From Cupriavidus necator (GTDB lineage Bacteria; Pseudomonadota; Gammaproteobacteria; Burkholderiales; Burkholderiaceae): DNA of 32,000 bases. The stretch covers positions 1,380,001-1,412,000 of the forward strand of contig NZ_CP066019.1 of NCBI RefSeq assembly GCF_016127575.1, written 5' to 3'. Positions 1 to 32,000 of this stretch are shown one piece after another. Position 1 is the first letter of the stretch, and every line of letters begins with the position of its first letter. The position numbers and the translations under genes were made by a program. A model generated the notes under the pieces. That model was not told the origin of the DNA and did no database searches. It worked only from the letters and a program-made list of their open reading frames with translations.

Positions 1-299
1 CGCAGAAGCTTGGCCTCAACGTCAACGTCTTTATCCACGTGTCGCTGGAGCGGCAGGCGCGCGAGGGGCTGGATGCCTTCGAACGCGCCGTGCGCGCGCT
101 GCCCAACGTGATGGAGTGCTACCTGATGACGGGCGATGCCGACTACCTGATCCGCGCCGTGGTGGCCGACGTGCAGGCCGTGGAGCGGCTGATCGTCGAC
201 GAGATCACGCGCATCCCCGGCGTCGCCAACATCCGCAGCAGCTTCGCACTCAAGCAGGTGATGTACGACACAGCCTTGCCGCTGCGCAATCCGCGCTAG
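1..299 (+). CDS. Lrp/AsnC family transcriptional regulator, C-terminal part (5' end outside the window; reading frame starts at nt 3)
   Basis: The frame is open from the window edge ([18 protein letters not shown]...). The AsnC-type ligand-binding (RAM) domain pattern [22 protein letters not shown]...IRSSFALK is present. Stop codon at 297-299. Confidence 0.85.
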
Positions 300-464
300 C
301 CCGGCGTTCGGCGTGGGATATGCCGCGGCCTCAGCATTTTCGAGTGGTTTTTATGGTGAGCGGCAGTGGATTGTGCTGCCACCTGCCGGATAGGCAGTCA
401 ACTTCAGCACCTCATGCGGGAGGGCACTCCATAGAATGGGACAAAACCCATTGGAGACTTCCCC

Positions 465-3161
465 ATGACCGACCTTGCCTCCCCACACGCCCGCCTGCTC
501 GCCCAGGCCATGCCCGACGGCGACGACGATCCGCAGGAGACGCGCGAATGGCTGGACGCGCTGGAGGCAGTGGTGGCGCAATGCGGGCAGGAGCGCGCGC
601 GCTTCCTGCTCGGCCGGCTGCTCGATGCCGCCCCCGCGCTGGGTGTGTCGACCACGGCTCAGAGCAACACGCCTTACCTGAACACCATCCCGGTCGAGTG
701 CCAGCCGCCTTATCCGGGGGATCTGGCGATGGAAGAGCGCATCACCGGCATCGTGCGCTGGAATGCCCTTGCCATGGTGGTGCGCGCCAACCAGGCCTAC
801 GGTGAACTGGGCGGGCATATCTCCAGCTATGCCTCGGCGGCGGACCTGTTCGAGGTCGGCTTCAACCACTTCTTCCAGGGCGCCGATGCCGGCAACGGCG
901 GCGACCTGGTCTACTTCCAGCCGCACTCGGCCCCGGGCGTGTACGCGCGCGCCTTCCTGGAAGGACGCCTGTCCGAGGCCCAGCTCGACAACTTCCGCCG
1001 CGAGGCGGGGGGGCAGGGCCTGTGCTCGTATCCGCACCCCTGGCTGATGCCGGACTTCTGGCAGTTCCCGACCGGCTCGATGGGGCTGGGCCCGATCCAG
1101 TCGGTCTACCAGGCGCGCTTCATGCGCTACATGGAGCACCGGGGGCTGCAGGCCACTTCGGGCCGGCACGTGTGGGGCGTGTTCGGCGACGGCGAGATGG
1201 ACGAGCCCGAATCGATCGCCGCGCTGCCGCTGGCAGCGCGCGAGAAGCTCGACAACCTGACCTTTGTCATCAACTGCAACCTGCAGCGCCTGGACGGCCC
1301 GGTGCGCGGCAACGGCCAGATCGTGCAGGAGCTGGAAGCGCTGTTCCGCGGCGCGGGCTGGAACGTGATCAAGGTGCTGTGGGGCAGCGCCTGGGACCCG
1401 ATCTTCGCGCGCGATCACTCCGGCGCGTTGCTGCGCGCCTTCGCCTCGACCATGGACGGCCAGTTCCAGACTTACAAGGCCAAGGACGGCCACTATGGGC
1501 GCGAGCATTTCTTTGGCCAGAACGAAGCGCTGAAGGCACTGGTCGCGCATATGACGCCGGATGAGGTGGCGGCGCTGAACCGCGGCGGACACGACCTGCG
1601 CAAGCTCCATGCGGCCTTTGCCGCGGCACGCGCGCACAAGGGCCAGCCCACGGTGATCCTGGCCAAGACCATCAAGGGCTATGGCATGGGCAATGCCGGC
1701 CAGGCGCAGAACACCACGCACCAGCAGAAGAAGCTCGACATCGAGGCGCTGAAGGCATTCCGCAGCCGCTTCGGCCTGGAGCTGTCCGACGAGGACCTGG
1801 AATCGATGCGCTTCTACCGCCCGGCCGAGGACAGCGCTGAGCTGCGCTACCTGCGCGAACGCCGCCAGGTGCTGGGCGGCTACCTGCCGGCGCGCCAGCG
1901 CCAGGCCGACACCGTGGCGGTGCCGCCGCTGGCGCAATACGGCCAGTTCGCGGTGGCGGCCGACCAGAAGGAGATGTCGACCACCATGGCAATGGTGCGC
2001 ATGCTGACCGGCCTGCTCAAGGACAAGGCGCTCGGTCCGCGCGTGGTGCCCATCGTCGCCGACGAGGCGCGCACCTTCGGCATGGCCAGCCTGTTCCGCC
2101 AGGTCGGCATCTATTCATCGCAGGGCCAGCTGTACGAGCCCGAGGACGCCGGCTCGATGCTGTACTACCGCGAGGACATCCGCGGCCAGATCCTGGAAGA
2201 GGGCATCACCGAGGCCGGTGCGATGTCGTCGTGGATTGCCGCGGGCACCGCCTACAGCAACCATGGCACGGCCATGCTGCCGCTCTATATCTACTACTCG
2301 ATGTTCGGCTTCCAGCGCATCGGCGACCTGATCTGGGCCGCCGGCGACCAGCGTGCGCGCGGCTTCCTGGTGGGCGCTACGGCAGGCCGCACCACGCTGT
2401 CCGGCGAAGGGCTGAAGCACCAGGACGGCACCAGCCACATCATTGCCGCCACCATCCCCAACTGCCGCGCCTATGACCCCGCCTACGCCTATGAGCTGGC
2501 AGTCATCGTCGACGAGGGCATGCGCGCGATGATGGAGCGCCAGGAGGACGTGTTCTATTACCTGACCGTGATGAACGAGAACTACGCCCAGCCGTCGATG
2601 CCGGCGGGCGTGGAGCGCGACATCGTGCGCGGCATGTACCGGCTTGCGCAGGTGGAAGGCGGCGGGCGCGCCAGGGTGCGGCTGCTCGGCAGCGGCACCA
2701 TCCTGCGCGAGGTGGAGGCCGCGGCGCAGATGCTGGCCGAGGACTGGCAGGTCGACAGCGAGGTGTTCAGCGTCACCAGCTTCTCCGAGCTGGAGCGCGA
2801 GGCGCGCGAGACCGCGCGCCAGCGCCTGCATCATCCGCAGGACAGCATCGCCCCCAGCCATGTGGAAGCGCTGCTGGCCGGCGACGCGCCGGTGGTGGCG
2901 GCCACTGACTACGTGCGCGCCTATCCGCAGCTGATTGCGCCCTACGTGCCGGCTCCCTTCACGGTGCTGGGCACCGACGGCTATGGCCGCAGCGACAACC
3001 GGCCGTCGCTGCGCCGCTTCTTCGAGGTCGATCGCGCCTATGTCTGCGTGGCGGCGCTGCGCGCGCTTGCGGCGCAGGGCACGGTGCCGGCGTCGGTGGT
3101 GGCCGAGGCGATCACGCGCTACGGCATCGACACGGACAAGCCTGCGCCGTCCTCGCTCTGA
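465..3161 (+). CDS. aceE: pyruvate dehydrogenase E1 component, homodimeric (AceE) type, 898 aa
   Basis: Length and N-terminal pattern DPQETREWLDALEAVV are typical of AceE. Thiamine-diphosphate region GDGEMDEPES...NCNLQRLDG is present. High GC3 throughout. Confidence 0.95.
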   Translation: MTDLASPHARLLAQAMPDGDDDPQETREWLDALEAVVAQCGQERARFLLGRLLDAAPALGVSTTAQSNTPYLNTIPVECQPPYPGDLAMEERITGIVRWNALAMVVRANQAYGELGGHISSYASAADLFEVGFNHFFQGADAGNGGDLVYFQPHSAPGVYARAFLEGRLSEAQLDNFRREAGGQGLCSYPHPWLMPDFWQFPTGSMGLGPIQSVYQARFMRYMEHRGLQATSGRHVWGVFGDGEMDEPESIAALPLAAREKLDNLTFVINCNLQRLDGPVRGNGQIVQELEALFRGAGWNVIKVLWGSAWDPIFARDHSGALLRAFASTMDGQFQTYKAKDGHYGREHFFGQNEALKALVAHMTPDEVAALNRGGHDLRKLHAAFAAARAHKGQPTVILAKTIKGYGMGNAGQAQNTTHQQKKLDIEALKAFRSRFGLELSDEDLESMRFYRPAEDSAELRYLRERRQVLGGYLPARQRQADTVAVPPLAQYGQFAVAADQKEMSTTMAMVRMLTGLLKDKALGPRVVPIVADEARTFGMASLFRQVGIYSSQGQLYEPEDAGSMLYYREDIRGQILEEGITEAGAMSSWIAAGTAYSNHGTAMLPLYIYYSMFGFQRIGDLIWAAGDQRARGFLVGATAGRTTLSGEGLKHQDGTSHIIAATIPNCRAYDPAYAYELAVIVDEGMRAMMERQEDVFYYLTVMNENYAQPSMPAGVERDIVRGMYRLAQVEGGGRARVRLLGSGTILREVEAAAQMLAEDWQVDSEVFSVTSFSELEREARETARQRLHHPQDSIAPSHVEALLAGDAPVVAATDYVRAYPQLIAPYVPAPFTVLGTDGYGRSDNRPSLRRFFEVDRAYVCVAALRALAAQGTVPASVVAEAITRYGIDTDKPAPSSL

Positions 3162-3341
3162 TATCGCCGGCTTCACCTTGCAGGCCAGGCGGGGCGCTTC
3201 GGTGCGGGACTCCACATGCGACGGCGGCGGCTGTTAAGCTTTGTCCTTCTGCAGCCGCTCCAGTTGCGCGTCCGTGCCGCCACGGGCGCGCACCGCCATG
3301 GTCCGGCGCCGCCCCCCCAGCATGATCGCCAAGCGCCGGAT

Positions 3342-4532
3342 ATGAAACGGATTCCTGTTGCCCGCATCGCCACCATCGCCATGGCTTGCAGCCTCTTCGC
3401 GGCCAATGCCAGTGCCGCCGACAGTGTCGGCCAGCGCCAGATAGAACGCGCTGTGAACGATGCCATCCGCCCCCTGATGGCGGCGCACGGCGTCCCCGGC
3501 ATGGCCGTTGCCGTCACGGCCGGCGGCAAGCGCTACGTCTTCAACTACGGCGTCGCGGCGAAGGAGGGCCGGCGCAAGGTCGACGGCGACACGCTCTTCG
3601 AGATCGGCTCGGTCAGCAAGACCTTCACCGCGACGCTCGCGTCCTATGGACAGGCCCGCGGCACCCTGTCCCTGGCCGACCCTGCCGGGAAATACCTGCC
3701 GGCGCTTGCGGGAAGCAGCCTGGGCGCGACCAGCCTGCTCGACCTCGGCACCTATGCCGCCGGCGGCCTGCCGCTGCAGTTTCCGGATGCGGTCACCGAT
3801 ACCAGGACGATGGTCGACTATTTCCGGGGCTGGCGCCCCAGATATGCCGCCGGCAGCCATCGCCAGTATTCGAATCCCAGCATCGGCTTGTTCGGCTACC
3901 TGGCCGCCAGCAGCATGGGCCAGCCCTTCGATGACCTGATGGAGAAGACGCTGTTCCCGGCGCTGGGCCTGGCCCACACCTACATCAGGGTGCCGAAGGC
4001 GCGCATGGGCGACTACGCCTATGGCTATTCGAAAGACGGCAAGCCGGTCCGCGTGACGCCCGGCGTGCTGGATGCCGAAGCCTACGGCGTGAAAACCACG
4101 GCGGCCGACATGATCCGCTTTGTCGAAGCCAACATCGACAGTGCCGGCCTGGACGACAAGCTGCGGCGTGCCATTGCCGGGACGCACACCGGGTACTTCA
4201 AGGTCGGCGACATGGTGCAGGGGCTGGGCTGGGAAATGTACGCCTGGCCCACACGGGTCGACAGCGTGCTGGCCGGCAGTTCACCGCAGGTCGTGCTCGA
4301 GGCGAACCAGGTGAGCCGGCTGGAGCCGCCGCTGTCATCGCCCGCCGATGTGCTGGTCAACAAGACCGGCTCGACCAATGGCTTTGGCGCCTACGTGGTC
4401 TTTGTGCCGGCGAAGCGGATTGGCATCGTGATGCTGGCGAACAAGAACTTCCCGGTACCGGAGCGGGTAAAGGCAGCGTTTCGGATACTGGCGGCCCTGG
4501 ACGGTGCGCCGGGACGGGCGGATACCCCGTAA
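3342..4532 (+). CDS. ampC: class C (AmpC-type) beta-lactamase / serine hydrolase with signal peptide, 396 aa
   Basis: Catalytic motifs are present in order: SVSK (SxxK), YSN (YxN), KTG. The ATG at 3342 gives the signal peptide MKRIPVARIATIAMACSLFAANASA. The tracked ORF start at 3216 adds an Arg/Pro-rich non-protein-like leader. Confidence 0.85.
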   Translation: MKRIPVARIATIAMACSLFAANASAADSVGQRQIERAVNDAIRPLMAAHGVPGMAVAVTAGGKRYVFNYGVAAKEGRRKVDGDTLFEIGSVSKTFTATLASYGQARGTLSLADPAGKYLPALAGSSLGATSLLDLGTYAAGGLPLQFPDAVTDTRTMVDYFRGWRPRYAAGSHRQYSNPSIGLFGYLAASSMGQPFDDLMEKTLFPALGLAHTYIRVPKARMGDYAYGYSKDGKPVRVTPGVLDAEAYGVKTTAADMIRFVEANIDSAGLDDKLRRAIAGTHTGYFKVGDMVQGLGWEMYAWPTRVDSVLAGSSPQVVLEANQVSRLEPPLSSPADVLVNKTGSTNGFGAYVVFVPAKRIGIVMLANKNFPVPERVKAAFRILAALDGAPGRADTP

Positions 4533-4689
4533 GGGGAGGGTGGGGCTGCGTCATGCATCGCAGGCCTGTCCAGCGGCTGGTCCGCAAAAAATCCGGCTTT
4601 CCATGGAATAGTCCACGCCCTCCATGTGTATACGCAGGTACCCCCCGGCCGCCGGCTAACGCCAGGCCCGGTAGAAAGGAGACCCTGCA

Positions 4690-5136
4690 ATGCAACGGAG
4701 AACCCCAAGCAATGGCGTCGGCACCGCGGCACGCATCGTGCCGGCGCTGCTTCTATGGGCTGCAAGCTTTGCCGCGCCAGCCCAGGAAACCCACCACCAT
4801 CACCAAACCACTGCGGGGCAGGTGCCGCCGCCCTTTGTCGCCAGCACCGCAAAACCGTTTGCCGGCCTGATGGGTGACGCCATGGCCGTAATGGATCACG
4901 GTATGGCGCAGGCAGCCATGAACGGCATCCCCGACCACGACTTTGTCACCATGATGATTCCGCACCACCAGGGCGCGATCGACATGGCCAAGGCGCTGCT
5001 GCTGTATGGCAAAGACCCGGAGTTGCGCAATCTTGCACAGGCCATCATCACCGAGCAGCAAAACGAGATCCGCCTGATGCAGGCCTGGCTCCAGCGCAGC
5101 CAGGCCAGGGCACCTGGCGCCACCAATCCTCGCTAA
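4690..5136 (+). CDS. DUF305 family periplasmic protein with His-rich N-terminus, 148 aa
   Basis: Signal peptide followed by ETHHHHQTT. The DUF305-type motif DHDFVTMMIPHHQGAIDMAK is present. SD AAAGGAG lies 8 nt upstream of the ATG. Confidence 0.8.
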   Translation: MQRRTPSNGVGTAARIVPALLLWAASFAAPAQETHHHHQTTAGQVPPPFVASTAKPFAGLMGDAMAVMDHGMAQAAMNGIPDHDFVTMMIPHHQGAIDMAKALLLYGKDPELRNLAQAIITEQQNEIRLMQAWLQRSQARAPGATNPR

Positions 5137-5172
5137 CCGGCGGACATACACCGCCCGCTTCTGGACCGAATC

Positions 5173-6552
5173 ATGAAAAGACATGCCCTTATCCTTGCCG
5201 TGGCCGCGCCTCTCGCAGTCGCCGCGCCGCAGCCACAGGATCGCGTTTACACCGCCGACCAGAACAGCAACACCGTTTCAGTGATCAATCCGGCGAGCAA
5301 CACCTTGCTTGGGCAGATCCGCCTTGGCAACGCGCGGCCGGACGTGCTGTCGCCGCTTTACAAGGGCGAGCTCAATGTCCACGGCCTTGGCTTCTCGCCC
5401 GACCATCGGACCCTGATCGCGATCTCGAACGGCTCGAATTCCGTCGCGTTCATCGATACCGCGACCAACAAGGTCAAGGGCATTGCCTATATCGGCCGCT
5501 CACCGCATGAGGGCTTCTTTACCGCGGATGGAAAAGAGGTGTGGGTAGTCGTGCGCGGCGAAGACTATATCTCCGTCATCAACCCGGTGACATTCCGGGA
5601 AACCCGCCGCATCCAGACCACGGCAGGGCCGGGCATGGTGCTGTTCCATCCTGCCGGCAAGCTCGCCTTCGTGGTGTCCAGCTTCAACCCCGTGGTGGAT
5701 GTCATCGATGTCAGGGCACACAAGGTGGTCAAGCGCCTCAGTGTCACCAGCCCGTTCTCACCGTTCCTGCAGTTCACGCCGGACTTCCGCGAGGTGTGGA
5801 TGACGCACAAGGACGTGGGCAAGGTCACCCGCATCGACACCGAGAAACTGGAAGTGAAGGGCGTCTTCGACTCCGGCTTCATCACCAATCACCTTGCCTT
5901 TGCCAGGACCGCGCGTGGCACGTTCGCCTATGTGACAGTGGGCGGCGAAAACGTGGTCAAGGTATTCACCACCGAGGCCGAACCGCGGCTGGTCGCGACC
6001 ATTCCGGTCGGCGCGCTGCCGCACGGCATCTGGGCTGCCGATGACAGTTCACGCATCTATGTCGGGCTGGAAAACGGCGACGCCGTCGACGTGATCGACA
6101 CCGCAACGAACCAGGTCACGACCCGCGTGCCGGTTGGCCAGGCGCCGCAGGCACTGGTCTATGTCTCCAACGCAGTGCCAGGCGGCGACGGGACCGCCAA
6201 CCTTGTGCAGAGAGCGAACAGCGATCCGGTCAACATCGCCCTTAAACCGGTCCGTGGCGATGCCAAGGGCTTTGTGGTCGCGCGCAATCTCGGTGTCGTC
6301 GACGCATTGGAAGTATCCCTGTTCAAGCTGAAGCCGCAAACCACGTACAGCGTCTATGTCGCAGGGCAGGCCACGCCCGTGGCAAGCTTCCGCACCAATG
6401 CGGCCGGCATGGCCAACGGCACCGCCATTGGCCCGCTGCGCGAAGTCGTGACGACGCTTTCGCCAAAAAGCGCCGCGCCAGCGAAGCTGATCGTCATGGA
6501 GGGCGATGCGGCGGCGGATCCGGCCGCGGCGGTGTTGGTGAGCGTGCCGTGA
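5173..6552 (+). CDS. YVTN-family beta-propeller repeat protein, secreted, 459 aa
   Basis: Signal peptide MKRHALILAVAAPLAVAAP. There are repeated ~40-aa units of the type NSNTVSVINPASNTLL / GSNSVAFIDTATNKV / GDAVDVIDTATNQV. Confidence 0.8.
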   Translation: MKRHALILAVAAPLAVAAPQPQDRVYTADQNSNTVSVINPASNTLLGQIRLGNARPDVLSPLYKGELNVHGLGFSPDHRTLIAISNGSNSVAFIDTATNKVKGIAYIGRSPHEGFFTADGKEVWVVVRGEDYISVINPVTFRETRRIQTTAGPGMVLFHPAGKLAFVVSSFNPVVDVIDVRAHKVVKRLSVTSPFSPFLQFTPDFREVWMTHKDVGKVTRIDTEKLEVKGVFDSGFITNHLAFARTARGTFAYVTVGGENVVKVFTTEAEPRLVATIPVGALPHGIWAADDSSRIYVGLENGDAVDVIDTATNQVTTRVPVGQAPQALVYVSNAVPGGDGTANLVQRANSDPVNIALKPVRGDAKGFVVARNLGVVDALEVSLFKLKPQTTYSVYVAGQATPVASFRTNAAGMANGTAIGPLREVVTTLSPKSAAPAKLIVMEGDAAADPAAAVLVSVP

Positions 6553-6587
6553 TCTGAGCGTGGCGACCTGGGTTGGCGGATCCCCGG

Positions 6588-7820
6588 CTAGAGCGCCAGG
6601 ATCCACCCACCCAGCGCCGCGCCGGCCACCACCAGTACGGGGGACACGCGGCCGTAGACGAGCAAGCCGAAGGCCGCCAGCGCCAGGCCGAAATCCGCCT
6701 TCGAGTGGATCGCGCTGGTCCACACCGGGTCGTACAGCGCGGCGGCCAGTACGCCAACGACGGCTGCATTGATGCCACCCATCGCGCTCTGCACCCCGTC
6801 GCGCTGGCGCAGGCTTTCCCAGAACGGCAATGCGCCGGCCACCAGCAGGAACGCCGGCGCAAAGATCGCGAGAAGCAGTACCAGCGCGCCCACCCATCCA
6901 CCCAATGGCGCGGGCGAGAGCGCCCCGAGGTACGCGGCAAAGGTGAACAGGGGACCCGGAACTGCTTGTGCTGCGCCGTAGCCCGCCAGGAATGCATCGT
7001 TGCCGACCCAGCCAGGGGGCACCACGCCAGCCTGCAGCAGCGGCAGTACGACATGCCCACCCCCGAAAACCAGCGCTCCGGCCTGGTAGAAGACCGACAC
7101 GGCCGACACCGCCATCGAACCAGTCATTGCGGCAAGGGCCGGGAGCAGCACCAGCAGCACGCCGAACAACGCGAGAAGCAAAGCGCCGACCCGGCGACTC
7201 ACACCGTAGTTGAGATGCTGGGCAGGAGGCAGATGGTTCAGCTGCAAGGTCCAGCGCGCAACCAGGCCACCCAGCACAATGGCGGCAACCTGGCCCACCG
7301 CACTTGGCACCGCGAGGACCAGAAGCGCGGCCACGACCGCGATGCCGGCACGCAGCCGGTCCGGACACAGCGACCTGGCCATGCCCCATACCGCCTGTGC
7401 GACAACCGCCACGGCCGCCACCTTCAGGCCGTGGACTGCCCCGGAATCCGCAACGCCGGACCAGCGCGCAATGCCAAAGGCAAACAGGACAAGTGCAATC
7501 GCAGAGGGCAGGGTAAAGCCCATCCAGGCGGCCAGCGCGCCAAGCCAGCCCGCCCGCTGCAGCCCCAGCGCCATGCCAACCTGGCTGCTGGCTGGCCCCG
7601 GCAGGAATTGACACAGCGCGACCAGGTCCGAGTAGCTCTTGTCGTCCAGCCAGCGGCGGCGCTCGACGAATTCGGCTCGGAAGTAACCGAGGTGCGCGAT
7701 CGGGCCGCCGAACGAAGTCAGGCCAAGTTTCAGGAACGCCCGAAGAACCTCTGGAGCCGTGCCACGTGTGGTGGTTGCGTCAGCGGCGCGGTTTGAGTCC
7801 TGGGCGGGGTTGGTGGGCAT
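6588..7820 (-). CDS. chrA: chromate efflux transporter ChrA, 410 aa
   Basis: Signature FLKLGLTSFGGPIAHLGYFRAEFVERRRWLDD...LCQFLPGPASSQV. A second CHR half follows (GALVFGGGHVVLPLL). The protein is polytopic and hydrophobic. Confidence 0.92.
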   Translation of the reverse strand: MPTNPAQDSNRAADATTTRGTAPEVLRAFLKLGLTSFGGPIAHLGYFRAEFVERRRWLDDKSYSDLVALCQFLPGPASSQVGMALGLQRAGWLGALAAWMGFTLPSAIALVLFAFGIARWSGVADSGAVHGLKVAAVAVVAQAVWGMARSLCPDRLRAGIAVVAALLVLAVPSAVGQVAAIVLGGLVARWTLQLNHLPPAQHLNYGVSRRVGALLLALFGVLLVLLPALAAMTGSMAVSAVSVFYQAGALVFGGGHVVLPLLQAGVVPPGWVGNDAFLAGYGAAQAVPGPLFTFAAYLGALSPAPLGGWVGALVLLLAIFAPAFLLVAGALPFWESLRQRDGVQSAMGGINAAVVGVLAAALYDPVWTSAIHSKADFGLALAAFGLLVYGRVSPVLVVAGAALGGWILAL

Positions 7821-7929
7821 CGGCGGTTTCTCGGTTAAGGCTTCATCGGCCAGTTATGCCTCCCAAATTCGGCCTTACCATATGCGGAATTCCTGTGGCT
7901 CCGCAAAAGGCGTGGCCGAGCAGTCGGCT

Positions 7930-8142
7930 TCAGTCCAACAAAAACCCGCCCTCGAACGGGGCGGCGTAGTTCGCGTCGGCGCGCAACGCTTCGAACTCCG
8001 GCATGTCCGCGAACGGCGTCACCCGTATATCGACCTGGCAGCGCCATTGCTCAAGCGAATCGGACTGGATGGCCAGTGCCAGGTGGCTCTTGTGCTTGCG
8101 CGACGGATACCGGAAACCGACCGGCGCTCCATCGCCAGTCAA
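7930..8142 (-). CDS. hypothetical small protein (70 aa, TTG start) or a gene remnant
   Basis: GC3 is high, as in real genes of this window. It begins 26 nt after the stop of the upstream gene. No ATG, no clear SD and no recognisable domain. Confidence 0.3.
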   Translation of the reverse strand: MTGDGAPVGFRYPSRKHKSHLALAIQSDSLEQWRCQVDIRVTPFADMPEFEALRADANYAAPFEGGFLLD

Positions 8143-8167
8143 GTCCCAATGATTTTTGACGTCGACA

Positions 8168-8803
8168 TCAGCTGATCAGATCCGAACTGCGCGAGGGCAG
8201 CGCGGTCAACTGCGCGATCACCCAGCCCTGCCGCTCGCCGGCGGATTGTGCAAGGTGGCCACGCTGCGCGGCGGTAAGTGCCGCGCGCGATTGGAACGCC
8301 TTGCCCGCCAGCATTTCGGCAGGCGTCAGGTCGTCGAAGGCATCGACCGGGGTGACCCAGAACGCATGGATTTCGCTACTCGGCAGGTTCTTCATCTGGC
8401 GCAGCACCGGAACCAGCAGCTCCGGCACCGGCGGCGCGAATTGCCAGGCCGGGAAGGCGCGGCCGATCGCCTTGCCGCGCGGGGTGACACAGTAAAAGCG
8501 TGCATCCTCCACTGCGCGGTATAGTGTCGCCTGCGACATGGCCACCAGACCCTGTGCAATGACCTCCGAGGGCTTCAGATATGACACGGCGAGCCGGTTC
8601 TCGACATCTGCCGCCGGCGAGCCGGGGTGTCCGAGCGTTGCCGTCAGGCACTGGCGCACGATGTCCATCACGCGGGCACGTTCGCCCACGTCGATGGTGT
8701 GTTCCAGTTGCTCGTCGATGTCGTGGACCAATTTCTCGACCAGTTGGGGGCCGACCGCAATGGCGGCCGGCACGTGGGTACGCGGTGTCATATCAAACTC
8801 CAT
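8168..8803 (-). CDS. hypothetical protein with a putative HTH and a DUF2384-like (Xre/MbcA/ParS antitoxin-type) C-terminal region
   Basis: HTH-like segment MSQATLYRAVEDARF. C-terminal pattern FWVTPVDAFDDLTPAEMLAG resembles DUF2384. The more likely start is ATG 8791 (GGAG 6 nt upstream) rather than 8803. Confidence 0.6.
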   Translation of the reverse strand: MEFDMTPRTHVPAAIAVGPQLVEKLVHDIDEQLEHTIDVGERARVMDIVRQCLTATLGHPGSPAADVENRLAVSYLKPSEVIAQGLVAMSQATLYRAVEDARFYCVTPRGKAIGRAFPAWQFAPPVPELLVPVLRQMKNLPSSEIHAFWVTPVDAFDDLTPAEMLAGKAFQSRAALTAAQRGHLAQSAGERQGWVIAQLTALPSRSSDLIS

Positions 8804-9130
8804 CAGATGACAACCCGGGGCGGGGCGAAGGCGGGGGGGATGCTCGCTTCGCGATCAGATCGCGCACAGGACAACCGATCTTGGGCTAACGACGCTAGAG
8901 CCAACGCCAGGACGGATCGGGATTGGCACCTGCACTTTACTCAACTTTCTCAGGATTCTCAAGTTTCTCGCAGGGACCTTGCGCCGGTCGATCTGCCGCA
9001 TCGTCATGGTAATGGCTCCTGCTGGCATGACGGGCTCCCGCGCGCTGGAAGCCGTCAAGCTTACGCCTGCCAAACTCGGACATTTGAACTTAGCCAGAAC
9101 CGGACATTACCGCTTAGCCGCTACATTCTA

Positions 9131-9158
9131 TGCGCGCATAATAAGTGTTATGTCAAAT
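9131..9158 (+). other. dif-like XerC/XerD recombination site (left junction of the element)
   Basis: The site is TGCGCGCATAA-TAAGTG-TTATGTCAAAT, compared with E. coli dif GGTGCGCATAA-TGTATA-TTATGTTAAAT. The XerC arm matches 9/11 and the XerD arm 10/11. It is intergenic. Confidence 0.7.
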
Positions 9159-9241
9159 CCCATCCGTAGCTCTGCAACCCAATACTGGCGCGGCTCTCCG
9201 GGCACCTAAGCACCGATTTCCAAGCGCGTCGACAATTTATC

Positions 9242-9274
9242 CCCCACGTGTCACCCGGCACCGTGGGGTTTTTT
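9242..9274 (+). terminator. rho-independent terminator-like hairpin
   Basis: CCCCACG(tg tcacccggca c)CGTGGGG is followed by TTTTTT (9269-9274). It lies just upstream of the ATG at 9290. Confidence 0.5.
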
Positions 9275-9289
9275 CGTCATGGGTCACAA

Positions 9290-9634
9290 ATGCCACAACA
9301 ACAATACGCAATCCCCTCCGAATTCGCCCATTGGGCGCGCAGCATCCCTCCCGAATATCTCGCCCGCTATCTGCGGGTCACCCCTGCCACCGCGCGCGCC
9401 TGGCAGTCAGGCAAGCGCCCGGCGCCCTGGTGGACCGTGCACGTGCTTCGGCTCGATAAGCTTGAGCGCGACGAGATGGCCCGCCAGATGGGCTATGCCC
9501 ACCTCCTGCCGAAGCTGGGGATTGTCAGCGGCGACGTGATCCAGCTCCGGCCACGACGCGCGCAGCCGAAACCGGCGCCGGTCGGGCCGGCCAGTGTCAC
9601 GCCGCTGCCGGAACCCGGCCAGATGCAAGCCTAG
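9290..9634 (+). CDS. small phage regulatory protein, DUF3653/XafT-like candidate (114 aa)
   Basis: The internal ATG at 9290 follows the terminator. The segment YLRVTPATARAWQSGKRPAPWWTVHVLRL resembles the DUF3653 phage-protein pattern as I remember it. It lies 130 nt from the dif-like site. Confidence 0.6.
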   Translation: MPQQQYAIPSEFAHWARSIPPEYLARYLRVTPATARAWQSGKRPAPWWTVHVLRLDKLERDEMARQMGYAHLLPKLGIVSGDVIQLRPRRAQPKPAPVGPASVTPLPEPGQMQA

Positions 9635-9993
9635 TCCTTGCCGATGGACGTGTTTTTGTAGAAGTTGTTGGGCAGGCCGGTGAATGACTCCATCGAATAC
9701 TTATCACCATCTGCCGGCCTGTCCTGACTCACGTAGCATCCCGTGAACATCTGCACGCACGGCTGGCCCGATATGTCGCGCTTTTCCTCTGCCTGCTGCG
9801 ATTGCCCCATGGTCATGGACAGCGCCATGTGAGCCGCTGTCCCAGCGCCGGAAACCATATCGCCGTACGGGTTCTTCTTCAGCATTTCCGCGGTGCCCCG
9901 CGCCACCTGTTGCATCTGGTCCTCGGTGCCGACATAGCGAAGCCCACAGCCCGCCAGCGCCAGCATCATCACTCCCGTCAACATCGTTCGCAT
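9631..9993 (-). CDS. lipoprotein, 120 aa (prophage cargo candidate)
   Basis: Lipobox MRTMLTGVMMLALAGC. SD GGGAGGGG is upstream. It lies downstream of the late-operon terminator, so it is a separate transcription unit. Confidence 0.75.
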   Translation of the reverse strand: MRTMLTGVMMLALAGCGLRYVGTEDQMQQVARGTAEMLKKNPYGDMVSGAGTAAHMALSMTMGQSQQAEEKRDISGQPCVQMFTGCYVSQDRPADGDKYSMESFTGLPNNFYKNTSIGKD

Positions 9994-10025
9994 AACCCCT
10001 CCCGTTGTTTTCCGGCAGTGTAACG

Positions 10026-10050
10026 AAAAAAACCCGGCCTAAAGCCGGGC
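10026..10050 (-). terminator. rho-independent terminator ending the long minus-strand operon
   Basis: On the minus strand it reads GCCCGGC-TTTAG-GCCGGG followed by TTTTTTT. Confidence 0.8.
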
Positions 10051-10076
10051 AATCCCCTGTGCAGCGCGATACCTGG

Positions 10077-10148
10077 TTAGCGCTTCTTGCGCTTCCGGAA
10101 CTGGCCGTTGGCCTTGCGCGGCGGCGTACGTCGTTTCTTGGTTGCCAT
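10077..10148 (-). CDS. 23-aa polybasic peptide MATKKRRTPPRKANGQFRKRKKR
   Basis: Found by hand because it is below the ORF-track cutoff. A strong SD (AGGAG) lies 5 nt upstream of the ATG. It is the last ORF before the terminator. Confidence 0.45.
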   Translation of the reverse strand: MATKKRRTPPRKANGQFRKRKKR

Positions 10149-10162
10149 GCTCTCTCCTGTTG

Positions 10163-10339
10163 TCACCACAAAACGCGGCCCTGCTGGTCCTTCAGCGTGA
10201 CCGTCCCTTGATCAGCGATCCACGTCTTGAGCCCCGGAAAGCGCGACAGGATGACGGCGGCGCAGATGACGCCGCCGATCACAATCAGCGTTTCCCGGCC
10301 GATCTCAGCCGGCGTGGGTATCCAGCCGCGGCCGCTCAT
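10163..10339 (-). CDS. 58-aa single-TM protein (holin-like candidate)
   Basis: Hand-translated as MSGRGWIPTPAEIGRETLIVIGGVICAAVILSRFPGLKTWIADQGTVTLKDQQGRVLW. It has an ATGA overlap with the upstream ORF. GC3 is high. Confidence 0.5.
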   Translation of the reverse strand: MSGRGWIPTPAEIGRETLIVIGGVICAAVILSRFPGLKTWIADQGTVTLKDQQGRVLW

Positions 10340-10494
10340 CGGTGCCCCTCGATGTGACGGTCGATGCGTTCATGCGCCCTCCCGATGTCCTTGCGCATGT
10401 TGCGCAGATCGGCACGGATGCCACCGTAGGCGGCCCCGGCCCCCATCAGCACCGTGACCAGGTACTTGAGCGCATCGACCGTCAGCGCGTCCAT
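10336..10494 (-). CDS. 52-aa small protein (N-terminal hydrophobic segment, charged C-terminus)
   Basis: Hand-translated as MDALTVDALKYLVTVLMGAGAAYGGIRADLRNMRKDIGRAHERIDRHIEGHR. There is a TAATG junction with the upstream ORF. Confidence 0.5.
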   Translation of the reverse strand: MDALTVDALKYLVTVLMGAGAAYGGIRADLRNMRKDIGRAHERIDRHIEGHR

Positions 10495-10661
10495 TACTCG
10501 GCCTGGCCCTTTTCCGGCAGGAACACTGCCAGCGCCGACAGCACGGCGGCGACCACCGCGGACACGGCATTGACCTTGGTCGGATTGGCGCCGACGATCA
10601 CCGCCAGACCGGACAGGCCGGCCATGGTGGACGGCTCGCGCAAACGTTGCAGAAATTTCAT
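10494..10661 (-). CDS. 55-aa small membrane protein
   Basis: The internal ATG at 10661 forms an ATGA overlap with the upstream stop. The sequence MKFLQRLREPSTMAGLSGLAVIVGANPTKVNAVSAVVAAVLSALAVF is hydrophobic. Confidence 0.6.
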   Translation of the reverse strand: MKFLQRLREPSTMAGLSGLAVIVGANPTKVNAVSAVVAAVLSALAVFLPEKGQAE

Positions 10662-11077
10662 TGTGCTTTCCTCACTCGCGGGTACACAAAGGCCGCACCG
10701 CCCGCGTTCTCGGTGACAGTCCACGCATTGGCAGGCCGCGCGGCAAACGTGCCGGCGTAGCCGTCCATCGAATAATCCGGCGTGCGGTCGCTGCCCACCA
10801 GCGAACTGATGAACGTGCCAGCCGGGCAGGCAAACGACGCATCCCAGGTGCGGCCCTCGGCAAGCGCGCGTTCGCACTCGGTCATGTCCGTGCGGGGCAC
10901 GCCCAGCACGTCACCGATACCCAGCACCGCCCCGCTGGCCGCATCCCCCACCGCCCCCACCAGGGCGCTCGCTGCACCCGCAGCCACACCCTGAATCCCG
11001 CCGTTTTTTTTTACGACATAGGCGATCGCCGCGATGGCGGCGCCGGCGAGCAACAGCTTGGCGGTCGTGTCTTTCAT
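10658..11077 (-). CDS. 139-aa N-terminally anchored membrane protein (virion membrane protein candidate)
   Basis: The ATG at 11077 is adjacent to the upstream stop (11079-11081). TM segment MKDTTAKLLLAGAAIAAIAYVV. A Gly/Ala-rich linker follows. Confidence 0.65.
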   Translation of the reverse strand: MKDTTAKLLLAGAAIAAIAYVVKKNGGIQGVAAGAASALVGAVGDAASGAVLGIGDVLGVPRTDMTECERALAEGRTWDASFACPAGTFISSLVGSDRTPDYSMDGYAGTFAARPANAWTVTENAGGAAFVYPRVRKAQ

Positions 11078-11078
11078 G

Positions 11079-11537
11079 TCAGCCGCCCGTGGCCCAGCCC
11101 AGGTAGTTGCCCAGGCTCGGGCTCTCCACCTGCGAGCCGAACGTGTAGGCACCGTTCATGCTGCCAAACTGGCCCGGCGTCCAGCCATCCGTGGCGTCAA
11201 TGCCGAGCTGGCCGATGTAGCCGTTCTGCGCGTTGTATTCCAGCGCGTTGGACAGCCCGCCGCCGAACACGCCCGTGACCGGCGCGCCGCTGATCACGGC
11301 ATCCGGCGAGCCCGAACGGAACGCGCCGATGATGCTCGACACCAGCCCCGCGCCTGCGGAGGCGTAGGCAATATTCCGCTGCGCGCTGTAGTCAGGCCGC
11401 AGCTGCGCCGCGGTGCCCATCGGCACGCCTGTGGCCGCCGTCGCGGCGCGCGATCGCAGCGCGAGGAACGCCATCGCGCCCACCGCTGCAATCAGAAGCA
11501 AATCCGGGCCTCCGCCCCCTGCCGCTGCCTTAGCCAT
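11079..11537 (-). CDS. 152-aa membrane protein (virion membrane protein candidate)
   Basis: N-terminal TM segment PDLLLIAAVGAMAFLAL. The protein is Gly/Ala/Ser-rich. It overlaps the upstream gene by 8 nt. Confidence 0.65.
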   Translation of the reverse strand: MAKAAAGGGGPDLLLIAAVGAMAFLALRSRAATAATGVPMGTAAQLRPDYSAQRNIAYASAGAGLVSSIIGAFRSGSPDAVISGAPVTGVFGGGLSNALEYNAQNGYIGQLGIDATDGWTPGQFGSMNGAYTFGSQVESPSLGNYLGWATGG

Positions 11538-12165
11538 TCACTACACCCCCTGCCGCTTGATATGCGGCCTGCAATCGTTCCAGCGCCACTTCCGGCTGGC
11601 CGTACCCGGCGCCGGGCATGGACGCCCAAATCTTGCGCACCTTGCGCACCGCCAGCGCGAAGCGGCCCGCGTCCACGTCACCCAGGGCGCCCGCTTCGCG
11701 GATCAGTTCCAGCGCCGCCGCGTCCTGGCTGGCCGGCGAGAAGTCCGTCAGGCCCAGCCGGGCGGCCAGCGTGTCCCACGTGCGGCGCAGGAACTGGTAG
11801 GCGCCTGCCGCGCTGCTGCTGATCGGCTTGCCGTTCGACAGGGCGGTCACCACCTGGCGCGGATGATCCGCGAAGGAATCGAACTTCCCGCCGCCGAACA
11901 GCATGCGGTATCCGTCATTGCCTGCGGTGCCCTCCCCGGTGCGAATCGTCAGCAGGAAGGCGGCGCGATTCAGTTGTGCTTGCCCCATGTCGGTGTCCTC
12001 AGTGCCGCCGAAGAAGTTGCCTTCGGTGGCGTCGTAAAACAGGTTTTCGGCCTGGTCGATGAAGTCCGGCGACTGCGCGCCCGGCTCTTCGCTGCGCTGC
12101 CAGTCGCGCCACACCACGTAGCCCACGGCGGCCAAGGCCAGCAGCGCGAACTCGTAGCGCGTCAT
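11530..12165 (-). CDS. membrane-anchored lytic transglycosylase, phage lambda R / GH104 type, 211 aa
   Basis: AAGAYQFLRRTWD...LGLTDFSPASQDAAALELIREAGAL...IWASMPGAGYGQPE parallels lambda R (AAGRYQLL..WWD...LGLKDFSPKSQDAVALQQIKERGAL...IWASLPGAGYGQ). There is an extra N-terminal TM segment (FALLALAAVGYVVW). Confidence 0.88.
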   Translation of the reverse strand: MTRYEFALLALAAVGYVVWRDWQRSEEPGAQSPDFIDQAENLFYDATEGNFFGGTEDTDMGQAQLNRAAFLLTIRTGEGTAGNDGYRMLFGGGKFDSFADHPRQVVTALSNGKPISSSAAGAYQFLRRTWDTLAARLGLTDFSPASQDAAALELIREAGALGDVDAGRFALAVRKVRKIWASMPGAGYGQPEVALERLQAAYQAAGGVVNG

Positions 12166-12935
12166 CAGATCGCTTCCTCGAAGAACTCCGCCGTGACTGT
12201 CAGATTGGTGTTATTTGCCGTGCCAAACCACATTACGCCCTGCCCTGGCTCCAGCGTAATTGGCTCCTGAAACACCTTCTGCGCGATCACGTTCGCGGCC
12301 AGATTGGACGTAAATATCGAATTGAGACCCCCCTCCCCGCTTGGGCTTGTAGTCGTGTCTTCGCGGCCCTGCGCGACACTCGCCGCGCCCCACTTCTTTG
12401 GCACAATGCACGCCGCGTTCGCGCTTCCAATCGCGCTGTTCTTCCACGTCATGCCAAAGGCTTGTGCGGTCTGGCTCGATACGTCTGCCGTCTTCACTAC
12501 CAGCCGCTTGCCGCTGCCGACTGGGTTCCACAGTTGCGGCGTCGGCCTGTGCGTCGCGTCACCGATAGTATTGAAGGACGCCAGAAACGCGGCGCCGCCC
12601 AGCGTGCGGGCCTTGCCGCCGTCGATCACATCGACGGTGCCGGCAATGCGCTGGTCGAAGAAGTCCCCCGATCCAATCATCAGGTATCCGGTCAGCGCTA
12701 CGCTTCCCCGGTTGAACACTACCCAGCGCGTTACCTGCTCGCTGAATCGGAAGCCCTGCCCCGGCTTCAGGCTGATATTGCCCTGCGCGAAGTTGGGCCG
12801 AATCTCGATCTGCGCGAACGGGTCTGCCGCCGACAGGAACTGCACGCGGTCCCCGGCCACGTCGATGGCCTGGGCACCACCCGCAGGGATGTTCAGGTCG
12901 TACTGCTGTACGGATTCAATGATGCCCACGGTCAC
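12165..12935 (-). CDS. putative vertex/spike (receptor-binding) protein, 256 aa
   Basis: It is a soluble, beta-rich protein placed between membrane-protein genes and the lysozyme. It has a GTG start in a GTGA overlap (the alternative GTG at 12929 has better SD spacing). The functional call rests on position and composition only. Confidence 0.4.
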   Translation of the reverse strand: MTVGIIESVQQYDLNIPAGGAQAIDVAGDRVQFLSAADPFAQIEIRPNFAQGNISLKPGQGFRFSEQVTRWVVFNRGSVALTGYLMIGSGDFFDQRIAGTVDVIDGGKARTLGGAAFLASFNTIGDATHRPTPQLWNPVGSGKRLVVKTADVSSQTAQAFGMTWKNSAIGSANAACIVPKKWGAASVAQGREDTTTSPSGEGGLNSIFTSNLAANVIAQKVFQEPITLEPGQGVMWFGTANNTNLTVTAEFFEEAI

Positions 12936-13459
12936 CCCTTCATTTTCGATACGGCCACGATGCCCGCGATCGCGAGCGCGCCGGCCACAAGGAATTTCTG
13001 ACCGGTGCCAATCTCCTGCACGTTGTCATAGGCTTTCGCCACGTTCTGTGTGGCCGTTTCGTTCACCGCCCTGGCGGTGCTGGCCGTGTCCTTGGCGAAA
13101 TCGATCAGCTTGCCCATGCCGGCCAGCAGGCCGTCAGCGTTGATCCTGGACTGATCCAGATTCAGCTTGAGGCCGTCTCGCGCCATCCCTACCGCGTCGG
13201 CAGTGGACTTGTAGGTGGTTTCGCTGTTCGTCTTGGCGAAATCGAACGCCGCCGCAATGGAGCCGGCATCGGTGTAGCTGAGGTTGGCCGATACCTGGTT
13301 TCCGTCGCCCGACACCGAGATGCCGCCATCGTTGACGGTGCGGCGATCCACGTTGTTCGTGGTTGCCGCCGTGCTGCTGGCGTTGCTGCTGGACCGGTTG
13401 CAAGGCGTGGCCGGCAGGCCCAGCGCCAGCTGCTTAACTTGCCACGGCTTGAGAATCAT
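12932..13459 (-). CDS. 175-aa protein with C-terminal TM anchor (virion membrane protein candidate)
   Basis: SD GGGGA upstream of the ATG at 13459. The C-terminus is FLVAGALAIAGIVAVSKMKG. Confidence 0.65.
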   Translation of the reverse strand: MILKPWQVKQLALGLPATPCNRSSSNASSTAATTNNVDRRTVNDGGISVSGDGNQVSANLSYTDAGSIAAAFDFAKTNSETTYKSTADAVGMARDGLKLNLDQSRINADGLLAGMGKLIDFAKDTASTARAVNETATQNVAKAYDNVQEIGTGQKFLVAGALAIAGIVAVSKMKG

Positions 13460-13865
13460 GGTTTCCCCGCTTGCGCAGCGTCACGGCCTCTACGCCGTAG
13501 CCGATGCGCTTCAGTTTCTTGATGAGGCCGGGCCGGCACGTCTCGATGCGGATCGCATCGAACGCCGCGCACTGCCGCTCGATCAGCGGCAGCACCCCGG
13601 CCACAATGTCAAAGTCCGCGCCGCCATAGGCCAGCGCAATCTCGGCCTCGGTGCCGTGCGCGTACTGGTGTCCGCGCAGCACATACCAGGCCACCGGCTC
13701 GCCGTCCCGATAGACCCGGCAGAAGGTGCCGCCCGCCACGCACTCAGCCGGCGCCATCAGGCCCCGGCTGGTGTCGCTCTTGGCGTGCGCGCCGAACGCG
13801 CTGTCAACCTCGGCCAGCAGTGCCGGCGTCCAGGCTTCCGGTTCGATCCTGATGACGGTTTCCAT
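13434..13865 (-). CDS. 143-aa soluble protein, possible GNAT-like fold
   Basis: GC3 is high. The junction with the upstream gene is a TGATG overlap. The segment AEIALAYGGADFDIVAGVLPLIERQC...IRIETCRPGLIKKLKRIGY is arranged like the GNAT beta4-alpha3...alpha4 region. The fold call is weak. Confidence 0.6.
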   Translation of the reverse strand: METVIRIEPEAWTPALLAEVDSAFGAHAKSDTSRGLMAPAECVAGGTFCRVYRDGEPVAWYVLRGHQYAHGTEAEIALAYGGADFDIVAGVLPLIERQCAAFDAIRIETCRPGLIKKLKRIGYGVEAVTLRKRGNHDSQAVAS

Positions 13866-14191
13866 CAGCCGCGCCGTGCGAAGGCGATGGCGACCGCCGC
13901 AGCAGCCAGCAGCACCATTGGGTTATTTAACAGCGACAGCGCGTTATCCGCCGTCGCCTGCACAGCGCTGGTCAGCGTCGGCAAGGCGCGCGCCTCACTG
14001 CCTCCGGTGGCTACCGTCCAGCCTGAGCCGTCGAAATGCTGGTCAAACATGCCCCCGCCCGACACTGCCGCCTTATTGCCATCCGGGCCACCCAGCGTAC
14101 TGGTCAGCACCTGCGACGCGCCCATGATGGCGGCGGTGTACGGGTTCGAGTACATGGCGGCAGATGCCGCCCCGCCCATGGCCGGAGTCAT
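13865..14191 (-). CDS. 108-aa protein with C-terminal TM anchor
   Basis: There are 1-nt start/stop overlaps on both sides. The C-terminus is MVLLAAAAVAIAFARRG. Confidence 0.65.
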   Translation of the reverse strand: MTPAMGGAASAAMYSNPYTAAIMGASQVLTSTLGGPDGNKAAVSGGGMFDQHFDGSGWTVATGGSEARALPTLTSAVQATADNALSLLNNPMVLLAAAAVAIAFARRG

Positions 14192-14511
14192 CAGGGCTTC
14201 CCGGCCAGCAGGTAGATGACGGCGCCCGCCACCAGCAGCGGCATCAGGCCACCACCGAACAGCGCAGCCGCCGGCGTGGAGCCGCGCGGCGCCGTGGTCA
14301 GCACCGCACCGCCCGGCGTGATGACCGCCGCCGTGTTGGTGTTCTGCAGCGCCCGCACGGTCTGCACGTCGATCAGACGCGACAGCCCGTACTTGAGCAG
14401 GTCCGCCCCGCTCTGCGCCAGCGGGTTCAGGTCGCTGGCGTCAGGCGCCGCACTCACCATCGGATCGGTGTAGTACGACTGGGGCTGAATGCTGTCGGTC
14501 CAATCACCCAT
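14191..14511 (-). CDS. 106-aa protein with C-terminal TM anchor
   Basis: SD GGGGG upstream. The C-terminus is LMPLLVAGAVIYLLAGKP. Confidence 0.65.
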   Translation of the reverse strand: MGDWTDSIQPQSYYTDPMVSAAPDASDLNPLAQSGADLLKYGLSRLIDVQTVRALQNTNTAAVITPGGAVLTTAPRGSTPAAALFGGGLMPLLVAGAVIYLLAGKP

Positions 14512-14520
14512 GACGCCCCC

Positions 14521-15345
14521 TTACAGGTTGAACGGCAGGTCGATGCACTCGACGTAGACGTCGATGCCGTCCGCAGCGGTCAGGAACGCATTGAACTCCA
14601 GCGCCGCCGCATCGGCGGTCTTGAGGGCGCCCGACTGATTGTTGTCGAAAATGAAGTCCACGCAGTAGTGCTTGGGCTGCGGCACCTTGCGCTGTTCCTG
14701 CTCGATGAAGCGCGCCACGCGGCTGGTCGCGTCCCATACCACCAGGCCGTTTTTCTTGACCTCGACGCGGTTCAGGTTGCCGTCCGTGGTCGACGTCCAG
14801 TCCGTGCCGGTGTAGATCATGTGGATACGCTTCAGGAGCGCACCCTTGGCCGAGAAGTTGATGGGGAACTTGCCCGCCACGCTGGTGGAGGCCGGGAAAT
14901 ACAGCAGCTTGTGGATCAGCTCGCCCGCGCCCTGGCCTTGCGGCGGCGTGAGGAACATGTAGCCGGTCAGCGTCGGCGCGGTGGCGCCCGCGATGGTGAT
15001 TTCCAGATTCATGTTATCCGGCCACGCGGTCAGGTCGAAGCCGCCCACTTCCTTGCCGTCGATGCTCGGCGCGTCGCGCTCGGTAAAGTCGATGGTCAGG
15101 AAGTTGGCATCGTCGTAGATGCCCTTGTACTTGTTGATCAGGTCCAGCGCGGAGCCCTTCACGTTGTACACCGTGCGGGCGCCGATCTTGACCTTGATGT
15201 CGGTGATCATCGCCTTCGTGAGCGCGGTGCCGCCCAGGGCGAGCACAATGCGGGTCAGCGTGTTGGAGTAGCGCGGGATCTGCAGCGTGGCGACGCCGCT
15301 GTTGACCACGTTCAGGAACGGGGGCAGTTGTTGGAGGATTGCCAT
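14521..15345 (-). CDS. major capsid protein candidate, PM2 P2-like (small double jelly-roll), 274 aa
   Basis: The size is close to PM2 P2 (269 aa). Both halves match my recollection of P2. The N-terminus FLNVVNSGVATLQIPRYSNTLTRIVLALGGT...ITDIKVKIGARTVY...LTIDF resembles FLNLNSIPNVAAGNSCSIKLPIGQTYEVIDLRYSGVT...VRVELDGRLL. The C-terminal half VEVKKNG...YCVDFIF...DVYVECIDLP resembles VEFQIDG...YTIDFML...EIIVEYMG. It sits between the ATPase and membrane-protein genes. Confidence 0.6.
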   Translation of the reverse strand: MAILQQLPPFLNVVNSGVATLQIPRYSNTLTRIVLALGGTALTKAMITDIKVKIGARTVYNVKGSALDLINKYKGIYDDANFLTIDFTERDAPSIDGKEVGGFDLTAWPDNMNLEITIAGATAPTLTGYMFLTPPQGQGAGELIHKLLYFPASTSVAGKFPINFSAKGALLKRIHMIYTGTDWTSTTDGNLNRVEVKKNGLVVWDATSRVARFIEQEQRKVPQPKHYCVDFIFDNNQSGALKTADAAALEFNAFLTAADGIDVYVECIDLPFNL

Positions 15346-15360
15346 TTCTCGGTGTCCTTT

Positions 15361-15474
15361 TCAGCCGGCCAGTGCGGTGGCGACGATTTGGTTTGCCACC
15401 GGCACGCGGCGGGCGACGTAGATCACGGCCAGCACCAGCGCCGTGGTCTTGATTGCGTTCTTGATCTCGCTCAT
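15361..15474 (-). CDS. 37-aa single-TM protein
   Basis: The internal ATG at 15474 lies 4 nt after the upstream stop. Sequence: MSEIKNAIKTTALVLAVIYVARRVPVANQIVATALAG. Confidence 0.5.
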   Translation of the reverse strand: MSEIKNAIKTTALVLAVIYVARRVPVANQIVATALAG

Positions 15475-15478
15475 GGCG

Positions 15479-15589
15479 TTAGCCCAGCAGCTTGGCGACG
15501 GAATCGGGCAGGAACTTCTTGCCCTGATTGATGATGACCAGCGCAATGGCGGTCATCGCCACGGCCTTGCCAATGTCCTTCACGCTCAT
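15479..15589 (-). CDS. 36-aa single-TM protein
   Basis: Hand-translated as MSVKDIGKAVAMTAIALVIINQGKKFLPDSVAKLLG. SD GGGAGA upstream. It is below the ORF-track cutoff. Confidence 0.55.
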   Translation of the reverse strand: MSVKDIGKAVAMTAIALVIINQGKKFLPDSVAKLLG

Positions 15590-15688
15590 GGTTTTCTCCC
15601 CGAAAGTGCGTGTCTGCAATGTCGGGGCTAGCCCCCGCTTGAGCCTTCACTATGGGCAACCCAAGCGGGGCAGCGCAAGGGGCGCCCG

Positions 15689-16402
15689 TTACGTTACGTT
15701 GGGCGCGGGTTCGGCCAACGTACGTACGTTACGTACGGGTTTTGGGGTGTTGCTCCCCAGCGACGGCAGCACGCCGGAGACGGTTTTCCCGGTCTGCATG
15801 TCGCGCTCGATGAAGTCAAAGCGGCCCGCGTCCTTGTCGGCCACCATGGCCCGCACCTGGTCCTGCGAGACCGCCAGATACCGACTCATGGTGCGGACGT
15901 CGTTCTCGTCGTTCAGGCGGCTGCAATGGATCATCGTGCAGTTGCCCAGGAACGTCTTGTCGATCAGCGCCGGGCGCTGCGTGACCCCGAAAATGGTCAG
16001 CGCCTCATGCCGGCCCTGGCGCGACAGCACCGACCACGAATCCGGCGTCTCGGCCGGGCTCGGTCCGGTCACGTCCGCCAGCTCTTCCACCACCAGGCAC
16101 AGGTTCCCCGCGGCGAACACCAGCTCGCACAGCGTGTCGAACTTGTCCGGGTAGGTCTTCTTGCGCTTGCCGGGCCGGTAGACGATCCGGAAAGGCCCAT
16201 CGCTGCCAGCCGTGACCACGGCCTCGACCACCTCGCGCAGGTCGGTCATGACCTCGCCCTGGTCGTATTCGCCCAGCGGATCCCAGATCAGCAGGCGCGG
16301 CGGGTTGCCCCGATCCAGTACGCTCTTGAGCCATCGGCTCTTGCCGCTTCCCGACGCCCCTACGACGCCAATGATTCGTGCGGTGTTATGGCTTCCCGCC
16401 AT
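15689..16402 (-). CDS. P-loop ATPase, FtsK/HerA-type genome-packaging ATPase candidate (PM2 P9 / PRD1 P9 class), 237 aa
   Basis: Walker A is IGVVGASGSGKS and Walker B is LCLVVEELADV. It is small, has no terminase nuclease domain, and lies immediately upstream of the capsid module. Confidence 0.7.
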   Translation of the reverse strand: MAGSHNTARIIGVVGASGSGKSRWLKSVLDRGNPPRLLIWDPLGEYDQGEVMTDLREVVEAVVTAGSDGPFRIVYRPGKRKKTYPDKFDTLCELVFAAGNLCLVVEELADVTGPSPAETPDSWSVLSRQGRHEALTIFGVTQRPALIDKTFLGNCTMIHCSRLNDENDVRTMSRYLAVSQDQVRAMVADKDAGRFDFIERDMQTGKTVSGVLPSLGSNTPKPVRNVRTLAEPAPNVT

Positions 16403-16403
16403 G

Positions 16404-16886
16404 TCATCCCCTTACGGCAGGCAAGCGCCCGCCCGTGTCTTCCATGTTCTCGCCCAGGTGCGACCGCGACTGCGGCGGCACCACCTCAGCGGGCGGCGCG
16501 TTGTCCACCGTACGTTCGGCGTCCTGCTGTTCGCGCCATGCCTGGTGCGCCACGTACGTGGACAGCGCCAGCGGCCCCGCCACCAGCAGCAGGCCGATTT
16601 CCGGCCCGGACATGAGCCCGCCCACGTTGAGGCCGTACTTGTCGGCCACCGGCACGATGGCGGCGGCCAGCGCCTTGATGGTGTCCTTCGTGTAGATGCT
16701 GGGCAGGTACGGCAAGGCCGGCGACAGCACCGTGACCAGCAGCGTGAGGGACATTTCCCACTCGACGGCGGGATCAACCGGCTCCGGCTCGCCCGGCAGC
16801 AGCGGCAGGCCCTCGGGCTCGACCGATTCCGCCGCGTGCGCCTTGCGCCGGAGCATGTCCATGGTATTGGCGTCGATCACCCCCAT
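16404..16886 (-). CDS. 160-aa membrane protein
   Basis: Two hydrophobic segments (LTLLVTVLSPALPYL and GPEIGLLLVAGPLALSTYVA). It overlaps the upstream gene by 10 nt. Confidence 0.65.
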   Translation of the reverse strand: MGVIDANTMDMLRRKAHAAESVEPEGLPLLPGEPEPVDPAVEWEMSLTLLVTVLSPALPYLPSIYTKDTIKALAAAIVPVADKYGLNVGGLMSGPEIGLLLVAGPLALSTYVAHQAWREQQDAERTVDNAPPAEVVPPQSRSHLGENMEDTGGRLPAVRG

Positions 16887-17134
16887 ACGGATAGCTCCCC
16901 TTGTTCCAGGGCGCCCGGCCCCGGCGTGGCGGGCATGGTTTCCGTAACGTTACGTACGTACGGGACGCCATCGCCCAGGATGAAGCGTTCGCGGATGCGT
17001 TCGTCGGCCTCGTCAGAGCGCGCGAAGAGCTGGATCCCGCAACCGGGCGCGGTGCAGTTGATGCACACCCGCCCGTTTTTCATGGGAGACCAGCGCGCGC
17101 CCTGGCCGCACACCGGGCAGGTGCATTGGGTCAT
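16877..17134 (-). CDS. zinc-ribbon protein, 85 aa (candidate transcription factor)
   Basis: The Cys pattern is CTCPVCG...(14 aa)...CINCTAPGCG. It is compact, and its position precedes the structural genes. Confidence 0.65.
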   Translation of the reverse strand: MTQCTCPVCGQGARWSPMKNGRVCINCTAPGCGIQLFARSDEADERIRERFILGDGVPYVRNVTETMPATPGPGALEQGELSVWG

Positions 17135-17137
17135 GGC

Positions 17138-17416
17138 TTAGGCCCCCTGCCCTGCCAGCAGCGCGGCGTTGAGGATGCCGGCAACCATGTCGGCGGCGGT
17201 GGTGTTGGCCGGCATGTTGGCCAACGCGGTTACGCCAGCGGCCTGCATGGCCTCGGTGGGCGCGGTCGGCGGCGAGAGCTGGGCGTCAGCCATGCCCAGG
17301 ACCATTTCGGCCTGGTGGTGGGCGGCGCCGTACGCCGTATCGCCAGTGTCGCGCACATGGGGCTTGAGGCTCTCCACGGCGGCCAGCAGCGCCTGCATTT
17401 CGGTCAGGATGGTCAT
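17138..17416 (-). CDS. hypothetical phage protein, 92 aa
   Basis: GC3 is high, and it has tight junctions with its neighbours. Confidence 0.6.
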   Translation of the reverse strand: MTILTEMQALLAAVESLKPHVRDTGDTAYGAAHHQAEMVLGMADAQLSPPTAPTEAMQAAGVTALANMPANTTAADMVAGILNAALLAGQGA

Positions 17417-17547
17417 TGCTTTTGCTCCCTCAGTTCATCCAGCGCCACGGCCATGTCCCGCAGCAGTTCCTTGACGGGGCGCGGCAGCACGCTCCCGAAA
17501 ACCAGCAGCGCCGCATCGGCGCGATCCTTGAAAGACCTCTCTTCCAC
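17413..17547 (-). CDS. hypothetical 44-aa protein (GTG start)
   Basis: Hand-translated as (M)EERSFKDRADAALLVFGSVLPRPVKELLRDMAVALDELREQKQ. SD GAGGGG lies 7 nt upstream. It has an ATGA overlap with the next gene. Confidence 0.4.
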   Translation of the reverse strand: MEERSFKDRADAALLVFGSVLPRPVKELLRDMAVALDELREQKQ

Positions 17548-17616
17548 TTCGTTTCCCCTCTACGTTGGCGCCTTTCGGCGCGAAATCCGTTTCCGTTACG
17601 CGTAACGAAAACCCAT

Positions 17617-18087
17617 TCAGTCCTTGTGCATCGGGAACGGCCACTCGCTCTCCGCATATCGCGACGCCGGCGACCCCAATTCCGTTACGGGTTTCGTCGT
17701 AACGGAATTGGCGAGCCCGCTGCGCGCGGCTTCGAGCTCGCCACGCAGTGATGCAATCACGGTGCCGGAGTCGATGGCGTTCTGCCGCCAGCGGCGCAGC
17801 GCGATCAGCTCGTCGTTGAGCTCGTCGATGGTTTCGTGCGCTTCGGCCAGCTCGGCCCGCACGGCGGCCAGCTCTTCCGCGAGCTCGTCCGCGTCGCCCT
17901 GGTGCATCAGGTCGGGCACGCCCGGCGCGGCGTACGTGGAAATGCCGTCCGCCTTGAGGCGCGCGCGGTATTTGGCCTGGCGCTCGGCATTGGTCATCGC
18001 GCCGGGCTTGCGCGGTCGCCCAGGCCGGCGCTTCGTTTCGACCTCGGGCAACAGCTCGCCCGTCACGTTGTCGGCGGCATCACGCAT
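17617..18087 (-). CDS. coiled-coil protein with a basic AT-hook-like segment, 156 aa
   Basis: The internal ATG at 18087 overlaps the initiator stop by 8 nt. It has the segment KRRPGRPRKPG followed by heptad-like AEELAAVRAELAEAHETIDELNDELIALRR. Confidence 0.6.
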   Translation of the reverse strand: MRDAADNVTGELLPEVETKRRPGRPRKPGAMTNAERQAKYRARLKADGISTYAAPGVPDLMHQGDADELAEELAAVRAELAEAHETIDELNDELIALRRWRQNAIDSGTVIASLRGELEAARSGLANSVTTKPVTELGSPASRYAESEWPFPMHKD

Positions 18088-19150
18088 GGCGTACCCCTTT
18101 CTGCGCTCTTGGCTTGACCAGGTCAGCGAGCCGGCCGGGCGGCTTGCCCGCGCGGCCCGCCGCGACCTCGGCGGCAAAGGCCGCTTCCCGCGCCGCGGCT
18201 TCGGCGGCGGCAGCCCTTGCGCCCTCGCGCTGGGCCCGGATGCGCTCGGCGTGTTCGGGCAGCCAGTCATCGCCCTGCGCCTTGTCGACCAGGCTGGCGA
18301 GGAACTTGAACGGGGAACGGATGCCTCCGGCCTCGATAGCGCCCCGCCATTCGTCTAAAACCGCTTGGGATAGGTCAGGGCCTATGGGCGACAGTTTTTT
18401 TGCAATGTCGGCCCTTCTGGCCTGCGCGATGCCGATCGGCCAGTGCAACCGATCCTCCCAGGCGAGGCCGCCCCCCTCTTTTGCAAGCCGGCGCGCAGCG
18501 CCCTCCCCCACCGCATCGGCCGGCCCGTGGCGTTCCTCTGAGGGCGCGAAGCCTTCGGGTTCGTGTGGGTGTTGGGGGTCCAGCTCGCCCTCCCGCGCCG
18601 AAGGCGTGGGGGGCTGTTGATACTCCCCCCGGCGGCGAAGCCGTTGGGGGGTAGGGGGGGAAGGGTTTAAGGTGTTACCGGTATCCGGATGTGTGTCGGC
18701 TTTCGCGTTTTCGGGTCTGTCGGCTTCTCTGTCGGCTTCTTCCCTGAAACCCGCGCCGTTATTGCCTTCTGAGGTGTCGGCTTGTCTGTCGGATTGACCT
18801 GTCGGCTTACTGTCGGCTTTTTTTCGGACGTTTTTATCCGTGTCGGCGAGCGGACAGAAAAAAACGAGCTGCTTGTCACGCGACCCGATGCGCACCAGGC
18901 CGTGTTTAACGAGCTGCAGCGCCATGCGGCGGATCGCCTCGATGCTGGGGATGGTGGCCTTCACGCCCGGCCTGGGCTCGATGTAGAGCCATTCCTTGAG
19001 CGCCTGCCAGGAGATACGCGGGGCCAGTCCTACGGCCCCGGTGCGGAAGTCCATGCGCGGACGAATCGCCATCACGTACATGCAGATGGCGGCGTAGTCC
19101 ATGCCGGACAGGGCCGACAATTCGGCCTCATTGAGTTTGAGCGCGGGCAT
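18080..19150 (-). CDS. replication initiator candidate (lambda O-like organisation: N-terminal winged-helix, repeat-encoded linker, C-terminal domain), 356 aa
   Basis: The N-terminal roughly 100 aa look wHTH-like (ISWQALKEWL...IRRMALQLVKHGLVRI). The central low-complexity part is encoded by an iteron array. There is no HUH/RCR motif. Confidence 0.55.
   Translation of the reverse strand: MPALKLNEAELSALSGMDYAAICMYVMAIRPRMDFRTGAVGLAPRISWQALKEWLYIEPRPGVKATIPSIEAIRRMALQLVKHGLVRIGSRDKQLVFFCPLADTDKNVRKKADSKPTGQSDRQADTSEGNNGAGFREEADREADRPENAKADTHPDTGNTLNPSPPTPQRLRRRGEYQQPPTPSAREGELDPQHPHEPEGFAPSEERHGPADAVGEGAARRLAKEGGGLAWEDRLHWPIGIAQARRADIAKKLSPIGPDLSQAVLDEWRGAIEAGGIRSPFKFLASLVDKAQGDDWLPEHAERIRAQREGARAAAAEAAAREAAFAAEVAAGRAGKPPGRLADLVKPRAQKGVRHA
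18694..18849. repeat. iteron array: 8 copies of TGTCGG(C/A)(T/G)(T/A) followed by A/T-rich tracts; candidate ori inside the initiator gene
   Basis: Copies start at 18694, 18718, 18730, 18775, 18787, 18800, 18811 and 18841. The tracts T7 (18818-18824), TTTTTA (18831-18836) and A7 (18858-18864) are adjacent. Confidence 0.65.
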
Positions 19151-19156
19151 TGATGG

Positions 19157-19249
19157 TCACAGCACCCAATGCACAATCGCGAAGACCACCATCACCAGCA
19201 CCATCAGCGCCCAGGCGATCACACCCGCGTCTGCTTTCTCTCGCGCCAT
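19157..19249 (-). CDS. 30-aa single-TM peptide
   Basis: Hand-translated as MAREKADAGVIAWALMVLVMVVFAIVHWVL. The ATG lies 2 nt after the upstream stop. Confidence 0.35.
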   Translation of the reverse strand: MAREKADAGVIAWALMVLVMVVFAIVHWVL

Positions 19250-19250
19250 G

Positions 19251-19571
19251 TCAGCAGCCCTCCGCCTTGTTGATGGCATTGCCGACCAGCACCAGCGCCT
19301 TGCCTACCTTCGGATCATCGGCGTGGCGGGCCAGCGCGACATACGCTGCATTGAGCGCCTCCAGCAGTTCCGGCGCGGTGGCCATCAGGCGCGCATTGGC
19401 TTCTGCCTCCGTTCCAGGACTTGCGCAGTACACCACTCCCACTTCCATCAGGAAGCGGTCGCCCCGCTGGCTCTCGGGATAGATATGGCAAATCGACTCA
19501 GCGCTCTTAACGTTCTGGTGGTTCCACGTTGCGAACCACGGACCCGGCGTATGGGAATTTTGTAACGACAT
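19251..19571 (-). CDS. Ead/Ea22-like early phage protein, 106 aa
   Basis: The motif GPW...EANARLMATAPELLEAL is common in the C-termini of small early phage proteins. SD GAGGGG upstream. Confidence 0.6.
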   Translation of the reverse strand: MSLQNSHTPGPWFATWNHQNVKSAESICHIYPESQRGDRFLMEVGVVYCASPGTEAEANARLMATAPELLEALNAAYVALARHADDPKVGKALVLVGNAINKAEGC

Positions 19572-19695
19572 GTGACCACCCCTCTATCCTCACCCTGCCA
19601 TTTGGAAGATCCCCATCGGGGAAGAGGCGCCGCCTGCCAGCGGATCAGGCCGGCCCTGGCGGGTGGGATTCCAGGCGGCGGCGCGTCTGGTGTGA

Positions 19696-19724
19696 ACTGT
19701 AGTCACCCTGGGATGACACGTCAA
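19696..19724 (-). promoter_or_regulatory. leftward early promoter candidate
   Basis: On the minus strand it reads TTGACG-17 nt-TACAGT. Confidence 0.5.
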
Positions 19725-19775
19725 GCATGGATGACGTCATCCTCCATTGCGCTTGACAGTCATCTCCCGATGACT
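19711..19775. promoter_or_regulatory. three operator-like sites sharing GATGAC/GTCATC half-sites
   Basis: O1 is GGATGACacGTCA (19711-19723). O2 is the perfect 14-bp palindrome GGATGACGTCATCC (19729-19742). O3 is AGTCATCtcccGATGACT (19758-19775). O1 overlaps the leftward promoter and O3 overlaps the rightward promoter. Confidence 0.6.
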
Positions 19776-19780
19776 ATCCT
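19753..19780 (+). promoter_or_regulatory. rightward promoter candidate for the repressor gene
   Basis: It reads TTGACA-16 nt-TATCCT, about 40 nt upstream of ATG 19820. Confidence 0.55.
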
Positions 19781-19819
19781 TCGTCCCGGGTGGAGTGCTT
19801 TTTTAAAGGGGTGAAAGTG

Positions 19820-20146
19820 ATGAAAACTACTCTTGAATACGTCGACGCGGTCAAGATCAGGCTTGACCTGCCGTCTGATTATGCGATTGCCAAGTCCCTC
19901 GGCGTGTCGCGTCAGGCCGTCAGCCAGTACCGCCAGGGCAAGGCTGCTTTTGATGACCTTACCGCCGTGCGCGTGGCGGAAATCCTTGGTCTGAATCCGA
20001 TGGAAGTGATCGCCGCTGCCAACCGTGAGCGGGCGAAAAGCGAGGATGCGCGGCGCGTGTGGACCGGCCTTTTCGACCGTTTCGCCGCAAATTTTGAGAC
20101 GCTCTGCGAGCACCTCCGGATAGCCCAGACCCCGCGTCTGGCCTAG
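19820..20146 (+). CDS. CI/Cro-type HTH repressor, 108 aa
   Basis: The HTH is YAIAKSLGVSRQAVSQYRQGK. SD AAAGGGG lies upstream of ATG 19820. It is divergent from the early operon. Confidence 0.8.
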   Translation: MKTTLEYVDAVKIRLDLPSDYAIAKSLGVSRQAVSQYRQGKAAFDDLTAVRVAEILGLNPMEVIAAANRERAKSEDARRVWTGLFDRFAANFETLCEHLRIAQTPRLA

Positions 20147-20161
20147 CCCGCAGAGCTTTTT
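20101..20161 (+). terminator. nested hairpins plus T-tract at the 3' end of the repressor gene
   Basis: The inner hairpin is CCAGAC-cccgc-GTCTGG (20125-20141). The outer pairing is GCTCTGCG (20101-20108) with CGCAGAGC (20149-20156), followed by TTTTT. The geometry is non-canonical. Confidence 0.35.
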
Positions 20162-20189
20162 CCGGATGGGACTAAGTGTTATGTTAAAT
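20162..20189 (+). other. dif-like site with a degenerate XerC-side arm (right junction of the element)
   Basis: The site is CCGGATGGGAC-TAAGTG-TTATGTTAAAT. The XerD arm matches E. coli dif 11/11. The central hexamer is identical to the left site. The XerC-position arm matches only 2/11. Confidence 0.65.
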
Positions 20190-20378
20190 CAAGAAGGTTG
20201 CGCCGCTGGCTGGAGCAAGCGCTGCGTGCAGTCAGTGCTCCAACGCAAAAGTGTGCACGAATTCGTCGGATTTAGCCCCGAAAGTGACTCTGTGATTTCT
20301 TTTGAGACCTCGTGCACATCATTGCGCAATAGGTCGACGCCTCTGCATTCCGTGCATGCCTTTCTGCCTCCAACGCAC

Positions 20379-20406
20379 TTGTATAACGTGCGAGAATCCC
20401 TATAAG
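20379..20406 (+). promoter_or_regulatory. sigma70-like promoter candidate upstream of the exonuclease gene
   Basis: It reads TTGTAT-16 nt-TATAAG. Confidence 0.4.
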
Positions 20407-20445
20407 CATGATTCCTGTAGACGTCCGGTGGGCTCCGATTCGAAG

Positions 20446-20964
20446 ATGCCTCGCCCGTCTAGACCTTCGATGCTGATATTCCTGGATACCGAGTTCACCA
20501 ATCTCACTAAGCGAAAATTGATCAGCATCGGGATGGTGTCGGAGGATGGCCAGCACGCTTTTTACCGAGAACTACGGGATTTCGATCTCGATAACTGCAG
20601 CCGTTTTGTACGAGCCAACGTTCTACCCCTGCTCGGGCGTTTCCAGGATGCGGCCGTCGATCGTGCAAAACTCACAGATGACCTCAGACAGTGGATCGAC
20701 ACCCTTCCCCGCAGCTTAACCATTGCCTGTGATAGTGACTGGGATTGGGAGATCCTTTGTGAGATCGTAGGAAATCCACTCCCGGCAAACATCTCCGGAC
20801 GATTTGATCTGCGTCCGCTCATTGACACGACCGTTTTCCACAAGGCCGTGTGTCGCTACCACGATGATTCTCATCAACCGTGGCACCACGCTTGGCATGA
20901 TGCGCATGCTCATCGTTTTGGTTGGCTGGCGTGGAACGATACGCGGAGACGCGCGAAGCTGTAA
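20446..20964 (+). CDS. DEDDh 3'-5' exonuclease, Rv2179c-like, 172 aa
   Basis: Exo I is FLDTEF, Exo II is ACDSDWDW and Exo III is HHAWHDAHA. Codon usage is low-GC. The ATG at 20446 (or 20470) is preferred over the tracked start at 20302. Confidence 0.75.
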   Translation: MPRPSRPSMLIFLDTEFTNLTKRKLISIGMVSEDGQHAFYRELRDFDLDNCSRFVRANVLPLLGRFQDAAVDRAKLTDDLRQWIDTLPRSLTIACDSDWDWEILCEIVGNPLPANISGRFDLRPLIDTTVFHKAVCRYHDDSHQPWHHAWHDAHAHRFGWLAWNDTRRRAKL

Positions 20965-21003
20965 AAAGTGGCCAACTCGCTATCAAGATCAAATGCTCAG
21001 TCC

Positions 21004-21441
21004 TCAGGTTCCGACGGCAGTGTCGCGCATCACCACAACGCCCGGATCGCAATGATCGTGGCCCGCCTGGTTGGCTTCCTCTTCCTTTTCAAATTCGGCG
21101 GCTTCCGCCAAGTTCGGCGTGTAGCCTACGTCACCATCCTTCGGGCAAACCTGGTAGCTGCGATCGAGTGGGCCCATGATCAGTGTTACCCACCTCGTCG
21201 TTAGCCCAAGGACTTTATCGATAAGTTGGGAAACCTGTTCCGTAGTGTCAACGACTGAACTGGGCTCTGTTGCAAAGATTCCCGGGCGAAAATCCTCCAG
21301 GAGCTCTTCCAGCATCTCGCGGATGTAATAGATCGCCCCGTCCCCTTCAGTCGATAACCCAGCCGCGGTCAGCAGTCCCCGGTAATTCATGAGCTGAACT
21401 AGGCGCTCAACTCGAATGCACCCTTCTTGGTATGAAATCAT
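21004..21441 (-). CDS. acidic hypothetical protein, 145 aa
   Basis: ATG at 21441 with SD GGGGAG upstream. Codon usage is low-GC. It is convergent with the exonuclease gene. No recognisable domain. Confidence 0.55.
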   Translation of the reverse strand: MISYQEGCIRVERLVQLMNYRGLLTAAGLSTEGDGAIYYIREMLEELLEDFRPGIFATEPSSVVDTTEQVSQLIDKVLGLTTRWVTLIMGPLDRSYQVCPKDGDVGYTPNLAEAAEFEKEEEANQAGHDHCDPGVVVMRDTAVGT

Positions 21442-22019
21442 TTGCTTTATCTCCCCAAGGGTGCCCTTTTCCGCTGTGTATATTCGTTGGCGCTGCACGC
21501 CGCTTGTCTACTCTAGCTTTCCCTCATCTTGCAAGGCTGCTATTTCGACAAGGTCAACTGCCCAGAAAAGTCGTTTGTGTACGCGCTCTATGATGCATTA
21601 AGGTTCTCACGCGATGAACTGAGACAGATGTTGATAGAGCTAGGATTGATATCCTCCGGCTCACGTTAGCTCCCACCATGAGTCAAAGGGACTGCGATTC
21701 CTGCTGACTCGAACTTTTGACTCCGCAGCCGTTACCCAGTTCGAAAGTTGGGTGGAGACCGAGACGTGCAAAGAAGGCTTGAGGATGGAGACTGCCCAAA
21801 TCCGTGATCGAATGGCGCCTCCCGGCCATGAGCGGCCAATGGCTTTCTACGATGCAACGGCCGAATCTGTACAGCTAACAGTCATCCACAAGATATGAGC
21901 GCACCAATAACCACCACGGCTGTCCCTCAATTGCCCAGCCTATCAAGACCATAAGAAGCTCATTTGACGGCACAATCAAGAGCTGAGATTTCGCCAGAGC
22001 GAACCAGTCGGTCGTCACG

Positions 22020-23795
22020 TTAAACCCTAAAGTAGGTCACCTCCACATCTCCAGCCGTCGCGGCGGCACACATAGCCGAAGACTGCGAAAGGACGTGCTC
22101 CGCGAAGAAAAGCGCCGTGGCGATCTTGGCGGCGTAGAAGTTCGGATCCTCGGCCGATTTTGCATCTGCAGCGAGCATCGCCCTGGCCAGTTGCCAGCCG
22201 GAAAATACGATGCCGCACAGCTTCAGGTACGGCACGCTGCCGGCAAAGACCGCGTTCGGATCAGCCTTGGCGTTGGCAACGACAAATTCCACCACGGCTT
22301 CCAGCGCGGCGCGGCCCCTGGCCAGCTGCGCCTGCACCGCGGTGAAGGCAGCGCCGCCGTGTTGGCCCAGCGCGGCTTCGGTTTCCACAATCTGCGCACA
22401 GATAGCGCGCGCGACGGCGCCGCCGTCGCGCACGGTCTTGCGGCCGACCAGGTCGTTGGCCTGGATCGCCGTAGTGCCCTCGTAGATCGGCAGGATGCGA
22501 GCGTCGCGGTAATGCTGCGCCGCGCCGGTTTCCTCGATAAAGCCCATGCCGCCGTGCACCTGCACGCCGAGGCTGGTGACATCGATCGACAGTTCGGTGC
22601 TCCAGCCCTTCACCACCGGCACCATGAACTCGTAGAACGCCTGGCTCTGCCCGCGCACGGCTTCGTCGGGATGCTGGTGCGCCGCGTCGCTGGCGGCCGC
22701 GGCCACGTAGGCCACCGCGCGCGCGCCTTCGGTCAGCGCGCGCATGGTCATCAGCATGCGCTTGACGTCAGGGTGGTGGATGATGGTCACCGCCTCGCGC
22801 GCCGAACCATCGACCGGGCGGCTCTGCACGCGCTCGCGCGCAAAGGCCACCGCCTGCTGGTAGGCGCGTTCGGATACGGCGATGCCCTGCATGCCGACCG
22901 AGAAGCGTGCCGAGTTCATCATGATGAACATGTACTCGAGGCCGCGGTTTTCTTCGCCGACCAGCGTGCCGATCGCGCCGCCATGGTCGCCGAACTGCAG
23001 CACCGCCGTGGGGCTGGCCTTGATGCCCAGCTTGTGTTCGATCGAGACGCAATGCACGTCGTTGCGCGCCCCGGTGCTGCCATCGTCATTGACCAGGAAC
23101 TTGGGCACGATGAACAGCGAGATGCCCTTCACGCCTTCAGGCGCGTTAGGAGTGCGGGCCAGCACGAGATGCACGATGTTCTGCGCCATGTCGTGCTCGC
23201 CGTAGGTGATAAAGATCTTGGTGCCGAACACCTTGTACGTGCCGTCGCCCTGCGGCTCGGCGCGGGTGCGCACCGCGGCCAGGTCCGAGCCCGCCTGCGG
23301 CTCGGTCAGGTTCATGGTGCCGGTCCACTCGCCCGAGATCAGCTTGGGCAGGAAGGTGGCCTTCTGGGCGTCGGAACCTGCCGTCAGCAGCGCCTCGATG
23401 GCGCCGTCGGTCAGCATAGGACAAAGCGCGAATGACAGGTTCGCCGAGTGCAGCATTTCGTGACAAGCAGTCGCGATCAACTTCGGCAGCCCTTGACCAC
23501 CGAACTGTTGCGAATGTTGAATTCCCTGCCATCCGCCTTGCGCGAATTGCTGGAAGGCCGGTTTGAACCCCGGCGTCGTGATCACCTCCTCTTCCTGCCA
23601 CCGGCTTGGCTCCAGATCACCGACTCGGTTTAGTGGTGCAACTACTTGCTCGCTAAACTTGGCAGCCTCCTCCAGGACAGAGTATGCGGTTTCCCGTGAA
23701 GCCTCCTCAAATCCAGGCAGTCTATTGATAGCCTCAAGACCGGCTAAGGTGTCCAAGACAAAAAACATTTCTTTAAGAGGAGCACGGTACGTCAT
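22020..23795 (-). CDS. long acyl-CoA dehydrogenase (about 590-aa FadE/AidB-like class), lvaC-like by context
   Basis: ACAD patterns are present: GEWTGTMNLTEPQAGSDL, KIFITYGEHD and EIYEGT-equivalent PIYEGTTAIQANDLV. There is a C-terminal extension. Confidence 0.9.
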   Translation of the reverse strand: MTYRAPLKEMFFVLDTLAGLEAINRLPGFEEASRETAYSVLEEAAKFSEQVVAPLNRVGDLEPSRWQEEEVITTPGFKPAFQQFAQGGWQGIQHSQQFGGQGLPKLIATACHEMLHSANLSFALCPMLTDGAIEALLTAGSDAQKATFLPKLISGEWTGTMNLTEPQAGSDLAAVRTRAEPQGDGTYKVFGTKIFITYGEHDMAQNIVHLVLARTPNAPEGVKGISLFIVPKFLVNDDGSTGARNDVHCVSIEHKLGIKASPTAVLQFGDHGGAIGTLVGEENRGLEYMFIMMNSARFSVGMQGIAVSERAYQQAVAFARERVQSRPVDGSAREAVTIIHHPDVKRMLMTMRALTEGARAVAYVAAAASDAAHQHPDEAVRGQSQAFYEFMVPVVKGWSTELSIDVTSLGVQVHGGMGFIEETGAAQHYRDARILPIYEGTTAIQANDLVGRKTVRDGGAVARAICAQIVETEAALGQHGGAAFTAVQAQLARGRAALEAVVEFVVANAKADPNAVFAGSVPYLKLCGIVFSGWQLARAMLAADAKSAEDPNFYAAKIATALFFAEHVLSQSSAMCAAATAGDVEVTYFRV

Positions 23796-23905
23796 TGGCT
23801 AGTGTCCCTAAATGAGCGAATTTGAGCGAAGTGCAAGAAGGCTGGGGGCTATTGCCTGGAACATGACCAAGACATAGCCAAGGAAGTGCGTCACCTATGT
23901 CCTCA

Positions 23906-24961
23906 TCAGGACAGCGCATGCGCCTTACGATTGCGGATGGCCTCATAGCGCATCGCGTAATGCCATCCCAGGTCGGCTGTCGGTCTGGCCTTTCGGCCAG
24001 TCTCGACGGCATCCGCAGCGGCAGCGTTGCCTTGCCGTGCCCTCTCTGCAATACCAAACATAATGGCGGCCAACCTGAACAGGTTGTAGGCAATGTAGAA
24101 GTCCCAGTGCTCGAGACCCGCACTGCCGTTGGCTTCGGCATACCACTGCAAATATGTCTGTTCGCTCGGGATACCGAGGCCTGCGAAGTCGAGATCAGCG
24201 ATACCGCGCCACAGCGATGAAGGGATGTGCCAGCTCAGGCAATGATAGGCAAAATCGACGAGCGGATCTCCCAGCGCGGACAACTCCCAGTCCAGCACCC
24301 CGATTACCCTGGACTCGCTCGGGTGAAAGACCAGATTGTCAAGGCGGAAGTCGCCATGGACGAGTCGCGTCTCCTCGACCGCGGGGATGTTCCTTGGGAG
24401 CCAGCTCATCAGCGCTTGCATGGCGGAACTTTCGAGCGCGCCAGTGGCGCGGCTCTGGCGCGTCCATCCGGCAATCTGACGCGCCAGGTAGTTACCGACA
24501 GGACTGTAGTCGGCAAGCCTTACGGCCTGGACATCGATGCGGTGCAGCGCTGCCATCACGCGATTCATCTCCGCGTAGATGGCACTCCGCTCGGCGCTTT
24601 GCATACCCGGCAGCGATTGGTCCACCATTACCCTGCCATCGAGGTACTCCATCAGGTAGAACGGGCTGCCAACCACGGACAGGTCTTCGCTGTACAAGTA
24701 CACGGCGGGGACGGGCACATTACTGCCCTGGAGCGCGCTCATGACGCGAAACTCGCGGTCGATGGCGTGCGCCTTGGGCTGGATGTGCCCGGCAGGCTTC
24801 ATCCGCAGCACGTAGCGGTGTGCACCGGAGGAGACCAGGAAAGTCGGATTGGACTGGCCACCGGTAAGCCGGGTGGCAGTAAGCGATGCCTGGTTGATCA
24901 GCCCGCGCGCGTGGAGCAGCCGGGCCAGCGCGTCCCAATTGCGGTAAGTCGTATCGTTCAT
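23906..24961 (-). CDS. APH-family phosphotransferase (ACAD10/11 kinase-domain type), lvaA-like by context, 351 aa
   Basis: The motifs GGQSNPTFLV, the catalytic loop LVHGDFRLDNLVF and GVLDWELSALGDPLVDF are present. ATG at 24961. Confidence 0.88.
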   Translation of the reverse strand: MNDTTYRNWDALARLLHARGLINQASLTATRLTGGQSNPTFLVSSGAHRYVLRMKPAGHIQPKAHAIDREFRVMSALQGSNVPVPAVYLYSEDLSVVGSPFYLMEYLDGRVMVDQSLPGMQSAERSAIYAEMNRVMAALHRIDVQAVRLADYSPVGNYLARQIAGWTRQSRATGALESSAMQALMSWLPRNIPAVEETRLVHGDFRLDNLVFHPSESRVIGVLDWELSALGDPLVDFAYHCLSWHIPSSLWRGIADLDFAGLGIPSEQTYLQWYAEANGSAGLEHWDFYIAYNLFRLAAIMFGIAERARQGNAAAADAVETGRKARPTADLGWHYAMRYEAIRNRKAHALS

Positions 24962-25001
24962 TGGACTGTCCTTTGGCTGGTGTGGGAAATCGCGTGACGC
25001 A

Positions 25002-25790
25002 TCAGAGCGAGCTGACCAGATGCCCGCCGTCGACGGGCAATACGGCGCCGGTGATGTAATCGGATGCCCCCGATGCCAGCAGCAGCAAGGCGCCATCAAG
25101 CTGGGAGGGCTGTCCCAGGCGCCGTTGAGGAATCCGCCGGACCATCGCTTGCCCGCTGGCCGTGTCGAAGAAGGCGCGATTAATCTCCGTAGCAAAGTAC
25201 CCCGGCGCTAGTGCGTTGACGCGGATGCCATGGCGCGCCCATTCCAGTGCCAGCGATTGCGTCAGGTGGATCAAACCGGCCTTTGCGGCCGTGTATGCGG
25301 GAACCTGCTGCGCCACCCGCAGACCCAGAATGGAAGCGATATTGATGATGCTGCCCTGCCGGCCAGCTTCGCGCATCTGCTGCGCGGCGTACTGCGCCAC
25401 ACGCCAGGCGCCGGTGAGGTTGGTATCGATGACCCGCGCCCAATCCTGCTCGCTGGTCTCTAGCGCGGGCCCGGTGGTTGCAATGCCAGCACTGTTGACG
25501 ACGATGTCCACAGTTCCCCGCGCCTGCTCGGCCTGGAAGAATGCGCCGGATACGGAATCGGGGTCACACACATCCAACTGCACAACACATCCGTCTGCGC
25601 CCATCGCCCGGATCTCTGCCAGCAAGCGCTCCCCTTCGGCGAGTCGGCGGCCGGCAAGCACTACGCGGCATCCAGCGTTTGCCAGGGTCAGCGCGAAGTG
25701 GCGGCCAAGCCCGCCGAATGCGCCGGTCACAAGTGCCACTTTGCCCTCCAGATCGGGAAAGACAGGTTGTGGACGAGGTGGGGAAGCCAT
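25002..25790 (-). CDS. SDR family oxidoreductase, lvaD-like by context, 262 aa
   Basis: The cofactor motif TGAFGGLG and the catalytic motif YTAAKAG are present. ATG at 25790 with SD AAGGAG. Confidence 0.9.
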   Translation of the reverse strand: MASPPRPQPVFPDLEGKVALVTGAFGGLGRHFALTLANAGCRVVLAGRRLAEGERLLAEIRAMGADGCVVQLDVCDPDSVSGAFFQAEQARGTVDIVVNSAGIATTGPALETSEQDWARVIDTNLTGAWRVAQYAAQQMREAGRQGSIINIASILGLRVAQQVPAYTAAKAGLIHLTQSLALEWARHGIRVNALAPGYFATEINRAFFDTASGQAMVRRIPQRRLGQPSQLDGALLLLASGASDYITGAVLPVDGGHLVSSL

Positions 25791-26046
25791 ATTTGCAGTC
25801 TCCTTCGACGCGGTTGTCGGAGCGCAGGTTAAGCCATCACGTCTGGGAAGCCAGCCACCCGAACGGGGAGGCACCTCACAATGCCCCCGGGGGCAACCCT
25901 CAGGATGCCCGGTGCCTCCCCTATTGGGGGGCTGGAAAGCCGTGCCACGGCGCTTACGCTGGCAGGCATCCGGCGTCCCTGGCGCTGCATGCAAGTCATG
26001 GCGCATGCTGCCCAGGCCGCTGCCACAGCGATCAAGGAGCTCCTCC

Positions 26047-27735
26047 GTGACACGGCCTACCCCAATCCACCGCACGCCGTCGGCGTATGCCTATCCGCTG
26101 CTGATCAAGCAGCTCCTGCACGCGCCGCTGGCGGTCAATCCGGAACAGGAAATCGTCTACCGCGGTCAGGTGCGGCACAGCTACTGGACCATGCGGCACC
26201 GAATCGGCCAACTGGCCAGCGGCCTGCAATCGCTCGGCATTGCACAGGGCGATACGGTGGCAGTCATGGACTGGGACAGCCACCGCTACCTCGAAAGCTA
26301 CTTCGGCATCCCCATGATGGGGGCGGTGCTGATGACGGTAAATGTGCGCCTGTCGCCGGAACAGATCGCCTACACACTGAACCACGCTGGCGTTAGGCTT
26401 CTGATGGTCCACGCCGACTTCCTGCCGGTCGTAGCGGCAATCCGCGACCAGCTGGAATCCGTCGAGTGCCTGGTGCTGATCGGCGACGACACGCTCTCTC
26501 TCGAGAGCGCGCCGTTGGCCGAAGGCTTTGTCGCCGAGTACGAAACGCTGTTGGCCGCTTCGCCACCAGACTATCCCTTTCCCGACTTCGACGAGAACGC
26601 ACGGGCAACTACCTTCTATACGACCGGCACCACCGGTTTGCCCAAGGGGGTGTATTTCAGCCATCGGCAGATTGTTCTCCATACGCTGGCGACCATGGCG
26701 GCACTGACCAGCGCGCCAACTCAGGGACGCGTGCATCGGGACGATGTCTACATGCCGCTGACGCCGATGTTCCATGTGCATGCGTGGGGAATGCCCTTCG
26801 TGGCAACGGCGCTTGGTATGAAACAGGTCTATCCGGGGCGCTATGCTGCGGACCAACTCCTTCAGCTGGTGCAGAGCGAGCGCATCACCTTCTCCCACGG
26901 AGTGCCTACGCTGCTCAACATGATCCTGTCGCACCCGGATTCGGCCGCGGTCGATCTGAGCGGCATGAAGATTATCGTGGGCGGGTCGGCGCTGCCCCGC
27001 GGCCTGGCGCAGGCCGCCATCGACCGCGGCATCGACGTGTTCACCGGCTACGGCATGTCGGAGACCTGCCCCATCCTCACACTGGCGCAGGTGAAGACCT
27101 CGCTGCTTGGCAATGCCACCACCGAACTCGACGTCCGCACCAAGACAGGCTTGCCGGTTCCGCTGGTCGACCTGCGCATCGTCGATGACGAGATGCGCGA
27201 CATTGCGCACGATGGCAAGGCCAGCGGCGAAATCGTGGTCCGCGCGCCATGGCTCACGCAAGGCTATTTCGGCAATGCGGCGGAGTCCGAGCACCTGTGG
27301 GCCGGTGGCTACCTCCATACCAACGACATTGGCTCGATCGACAGCGATGGCTATTTGCAGGTCACCGACCGCATCAAGGATGTGATCAAGAGCGGTGGCG
27401 AGTGGGTGTCGTCACTGGAGCTCGAAGACCTGATTTCGCGTCACGCCGCGGTGAGCGAAGTGGCGGTTATCGGCATCAAGGATGCGCGGTGGGGCGAACG
27501 CCCGCTGCCGTTGATCGTATTGCGGCCGGGACAGTCGGCCGGAGCAGAAGAGATCCAGGAGCATCTGCGCGATTTCGTCCGCCGTGGCGCGATCTCGAAG
27601 TATGCGGTACCGGAACGGGTGCTCTTTGTCGAGGCGATCGAAAAGACCAGCGTGGGCAAGATCAACAAGCGCCTGCTCCGCGACAAGTACCAGGCCGCCC
27701 CGCCCCCCTCCCCCAATTCCGGCACCCACCCATGA
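26047..27735 (+). CDS. AMP-forming acyl-CoA synthetase, lvaE-like by context, 562 aa
   Basis: GTG at 26047 lies 7 nt after AAGGAG. The AMP-binding motif YTTGTTGLPKGV and GYGMSE are present. The tracked ORF start at 25162 runs antisense through the SDR gene. Confidence 0.88.
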   Translation: MTRPTPIHRTPSAYAYPLLIKQLLHAPLAVNPEQEIVYRGQVRHSYWTMRHRIGQLASGLQSLGIAQGDTVAVMDWDSHRYLESYFGIPMMGAVLMTVNVRLSPEQIAYTLNHAGVRLLMVHADFLPVVAAIRDQLESVECLVLIGDDTLSLESAPLAEGFVAEYETLLAASPPDYPFPDFDENARATTFYTTGTTGLPKGVYFSHRQIVLHTLATMAALTSAPTQGRVHRDDVYMPLTPMFHVHAWGMPFVATALGMKQVYPGRYAADQLLQLVQSERITFSHGVPTLLNMILSHPDSAAVDLSGMKIIVGGSALPRGLAQAAIDRGIDVFTGYGMSETCPILTLAQVKTSLLGNATTELDVRTKTGLPVPLVDLRIVDDEMRDIAHDGKASGEIVVRAPWLTQGYFGNAAESEHLWAGGYLHTNDIGSIDSDGYLQVTDRIKDVIKSGGEWVSSLELEDLISRHAAVSEVAVIGIKDARWGERPLPLIVLRPGQSAGAEEIQEHLRDFVRRGAISKYAVPERVLFVEAIEKTSVGKINKRLLRDKYQAAPPPSPNSGTHP

Positions 27736-27801
27736 GCCGGTAGCCAATGCCGGCGTGGCAAGTGCGTTCTCACTAGAAAACCCGCTTCAGGAGACAAAGC
27801 A

Positions 27802-28116
27802 ATGCAAGCTTTCACCACAACAGAGCGCATCAGGCGCCATCCCAGGTTCGGCGAACTGGTCCGCCGACGCGCTCGCCTCTCGCGGGCCTTGCTGGCCCTG
27901 GTCCTCGCCCCCTTTCTCGCGCTGATGCTCGCGGTTGCAATGCAGCCCCAGCGCCTGGCCGAGCGGCTTCATCCGGAAACATTGTTCAACCTTGGCATCG
28001 TCCTTGCCATTGGAATCATGCTGCTGGGGTGGGGGGCGACGTGGTTCTACGTGCGCCGGGCCAACGGCGAGCTGGAAGCGATGGTGCAGCAGATCCTGTC
28101 GGAGGCCGGACAATGA
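27802..28116 (+). CDS. DUF485 (YjcH-like) inner-membrane protein, 104 aa
   Basis: It has two TM segments and an ATGA overlap with the downstream symporter. This is the typical partner arrangement of ActP. Confidence 0.85.
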   Translation: MQAFTTTERIRRHPRFGELVRRRARLSRALLALVLAPFLALMLAVAMQPQRLAERLHPETLFNLGIVLAIGIMLLGWGATWFYVRRANGELEAMVQQILSEAGQ

Positions 28117-29684
28117 ATCTCCAGGCCATTTCCATGTTCCTGCTCTTCGTCGCGCTGACGCTGGGCATCACGTACCGGGCCTCCTCGCGCACCCGGACCG
28201 CCAATGACTTCTTTACCGCAGGCGGCGGCATCACCGGCATGCAGAACGGCCTGGCCGTGGCGGGCGACTACATGTCGGCGGCCACGCTGCTCGGCGTGGT
28301 CAGCCTGGTCTATGCGCGCGGCTTTGACGGCCTGCTGTATATCGTCGGGTTCTTCATCGGCTGGCCGGTCATGCTGTTCCTGATGGCCGAACGACTGCGT
28401 AATCTCGGCAAATTCACCTTCGTCGACATTATTTCGGACCGGCTCGATCCCGTCAGCACGCGCTGCATTGCAGCGGCCAGTAGCTTGGTGGTGGTGCTGC
28501 TCTACCTGATCGTGCAAATGGTCGGCGCCGGCGAGTTGGTGCAGTTGTTGTTCGGCATCGACTATGTCTATGCCGTCATCGGGGTCGGCGTGCTGATGAT
28601 GATCTATGTGACTGTTGGCGGCATGATCGCGACGACATGGGTGCAGATCGTCAAGGCAGTGCTGCTGCTGTTCGGCGGCTCGTTGCTGATGCTCCTGGCG
28701 CTGGGGCATTTCGGCTTCAGCCTTGAAGCGCTGGCTGCCAGGGCAATCGCGGTGCACCGCAGCGGCCCCGCCCTGCTCGCGCCGGGCACGCTGTTCGCCG
28801 ATCCGGTCTCGGCGCTCTCGCTGTGTGTGGCCACCGTGCTCGGGCTGTCGGGACTCCCGCATATCCTGATGCGCTTCTTTACGGTGCCGAATGCGTGCGA
28901 AGCACGCAAGAGCGTGCTGGTAGCCAGCACCTGCATCGGTTACATGTTCCTCGCCATGTTTGCCATCGGACTTGCGGCCATCGTGATCGTCGGTACCGAT
29001 CCACGCTATTTTGAAGGCGGCCATGTCGGCGGAAAGCTGCTCGGCGGTGGCAACATGGTCGCGATGCACCTGGCCAGCGCGACCGGCGGCAACCTGTTCC
29101 TCGGGTTCCTGGCGGCCGTCGCCTTTGCCACGATTCTCGCCGTGGTGTCGGGCCTGACGCTGGCCGGTGCTTCGGCGATCTCGCACGACATCTACGCCGG
29201 TGTCCTACGGCGCGGCACTACCACCGAGGCAGCCGAGATCGCCGTCACCAAAAAAGCCACGCTGGCCATCGGCATCGTTGCGGTGCTGCTGGGGATTGCC
29301 TTCAAAGGGCAGAACCTGGCGTTCCTGGTCGCGCTGGCTTTCAATGTAGCGGCCTCGGCGAATTTCCCGGTGTTGGTGCTGTCGATGTACTGGCGCGGCC
29401 TGACCAGCCGCGGCGCGGTCTGGGGCGTGGCGTCGGGCCTGGCGTCGTCGGTCGCGCTGGTGGTACTTTCCCCTGCCGTCTGGAAGAACGTGCTGGGGCA
29501 CCCCTCAGCCATCTTTCCGTACGACCACCCGGCGCTGTTCACAGTCCCGCTCGCGTTCCTGGTCACATACCTGTGCTCGCGCTTCGACCGGAGCGCCAGG
29601 GCCGAGGCAGAGCGCCAGGCCTTCGACGCGCAACTGGTCCGCGCACAGACCGGCCATGGGGCGGCGGCACCATCCAGCCACTGA
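28113..29684 (+). CDS. actP: cation/acetate symporter ActP family (SSS), 523 aa
   Basis: Start is MNLQAISMFLLFVALTLGITYRAS...DFFTAGGGITG. The protein is polytopic and has the typical ActP length. Confidence 0.9.
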   Translation: MNLQAISMFLLFVALTLGITYRASSRTRTANDFFTAGGGITGMQNGLAVAGDYMSAATLLGVVSLVYARGFDGLLYIVGFFIGWPVMLFLMAERLRNLGKFTFVDIISDRLDPVSTRCIAAASSLVVVLLYLIVQMVGAGELVQLLFGIDYVYAVIGVGVLMMIYVTVGGMIATTWVQIVKAVLLLFGGSLLMLLALGHFGFSLEALAARAIAVHRSGPALLAPGTLFADPVSALSLCVATVLGLSGLPHILMRFFTVPNACEARKSVLVASTCIGYMFLAMFAIGLAAIVIVGTDPRYFEGGHVGGKLLGGGNMVAMHLASATGGNLFLGFLAAVAFATILAVVSGLTLAGASAISHDIYAGVLRRGTTTEAAEIAVTKKATLAIGIVAVLLGIAFKGQNLAFLVALAFNVAASANFPVLVLSMYWRGLTSRGAVWGVASGLASSVALVVLSPAVWKNVLGHPSAIFPYDHPALFTVPLAFLVTYLCSRFDRSARAEAERQAFDAQLVRAQTGHGAAAPSSH

Positions 29685-29752
29685 CCCCTGGCGCATGACC
29701 CGGCGCGGGTAGCGCGCCACACAGACGTGCAACCCGCTGCGGTAGCTCCGTG

Positions 29753-30172
29753 CTAGGTCGCTGCAGGCGTCAGCGCGGCATAGAACGCCGCGTTGTCCCA
29801 GTAAGCGCGCATGAATTCGATCCTGCCATCCGTGTCCATACGAACGATAAAGACGTGCGGCAGCGAGAAGGACTGGCCTCGGCTTGCGATCCCTAGCACG
29901 TCCCGAGCCTGCGTGCCCGTGATGGTGACCTCGGCAATTGCGGTGCGCTGGTCATCGTCACCATAGACCGCAGTGACCTGGTTGCTCAAATCCGGGAAAC
30001 CATCCATCAGGGCGCGCCAGATTGTCCTGCCGGCATCGCCGGCCGGCCCCTCGAGCCTCATGGGGACATAATCGATACGCGCATCTTGCGAAAACATGGC
30101 GAGCATGCCGTTTATGTCATGCTCACGGTAGCGCGCGAAGAACGCCTTGACGATCTCGATTTGGCTCATCAC
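29753..30172 (-). CDS. SnoaL-like / NTF2-fold protein, 139 aa
   Basis: The start IVKAFFARYREHDINGMLAMFSQDARIDY is typical of this family. The size also fits. Confidence 0.75.
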   Translation of the reverse strand: MMSQIEIVKAFFARYREHDINGMLAMFSQDARIDYVPMRLEGPAGDAGRTIWRALMDGFPDLSNQVTAVYGDDDQRTAIAEVTITGTQARDVLGIASRGQSFSLPHVFIVRMDTDGRIEFMRAYWDNAAFYAALTPAAT

Positions 30173-30342
30173 AGATCTCCCTGGAAATGGATCATGGGGC
30201 AGGCCGGCATGGCGCCCGATAGGTCCGCCACGCCCGTGCAGTCATCATCATCTCGCTTCGCCGAGCCCTGTCAATGCCCCTCCCCGAACGGGGGGCTGCG
30301 CCAACGCCGGCAGCCGGGAATGGCCTGGCTGTCTCCTTCCTC

Positions 30343-31215
30343 CTACCGAAGGCGTTCGAAGGCATGCGCGATCTCCTCGATCGCAGCGCGTATCCGCGCG
30401 GTGTGGCGCAAGTCCTTATGGGTCACCAGCCACACCTCATAGGGCACGTCGCGGCAACGCTCAGGCCAGAGCCTGACCAGGTCGTCGGCCTTGCCCATGT
30501 AGACAGGAATCTCGCCCACACCCAACCCCGCCTTGATGGCACTGCGCAACATCAGGCTGGAATTGACGGCCGCCACGATACGCCCGCCGGAAATGGGTTC
30601 GCCCACCAACATTGGCTCCCTCGACCCAAGCACATAAGGCTGGTACACCACCAGGTCATGGCCGGAAAAGGCCGTACCGGCCTGGGGCTCTCCATGCACG
30701 CGAAGGTAGCCTGGTGAGGCGAACAGCCCCATCGGCCATTGGGCCAGACGGCGTGCGATCAGGTCGGGGTTGTCCGGCCTGGCCGTGCGGATCGCGATAT
30801 CCGTTTCCCGTTTTGCCAGGTTCAGCATCCGGGTCGATGCATCAATCTGCCATACGACCTCAGGGTACTTTACGTGTAGCGCCTCAAGCGCTGGCATCAG
30901 AAAATCCATCGCCAGCGAATCGGTTGTGGTGATCCTCACTTCGCCCGCGAGCCGGTCGTCGAGTCCCTGCGTCAACCGCTGGAAGTCATTGGCAGACTGC
31001 TCCATGCGCTCCGCCGCATCGAGCACGCTCTCGCCCGCCATGGTCAGCACATAGCCGCTTGACGTGCGTAGGAACAGGGTTGCCCCAACCACGCTTTCCA
31101 ATGCCGTAAGGCGCCGCCCTACTGTGGCCTGGTCCACGCCAAGCGATCTCGCCGCGGCGCGCAGCGTGCCATCCCGATACAGCGCGAGAAAAACCCGGGC
31201 ATCGTCCCAGTTCAT
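30343..31215 (-). CDS. LysR family transcriptional regulator, 290 aa
   Basis: The N-terminal HTH is MNWDDARVFLALYRDGTLRAAARSLGVDQATVGRRLTALE. It is divergent from the oxidoreductase gene. Confidence 0.9.
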   Translation of the reverse strand: MNWDDARVFLALYRDGTLRAAARSLGVDQATVGRRLTALESVVGATLFLRTSSGYVLTMAGESVLDAAERMEQSANDFQRLTQGLDDRLAGEVRITTTDSLAMDFLMPALEALHVKYPEVVWQIDASTRMLNLAKRETDIAIRTARPDNPDLIARRLAQWPMGLFASPGYLRVHGEPQAGTAFSGHDLVVYQPYVLGSREPMLVGEPISGGRIVAAVNSSLMLRSAIKAGLGVGEIPVYMGKADDLVRLWPERCRDVPYEVWLVTHKDLRHTARIRAAIEEIAHAFERLR

Positions 31216-31377
31216 ATCCCCTCTCAACCGCACAAATAGTCCGATGCGATTCTGCATGTCAGCCATGAAACCCTGCATCACATCATTGAATCGCAGAAAC
31301 CTATACTGCCTCAACCGCGACAGCAATTCCCACGACGGAGATCTGCGCCGCGCTCCACGAGTTAATCAGGAAATTTC

Positions 31378-32000
31378 ATGCCTTCGCCTTCGCATAACAT
31401 CCCCGATACGATGACGGCCATCGAAATCAAGCATCCCGGCGGCCCGGAAGTGCTGGTGCCCACACGGCGGCCAGTGCCCGCGCCCGGCCCGGGCGAGCTG
31501 CTGATCCGCCACCATGCGGCAGGCGTCAATGGTCCCGACGTATTCCAGCGCAAGGGGCTGTACGATCCGCCTCCCGGCGCCTCCGACATCCCCGGACTCG
31601 AGGTCGCGGGCGAAGTCGCGGCCCTCGGCCAGGGCGTCACCGGATTCAGAGTCGGCGACCTCGTCTGCGCCCTGATTCCGGGGGGTGGATACGCCGAGTA
31701 CAGTGTCGCCAGCGAGCACAATACCTTGCACCTGCCCGATGGTCTGCGGTTGGTGGAAGCTGCCGCGATGCCAGAAACCTTTATGACCGTCTGGCTCAAT
31801 CTGTTCCAGCGGGGCAAGTTCACCAAGGGGGACACCATCCTGATCCATGGCGGCGCGTCTGGGATCGGCACCACAGCCACCATGCTCAGCAAGGCCTTTG
31901 GCGCGGCCAAGATCATCACCACCGTGGCCTCGGACGCGCAACGCGACGCCAGCCTCGCACTTGGCGCCGATTACGCGGTCAATTACCTGGAAGAGGATTT
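31378..32000 (+). CDS. NAD(P)H:quinone oxidoreductase / zinc-type ADH superfamily (3' end outside the window)
   Basis: Hand-translated as MPSPSHNIPDTMTAIEIKHPGGPEVLVPTRRPVPAPGPGELLIRHHAAGVNGPDVFQRKGLYDPPPGASDIPGLEVAGEV. It is open to the window edge. AGGA lies 7 nt upstream. An alternative ATG is at 31411. Confidence 0.85.
   Translation, partial: MPSPSHNIPDTMTAIEIKHPGGPEVLVPTRRPVPAPGPGELLIRHHAAGVNGPDVFQRKGLYDPPPGASDIPGLEVAGEVAALGQGVTGFRVGDLVCALIPGGGYAEYSVASEHNTLHLPDGLRLVEAAAMPETFMTVWLNLFQRGKFTKGDTILIHGGASGIGTTATMLSKAFGAAKIITTVASDAQRDASLALGADYAVNYLEED

Follow-up and report, generated by a model that had tools for sequence, protein, structure and literature searches.

A PM2-like prophage at the chromosome 2 dif site of Cupriavidus necator H16, very probably integrated by host XerC/XerD

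How does a phage-like element of some 11 kb come to lie between two dif-like sites if it brings no integrase with it? The question arose from a preliminary description of the DNA analysed here (the window, 32,000 nucleotides of Cupriavidus necator (Ralstonia eutropha) H16 chromosome 2, a replicon of 2.91 Mb), which proposed an integrase-free, Xer-site-bounded IMEX. Our analysis of the sequence leads us to regard it as, very probably, a temperate PM2-like, membrane-containing double-jelly-roll (DJR) phage of 11,031 bp that integrated at the chromosome 2 dif via host XerC/XerD, an IMEX of the "dif-type DJR prophage" kind.

The element and its position at dif

The two sites and the body between them are as follows.

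9131..9158, + strand: attL, TGCGCGCATAA-TAAGTG-TTATGTCAAAT, made up of the host XerC arm, the central hexamer and a phage-derived XerD arm
9159..20161, no strand assigned: prophage body, PM2-like (Vinavirales, corticovirus-like), from its absence in L005/L004 and its gene content
20162..20189, + strand: attR, CCGGATGGGAC-TAAGTG-TTATGTTAAAT, made up of phage non-Xer sequence at the XerC-arm position, the hexamer and the host XerD arm

Both sites read as first described. Allowing up to two mismatches, the 17-nt core TAAGTGTTATGTYAAAT occurs twice in the 32 kb, at the two att sites (0.00 expected from shuffles); the left site is the window's sole match to the full dif-like pattern (0.01 expected), and window-wide the XerD arm at one mismatch or fewer is present at attL and attR only. 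The single C/T difference between the XerD arms of attL and attR was rightly placed inside the arm, at position 7, and the C variant is the natural dif arm in Burkholderia mallei. Site-to-site spacing gives a unit of 11,031 bp including one core copy, the circular size that had been estimated. The empty site foreseen from these junctions, TGCGCGCATAA-TAAGTG-TTATGTTAAAT, is present with identical flanks in two other C. necator strains, CP196515.1 (L005) and KB944503.1 (L004), from which the element is precisely missing; the right half of attR is their empty-site sequence, and one of the two, a near-isogenic strain, differs by one mismatch across 17.8 kb of flank. With no second complete dif-like site in the lysogen, attL presumably serves as the functional dif.

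Two surveys (PMC3025954 and PMC2731167) list the attL 28-mer in their supplements as the dif of H16 chromosome 2; both supplementary tables give the same 28-mer despite the text of Kono et al., which counts H16 chromosome II among the predictions differing from Carnoy & Roten. XerC and XerD genes are on record for H16. A location at the replicon terminus had been suggested, and this published dif is 50.3% of the way along the replicon, with the published GC-skew switch 7,331 bp away; no switch is seen inside the 32-kb window. The KOPS-like motif GGGNAGGG changes strand at the att site, in line with the proposed polarity, on tiny counts (+/- strand 3/0 in the left host flank and 0/3 in the right).

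The genes between the sites are listed below, with the evidence for each.

9242..9274, + strand: terminator-like hairpin, CCCCACG...CGTGGGG then TTTTTT, between attP and the 114-aa gene (sequence, fold)
9290..9634, + strand: 114-aa helix-turn-helix protein, terminal gene, filling the PM2 P15/XafT (DUF3653) slot
9631..9993, - strand: predicted lipoprotein, 120 aa (lipobox LAGC by eye; no family match)
10163..11537, - strand: five small genes, hydrophobic products of 58, 52, 55, 139 and 140-152 aa (gene calls; no family matches)
11530..12165, - strand: endolysin (lysozyme-like), 211 aa (PHROG phrog_90, E 1.7e-46)
12165..14511, - strand: five structural/unknown genes, 254-256, 175, 143, 108 and 106 aa (gene calls; no family matches)
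14521..15345, - strand: PM2 P2-type capsid protein (Pfam P2_N, E 1.1e-39; P2_C, E 5.1e-42)
15361..15589, - strand: two very small genes, hydrophobic products of 37 and 36 aa (gene calls)
15689..16402, - strand: genome-packaging ATPase, 237 aa, Walker A GASGSGKS (PHROG phrog_2666, E 3e-28)
16404..17547, - strand: four small genes, 160, 85, 92 and 44 aa (gene calls, translations)
17617..18087, - strand: AT-hook protein, 156 aa, common to Ralstonia filamentous phages
18080..19150, - strand: putative replication-initiation protein, 356 aa, in the slot of the Phage_GPA rolling-circle Rep of relatives
19251..19571, - strand: early gene, 106 aa, divergent from the repressor gene (Pfam Phage_P22_Y8K6)
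19820..20146, + strand: HTH repressor, PM2 P16 homolog, terminal gene, 108 aa as annotated (BLASTP, Pfam, PHROG)

The matches to P2_N and P2_C (E about 1e-40) bear out the assignment to a membrane-containing icosahedral-type phage; the capsid protein has 347 homologs at E <= 1e-40, across Burkholderiales, and has diverged from that of PM2 beyond tblastn detection. The repressor is 30% identical to PM2 gp c (BLASTP, E 1e-14) and matches Pfam HTH_3 and PHROG phrog_4441 (E 2.8e-29). Roughly half the proteins encoded by the element could not be assigned to a family. On composition and position, the genes at 10163..11537 probably encode membrane or lysis-associated virion proteins, and the five at 12165..14511 keep their synteny in all relatives. 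The packaging ATPase has weak AAA and HerA matches, and the 85-aa product is a zinc-ribbon protein with a weak match to Lar_restr_allev. The endolysin and the AT-hook protein were recorded by Krupovic & Bamford 2007; the N-terminal 47 residues of the latter are ~70% identical to RS603 ORF11 and p12J ORF8. For the 356-aa protein the matches are to PHROG families of unknown function, to tailed Ralstonia phages (Dina, for example; ~39% protein identity) and, below threshold, to the STY4528 island replication protein.

At the other terminus, the 114-aa protein has no Pfam match at E <= 10 and no BLASTP similarity to PM2 P15, and a XafT/DUF3653 homolog was not found in the element. AlphaFold2 predicts a five-helix bundle (core pLDDT about 85) with weak Xre-type HTH matches; homologs occur in Cupriavidus, and the sole match outside it, at 35%, is to p12J, an inovirus of Ralstonia; the recognition helix is invariant between phages. 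The terminator-like hairpin next to it folds with a z of only -1.7 and was not called by a consensus terminator scanner because its loop exceeds 8 nt; 11 relatives have a G+C-rich stem and then a T-run at the equivalent position.

In profile searches, none of the called genes and none of the long antisense ORFs between the sites gave a recombinase or transposase, and signatures of tyrosine or serine recombinases, of DDE and of HUH enzymes were likewise absent. The genes immediately outside both sites also occur in element-free strains, which rules out a recombinase of the element beyond them. The proposed absence of a recombinase within or beside the element was thus upheld, and together with the empty sites, the dif position and the capsid family it supports the IMEX reading.

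Related prophages and the route of integration

Nine to ten Cupriavidus prophages share these borders (L016-L020, L026, L027, L041 and H16 itself), and their central hexamers track the host dif (TGTATA, TAAGTG, TAAAGC, TGTTTG, TGATGA). In L012 and L013, for which the attL end alone is available, attL is a full dif-like site; the XerC arm at attL is poor in L015 and L017. An uncultured viral contig (L022) carries the repressor, CCGTAACACTC-TGCGTA-TTATGTTAAAT and the 114-aa gene, which is the intact attP order, and its attP 17-mer is identical to the hexamer plus XerD arm in the dif published for JMP134 chromosome 1. Two further relatives, from Pandoraea (L042) and Paraburkholderia (L043, with a DUF3653 gene), are of a TLC-like type.

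On this basis, the attP of the circular H16 phage would read CCGGATGGGAC-TAAGTG-TTATGTCAAAT, with a good XerD arm, a hexamer identical to that of dif and no XerC arm, between the P16-like repressor gene and the 114-aa HTH gene, both on one strand. Recombination with dif, TGCGCGCATAA-TAAGTG-TTATGTTAAAT, with a crossover left of XerD-arm position 7, would yield a complete attL that remains the working dif and an attR without a XerC arm. XerD bound to its attP arm would bring XerC onto the non-specific side by protein-protein cooperativity. Which strands are exchanged first is a guess, since a fully degenerate XerC arm (2/11 matches) has no experimentally studied precedent. We would put roughly even chances on our preferred order, a XerC-first, FtsK-independent exchange finished by XerD, conceivable here with identical hexamers, or by replication. 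The junctions of L019, where the hexamer is TCATCA by the host XerC arm (phage-linked, and in L021 too) and TGATGA by the XerD arm, may point the same way, suggestively. As a more tentative alternative, FtsK or a phage factor would activate a XerD-first exchange. Lacking a XerC arm, attR probably protects the prophage from excision whenever FtsK activates Xer at dif.

Could the element have entered through Xer and since become a fixed remnant, unable to excise, replicate or form particles? A circular junction turned up neither in IMG/VR nor among the 24 longest assemblies for each terminal gene, and cultured phage records gave no matching isolate; poorly characterised proteins replace the Phage_GPA Rep of relatives, and an unrelated protein sits in the P15/XafT slot. 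We nevertheless consider this unlikely, as the genes form a full set, in synteny with relatives and none seen to be disrupted, the att sites and hairpin arms (below) are intact, close relatives exist as un-integrated viral contigs, and the clean absence from a strain with one base difference in 17.8 kb of flank suggests very recent gain or loss. It is far less probable still that dif is targeted by an unrecognised recombinase of the element, for example the 356-aa protein, with Xer uninvolved. Proteins without a family assignment leave room for such an enzyme, and some Vibrio tailless prophages at dif do carry integrases (PMC11630473). However, the signature searches were negative, the 356-aa slot is a replication module in relatives, and in ten prophages attP shares with its target only the XerD arm and a hexamer that tracks the host dif, which is the signature of Xer specificity.

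A hairpin around the attP core

In the reconstructed circle, attP lies within an inverted repeat whose arms are at opposite ends of the prophage.

20150..20171, + strand: attP hairpin 5' arm, outer helix GCAGAGCT, bulge TTTTC, inner helix CGGATGGGA
9158..9175, + strand: attP hairpin 3' arm, TCCCATCCG, one unpaired T, AGCTCTGC

The 5' arm begins 4 nt past the repressor stop codon and spans the XerC-arm position; the first base of the 3' arm is the last of the XerD arm, and in the prophage 11 kb separates the two hairpin arms. Integration would therefore split a hairpin with a 17-nt loop around the attP core between the prophage ends. The reconstructed H16 attP folds with z = -5.3, within the -2.7 to -6.0 of 11 attP sites. 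Across nine attP sites the arms covary: the mean is -12.6 kcal/mol when a site's own arms are paired and -6.2 when arms of different sites are, and 0/20,000 permutations reached the own-pair mean. The outer helix is conserved in sequence (GCAG...CTGC half-sites), and the inner helix changes completely between phages. In our reading, selection has acted on base pairing in the hairpin, which most likely works in the repressor-operon transcript, a putative function that would make expression dependent on the state of integration. In lambda sib retroregulation, an RNA hairpin lies by attP and its linkage to the upstream gene alters on integration, the intact hairpin being moved off int. The likeness, as a lead only, is that one gene would have different 3' structures when episomal and integrated; unlike sib, the H16 hairpin would itself be cut in two by the crossover, and its regulatory role is putative.

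The repeat might instead work as DNA, either as a cruciform or single-stranded hairpin that replaces the missing arm or gates XerD access, or through outer half-sites where a phage protein binds and brings attL and attR together for excision. The stem always takes the place of the missing arm, which is on the XerC side in Cupriavidus and on the XerD side in Pandoraea L042. The outer helix shows sequence conservation, PM2-type genomes are circular and supercoiled, and single-stranded DNA exists because relatives encode a rolling-circle Rep. Even so, we hold a DNA-level role to be rather doubtful. Xer recombinases require duplex arms, whereas the retained arm would be single-stranded in the hairpin, and no second, inverted dif-like site of the CTX kind was found. 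The changing inner helix beside an invariant recognition helix in the 114-aa protein speaks against a protein that recognises the inner arms. On the transcribed + strand most wobble positions are G-T, and overall the RNA of that strand folds more stably (-286.6 against -251.7 kcal/mol for the - strand). The hairpin is also missing in L043, and the PM2 relative GXT1010 does not conserve it.

Relation to known Xer-exploiting phages

The H16 prophage was already listed in 2007 (Krupovic & Bamford 2007), and our literature search found no paper linking it to dif. That Xer use by a membrane-containing icosahedral phage with a degenerate XerC side would be unusual was an overstatement: vibriophage NO16 is a Xer-exploiting DJR phage (PMC9966536, 2023), and 160 Vibrio "dif-type DJR" prophages have been described in a paper that also reports 17-bp attP sites consisting of the XerD arm and central region only, that of PM2 included (PMC12715192, 2025). 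Like the H16 element, these Vibrio prophages and NO16 ("Asemoviridae") are tailless DJR elements of ~10-12 kb without an integrase, at a chromosomal dif with dif-like attL and attR flanks; attP lies between P16/RstR-like repressor and small regulator genes that form the prophage termini, one-armed 17-bp variants occur, and lysogeny genes are common with local filamentous phages. The H16 element differs in its betaproteobacterial host (Cupriavidus) and secondary chromosome, in a second terminal gene that is not DUF3653/XafT, in its replication module and in an attP core inside a covarying hairpin; a text search of the Vibrio papers found no mention of a hairpin or stem-loop at attP. PM2 and Cr39582 (Pseudoalteromonas, Corticoviridae) share the P2-type capsid (P2_N, P2_C), the P16-homolog repressor and the order and orientation of repressor, non-Xer sequence, hexamer, XerD arm and next gene; the PM2 attP, between p16 and p15, is of the same one-armed type, and Cr39582 excision was shown experimentally (PMC12715192). 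PM2 has P15 (DUF3653) and a rolling-circle Rep (P12), both lacking in the H16 element, and its inverted repeat, unlike that of H16, is weak (z = -2.5).

TLC-phi, a satellite phage of Vibrio cholerae, is a XafT-dependent, XerD-first IMEX (PMC9226527). It likewise has a double-stranded attP with one good Xer arm and the central region of its target, and leaves one complete and one crippled site; its missing arm is XerD rather than XerC, and the H16 element has no XafT homolog and is not a filamentous satellite. CTX-phi and VGJ-phi also use host XerCD at dif without an integrase, with a different virion type. The junctions of L019 are compatible with a XerC-side crossover as in CTX, but H16 has no folded single-stranded site from two inverted dif-like sequences; VGJ attP has both arms, H16 attP does not.

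The H16 prophage is thus a good new example of dif-targeting DJR prophages, a kind known since 2023-2025. Two of its features may be new: the replacement of the XafT/P15 gene by a non-homologous helix-turn-helix protein, and an attP core placed in the loop of a conserved hairpin with covarying arms that would be split on integration.

Insertion at the chromosome 2 dif

The sites bracketing the 11-kb PM2-like prophage are hybrid dif-like sites that flank it as a direct repeat, with the crossover in or beside the central region. Both were proposed in a preliminary description, and reading the sequence and searching the window for the 17-nt core bear them out.

Sites and outer neighbours of the element
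9131-9158, attL, TGCGCGCATAA-TAAGTG-TTATGTCAAAT, read from the sequence
20162-20189, attR, CCGGATGGGAC-TAAGTG-TTATGTTAAAT, read from the sequence
Left of the element, genes for 211-aa and 70-aa hypothetical proteins, present in strains with an empty site
Right of the element, genes for a 164-aa RNase AS-like DEDD exonuclease (20470-20964) and a 145-aa protein (21004-21441), both in a low-G+C host segment and present in strains with an empty site

The core occurs only twice in the window with up to 2 mismatches tolerated, where shuffled sequences expect none, the complete dif-like pattern is matched by the left site alone, and the XerD arm, at up to 1 mismatch, is found at two places and no more. 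The spacing of attL and attR is 11,031 bp, matching the size foreseen for the circularised element. The XerD arm carried by the element matches at 10/11 positions and its XerC side, CCGGATGGGAC, agrees with the host XerC arm at 2/11, the degenerate arm thus being that of XerC. The single C/T difference noticed earlier inside the XerD arm is a phage-type C at attL and a host-type T at attR and at the empty site, and by the hybrid junctions the crossover lay left of position 7 in the XerD arm. The reconstructed attP junction is GGATGGGACTAAGTGTTATGTCAAATCCCATCC and that of attB is GCGCATAATAAGTGTTATGTTAAATCAAGAAGG.

The element is exactly missing from two C. necator assemblies, CP196515.1, which differs from H16 by 1 base across 17.8 kb of flank, and KB944503.1, which is 99.6% identical. 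Both carry, with the same flanks on both sides, the complete dif-like 28-mer ...ctatgcgcgcataaTAAGTGttatgttaaatcaagaagg..., that is TGCGCGCATAA-TAAGTG-TTATGTTAAAT, exactly the empty site that had been predicted. So near-isogenic an empty strain favours a very recent gain or loss of the element. The genes directly outside the sites are also found in the empty strains and none is owned by the element; the left flank also holds a chromate-transporter gene with 100% identity to AM260480.1.

An alternative to the use of host enzymes is a recombinase encoded by the element. Consistent with the preliminary description, profile searches (Pfam, PHROGs, NCBIfam) of called genes of at least 85 aa gave no recombinase, transposase or HUH domain, and the ten longest antisense ORFs of the element gave no recombinase match in Pfam. 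A recombinase hidden in antisense ORFs or in the flanking genes is therefore rejected, while a wholly novel recombinase fold within the element is possible. An attP composed of a XerD arm and a hexamer matching the host, in an element with no recombinase of its own, supports integration via host Xer. The insertion at dif, the hybrid junctions and the missing recombinase likewise support, at the level of sequence, the earlier reading of the element as an IMEX (integrative mobile element exploiting Xer), one in a new host group and with a variant lysogeny module.

A position p in the window corresponds to position 1,454,564 + p of AM260480.1 (H16 chromosome 2), so attL starts at 1,463,695, or 50.3% of the 2,912,490-bp replicon. 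The chromosome 2 dif is given as TGCGCGCATAATAAGTGTTATGTCAAAT in the supplements of Carnoy & Roten 2009 (PMC2731167; at 1,463,708) and Kono et al. 2011 (PMC3025954; at 1,463,694). Since this is the sequence of attL, both catalogues recorded the hybrid site, with its C in the XerD arm, in place of the ancestral one, and the prophage went unnoticed. According to the text of Kono et al. (PMC3025954), the two studies disagree in their predictions for H16 chromosome II, but their supplementary tables share 28-mer and position. Carnoy & Roten (PMC2731167) also give 1,456,377 as the point where cumulative skew switches, 7,331 bp from dif, and list XerD (623850..624788) and XerC (133805..134884) on H16 chromosome 1 (Table S1).

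The suggestion that the locus lies at the replicon terminus is supported: the published dif, the midpoint position and a strand switch of KOPS-like motifs agree with it. GC skew across the 32-kb window shows no switch, so the assignment draws on the published skew point and six KOPS-like motifs. These GGGNAGGG motifs, few in number, change strand at the site, with 3 on the plus strand and 0 on the minus in host DNA to its left, and 0 and 3, respectively, to its right. Inside the prophage (9159-20161) there are 2 on the plus strand and 6 on the minus, the polarity expected to the right of a working dif (attL), although gene orientation alone could explain it. The G+C content falls to 0.53-0.58 over window positions 19500-22000, from the right end of the prophage into the host segment that carries the exonuclease gene. 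This segment is present in all strains, those with an empty site included, and might be foreign DNA of earlier origin at the terminus.

Two further kinds of element lie close to dif.

Other elements at dif
ISNCY-family insertion sequence, 6985-8682 of record L003 (C. necator CP196451) and 16121-17789 of record L041 (with a related Cupriavidus prophage)
Second element near dif, about 2180-8680 of record L002 and 1-4563 of record L042 (a Pandoraea relative)

At the dif of CP196451, an ISNCY-family insertion sequence with a 507-aa transposase (NF033594, E 3e-154) terminates in TTCTATTTGGCCCTGAC, which stops exactly 6 nt short of the XerC arm on its outer side, and has an 8-bp duplication, ACTCTATG. 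A full copy occupies the same place in Cupriavidus sp. H39, end-like remnants stand at the same distance to the left of attL in four other genomes (L012, L016, L017 and L026), and H16 has the related TTAGCCGCTAC there (window ~9108-9130). It looks as if this insertion sequence targets the outer edge of dif. The second element, with junctions ...CTATG/TGCGCATtcttgg and ccaaca/GCGCGCATAA-TAAGTG-TTATGTTAAAT (the slash marking the boundary), bears an integrase and may also home to dif; its gene trio also adjoins a PM2-like prophage in Pandoraea sp. XJJ-1.

Gene content and relation to known Xer-exploiting phages

The genes of the element lie predominantly on the minus strand, and the two terminal genes are on the plus strand.

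Genes of the element
9290-9634, plus strand, 114-aa HTH protein, left terminal gene
14521-15345, 274-aa homologue of the PM2 coat protein P2 (Pfam P2_N, E 1.1e-39; P2_C, E 5.1e-42)
Adjoining the P2 capsid gene, packaging ATPase with Walker A (phrog_2666, E 3e-28)
Within the element, endolysin (phrog_90, E 2e-46)
Within the element, run of small hydrophobic proteins (from gene translations)
17617-18087, AT-hook protein, N-terminus common to Ralstonia filamentous phages
19820-20146, plus strand, HTH repressor, right terminal gene, ending 16 nt from attR (BLASTP to PM2 gp c (P16), 30% identity, E 1e-14)

Compared with the published definition of a dif-type double-jelly-roll (DJR) prophage (PMC12715192), the element has the P2 capsid and packaging ATPase, the P16/RstR-like repressor as the terminal gene beside attP, and a one-armed dif-like attP between two terminal genes (reconstructed here, and seen in native form in two related contigs, L022 and L037). 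The other terminal gene of the definition, P15/XafT (DUF3653), is replaced by a different HTH protein. Homology of this 114-aa protein to XafT/P15 was rejected, as it gave no Pfam match at E <= 10, BLASTP did not align it with PM2 P15, and its five-helix AlphaFold2 model had no significant BFVD match. Its homologues are confined to Cupriavidus, except that p12J, a Ralstonia inovirus, has a match at 35%.

The replication genes also differ: where the relatives have a rolling-circle Rep, H16 has a 356-aa protein, related to proteins of tailed Ralstonia phages, and the AT-hook protein, related to filamentous ones. In p12J, ~1.4 kb separates the matches to the AT-hook N-terminus and the 114-aa protein (4948-5442 and 6861-7115), both of them close to the end of the record, the HTH-like match being on the strand opposite annotated ORF9; no XerD-arm motif was found in p12J. 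This sharing with Ralstonia filamentous phages resembles what is reported for Vibrio, where inoviruses and DJR phages exchange genes. BLAST searches of phage databases with the element's DNA and capsid protein gave no match and no matching isolate.

Krupovic & Bamford 2007 (PMC1950889) listed a 'Ralstonia eutropha H16 corticoviral element', noting its endolysin, an AT-hook protein that Ralstonia filamentous phages also have and the missing integrase, and raised CTX and XerCD as a general possibility only, leaving dif unanalysed. Xer exploitation by a tailless DJR phage was proposed in 2023 for vibriophage NO16 (PMC9966536), discussed and left inconclusive in a 2024 Vibrio survey (PMC11630473), and followed in December 2025 by a catalogue of 160 'dif-type DJR' Vibrio prophages with attP sites of three kinds, full-length, left-armed and right-armed (PMC12715192). 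The catalogue describes the PM2 attP as 17 bp, XerD arm plus central region, between p16 and p15, notes that excision of Cr39582 has been demonstrated, and finds the lysogeny module of RstR/P16, XafT/P15 and attP to be common to filamentous phages. We verified the PM2 arrangement, which has the order and orientation of H16. A degenerate XerC side, which the preliminary description considered unusual, is therefore the published norm for PM2-like phages, and Xer use by a membrane-containing icosahedral phage, similarly singled out, had already been published for tailless DJR phages in 2023-2025. The literature searched held nothing tying a Cupriavidus PM2-like prophage to dif.

What sets the H16 element apart from the dif-type DJR phages is the unrelated HTH protein in the P15/XafT slot, the different replication proteins and an attP core held in a hairpin. 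In TLC-type IMEX the XerD arm is degenerate and XafT is present, whereas here the XerC arm is degenerate and there is no DUF3653 protein. VGJ-type IMEX have a double-stranded attP with both Xer arms, unlike the 2/11-matched XerC side of H16, and CTX-type IMEX combine a folded single-stranded attP with a filamentous virion, whereas the H16 capsid gene is of the double-jelly-roll type. A CTX-like folded attP was rejected, with no inverted copy of the XerD or XerC arm within ~750 nt on either side of attP.

PM2-like prophages of Pandoraea and Paraburkholderia carry the opposite arm, and in both it is the XerD side that is degenerate.

PM2-like prophage sites in two other genera
Pandoraea relative (L042), 4661-4688 and 15429-15456, repeated part XerC arm plus hexamer
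Paraburkholderia relative (L043), 5177-5204 and 16642-16669, repeated part XerC arm plus hexamer, DUF3653 gene beside the complete site

The XerD-armed Cupriavidus group has the 114-aa HTH protein and the XerC-armed L043 has DUF3653, a simple correlation broken by PM2, which is XerD-armed with DUF3653.

Native attP in relatives and a proposed mechanism

We found relatives through the 114-aa protein and the capsid protein in Cupriavidus genomes and metagenomes, comparing both prophage ends in eight (L016-L020, L026, L027 and L041) and the attL end only in L012, L013/L014 and L015. In all eight, the side of the 114-aa gene has a good XerC arm, hexamer and XerD arm, as in H16, and on the repressor side unrelated sequence takes the place of the XerC arm, ahead of the same hexamer and a XerD arm; the sites lie 11.2-12.5 kb apart. 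The hexamer varies by prophage and tracks the host site (TGTATA, which is the chromosome 1 type, TAAGTG, TAAAGC, TGTTTG and TGATGA). The C. oxalaticus prophage (L012) lies at 50.7% of a 4.0-Mb chromosome.

The un-integrated arrangement is seen in an uncultured viral contig of 11,544 bp (L022) and in a second contig (L037), both of which run from the repressor gene through gtagtccCCGTAACACTC-TGCGTA-TTATGTTAAAT-GAGTGCTACGGGG to the 114-aa gene. The 17-mer of L022 is identical to the hexamer and XerD arm in the dif published for chromosome 1 of C. pinatubonensis JMP134. This native site directly confirms the attP reconstruction in a relative. The exact H16 attP junction, as expected of an excised circle, is absent from IMG/VR, and a non-exhaustive look at the 24 longest contigs with either terminal gene gave integrated contexts only and no circular junction.

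Some sites depart from this pattern. In L019 (16093-16120 and 4827-4854) one hexamer, TCATCA, is the reverse complement of the other, TGATGA. Those of L017 (17362-17389 and 4894-4921), CGCGTA and CACGTA, are one base apart, its attL XerC arm is poor and the prophage lies at ~19% of record coordinates; L015 has its site (9826-9853) beside minCDE, with a likewise poor XerC arm. Secondary sites, arrays or mutations that arose later may account for such junctions. In C. necator CP196451 the chromosome 2 dif (L003 6976-7003, minus strand) has identical arms and the hexamer TAATCG instead of TAAGTG, a change that could give the strain immunity to the phage because attP must match the hexamer.

In the mechanism we propose, XerD would anchor the complex on attP and bring in XerC via protein-protein cooperativity, XerC would exchange strands first, independently of FtsK, and the junction would be finished by XerD or by replication. 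The alternative, a XerD-first exchange activated by FtsK or a phage factor, is possible. The junctions of L019 bear on the choice: the phage-linked TCATCA lies beside the host XerC arm and TGATGA beside the host XerD arm, an arrangement that appears to fit a XerC-side crossover. The crippled attR probably guards the prophage against deletion by FtsK-activated Xer every time the cell divides.

A covarying hairpin around the attP core

In the H16 attP, GCAGAGCT-TTTTC-CGGATGGGA (20150-20171) pairs with TCCCATCCG-T-AGCTCTGC (9158-9175), enclosing a 17-nt loop of C, TAAGTG and TTATGTCAAA. All ten Cupriavidus attP sites fold in this way (DNA z-scores -2.7 to -6.0), and in all ten, as in the one Pandoraea site, the one-armed core sits within a hairpin loop of 14-19 nt and the stem takes the position of whichever Xer arm is missing. 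The inner helix differs wholly in sequence between phages and keeps its complementarity, with arm pairs CGGAGAGG/CCTCTCCG, CGGATCAACG/CGTTGGTCCG, GTCCCACAGGGTCGA/TCGACTCTGTGGGAC, CCCCGTAACACTC/GAGTGCTACGGGG and CGCAGCGACG/CGTTGCTGCG. Duplex energies average -12.6 kcal/mol for a phage's own left and right arms versus -6.2 kcal/mol for arms crossed between phages, and 0 of 20,000 permutations reached the own-pair mean. RNAalifold on a MAFFT alignment of nine attP sites failed to recover the hairpin because the stems lie in different registers, so per-sequence folds and the own-versus-cross arm test were used in its place. Rfam gave no family at gathering score in the window, with sub-threshold terminator-like matches near the native attP of L022.

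In the Pandoraea site (L042), which keeps the XerC arm and hexamer and has a degenerate XerD side, a perfect 13-bp inverted repeat encloses the core (z = -4.2), and the Paraburkholderia relative (L043), which has a XerC-armed attP and a DUF3653 gene, has no hairpin. An inverted repeat as a general PM2-type feature was rejected: PM2 and Cr39582 have a weak one, GXT1010 has lost it and L043 lacks it.

Several roles can be weighed for this structure. Xer requires duplex arms, and the search for a second inverted dif-like site found none, so a CTX-type substrate is not what the hairpin provides. The 114-aa protein keeps an invariant recognition helix in phages whose inner arms differ, which favours base pairing over recognition of those arms by a protein. 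The non-Watson-Crick positions of the stem are chiefly G-T on the plus strand, the strand of the two terminal genes, and RNA folds total -286.6 kcal/mol for that strand versus -251.7 kcal/mol for the other.

The stem starts 4 bases past the repressor stop codon, and a terminator-like hairpin with a T-run lies ~90-125 nt beyond it, just 5' of the 114-aa gene, in H16 and at the same relative position in eleven relatives (L012, L013, L015-L020, L022, L026 and L027).

Terminator-like hairpin in H16
9242-9274, plus strand (that of the 114-aa gene), G+C-rich stem and T-run, ~15-25 nt ahead of that gene's start codon

Either the 114-aa gene is read by read-through or antitermination only, or its promoter overlaps the terminator. 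With this placement, integration parts the repressor gene from half of the hairpin, the terminator and the next gene. We favour, and infer, a hairpin that would act in the transcript as an integration-dependent 3' structure. More tentatively, and with some doubt on our part, it might sense the integration state, either, much as lambda sib does, by altering how stable the repressor-operon transcript is or how it is processed, or by opening attP to Xer in one DNA state only. The attP hairpin is undescribed in the literature searched; if the proposal is true, hairpin and non-XafT HTH partner would constitute a previously undescribed control of Xer exploitation at an attP lacking the XerC arm.

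C. necator H16 is an industrial model amenable to genetics. Together with a natural near-isogenic strain carrying the empty site, it offers a convenient system for XerCD action on an attP without XerC arm or XafT, in which the covarying hairpin is a concrete element open to mutational testing, and 347 P2 capsid homologues across Burkholderiales loci provide the base for a survey. The analysis joins three separately published facts, the corticoviral prophage of H16 (2007), the predicted chromosome 2 dif (2009, 2011) and the dif-targeting DJR phages of Vibrio (2023-2025). What two catalogues list as the 'dif' of chromosome 2 is a hybrid of phage and host sequence, and Xer exploitation by PM2-like phages reaches Betaproteobacteria and secondary chromosomes.

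What the first reader, a model, noticed from the sequence alone, without database searches (positions are those of the whole stretch)
9290..9634. Small DUF3653/XafT-like protein encoded next to the dif-like site
In the satellite phage TLC-phi of Vibrio cholerae, the HTH + DUF3653 protein XafT activates XerD catalysis so that integration is independent of FtsK. As I recall, XafT-like genes were reported in IMEXs of gamma- and beta-proteobacteria. This 114-aa protein (…YLRVTPATARAWQSGKRPAPWWTVHVLRL…) looks like that family. It is the first gene inside the left junction, which fits a Xer activation factor for this element.
Basis: inference. Interest (0 to 1): 0.65.

Follow-up and report, generated by a model that had tools for sequence, protein, structure and literature searches.

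The report
Xaf-slot HTH gene beside prophage dif
This small gene is real and sits exactly where dif-integrating phages keep their Xer recombination helper, but it lacks the DUF3653 domain and instead belongs to an undescribed helix-turn-helix family always found beside dif-like sites in tailless and filamentous phages of Burkholderiales.

Summary
The 114-aa ORF (9290-9634, +) is real. It is the first gene, 131 nt inside the left junction (dif-like site 9131-9158), of an 11-kb PM2-like (corticovirus) prophage that encodes no recombinase and is integrated at dif. An empty dif site in Cupriavidus neocaledonicus confirms the insertion.

The DUF3653/XafT assignment fails. There is no Pfam PF12375 hit and no NCBIfam VC1465-family hit, whereas PM2 P15 and VGJ XafV do hit DUF3653. 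The residues invariant in my alignment of P15/XafV relatives (W, F, P) are not conserved.

Only the N-terminal helix-turn-helix domain resembles the P15/XafV relatives of XafT (hhalign about 94%).

The protein belongs to an unnamed family of about 500 members. In 91 of 96 instances a dif-like site lies upstream of the gene (median 114 nt). The hosts are PM2-like prophages and inoviruses, including Ralstonia phage p12J. The module order is P16/RstR-like repressor, attP, terminator-like hairpin, this gene.

This phage's attP has an XerD arm and central region but no XerC arm, the mirror image of TLC. Other clades are TLC-like.

My best reading is an attP-proximal factor that assists Xer integration, analogous to XafT. 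This is inferred, not shown.

The parts
9131..9158 (+). attL. A full dif-like site: host XerC arm TGCGCGCATAA, central region TAAGTG, phage-derived XerD arm TTATGTCAAAT. Probably the working dif after integration.
   Evidence: The empty site in C. neocaledonicus has TTATGTTAAAT instead.
9158..9175 (+). Right half of the inverted repeat that brackets the phage attP core (TCCCATCCG, then AGCTCTGC).
   Evidence: The reconstructed attP folds with z -6.0 (DNA parameters) and -4.9 (RNA parameters).
9242..9274 (+). Terminator-like hairpin (9242-9268) followed by a T-run (9269-9274), 15 nt before the start codon.
   Evidence: A hairpin plus U/T-run was found by my own script in 73 of 96 family instances. 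The simple consensus scanner did not report it; its limit is a 3-8 nt loop, and my own stem search gives a 13-nt loop here, though the fold closes this hairpin on a 4-nt loop with a bulged stem.
9290..9634 (+). The 114-aa ORF. XRE-type helix-turn-helix domain (helices 9-16, 21-28, 32-40), a long helix 47-66, a conserved RQMG...LG.V.G.VI motif, and a variable tail.
9631..19571 (-). Prophage body, PM2-like. Lipoprotein-like ORF, small membrane proteins, endolysin 11530-12165, major capsid protein 14521-15345, packaging ATPase 15689-16402, AT-hook protein 17617-18270, 356-aa putative replication protein 18080-19150. No recombinase.
   Evidence: PMC1950889.
14521..15345 (-). Double jelly-roll major capsid protein of the PM2 P2 type.
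   Evidence: Pfam P2_N E 1.1e-39 and P2_C E 5.1e-42.
19820..20146 (+). P16/RstR-like repressor (HTH_3 with a weak DUF3693 hit). Terminal gene at the right end; in the free phage genome it lies directly upstream of attP and the ORF.
   Evidence: phrog_4441 E 3e-29, the same PHROG as PM2 P16. Pfam. Gene order seen in free genomes L014, L008 and p12J.
20150..20171 (+). Left half of the attP-bracketing inverted repeat (GCAGAGCT, then CGGATGGGA). It occupies the place where an XerC arm would be.
20162..20189 (+). attR. Phage sequence with no XerC arm (CCGGATGGGAC, 2 of 11 matches by eye), central region TAAGTG, host XerD arm TTATGTTAAAT.

Best explanation
The ORF encodes a small DNA-binding protein. 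It has an XRE-type helix-turn-helix domain, a long helix and a conserved C-terminal motif. It is the attP-proximal terminal gene of the lysogeny module of a PM2-like tailless prophage that has no recombinase and entered the Cupriavidus dif site through the host XerC/XerD.

Shown: in the free phage genome the order is P16/RstR-like repressor, one-armed dif-like attP inside an inverted repeat, terminator-like hairpin, then this gene. This matches the order repressor, attP, XafV in VGJ and the P16/RstR, attP, P15/XafT module reported for Vibrio DJR prophages and CTX-I inoviruses. The protein shares its N-terminal HTH domain with relatives of XafT (PM2 P15, XafV), but the DUF3653 hairpin is not detectable.

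Inferred: the protein is the element's Xer accessory factor. It would act on the free circular genome to let XerCD synapse and recombine an attP that lacks one recombinase-binding arm (here the XerC arm) with the chromosomal dif. Because the central regions are identical, both pairs of strands can be exchanged. Integration then separates the gene from the upstream phage transcription unit. The hairpin plus T-run shields it from host read-through, so the factor stays off in the lysogen and the prophage is stable. It may also act as a transcription regulator, as PM2 P15 does.
For: Element and site:
- The capsid protein is of the PM2 P2 type (P2_N/P2_C, E about 1e-40).
- The ATPase is 32% identical to PM2 P9 (E 1e-21).
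- No recombinase was found in any ORF.
- TAAGTGTTATGT is repeated at both ends.
- The empty dif site TTTGCGCATAA-TAAGTG-TTATGTTAAAT in C. neocaledonicus has a left flank 93% identical to window 8975-9158. It follows that the phage attP is CCGGATGGGAC-TAAGTG-TTATGTCAAAT.
- A free relative, L014, has CCGTAACACTC-TGCGCTA-type sequence replaced by CCGTAACACTC-TGCGTA-TTATGTTAAAT between the P16-like gene and the family gene.

Linkage of the family to dif:
- Of 96 family instances, 70 have a full dif-like site upstream, 11 have only the XerC arm, 10 only the XerD arm, and 5 have none. The median distance is 114 nt.
- 66 of the 67 full dif-like sites in 920 kb lie within 380 nt upstream of a family gene.

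The module occurs in two unrelated virus groups:
- Among loci of 9 kb or more, 34 carry a PM2-type capsid gene, 5 carry Zot, and 2 carry both.
- Ralstonia inovirus p12J carries repressor, AGGTTTTCATAA-TGCAAA-TTATGCGAAAC, then the family gene.
- The P16-like gene is in the same PHROG as PM2 P16.

Similarity to XafT relatives:
- hhalign of the family against a set of XafV and P15 relatives gives 93.7-94.6% probability over ORF residues 12-54.
- An ungapped profile comparison of residues 12-46 gives z 8.8.

Precedent:
- XafT and XafV are both encoded immediately beside attP, and both are experimentally shown to be Xer activators (PMC6744903; bioRxiv 10.64898/2026.06.12.731946).
- XafT is detectable only from the non-integrated form (PMC9226527).
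- A hairpin plus U-run precedes the start codon in all 7 loci folded.
Against: There is no direct evidence of any contact with XerC or XerD, or of any effect on recombination.

The part of XafT thought to activate XerD is DUF3653, and it is not detectable here. At the register fixed by the HTH alignment, residues 57-90 give p 0.11 and residues 64-86 give p 0.043. The positions that are W, F and P in all 13 sequences of my P15/XafV alignment are Q, variable and V here.

Structure searches find only generic XRE-type regulators such as HigA2, Aca2 and C.Kpn2I, all with E>0.01.

PM2 P15 is a documented transcriptional repressor (PMC1950889). A DUF3653 protein next to attP in Xanthomonas phage, PSB15, is dispensable for integration (bioRxiv 10.1101/2024.03.19.585677). 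So position beside attP does not prove a Xer function.

One family would have to serve attP sites of opposite polarity: XerC arm missing in the Cupriavidus clade, XerD arm degenerate elsewhere.
Confidence: 0.45

Rival explanations
1. The protein is purely a transcription regulator, like Cro or PM2 P15. It would control the early or lysogeny promoters together with the P16-like repressor. Xer integration would need no phage factor, and the position beside attP would only reflect operon layout.
For: The only confidently modelled domain is an XRE-type HTH. The best structural neighbours are DNA-binding regulators, and the Pfam sub-threshold hits are all HTH families. PM2 P15 and P16 are described as transcriptional repressors (PMC1950889). 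CTX integrates through the basal activity of XerC. PSB15 shows that a gene beside attP need not serve integration.
Against: The attP lacks one recombinase-binding arm entirely, which in TLC requires a phage-encoded factor. The gene stays within about 50-220 nt of the dif-like site in 91 of 96 instances and travels with it between inoviruses and PM2-like phages. It is co-directional with the repressor and lies behind a terminator-like hairpin, unlike a classical divergent CI/Cro switch.
Confidence: 0.3
2. One reading: the protein is a true DUF3653/XafT-family member whose DUF3653 hairpin has diverged beyond what HMMs can detect, and it activates XerD as XafT does.
For: The ORF aligns without net gaps to XafV from the HTH onward. 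The landmarks keep the same spacing: W38-G68-Y69-L76-G81-D82 against XafV W50-G80-F81-L88-G93-D94 (my reading). The relaxed hhalign alignment picks the same register. Two of 30 relatives give weak VC1465-family hits, best E 0.0056. The core region 64-86 gives p 0.043.
Against: There is no Pfam or NCBIfam hit for the ORF. Cross-HMM matches fall almost entirely within P15 positions 14-63, upstream of the DUF3653 core at 62-97; a single weak one reaches position 81. The W, F and P positions invariant in my alignment are not conserved. AlphaFold2 predicts a helix followed by coil, not a beta-hairpin. This phage's attP keeps its XerD arm and lacks the XerC arm, so XerD activation of the TLC kind is not the obvious requirement.
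Confidence: 0.12
3. The protein binds the hairpin or inverted repeat around attP for a different purpose, such as packaging or assembly control (like PSB15), replication, or recombination directionality during excision.
For: The attP core is bracketed by an inverted repeat of variable sequence in 7 of 9 free or reconstructed attPs (z -3.2 to -6.4). Some relatives give weak HTH_17 (excisionase-type) hits. PSB15 sets a precedent.
Against: The inverted-repeat sequences differ completely between phages, while the recognition helix of the family is nearly invariant within clades. Double-stranded DNA PM2-like phages do not use inovirus packaging signals. No evidence supports any of these roles.
Confidence: 0.08

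Closest known systems
XafT (VC1465) of Vibrio cholerae satellite phage TLC
   Same: A small protein with an N-terminal HTH, encoded immediately beside a one-armed dif-like attP in an element without a recombinase, and next to the full dif after integration. XafT itself was not compared here; its relatives PM2 P15 and XafV show a related HTH domain (hhalign about 94%).
   Different: No DUF3653 is detectable by Pfam, by the NCBIfam VC1465 model or by conserved residues. The TLC attP lacks the XerD arm; this phage lacks the XerC arm. The host is a beta-proteobacterium and the element is a PM2-like phage. Function is untested.
XafV (ORF136) of Vibrio phage VGJ
   Same: The same local order: HTH_3/DUF3693-type repressor, attP, factor gene. 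The ungapped alignment of the HTH region is strong (z 8.8). XafV acts on reactions initiated by XerC, showing that such factors are not limited to XerD activation.
   Different: XafV still matches DUF3653 (20.3 bits, residues 73-109) and keeps W..F...L..P.G; this family does not. The VGJ attP has both arms.
PM2 P15/P16 and the P16/RstR - attP - P15/XafT module of Vibrio dif-type DJR prophages and CTX-I inoviruses (Commun Biol 2025, PMC12715192)
   Same: Tailless PM2-like prophages integrated at dif, with the repressor gene and the factor gene as the two terminal genes. The module is shared with filamentous phages. The P16 homologue is present (phrog_4441).
   Different: The P15/XafT slot is filled by another family. 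PM2 P15 is phrog_18872 with DUF3653, whereas this ORF gives only a weak phrog_10187 hit. The hosts are Burkholderiales, two attP polarities occur, and a conserved hairpin plus T-run precedes the gene.
Corticoviral element of Ralstonia eutropha (Cupriavidus necator) H16 (Krupovic and Bamford 2007, PMC1950889)
   Same: The same kind of prophage: PM2-type capsid and ATPase, a phage-type lysin, and an AT-hook protein related to one in phage p12J.
   Different: In the passages I read, that paper did not describe the dif junctions, the attP or this terminal gene.

Membership tests
DUF3653 (Pfam PF12375) | Significant match to the Pfam model | tested here: not met
   The ORF has no Pfam family at all, even at E<=10. 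None of 14 relatives match at E<=1. DUF3653 is not among the 25 commonest of the 74 families matched by 150 relatives. Controls: PM2 P15 scores 21.6 bits and XafV 20.3 bits against a cut-off of 22.4.
DUF3653 (Pfam PF12375) | Beta-hairpin core with conserved W-x-x-F ... L-x-x-P-x-G (LTG/WAGFxF/TPE in the Xanthomonas proteins) | tested here: not met
   At the register fixed by the HTH alignment, the W, F, P and G positions invariant in my P15/XafV alignment face Q66, a variable residue, V79 and G81. Scores: residues 57-90 p 0.11; residues 64-86 p 0.043. AlphaFold2 gives coil after residue 66. Motifs taken and from alignments A3 and the P15/XafV set.
VC1465 family Xer recombination activation factor (NCBIfam NF040522) | Match to the family model (cut-off 70 bits) | tested here: not met
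   No hit for the ORF at E<=1. Two of 30 relatives give weak hits, best E 0.0056. PM2 P15 gives E 1.9e-7 at 31 bits, itself below the cut-off.
XafT/XafV-type Xer activation factors (functional class) | N-terminal HTH domain of the type found in XafT relatives | tested here: met
   hhalign against the set of XafV and P15 relatives gives 93.7-94.6% probability and E 6.5e-8 to 1.8e-7 over ORF residues 12-54. The ungapped profile score is 25.1 against a best other offset of -19.6, z 8.8. XafT itself was not in the comparison set.
XafT/XafV-type Xer activation factors (functional class) | Gene immediately beside the element's dif-like attP, in an element without its own recombinase | tested here: met
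   The gene is 131 nt from attL. 91 of 96 family instances have a dif-like site upstream. No recombinase was found in the element.
XafT/XafV-type Xer activation factors (functional class) | Binds XerD or XerC and stimulates attP x dif recombination independently of FtsK | not testable with these tools
   No multimer prediction was available and XerC/XerD are not in the window. This needs pull-down and integration assays.
IMEX (integrative mobile element exploiting Xer) | Inserted at chromosomal dif, flanked by dif-like sites that share the central region, with an empty site in a relative | tested here: met
   attL at 9131-9158 and attR at 20162-20189. A single dif joins the left flank to downstream host DNA in C. 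neocaledonicus STM6070.
IMEX (integrative mobile element exploiting Xer) | Integration catalysed by host XerC/XerD | not testable with these tools
   Inferred from the dif junctions and the absence of a recombinase gene.
PM2-like (Corticoviridae-type) double jelly-roll phage | P2-type major capsid protein and P9-type packaging ATPase | tested here: met
   P2_N E 1.1e-39 and P2_C E 5.1e-42. The ATPase is 32% identical to PM2 P9, E 1e-21.
P16/RstR - attP - P15/XafT lysogeny module | P16/RstR-type repressor directly upstream of attP and the factor gene in the free genome | tested here: met
   phrog_4441 E 3e-29, the same PHROG as PM2 P16. The order is seen in L008, L013-L015, L021-L023, L079, L090 and p12J.
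P16/RstR - attP - P15/XafT lysogeny module | Factor gene orthologous to P15/XafT (DUF3653) | tested here: not met
   BLASTP against PM2 P15 finds no alignment. The PHROGs differ. Only the HTH segment aligns.

The most novel reading that the evidence does not exclude
This family would be a further class of phage-encoded Xer activation factor that keeps the HTH domain seen in XafT relatives but has replaced the DUF3653 effector. It would be used by both PM2-like and filamentous phages of Burkholderiales to integrate one-armed attP sites. That would include an attP with no XerC-binding arm, a mirror image of TLC that I have not seen described in the Xer papers I consulted.
Probability: 0.3. Interest if true: 0.8.

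Novelty: new variant of a known kind. Interest (0 to 1): 0.6.

Why it matters
Xer-exploiting elements carry toxins, defence systems and resistance genes, and how they bypass FtsK control is known only for a few Vibrio phages (XafT, XafV). Midonet et al. (2019) suggested that activation factors from a superfamily other than DUF3653 might exist.

This family is a concrete, abundant candidate: about 500 members, tightly linked to dif-like sites, in two unrelated virus groups of beta-proteobacteria. It comes with matched attP sites of both polarities, so the idea can be tested directly. The family is also a practical marker for finding the ends of small tailless and filamentous prophages that standard tools miss.

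If it proves to be only a regulator, the finding still corrects a plausible but wrong DUF3653 annotation. It also documents attP sites that lack an XerC arm.

Tried and rejected
- Pfam at E<=10 and NCBIfam on the ORF found nothing.
- PHROGs gave only a weak hit to phrog_10187, of unknown function (E 3.9e-4).
- BLASTP against PM2 P15 found no alignment.
- The first AlphaFold2 model, from 14 sequences, was poor (pLDDT 69), and its Foldseek search was uninformative.
- The better model found only generic XRE-type HTH folds in PDB and BFVD.
- PDB sequence searches with the family profile and the P15 profile found nothing relevant.
- Rfam found nothing across the element.
- The simple terminator scanner did not report the hairpin; folding showed it.
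- My first dif pattern was off by one base and found nothing; the corrected pattern worked.
- Supplementary sequences of the 2025 Vibrio paper were not held, so XafT itself was never compared directly. PM2 P15, XafV and the NCBIfam VC1465 model stood in for it.
- I considered that the inverted repeat around attP is the operator of this protein and rejected it, because the repeat sequences differ completely while the recognition helix is nearly invariant.
- I considered a CTX-like folded single-strand attP and rejected it, because the arm and central region would lie in the loop rather than in a duplex.

Full report
**Observation**

The ATG at 9290 is the likely start. The alternative GTG at 9248 lies inside a hairpin, and the close homologues begin at the ATG.

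It is a real gene:
- 13 close homologues, named ones all Cupriavidus, at 53-91% identity.
- 158 profile hits among 1.84 billion representative proteins.
- 513 hits in the larger collection.
- With a 150-sequence alignment, AlphaFold2 gives mean pLDDT 87.9, with helices at 9-16, 21-28, 32-40 and 47-66.

A complete dif-like site, TGCGCGCATAA-TAAGTG-TTATGTCAAAT, lies at 9131-9158, 131 nt upstream. None is expected by chance.

**What the element is**

A second site at 20162-20189 shares TAAGTGTTATGT with the first but has unrelated sequence where the XerC arm should be. The 11 kb between the two sites encodes:
- a PM2-type double jelly-roll capsid protein (Pfam P2_N and P2_C, E about 1e-40);
- a packaging ATPase 32% identical to PM2 P9;
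- an endolysin;
- an AT-hook protein and small membrane proteins.

No recombinase is present. This is the kind of corticoviral element Krupovic and Bamford described in Ralstonia eutropha H16 (PMC1950889).

Cupriavidus neocaledonicus STM6070 carries an uninterrupted site, TTTGCGCATAA-TAAGTG-TTATGTTAAAT. Its left flank is 93% identical to window 8975-9158, and its right flank maps to window position about 24243 onward. So attL is host XerC arm plus phage XerD arm, and attR is phage sequence plus host XerD arm. The phage attP is therefore CCGGATGGGAC-TAAGTG-TTATGTCAAAT. It has an XerD arm and a matching central region but no XerC arm.

A non-integrated relative confirms this. L014, an 11.5-kb viral contig, has CCGTAACACTC-TGCGTA-TTATGTTAAAT between its repressor gene and its copy of this gene.

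**Is the protein DUF3653/XafT?**

Direct tests are negative:
- The ORF matches no Pfam family, even at E<=10.
- It matches no NCBIfam model, including NF040522, the VC1465 family Xer recombination activation factor.
- DUF3653 does not appear among the 25 commonest of the 74 families matched by the 150 relatives, and is absent from all 14 close relatives at E<=1. What does appear is a set of sub-threshold HTH families.

The same tools do see DUF3653 in the positive controls. PM2 P15 scores 21.6 bits and also hits the VC1465 model at E 1.9e-7. The experimentally proven activator XafV of VGJ scores 20.3 bits.

Profile-profile comparison with the PM2 P15 family aligns only the HTH segment, ORF residues 20-48. 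Cross-HMM searches place nearly all matches within P15 positions 14-63; one weak match reaches position 81, and none covers the DUF3653 core at 62-97.

Against a more diverse set (XafV, three Vibrio relatives, nine P15-family proteins), hhalign gives 93.7-94.6% probability for ORF residues 12-54. I then fixed the register from the HTH alignment (ORF residue i against XafV residue i+12) and scored ungapped profile columns:
- The N-terminal domain scores far above every other offset (25.1 against -19.6; z 8.8; 0 of 5000 permutations reach it).
- The region where DUF3653 should lie is not significant (residues 57-90, p 0.11; residues 64-86, p 0.043).
- The positions that are W, F and P in every sequence of the set are Q66, variable and V79 in this family.

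There is an intriguing coincidence of spacing (G68-Y69, L76, G81-D82 against XafV G80-F81, L88, G93-D94), but it does not reach significance.

Conclusion: the N-terminal HTH domain resembles that of the P15/XafV relatives of XafT. DUF3653, the part proposed to activate XerD, is not demonstrably present.

**Genomic context of the family**

I collected loci from genomes, viral contigs and metagenomes.

Of 96 gene instances with enough upstream sequence:
- 70 have a full dif-like site upstream;
- 11 have only an XerC arm;
- 10 have only an XerD arm;
- 5 have none.

The median distance is 114 nt. Of the 67 full dif-like sites in 920 kb, 66 lie within 380 nt upstream of a family gene.

Among loci of 9 kb or more, 34 carry a PM2-type capsid gene, 5 carry the inovirus Zot gene, 2 carry both and 7 are undetermined. 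The isolated Ralstonia inovirus p12J has an unannotated family member that spans the ends of its record. It is preceded by AGGTTTTCATAA-TGCAAA-TTATGCGAAAC and an HTH_3 repressor gene.

Wherever one arm is degenerate, which marks the free attP form, a P16-like repressor gene lies 115-250 nt upstream on the same strand. The window's right-end gene, 19820-20146, falls in the same PHROG as PM2 P16 (E 3e-29). VGJ has the same order: orf154 (HTH_3 plus DUF3693), attP, orf136/XafV.

This is the Burkholderiales counterpart of the P16/RstR - attP - P15/XafT module reported for Vibrio (PMC12715192), with a different protein in the factor slot.

**Two attP polarities**

In the Cupriavidus clade (the window, L002, L003, L012-L016) the XerD arm is next to the gene, and the XerC arm is missing in the free form. 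In all other clades the XerC arm is next to the gene and the XerD arm is degenerate, as in TLC. In both cases the gene ends up beside the complete dif after integration.

**Other conserved features**

A GC-rich hairpin followed by a U/T-run lies 8-25 nt before the start codon in all seven loci I folded, with different sequences in each. My own script finds one in 73 of 96 instances.

The attP core is also bracketed by an inverted repeat of variable sequence in 7 of 9 free or reconstructed attPs (z -3.2 to -6.4). After integration its two halves lie at opposite ends of the prophage (20150-20171 and 9158-9175). I have no explanation for this repeat.

**Mechanism**

Shown:
- The element is an IMEX without a recombinase.
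- The attP is one-armed.
- The gene is the attP-proximal member of a conserved module shared by two virus groups.
- Its HTH domain resembles that of the P15/XafV relatives of XafT.

Inferred: the protein helps XerCD use the one-armed attP, as XafT does for TLC (PMC6744903, PMC9226527) and XafV does for VGJ (bioRxiv 10.64898/2026.06.12.731946). It would be silenced after integration, because it is cut off from the upstream phage transcription unit and shielded by the hairpin. This parallels the report that XafT is detected only from the replicative form.

Against this reading:
- There is no interaction evidence.
- The presumed effector domain is not conserved.
- PM2 P15 is a repressor.
- The DUF3653 protein PSB15 of Xanthomonas phage is not needed for integration.

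I put the accessory-factor reading at about 0.45, a purely regulatory role at about 0.3, and a cryptic true DUF3653 at about 0.12.

**Novelty and verdict**

PM2-like prophages in Cupriavidus (2007) and the repressor-attP-XafT module (2019-2026) are known. What appears new:
- the protein family in the factor slot;
- its very tight linkage to dif-like sites in beta-proteobacterial tailless and filamentous phages;
- the attP that lacks an XerC arm;
- the hairpins.

I rate it a new variant of a known kind, interest 0.6.

Noticed in passing
window 9242-9274; also L002, L003, L005, L006, L008, p12J: A GC-rich hairpin followed by a run of 5-8 T lies only 8-25 nt upstream of the start codon of the family gene. 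The hairpin sequences differ between clades. This leaves no room for a promoter between hairpin and gene, so expression seems to need read-through.
   Followed up: partly
window 20150-20171 and 9158-9175 (reconstructed attP); L008 712-760, L014 about 7370-7425, L021, L023, L079, p12J: The dif-like attP core sits in the loop of an inverted repeat whose sequence differs completely between phages (z -3.2 to -6.4 in 7 of 9). After integration the two halves become terminal inverted repeats of the prophage. Its function is unknown.
   Followed up: partly
L005, L006, L008, L017, L019, L023-L091 compared with window, L002, L003, L012-L016: The dif-like site has opposite orientation relative to the gene in different clades. 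In Cupriavidus phages the XerD arm is next to the gene and the XerC arm is missing from attP. In Oxalobacteraceae and other phages, and in p12J, the XerC arm is next to the gene and the XerD arm is degenerate.
   Followed up: partly
L011 (Ralstonia phage p12J, NC_005131) about 6861-7118 joined to 1-40, minus strand: The p12J record has an unannotated family member that spans the ends of the linearised record. It is preceded by an unannotated HTH_3 repressor-like ORF and a dif-like attP. The deposited annotation shows only ORF9 on the other strand there.
   Followed up: partly
window 20190-about 22000 (and up to about 23900): About 3.6 kb lies between attR and the APH-family gene that is absent from the corresponding interval in C. 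neocaledonicus. The first 1.8 kb is low in GC (0.53-0.58 against about 0.65) and holds two ORFs with no Pfam match (20302-20964, 21004-21498). It could be a decayed island next to dif. No further dif-like site was found.
   Followed up: no
window 8855-9073 (-) compared with L010 about 2300-2460: The short ORF that begins MTMRQIDR just left of dif matches the start of a longer gene in C. neocaledonicus. The similarity stops at window 8975, so the gene appears truncated or replaced here.
   Followed up: no
window 17617-18270 (-): An AT-hook protein (GRPRKPG) shares a 47-aa stretch, 68% identical, with ORF8 of inovirus p12J. This is a second gene, besides the lysogeny module, shared between the PM2-like prophage and a filamentous phage, as noted in 2007.
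   Followed up: partly
L018 and L019, L016, L020: Family genes also mark junctions inside tandem arrays of inovirus and PM2-like prophages at dif. L018 keeps an intact internal attP (degenerate XerD arm, TATAAA, TTATACGAATT) between the repressor gene and the family gene.
   Followed up: partly
alignment A4 members: Six of 30 family members give weak hits (best E 2e-5) to NCBIfam NF046037, 'carph-isopro domain-containing protein'. I did not look into this model.
   Followed up: no

What the first reader, a model, noticed from the sequence alone, without database searches (positions are those of the whole stretch)
10026..17416. Corticovirus (PM2)-like virion module: small DJR-type capsid protein, packaging ATPase, many tiny membrane proteins, no tail genes
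The gene order is zinc-ribbon protein, membrane protein, 237-aa Walker A/B ATPase, two ~36-aa TM peptides, a 274-aa capsid-like protein, several C-terminally or N-terminally anchored proteins, a beta-rich 256-aa protein, a TM-anchored GH104 transglycosylase and tiny TM ORFs. This mirrors the logic of internal-membrane icosahedral phages (PM2: P9 ATPase, P2 capsid, P1 spike, P3-P10 membrane proteins, muralytic virion protein). Nearly every junction is an ATGA/TGATG-type overlap. The 274-aa protein resembles PM2 P2 in both halves by eye. PM2-like proviruses are known mainly from marine gamma-proteobacteria. One in a GC-rich Burkholderiales-like genome, with a non-RCR replication module and Xer-type integration, could be an undescribed lineage.
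Basis: partly seen in the sequence, partly recalled or inferred. Interest (0 to 1): 0.85.

Follow-up and report, generated by a model that had tools for sequence, protein, structure and literature searches.

The report
Known PM2-like prophage of Cupriavidus H16

Summary
Window 10163-17547 (minus strand) is one tightly packed operon. It encodes a 274-aa capsid protein, a 237-aa packaging ATPase, a phage lambda R-type transglycosylase with an N-terminal anchor, an all-beta 256-aa protein and about a dozen small membrane proteins. No tail genes were found.

- **Capsid protein:** it matches Pfam P2_N and P2_C (E 1e-39 and 5e-42). Its AlphaFold model (pLDDT 91) has PM2 P2 (2vvf) as best PDB match (TM 0.84-0.86).
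- **ATPase:** it matches NO16 ATPase and PM2 P9 (2e-27, 4e-20).

The novelty claim fails. The capsid and ATPase sequences are exactly CAJ96109 and CAJ96112 of Cupriavidus necator H16 (= Ralstonia eutropha H16). Krupovic & Bamford (2007) described this "corticoviral element", with its AT-hook protein and lysin. Yutin et al. (2022) described the betaproteobacterial lineage as Vinavirales clade D.

What I add is the borders. The element is about 11.06 kb and lies between two direct dif-like sites, at 9132-9158 and 20163-20189. It has no integrase. The attP rebuilt from the two ends matches intact sites on about-11-kb contigs of close relatives, two with terminal repeats indicating circles. This supports XerCD-type integration. 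In the Cupriavidus relatives attP sits at the tip of a long palindrome whose two halves change together between elements. I could not explain that. Interest is low.

The parts
9132..9158 (+). Left junction (attL). A full dif-like site: GCGCGCATAA | TAAGTG | TTATGTCAAAT (XerC arm, central hexamer, XerD arm).
   Evidence: It is one of only two XerD-arm matches in the 32 kb window. Similarity to related elements starts immediately to its right.
9290..9634 (+). 114-aa helix-turn-helix protein next to attP. It holds the position that P15/XafT holds in Vibrio dif-type DJR prophages. A role as Xer accessory or regulator is inferred only.
   Evidence: Conserved in relatives. Homologues are 112-115 aa and hit HTH families. 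There is a homologue in the Ralstonia inovirus p12J. No DUF3653 hit. hhalign to NO16 gp07 and PM2 orf a is weak, E 0.002 and 0.015.
9631..9993 (-). 120-aa predicted lipoprotein (LALAGC lipobox), downstream of the late-operon terminator. Function unknown; possibly lysis or superinfection related.
   Evidence: Sequence read. 52-61% identical in 4 Cupriavidus elements. No family hit.
10032..10050 (-). Terminator-like hairpin followed by a T run, at the end of the late operon.
10163..11537 (-). Five small membrane proteins: 152, 139, 55, 52 and 58 aa (11079-11537, 10658-11077, 10494-10661, 10336-10494, 10163-10339). By position they are virion membrane or holin-like lysis proteins.
   Evidence: Hydrophobic segments found. 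Same order and sizes in contigs L033-L036. Function inferred from position only.
11530..12165 (-). 211-aa lytic transglycosylase with a hydrophobic N-terminus (signal-anchor type).
   Evidence: Phage lambda lysozyme 1am7, E 5e-32. phrog_90 endolysin, 1.7e-46.
12165..12935 (-). 256-aa all-beta, two-domain protein. Probable vertex spike or receptor-binding protein (the P1 position).
   Evidence: AlphaFold pLDDT 90 with two beta domains. BFVD matches include proteins of Vibrio phages 1.249.B and 1.057.O, which I take from memory to be autolykiviruses. PDB matches are inconclusive. It occupies the same position as P1 in PM2 and Jorvik. It varies much more than the capsid protein: 60% against 91% identity to the nearest relative listed.
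12932..14511 (-). Four structural-module proteins: 106 aa (C-terminal TM, P3 position), 108 aa (C-terminal TM, P8 position), 143 aa, and 175 aa (C-terminal TM, P10 position).
   Evidence: TM segments. The best, non-significant phmmer hits are collinear: PM2 P3 0.035, Jorvik gp12 0.15, Jorvik P10 0.027. Assignment rests on synteny.
14521..15345 (-). Major capsid protein, double jelly-roll, PM2 P2 type.
   Evidence: Pfam P2_N 1.1e-39 and P2_C 5.1e-42. AlphaFold pLDDT 91.2. Foldseek top hit 2vvf_A: E 3e-17, TM 0.84/0.86, rmsd 2.4 A. Sequence identical to CAJ96109.1.
15361..15589 (-). Two small single-TM proteins of 37 and 36 aa (the P7 position).
   Evidence: Genes of 36 and 37 aa are called in the same place in L032-L036.
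15590..15688 (-). 99-nt non-coding gap between the ATPase gene and the first small TM gene. It corresponds to the late-promoter region of PM2-like elements.
   Evidence: Gap measured. Krupovic & Bamford 2007 report such a region in all 13 elements they studied. No sigma-70 consensus match here.
15689..16402 (-). Genome-packaging ATPase (FtsK/HerA type, P9 homologue).
   Evidence: phmmer: NO16 ATPase 1.9e-27, PM2 P9 4.2e-20. tblastn gives 31% identity to PM2. Weak HerA matches. Identical to CAJ96112.1.
16404..17547 (-). Four genes upstream of the ATPase: 44 aa, 92 aa, an 85-aa zinc-ribbon protein (P14-like position) and a 160-aa membrane protein (position of PM2 orf h and the Jorvik 'membrane assembly factor').
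   Evidence: Conserved in Cupriavidus elements. Weak top hit of the zinc-ribbon protein to PM2 P14, E 0.05.
17617..19571 (-). H16-specific early/replication module: a 106-aa ORF (19251-19571), a 356-aa putative non-RCR replication protein (18080-19150) and a 156-aa AT-hook protein (17617-18087, motif KRRPGRPRKPG).
   Evidence: No homologue in the 26 related loci. The 356-aa protein is 37-40% identical to proteins of temperate tailed Ralstonia phages, with a weak STY4528 island replication-family hit. The AT-hook N-terminus matches the Ralstonia inoviruses p12J and RS603, as reported in 2007.
19696..19780 (.). Divergent sigma-70-like promoter pair between the early operon and the repressor gene. 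A putative lysis/lysogeny switch.
   Evidence: These are consensus matches only.
19790..20146 (+). HTH_3 repressor-like protein, the terminal gene next to attR.
   Evidence: Pfam HTH_3 6e-6. phmmer: PM2 gp c 5.1e-11, NO16 gp06 1.1e-5. Conserved in most related loci.
20163..20189 (+). Right junction (attR): CGGATGGGAC | TAAGTG | TTATGTTAAAT. It has the same central hexamer as attL and a good XerD arm, but no XerC-arm consensus.
   Evidence: Similarity to L003-L006 ends exactly here. The attP rebuilt from the two junctions closely matches the intact site of the circular contig L036.

Best explanation
This is the structural, packaging and lysis operon of an integrated, apparently complete PM2-like prophage. 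PM2-like phages (order Vinavirales) are tailless, icosahedral, carry an internal membrane and have circular dsDNA genomes. This one belongs to the betaproteobacterial clade D. It lies on chromosome 2 of Cupriavidus necator H16 and is the 'corticoviral element' reported in 2007.

**Shown here**
- The capsid protein has the PM2 P2 double jelly-roll fold.
- The ATPase is a P9 / FtsK-HerA homologue.
- The lysin is a phage lambda R-type transglycosylase.
- Gene order matches PM2, Jorvik and about-11-kb contigs of close relatives, two of which have terminal repeats indicating circles.
- The element is 11.06 kb, has no integrase, and is bounded by two direct dif-like sites.

**Inferred mechanism**
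- After de-repression of the divergent promoter region at 19.7 kb, the leftward early genes are expressed. These include the replication module, the zinc-ribbon factor, the membrane-assembly protein and the ATPase.
- The late operon follows. P2 trimers assemble on a vesicle studded with the small membrane proteins.
- The 256-aa protein forms the vertices and binds the receptor.
- The ATPase pumps the circular genome into the particle.
- The anchored transglycosylase and the small holin-like proteins lyse the cell.
- Integration and excision use the host XerC/XerD recombinases at the chromosome-2 dif site. The attP consists of a XerD arm and a central hexamer.

Whether this copy can still be induced is not known.
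For: - **Capsid:** Pfam P2_N and P2_C; AlphaFold model pLDDT 91; Foldseek top hit PM2 P2, followed by PBCV-1, STIV and PRD1 capsid proteins.
- **ATPase:** matches PM2 P9 and NO16 ATPase.
- **Lysin:** matches 1am7.
- **Identity of the locus:** exact proteins CAJ96109 and CAJ96112 of H16 on a 2.91-Mb contig; published coordinates and description of the H16 element.
- **Lineage:** 425 capsid homologues, named 'major capsid protein P2' in Cupriavidus, Pandoraea, Paraburkholderia, Burkholderia, Rhodocyclus and Roseateles; 26 genome loci, all betaproteobacterial; clade D described in PMC9502842.
- **Completeness:** every ORF is intact and collinear, gene for gene, with contigs L033-L036.
- **Borders:** only two XerD-arm matches in the window, in direct orientation, with the same hexamer TAAGTG. 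Similarity to sister elements stops at them. Nine related prophages show the same paired sites 10.1-12.5 kb apart. An intact attP lies between the HTH gene and the 114-aa gene on L031, L033 and L036.
- **Location:** the published position is 50.2-50.7% of the way along chromosome 2, where dif is expected.
Against: - No experiment shows particles, lipid or induction for H16. I found none in the searched literature.
- Assignments of the small membrane proteins, and of P3, P8, P10 and P1, rest on position and non-significant similarities. The spike model has no clear PDB match.
- The replication module differs from the RCR initiator (Phage_GPA) of sister elements and has no characterised homologue, so this copy might not replicate.
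- XerCD dependence is inferred from sequence only. The attP lacks a recognisable XerC arm and no DUF3653 (XafT) protein is present.
- GC skew within the 32-kb window shows no sign change at the dif site. The window is too short for this to count either way.
Confidence: 0.93

Rival explanations
1. It is a cryptic or defective remnant. The genes derive from a PM2-like virus, but the element can no longer excise, replicate or form particles, for example because its original RCR replication module was replaced.
For: The early/replication module 17617-19571 has no counterpart in any of the 26 related loci. Close relatives carry a Phage_GPA initiator instead. No induction data were found. Foreign low-GC DNA directly abuts attR.
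Against: All 21 genes from 9290 to 17547 are intact and match the contigs of relatives in order and size. Both att sites are intact, and the rebuilt attP closely matches that of circular contig L036. Module swapping of replication genes is normal in this group (PMC1950889).
Confidence: 0.25
2. It belongs to a different double jelly-roll phage group (Tectiviridae-like or Autolykiviridae-like) rather than to the PM2-like group.
For: Direct sequence searches did not reach PM2 P2. phmmer against PDB found nothing and tblastn against 50,697 phage records found nothing. The spike model matches proteins of Vibrio phages 1.249.B and 1.057.O, which I take from memory to be autolykiviruses.
Against: The Pfam P2-specific models hit at 1e-39 and 5e-42. 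The best structural match is PM2 P2 by a clear margin: TM 0.84-0.86, against 0.64-0.74 for PRD1 and STIV. There is no protein-primed DNA polymerase or terminal protein. The genome of relatives is circular and about 11 kb. The order ATPase, P7, P2 is the Vinavirales signature. Autolykiviridae are now placed in Vinavirales anyway.
Confidence: 0.03
3. Integration used some route other than XerCD, such as an unrecognised recombinase or homologous recombination, and the dif-like repeats are incidental.
For: The attP has no XerC-arm consensus. No XafT/DUF3653 protein was detected. Some relatives (L003, L011, L015) have a poor XerC arm at both junctions.
Against: No recombinase family was hit by any element ORF. 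The junction repeats are an exact XerD arm plus hexamer in H16 and in nine other prophages. In seven relatives (L002, L004, L005, L006, L008, L009, L012) the site on the 114-aa-gene side (attL) carries a good XerC arm. XerCD use is already proposed for Jorvik and for Vibrio DJR prophages.
Confidence: 0.07

Closest known systems
Corticoviral element of Ralstonia eutropha (Cupriavidus necator) H16, chromosome 2, NC_008314 1462494-1476008 (Krupovic & Bamford 2007, PMC1950889)
   Same: It is the same locus. The capsid and ATPase proteins are identical to H16 proteins. The AT-hook protein resembles p12J, the lysin is lambda/SfV-like, and there is no integrase and no recognised replication protein, all as published.
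   Different: The published span is 13.5 kb. The att sites found here delimit 11.06 kb. That leaves about 2.5 kb of the published span that must be flank; it most likely comes from 7.8-9.1 kb and 20.2-21.9 kb of the window, which are not conserved next to sister elements. The 2007 paper did not identify the integration mechanism for this element.
Vinavirales clade D, proposed 'Neaeraviridae' (Yutin et al. 2022, PMC9502842)
   Same: Prophages mainly of Betaproteobacteria, no cultured member, Vinavirales core genes. The host range of the 26 loci found here fits.
   Different: I did not build the phylogeny, so placement in clade D is by host range and similarity only. The paper describes the betaproteobacterial lysin as 'T4lyz-like', whereas the H16 lysin matches phage lambda R. 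As far as I can see, the name is not among the families ratified by ICTV in 2025.
Pseudoalteromonas phage PM2 (Corticoviridae, genus Merivirus)
   Same: Same capsid fold (TM 0.84-0.86). Homologous ATPase (4e-20). Homologous HTH regulator, PM2 gp c (5e-11). Same order: ATPase, gap, P7, P2, P3 ... spike.
   Different: Capsid identity is only 16-19%. There is no P12 RCR initiator. A lambda R-type lysin replaces P17/P18. This element is temperate and integrated, whereas PM2 is lytic. The host is a soil betaproteobacterium with about 66% GC.
Rhodobacter phage Jorvik (Mestraviridae)
   Same: Nearly identical module order: membrane factor, P9, P7, P2, P3, P8, a ~140-aa protein, P10, P1, transglycosylase, small proteins, holin. 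No integrase, and a dif-like attP next to an HTH gene.
   Different: Sequence similarity is marginal: ATPase E 0.003, capsid none. The genome is 8.8 kb. The host is an alphaproteobacterium.
Vibrio 'dif-type' DJR prophages and phage NO16 (Asemoviridae), with the lysogeny module they share with CTX-I inoviruses (PMC12715192, PMC9966536)
   Same: The terminal genes are a repressor and a second HTH protein flanking a dif-like attP. There is no integrase. Lysogeny genes are shared with inoviruses; here the 114-aa protein and the AT-hook protein have homologues in Ralstonia inovirus p12J. NO16 is the closest isolated phage by sequence: ATPase 2e-27, capsid 2e-7.
   Different: The 114-aa protein shows no DUF3653/XafT signature. 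The attP lacks a XerC arm and, in the Cupriavidus group, lies in a long palindrome.

Membership tests
Vinavirales (PM2-like tailless membrane-containing dsDNA phages) | Double jelly-roll major capsid protein of the P2 type | tested here: met
   Pfam P2_N 1.1e-39 and P2_C 5.1e-42. AlphaFold model pLDDT 91. Best PDB match 2vvf_A, TM 0.84/0.86.
Vinavirales (PM2-like tailless membrane-containing dsDNA phages) | FtsK/HerA-type packaging ATPase (P9) just upstream of the capsid gene, separated from it by a non-coding gap and a small P7-like membrane gene | tested here: met
   phmmer to PM2 P9 4.2e-20 and NO16 ATPase 1.9e-27. A 99-nt gap followed by 36- and 37-aa TM genes.
Vinavirales (PM2-like tailless membrane-containing dsDNA phages) | Circular dsDNA genome of about 9-12 kb | tested here: met
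   11.06 kb between the att sites. Close relatives L033 and L036 are 11.1-11.5-kb contigs with 30-bp terminal repeats, which indicates circles.
Vinavirales (PM2-like tailless membrane-containing dsDNA phages) | Vertex spike (P1) and a set of small virion membrane proteins (P3-P10) | tested here: inconclusive
   TM segments and collinear positions support it. Sequence similarities are not significant. The spike model is a two-domain beta protein without a clear PDB match.
Vinavirales (PM2-like tailless membrane-containing dsDNA phages) | Virions with an internal lipid membrane and no tail | not testable with these tools
   Needs induction, electron microscopy, and chloroform or lipid analysis.
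Corticoviridae in the strict sense (genus Merivirus: PM2, Cr39582) | Close sequence relationship to PM2 across the genome, with a P12 RCR initiator and P17/P18 lysis genes | tested here: not met
   tblastn of the capsid protein finds no phage record. Identity to PM2 P2 is 16-19%. No P12, P17 or P18 homologue. The family boundaries are ICTV's.
IMEX (integrative mobile element exploiting XerCD) | No self-encoded integrase | tested here: met
   No recombinase family was hit by any ORF between 9132 and 20189.
IMEX (integrative mobile element exploiting XerCD) | Flanked by direct dif-like sites, one of them a complete dif, at the chromosome's dif locus | tested here: met
   Sites at 9132-9158 (complete) and 20163-20189 (XerD arm plus hexamer). 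The same arrangement is seen in nine related prophages. The published position is at 50% of chromosome 2.
IMEX (integrative mobile element exploiting XerCD) | Integration and excision depend on XerC/XerD | not testable with these tools
   Needs genetics in xerC and xerD mutants.
TLC-phi-type IMEX with XafT (DUF3653) Xer activation factor | Encodes a DUF3653-domain protein next to attP | tested here: not met
   The 114-aa attP-proximal protein and 12 homologues hit only generic HTH families. The 16 database homologues carry no DUF3653 annotation. Only weak motif-level hhalign matches to NO16 gp07 and PM2 orf a.

The most novel reading that the evidence does not exclude
The Cupriavidus subgroup of these prophages may use a form of Xer exploitation that has not been described. 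Its attP has only a XerD arm and a central hexamer. The place of the XerC arm is taken by one half of a 20-25-bp palindrome whose halves change together between elements. The neighbouring 114-aa HTH protein, which is shared with the Ralstonia inovirus p12J and is not a DUF3653 protein, would act as the Xer activation or recruitment factor. I did not find this arrangement in the papers I read, but I did not check the figures or supplements of the Jorvik and Vibrio papers.
Probability: 0.2. Interest if true: 0.45.

Novelty: already known. Interest (0 to 1): 0.12.

Why it matters
The finding itself adds little. The H16 PM2-like element has been in the literature since 2007, and its lineage has been surveyed several times.

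Two practical points remain.
- C. necator H16 is a major industrial strain, used for PHA production and CO2 fixation. It may help strain engineers to know that it carries an apparently intact, roughly 11-kb tailless prophage at the chromosome-2 dif site, with base-pair borders.
- No member of the betaproteobacterial clade has been cultured, so H16 is a convenient host in which to try induction.

The attP palindrome is a small open question about how Xer recombinases are recruited.

Tried and rejected
- **Direct capsid searches:** phmmer against PDB and tblastn against 50,697 phage genomes found nothing. Only profile and structure methods reach PM2 P2.
- **tRNA and ncRNA:** no tRNA and no Rfam family, so a tRNA-type att site was rejected.
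- **First dif pattern:** it was one base too long and found nothing. This was corrected.
- **The repeat finder:** with its default listing it did not show the 17-nt att repeat.
- **XafT test on the 114-aa protein:** Pfam at E up to 10, Pfam on 13 homologues and a database search gave no DUF3653. hhalign to NO16 gp07 and PM2 orf a was weak. It was therefore not filed as XafT.
- **Spike:** Foldseek against PDB gave only generic two-domain beta proteins with low TM. BFVD gave uncharacterised phage proteins.
- **RNAalifold on nine attP sequences:** it failed because the stems are in different registers. I replaced it with per-sequence duplex energies against shuffled flanks.
- **PADLOC:** no hit for the flanking island genes, the lipoprotein or the 143-aa ORF.
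- **'N-acetyltransferase' label for the 143-aa ORF (as in Jorvik gp12):** rejected, because there is no Pfam hit.
- **GC skew:** uninformative at this scale.

Full report
**1. What is in the sequence**

The region is coded on the minus strand. From 17547 down to 10163 there are 20 ORFs in one chain. Of the 19 junctions, 12 overlap (by 1, 4, 8, 10 or 26 nt) and 6 have gaps of 1-15 nt. The only real break is a 99-nt gap between the ATPase gene and the first small membrane-protein gene. A hairpin followed by a T run at 10032-10050 closes the operon. No tail, portal or HK97-type capsid family was hit. 'Nearly every junction overlaps' is only slightly overstated.

**2. What the key proteins are**

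- **Capsid protein (274 aa).** It matches the two Pfam families built on the PM2 coat protein, P2_N (1.1e-39) and P2_C (5.1e-42). Plain sequence searches do not reach PM2: phmmer against PDB and tblastn against 50,697 phage genomes both found nothing. Identity to PM2 P2 is 16-19%.
- **Capsid structure.** An AlphaFold model built on 41 homologues has mean pLDDT 91.2. Its best PDB match is PM2 P2 (2vvf_A: E 3e-17, TM 0.84/0.86, rmsd 2.4 A). The next matches are the double jelly-roll capsid proteins of PBCV-1, STIV and PRD1.
- **ATPase (237 aa).** It matches the NO16 ATPase (1.9e-27) and PM2 P9 (4.2e-20). It has weak HerA/FtsK-type matches.
- **Lysin (211 aa).** It has a hydrophobic N-terminus and a phage lambda lysozyme (R transglycosylase) domain (1am7, E 5e-32).
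- **256-aa protein.** It folds confidently (pLDDT 90) into two beta domains. PDB matches are generic. Predicted viral structures that match include proteins of Vibrio phages 1.249.B and 1.057.O, which I take from memory to be autolykiviruses. It sits where the P1 spike sits in PM2 and Jorvik. It is much more variable than the capsid protein. I call it the probable spike, as an inference.
- **Small proteins.** They have predicted transmembrane segments. Their best similarities to PM2 and Jorvik P3, P7, P10 and P14 are collinear but individually non-significant.

**3. Where it comes from and what was already known**

The capsid and ATPase sequences are, residue for residue, CAJ96109.1 and CAJ96112.1 of Cupriavidus necator H16 (formerly Ralstonia eutropha H16), on a 2.91-Mb contig, which is chromosome 2.

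- Krupovic & Bamford 2007 (PMC1950889) list a 'corticoviral element' at NC_008314 1462494-1476008. They describe the features seen here: no recognisable replication protein, an AT-hook protein similar to those of Ralstonia phage p12J and plasmid pJTPS1, and an SfV/lambda-like lysin. The AT-hook motif KRRPGRPRKPG is in the 17617-18087 ORF, and its N-terminus matches p12J and RS603.
- Yutin et al. 2022 (PMC9502842) define Vinavirales clade D as prophages mainly of Betaproteobacteria with no isolate, and propose the name 'Neaeraviridae'.
- Bardy et al. 2023 (PMC10589892) count 849 P2+P9 prophages in Alpha-, Beta- and Gammaproteobacteria and propose dif/XerCD integration for Jorvik.
- A 2025 paper (PMC12715192) describes 'dif-type' DJR prophages of Vibrio, with a lysogeny module shared with inoviruses.
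- NCBI already annotates the homologues as 'major capsid protein P2'.

The suggestion that this is an undescribed lineage is therefore not supported.

**4. The whole element and its borders (my addition)**

- **Host genes.** They end at 7820 (chromate transporter) and resume at 22020 (acyl-CoA dehydrogenase).
- **The two sites.** The window has exactly two matches to the XerD arm of dif, both on the plus strand and both preceded by the same hexamer TAAGTG. The first, 9132-9158, is a complete dif-like site: GCGCGCATAA-TAAGTG-TTATGTCAAAT. The second, 20163-20189, is CGGATGGGAC-TAAGTG-TTATGTTAAAT and has no XerC-arm consensus.
- **Similarity stops at the sites.** DNA similarity to five Cupriavidus sister elements stops at the right site and starts at the left site.
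- **Relatives show the same pattern.** Nine related prophages have paired sites 10.1-12.5 kb apart. The hexamers match at both ends in seven of them.
- **The rebuilt attP matches real ones.** Joining the two H16 ends gives an attP that closely matches, including the hexamer and both stem halves, the intact site on a circular 11.5-kb contig (L036, 30-bp terminal repeat). It has the same layout as the sites on L031 and on circular L033.
- **Conclusion on integration.** The element is 11.06 kb. No ORF in it hits a recombinase family. The published location is at 50.2-50.7% of chromosome 2, where dif is expected. XerCD-mediated integration is well supported by sequence, but it is not shown experimentally.

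**5. Module structure**

- **Conserved parts.** The structural operon, the terminal HTH gene (19790-20146; homologous to PM2 gp c, 5e-11) and a 114-aa HTH protein (9290-9634) are conserved across the Cupriavidus elements.
- **H16-specific part.** The early/replication block 17617-19571 is found only in H16 among the loci I compared. Close relatives carry a 592-676-aa Phage_GPA rolling-circle initiator instead. The H16 356-aa protein resembles proteins of temperate tailed Ralstonia phages. So 'non-RCR replication' is correct. It reflects the module swapping already stressed in 2007.
- **The 114-aa protein.** It has a homologue in inovirus p12J. It occupies the P15/XafT position of the Vibrio dif-type prophages. 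It shows no DUF3653 signature and only weak motif-level matches. I do not file it as XafT.
- **Completeness.** Every gene from 9290 to 17547 matches, in order and size, the genes of the about-11-kb contigs L033-L036, so the element looks complete.

**6. An unexplained detail**

In all nine Cupriavidus-type attP sites, the 34 nt to the left of the hexamer pair with the 34 nt to the right of the XerD arm. Duplex energies are -30 to -43 kcal/mol, z scores are -3.6 to -6.0, and 0-1 of 500 shuffles reach the observed value. The inner stem differs between elements and the two halves change together, for example:
- GGATGGGA / TCCCATCC
- GGAGAGG / CCTCTCC
- CCGAGAGC / GCTCTCGG
- CCCCGTAGCACTC / GAGTGCTACGGGG

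More distant relatives do not show this. The left half of the stem lies where a XerC arm would be. No T run follows the hairpin in the sequence, so it is not a standard terminator. I have no tested explanation.

**7. Verdict**

But the object is the known PM2-like prophage of C. necator H16, in a lineage that has been surveyed repeatedly.

- Novelty: already known.
- Interest: about 0.12.

The remaining value is the base-pair borders, the Xer-type att sites with their palindrome, and the fact that a widely used laboratory and industrial strain offers a way to culture a clade that has no isolate.

Noticed in passing
window 20140-20189 joined to 9148-9200; also L002-L006, L031, L033, L036: The attP rebuilt from the prophage ends lies at the tip of a long imperfect palindrome, and the two halves change together between elements. 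It is significant against shuffled flanks in 9 of 9 Cupriavidus-type sites and in none of 4 more distant ones. Its function is unknown.
   Followed up: partly
window 9078-9119: There are two 18-nt units, GGACATT-N4-CTTAGCC, spaced 24 nt apart, on the host side of attL. The same units lie next to related elements in L004, L005 and L007, and L005 also has an inverted pair 1.3 kb further out. They are absent from the circular contigs. They may be the ends of another small mobile element, or a dif accessory sequence.
   Followed up: partly
window 20190-21950: A low-GC block (0.53-0.55) lies directly outside attR. It holds a DEDDh / RNase AS-like exonuclease gene (20302-20964, phrog_2259 3e-19) and an unknown 164-aa ORF (21004-21498). 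It is not found next to sister elements and has no PADLOC hit. It may be the remnant of another island at dif.
   Followed up: partly
window 7830-9131: Between the chromate transporter gene and attL lie a 211-aa ORF (8168-8803, no family hit) and a 70-aa ORF (7930-8142). From memory only, the 70-aa sequence recalls the C-terminus of a RES toxin. This is possibly a decayed toxin-antitoxin pair. It is not conserved next to sister elements.
   Followed up: no
window 17617-19571: The replication module of the H16 element differs from that of its closest relatives, which have a Phage_GPA rolling-circle initiator. It combines a protein related to tailed Ralstonia phages with an AT-hook protein related to Ralstonia inoviruses.
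   Followed up: partly
window 9132-9158 and 20163-20189: Both junctions carry the central hexamer TAAGTG, as in the attP of circular contig L036. The Cupriavidus sites in L002, L004 and L006 carry TGTATA instead. So the working dif of H16 chromosome 2 now carries the same hexamer as the phage attP.
   Followed up: no
L033, L036 (circular), L034 and L035 (Logan SRA assemblies); L031 (Cupriavidus MAG contig): Contigs of about 11 kb, two with terminal repeats indicating circles, that are close relatives of the H16 element occur in public sequencing runs. This suggests that members of this uncultured clade exist as free or episomal genomes.
   Followed up: partly
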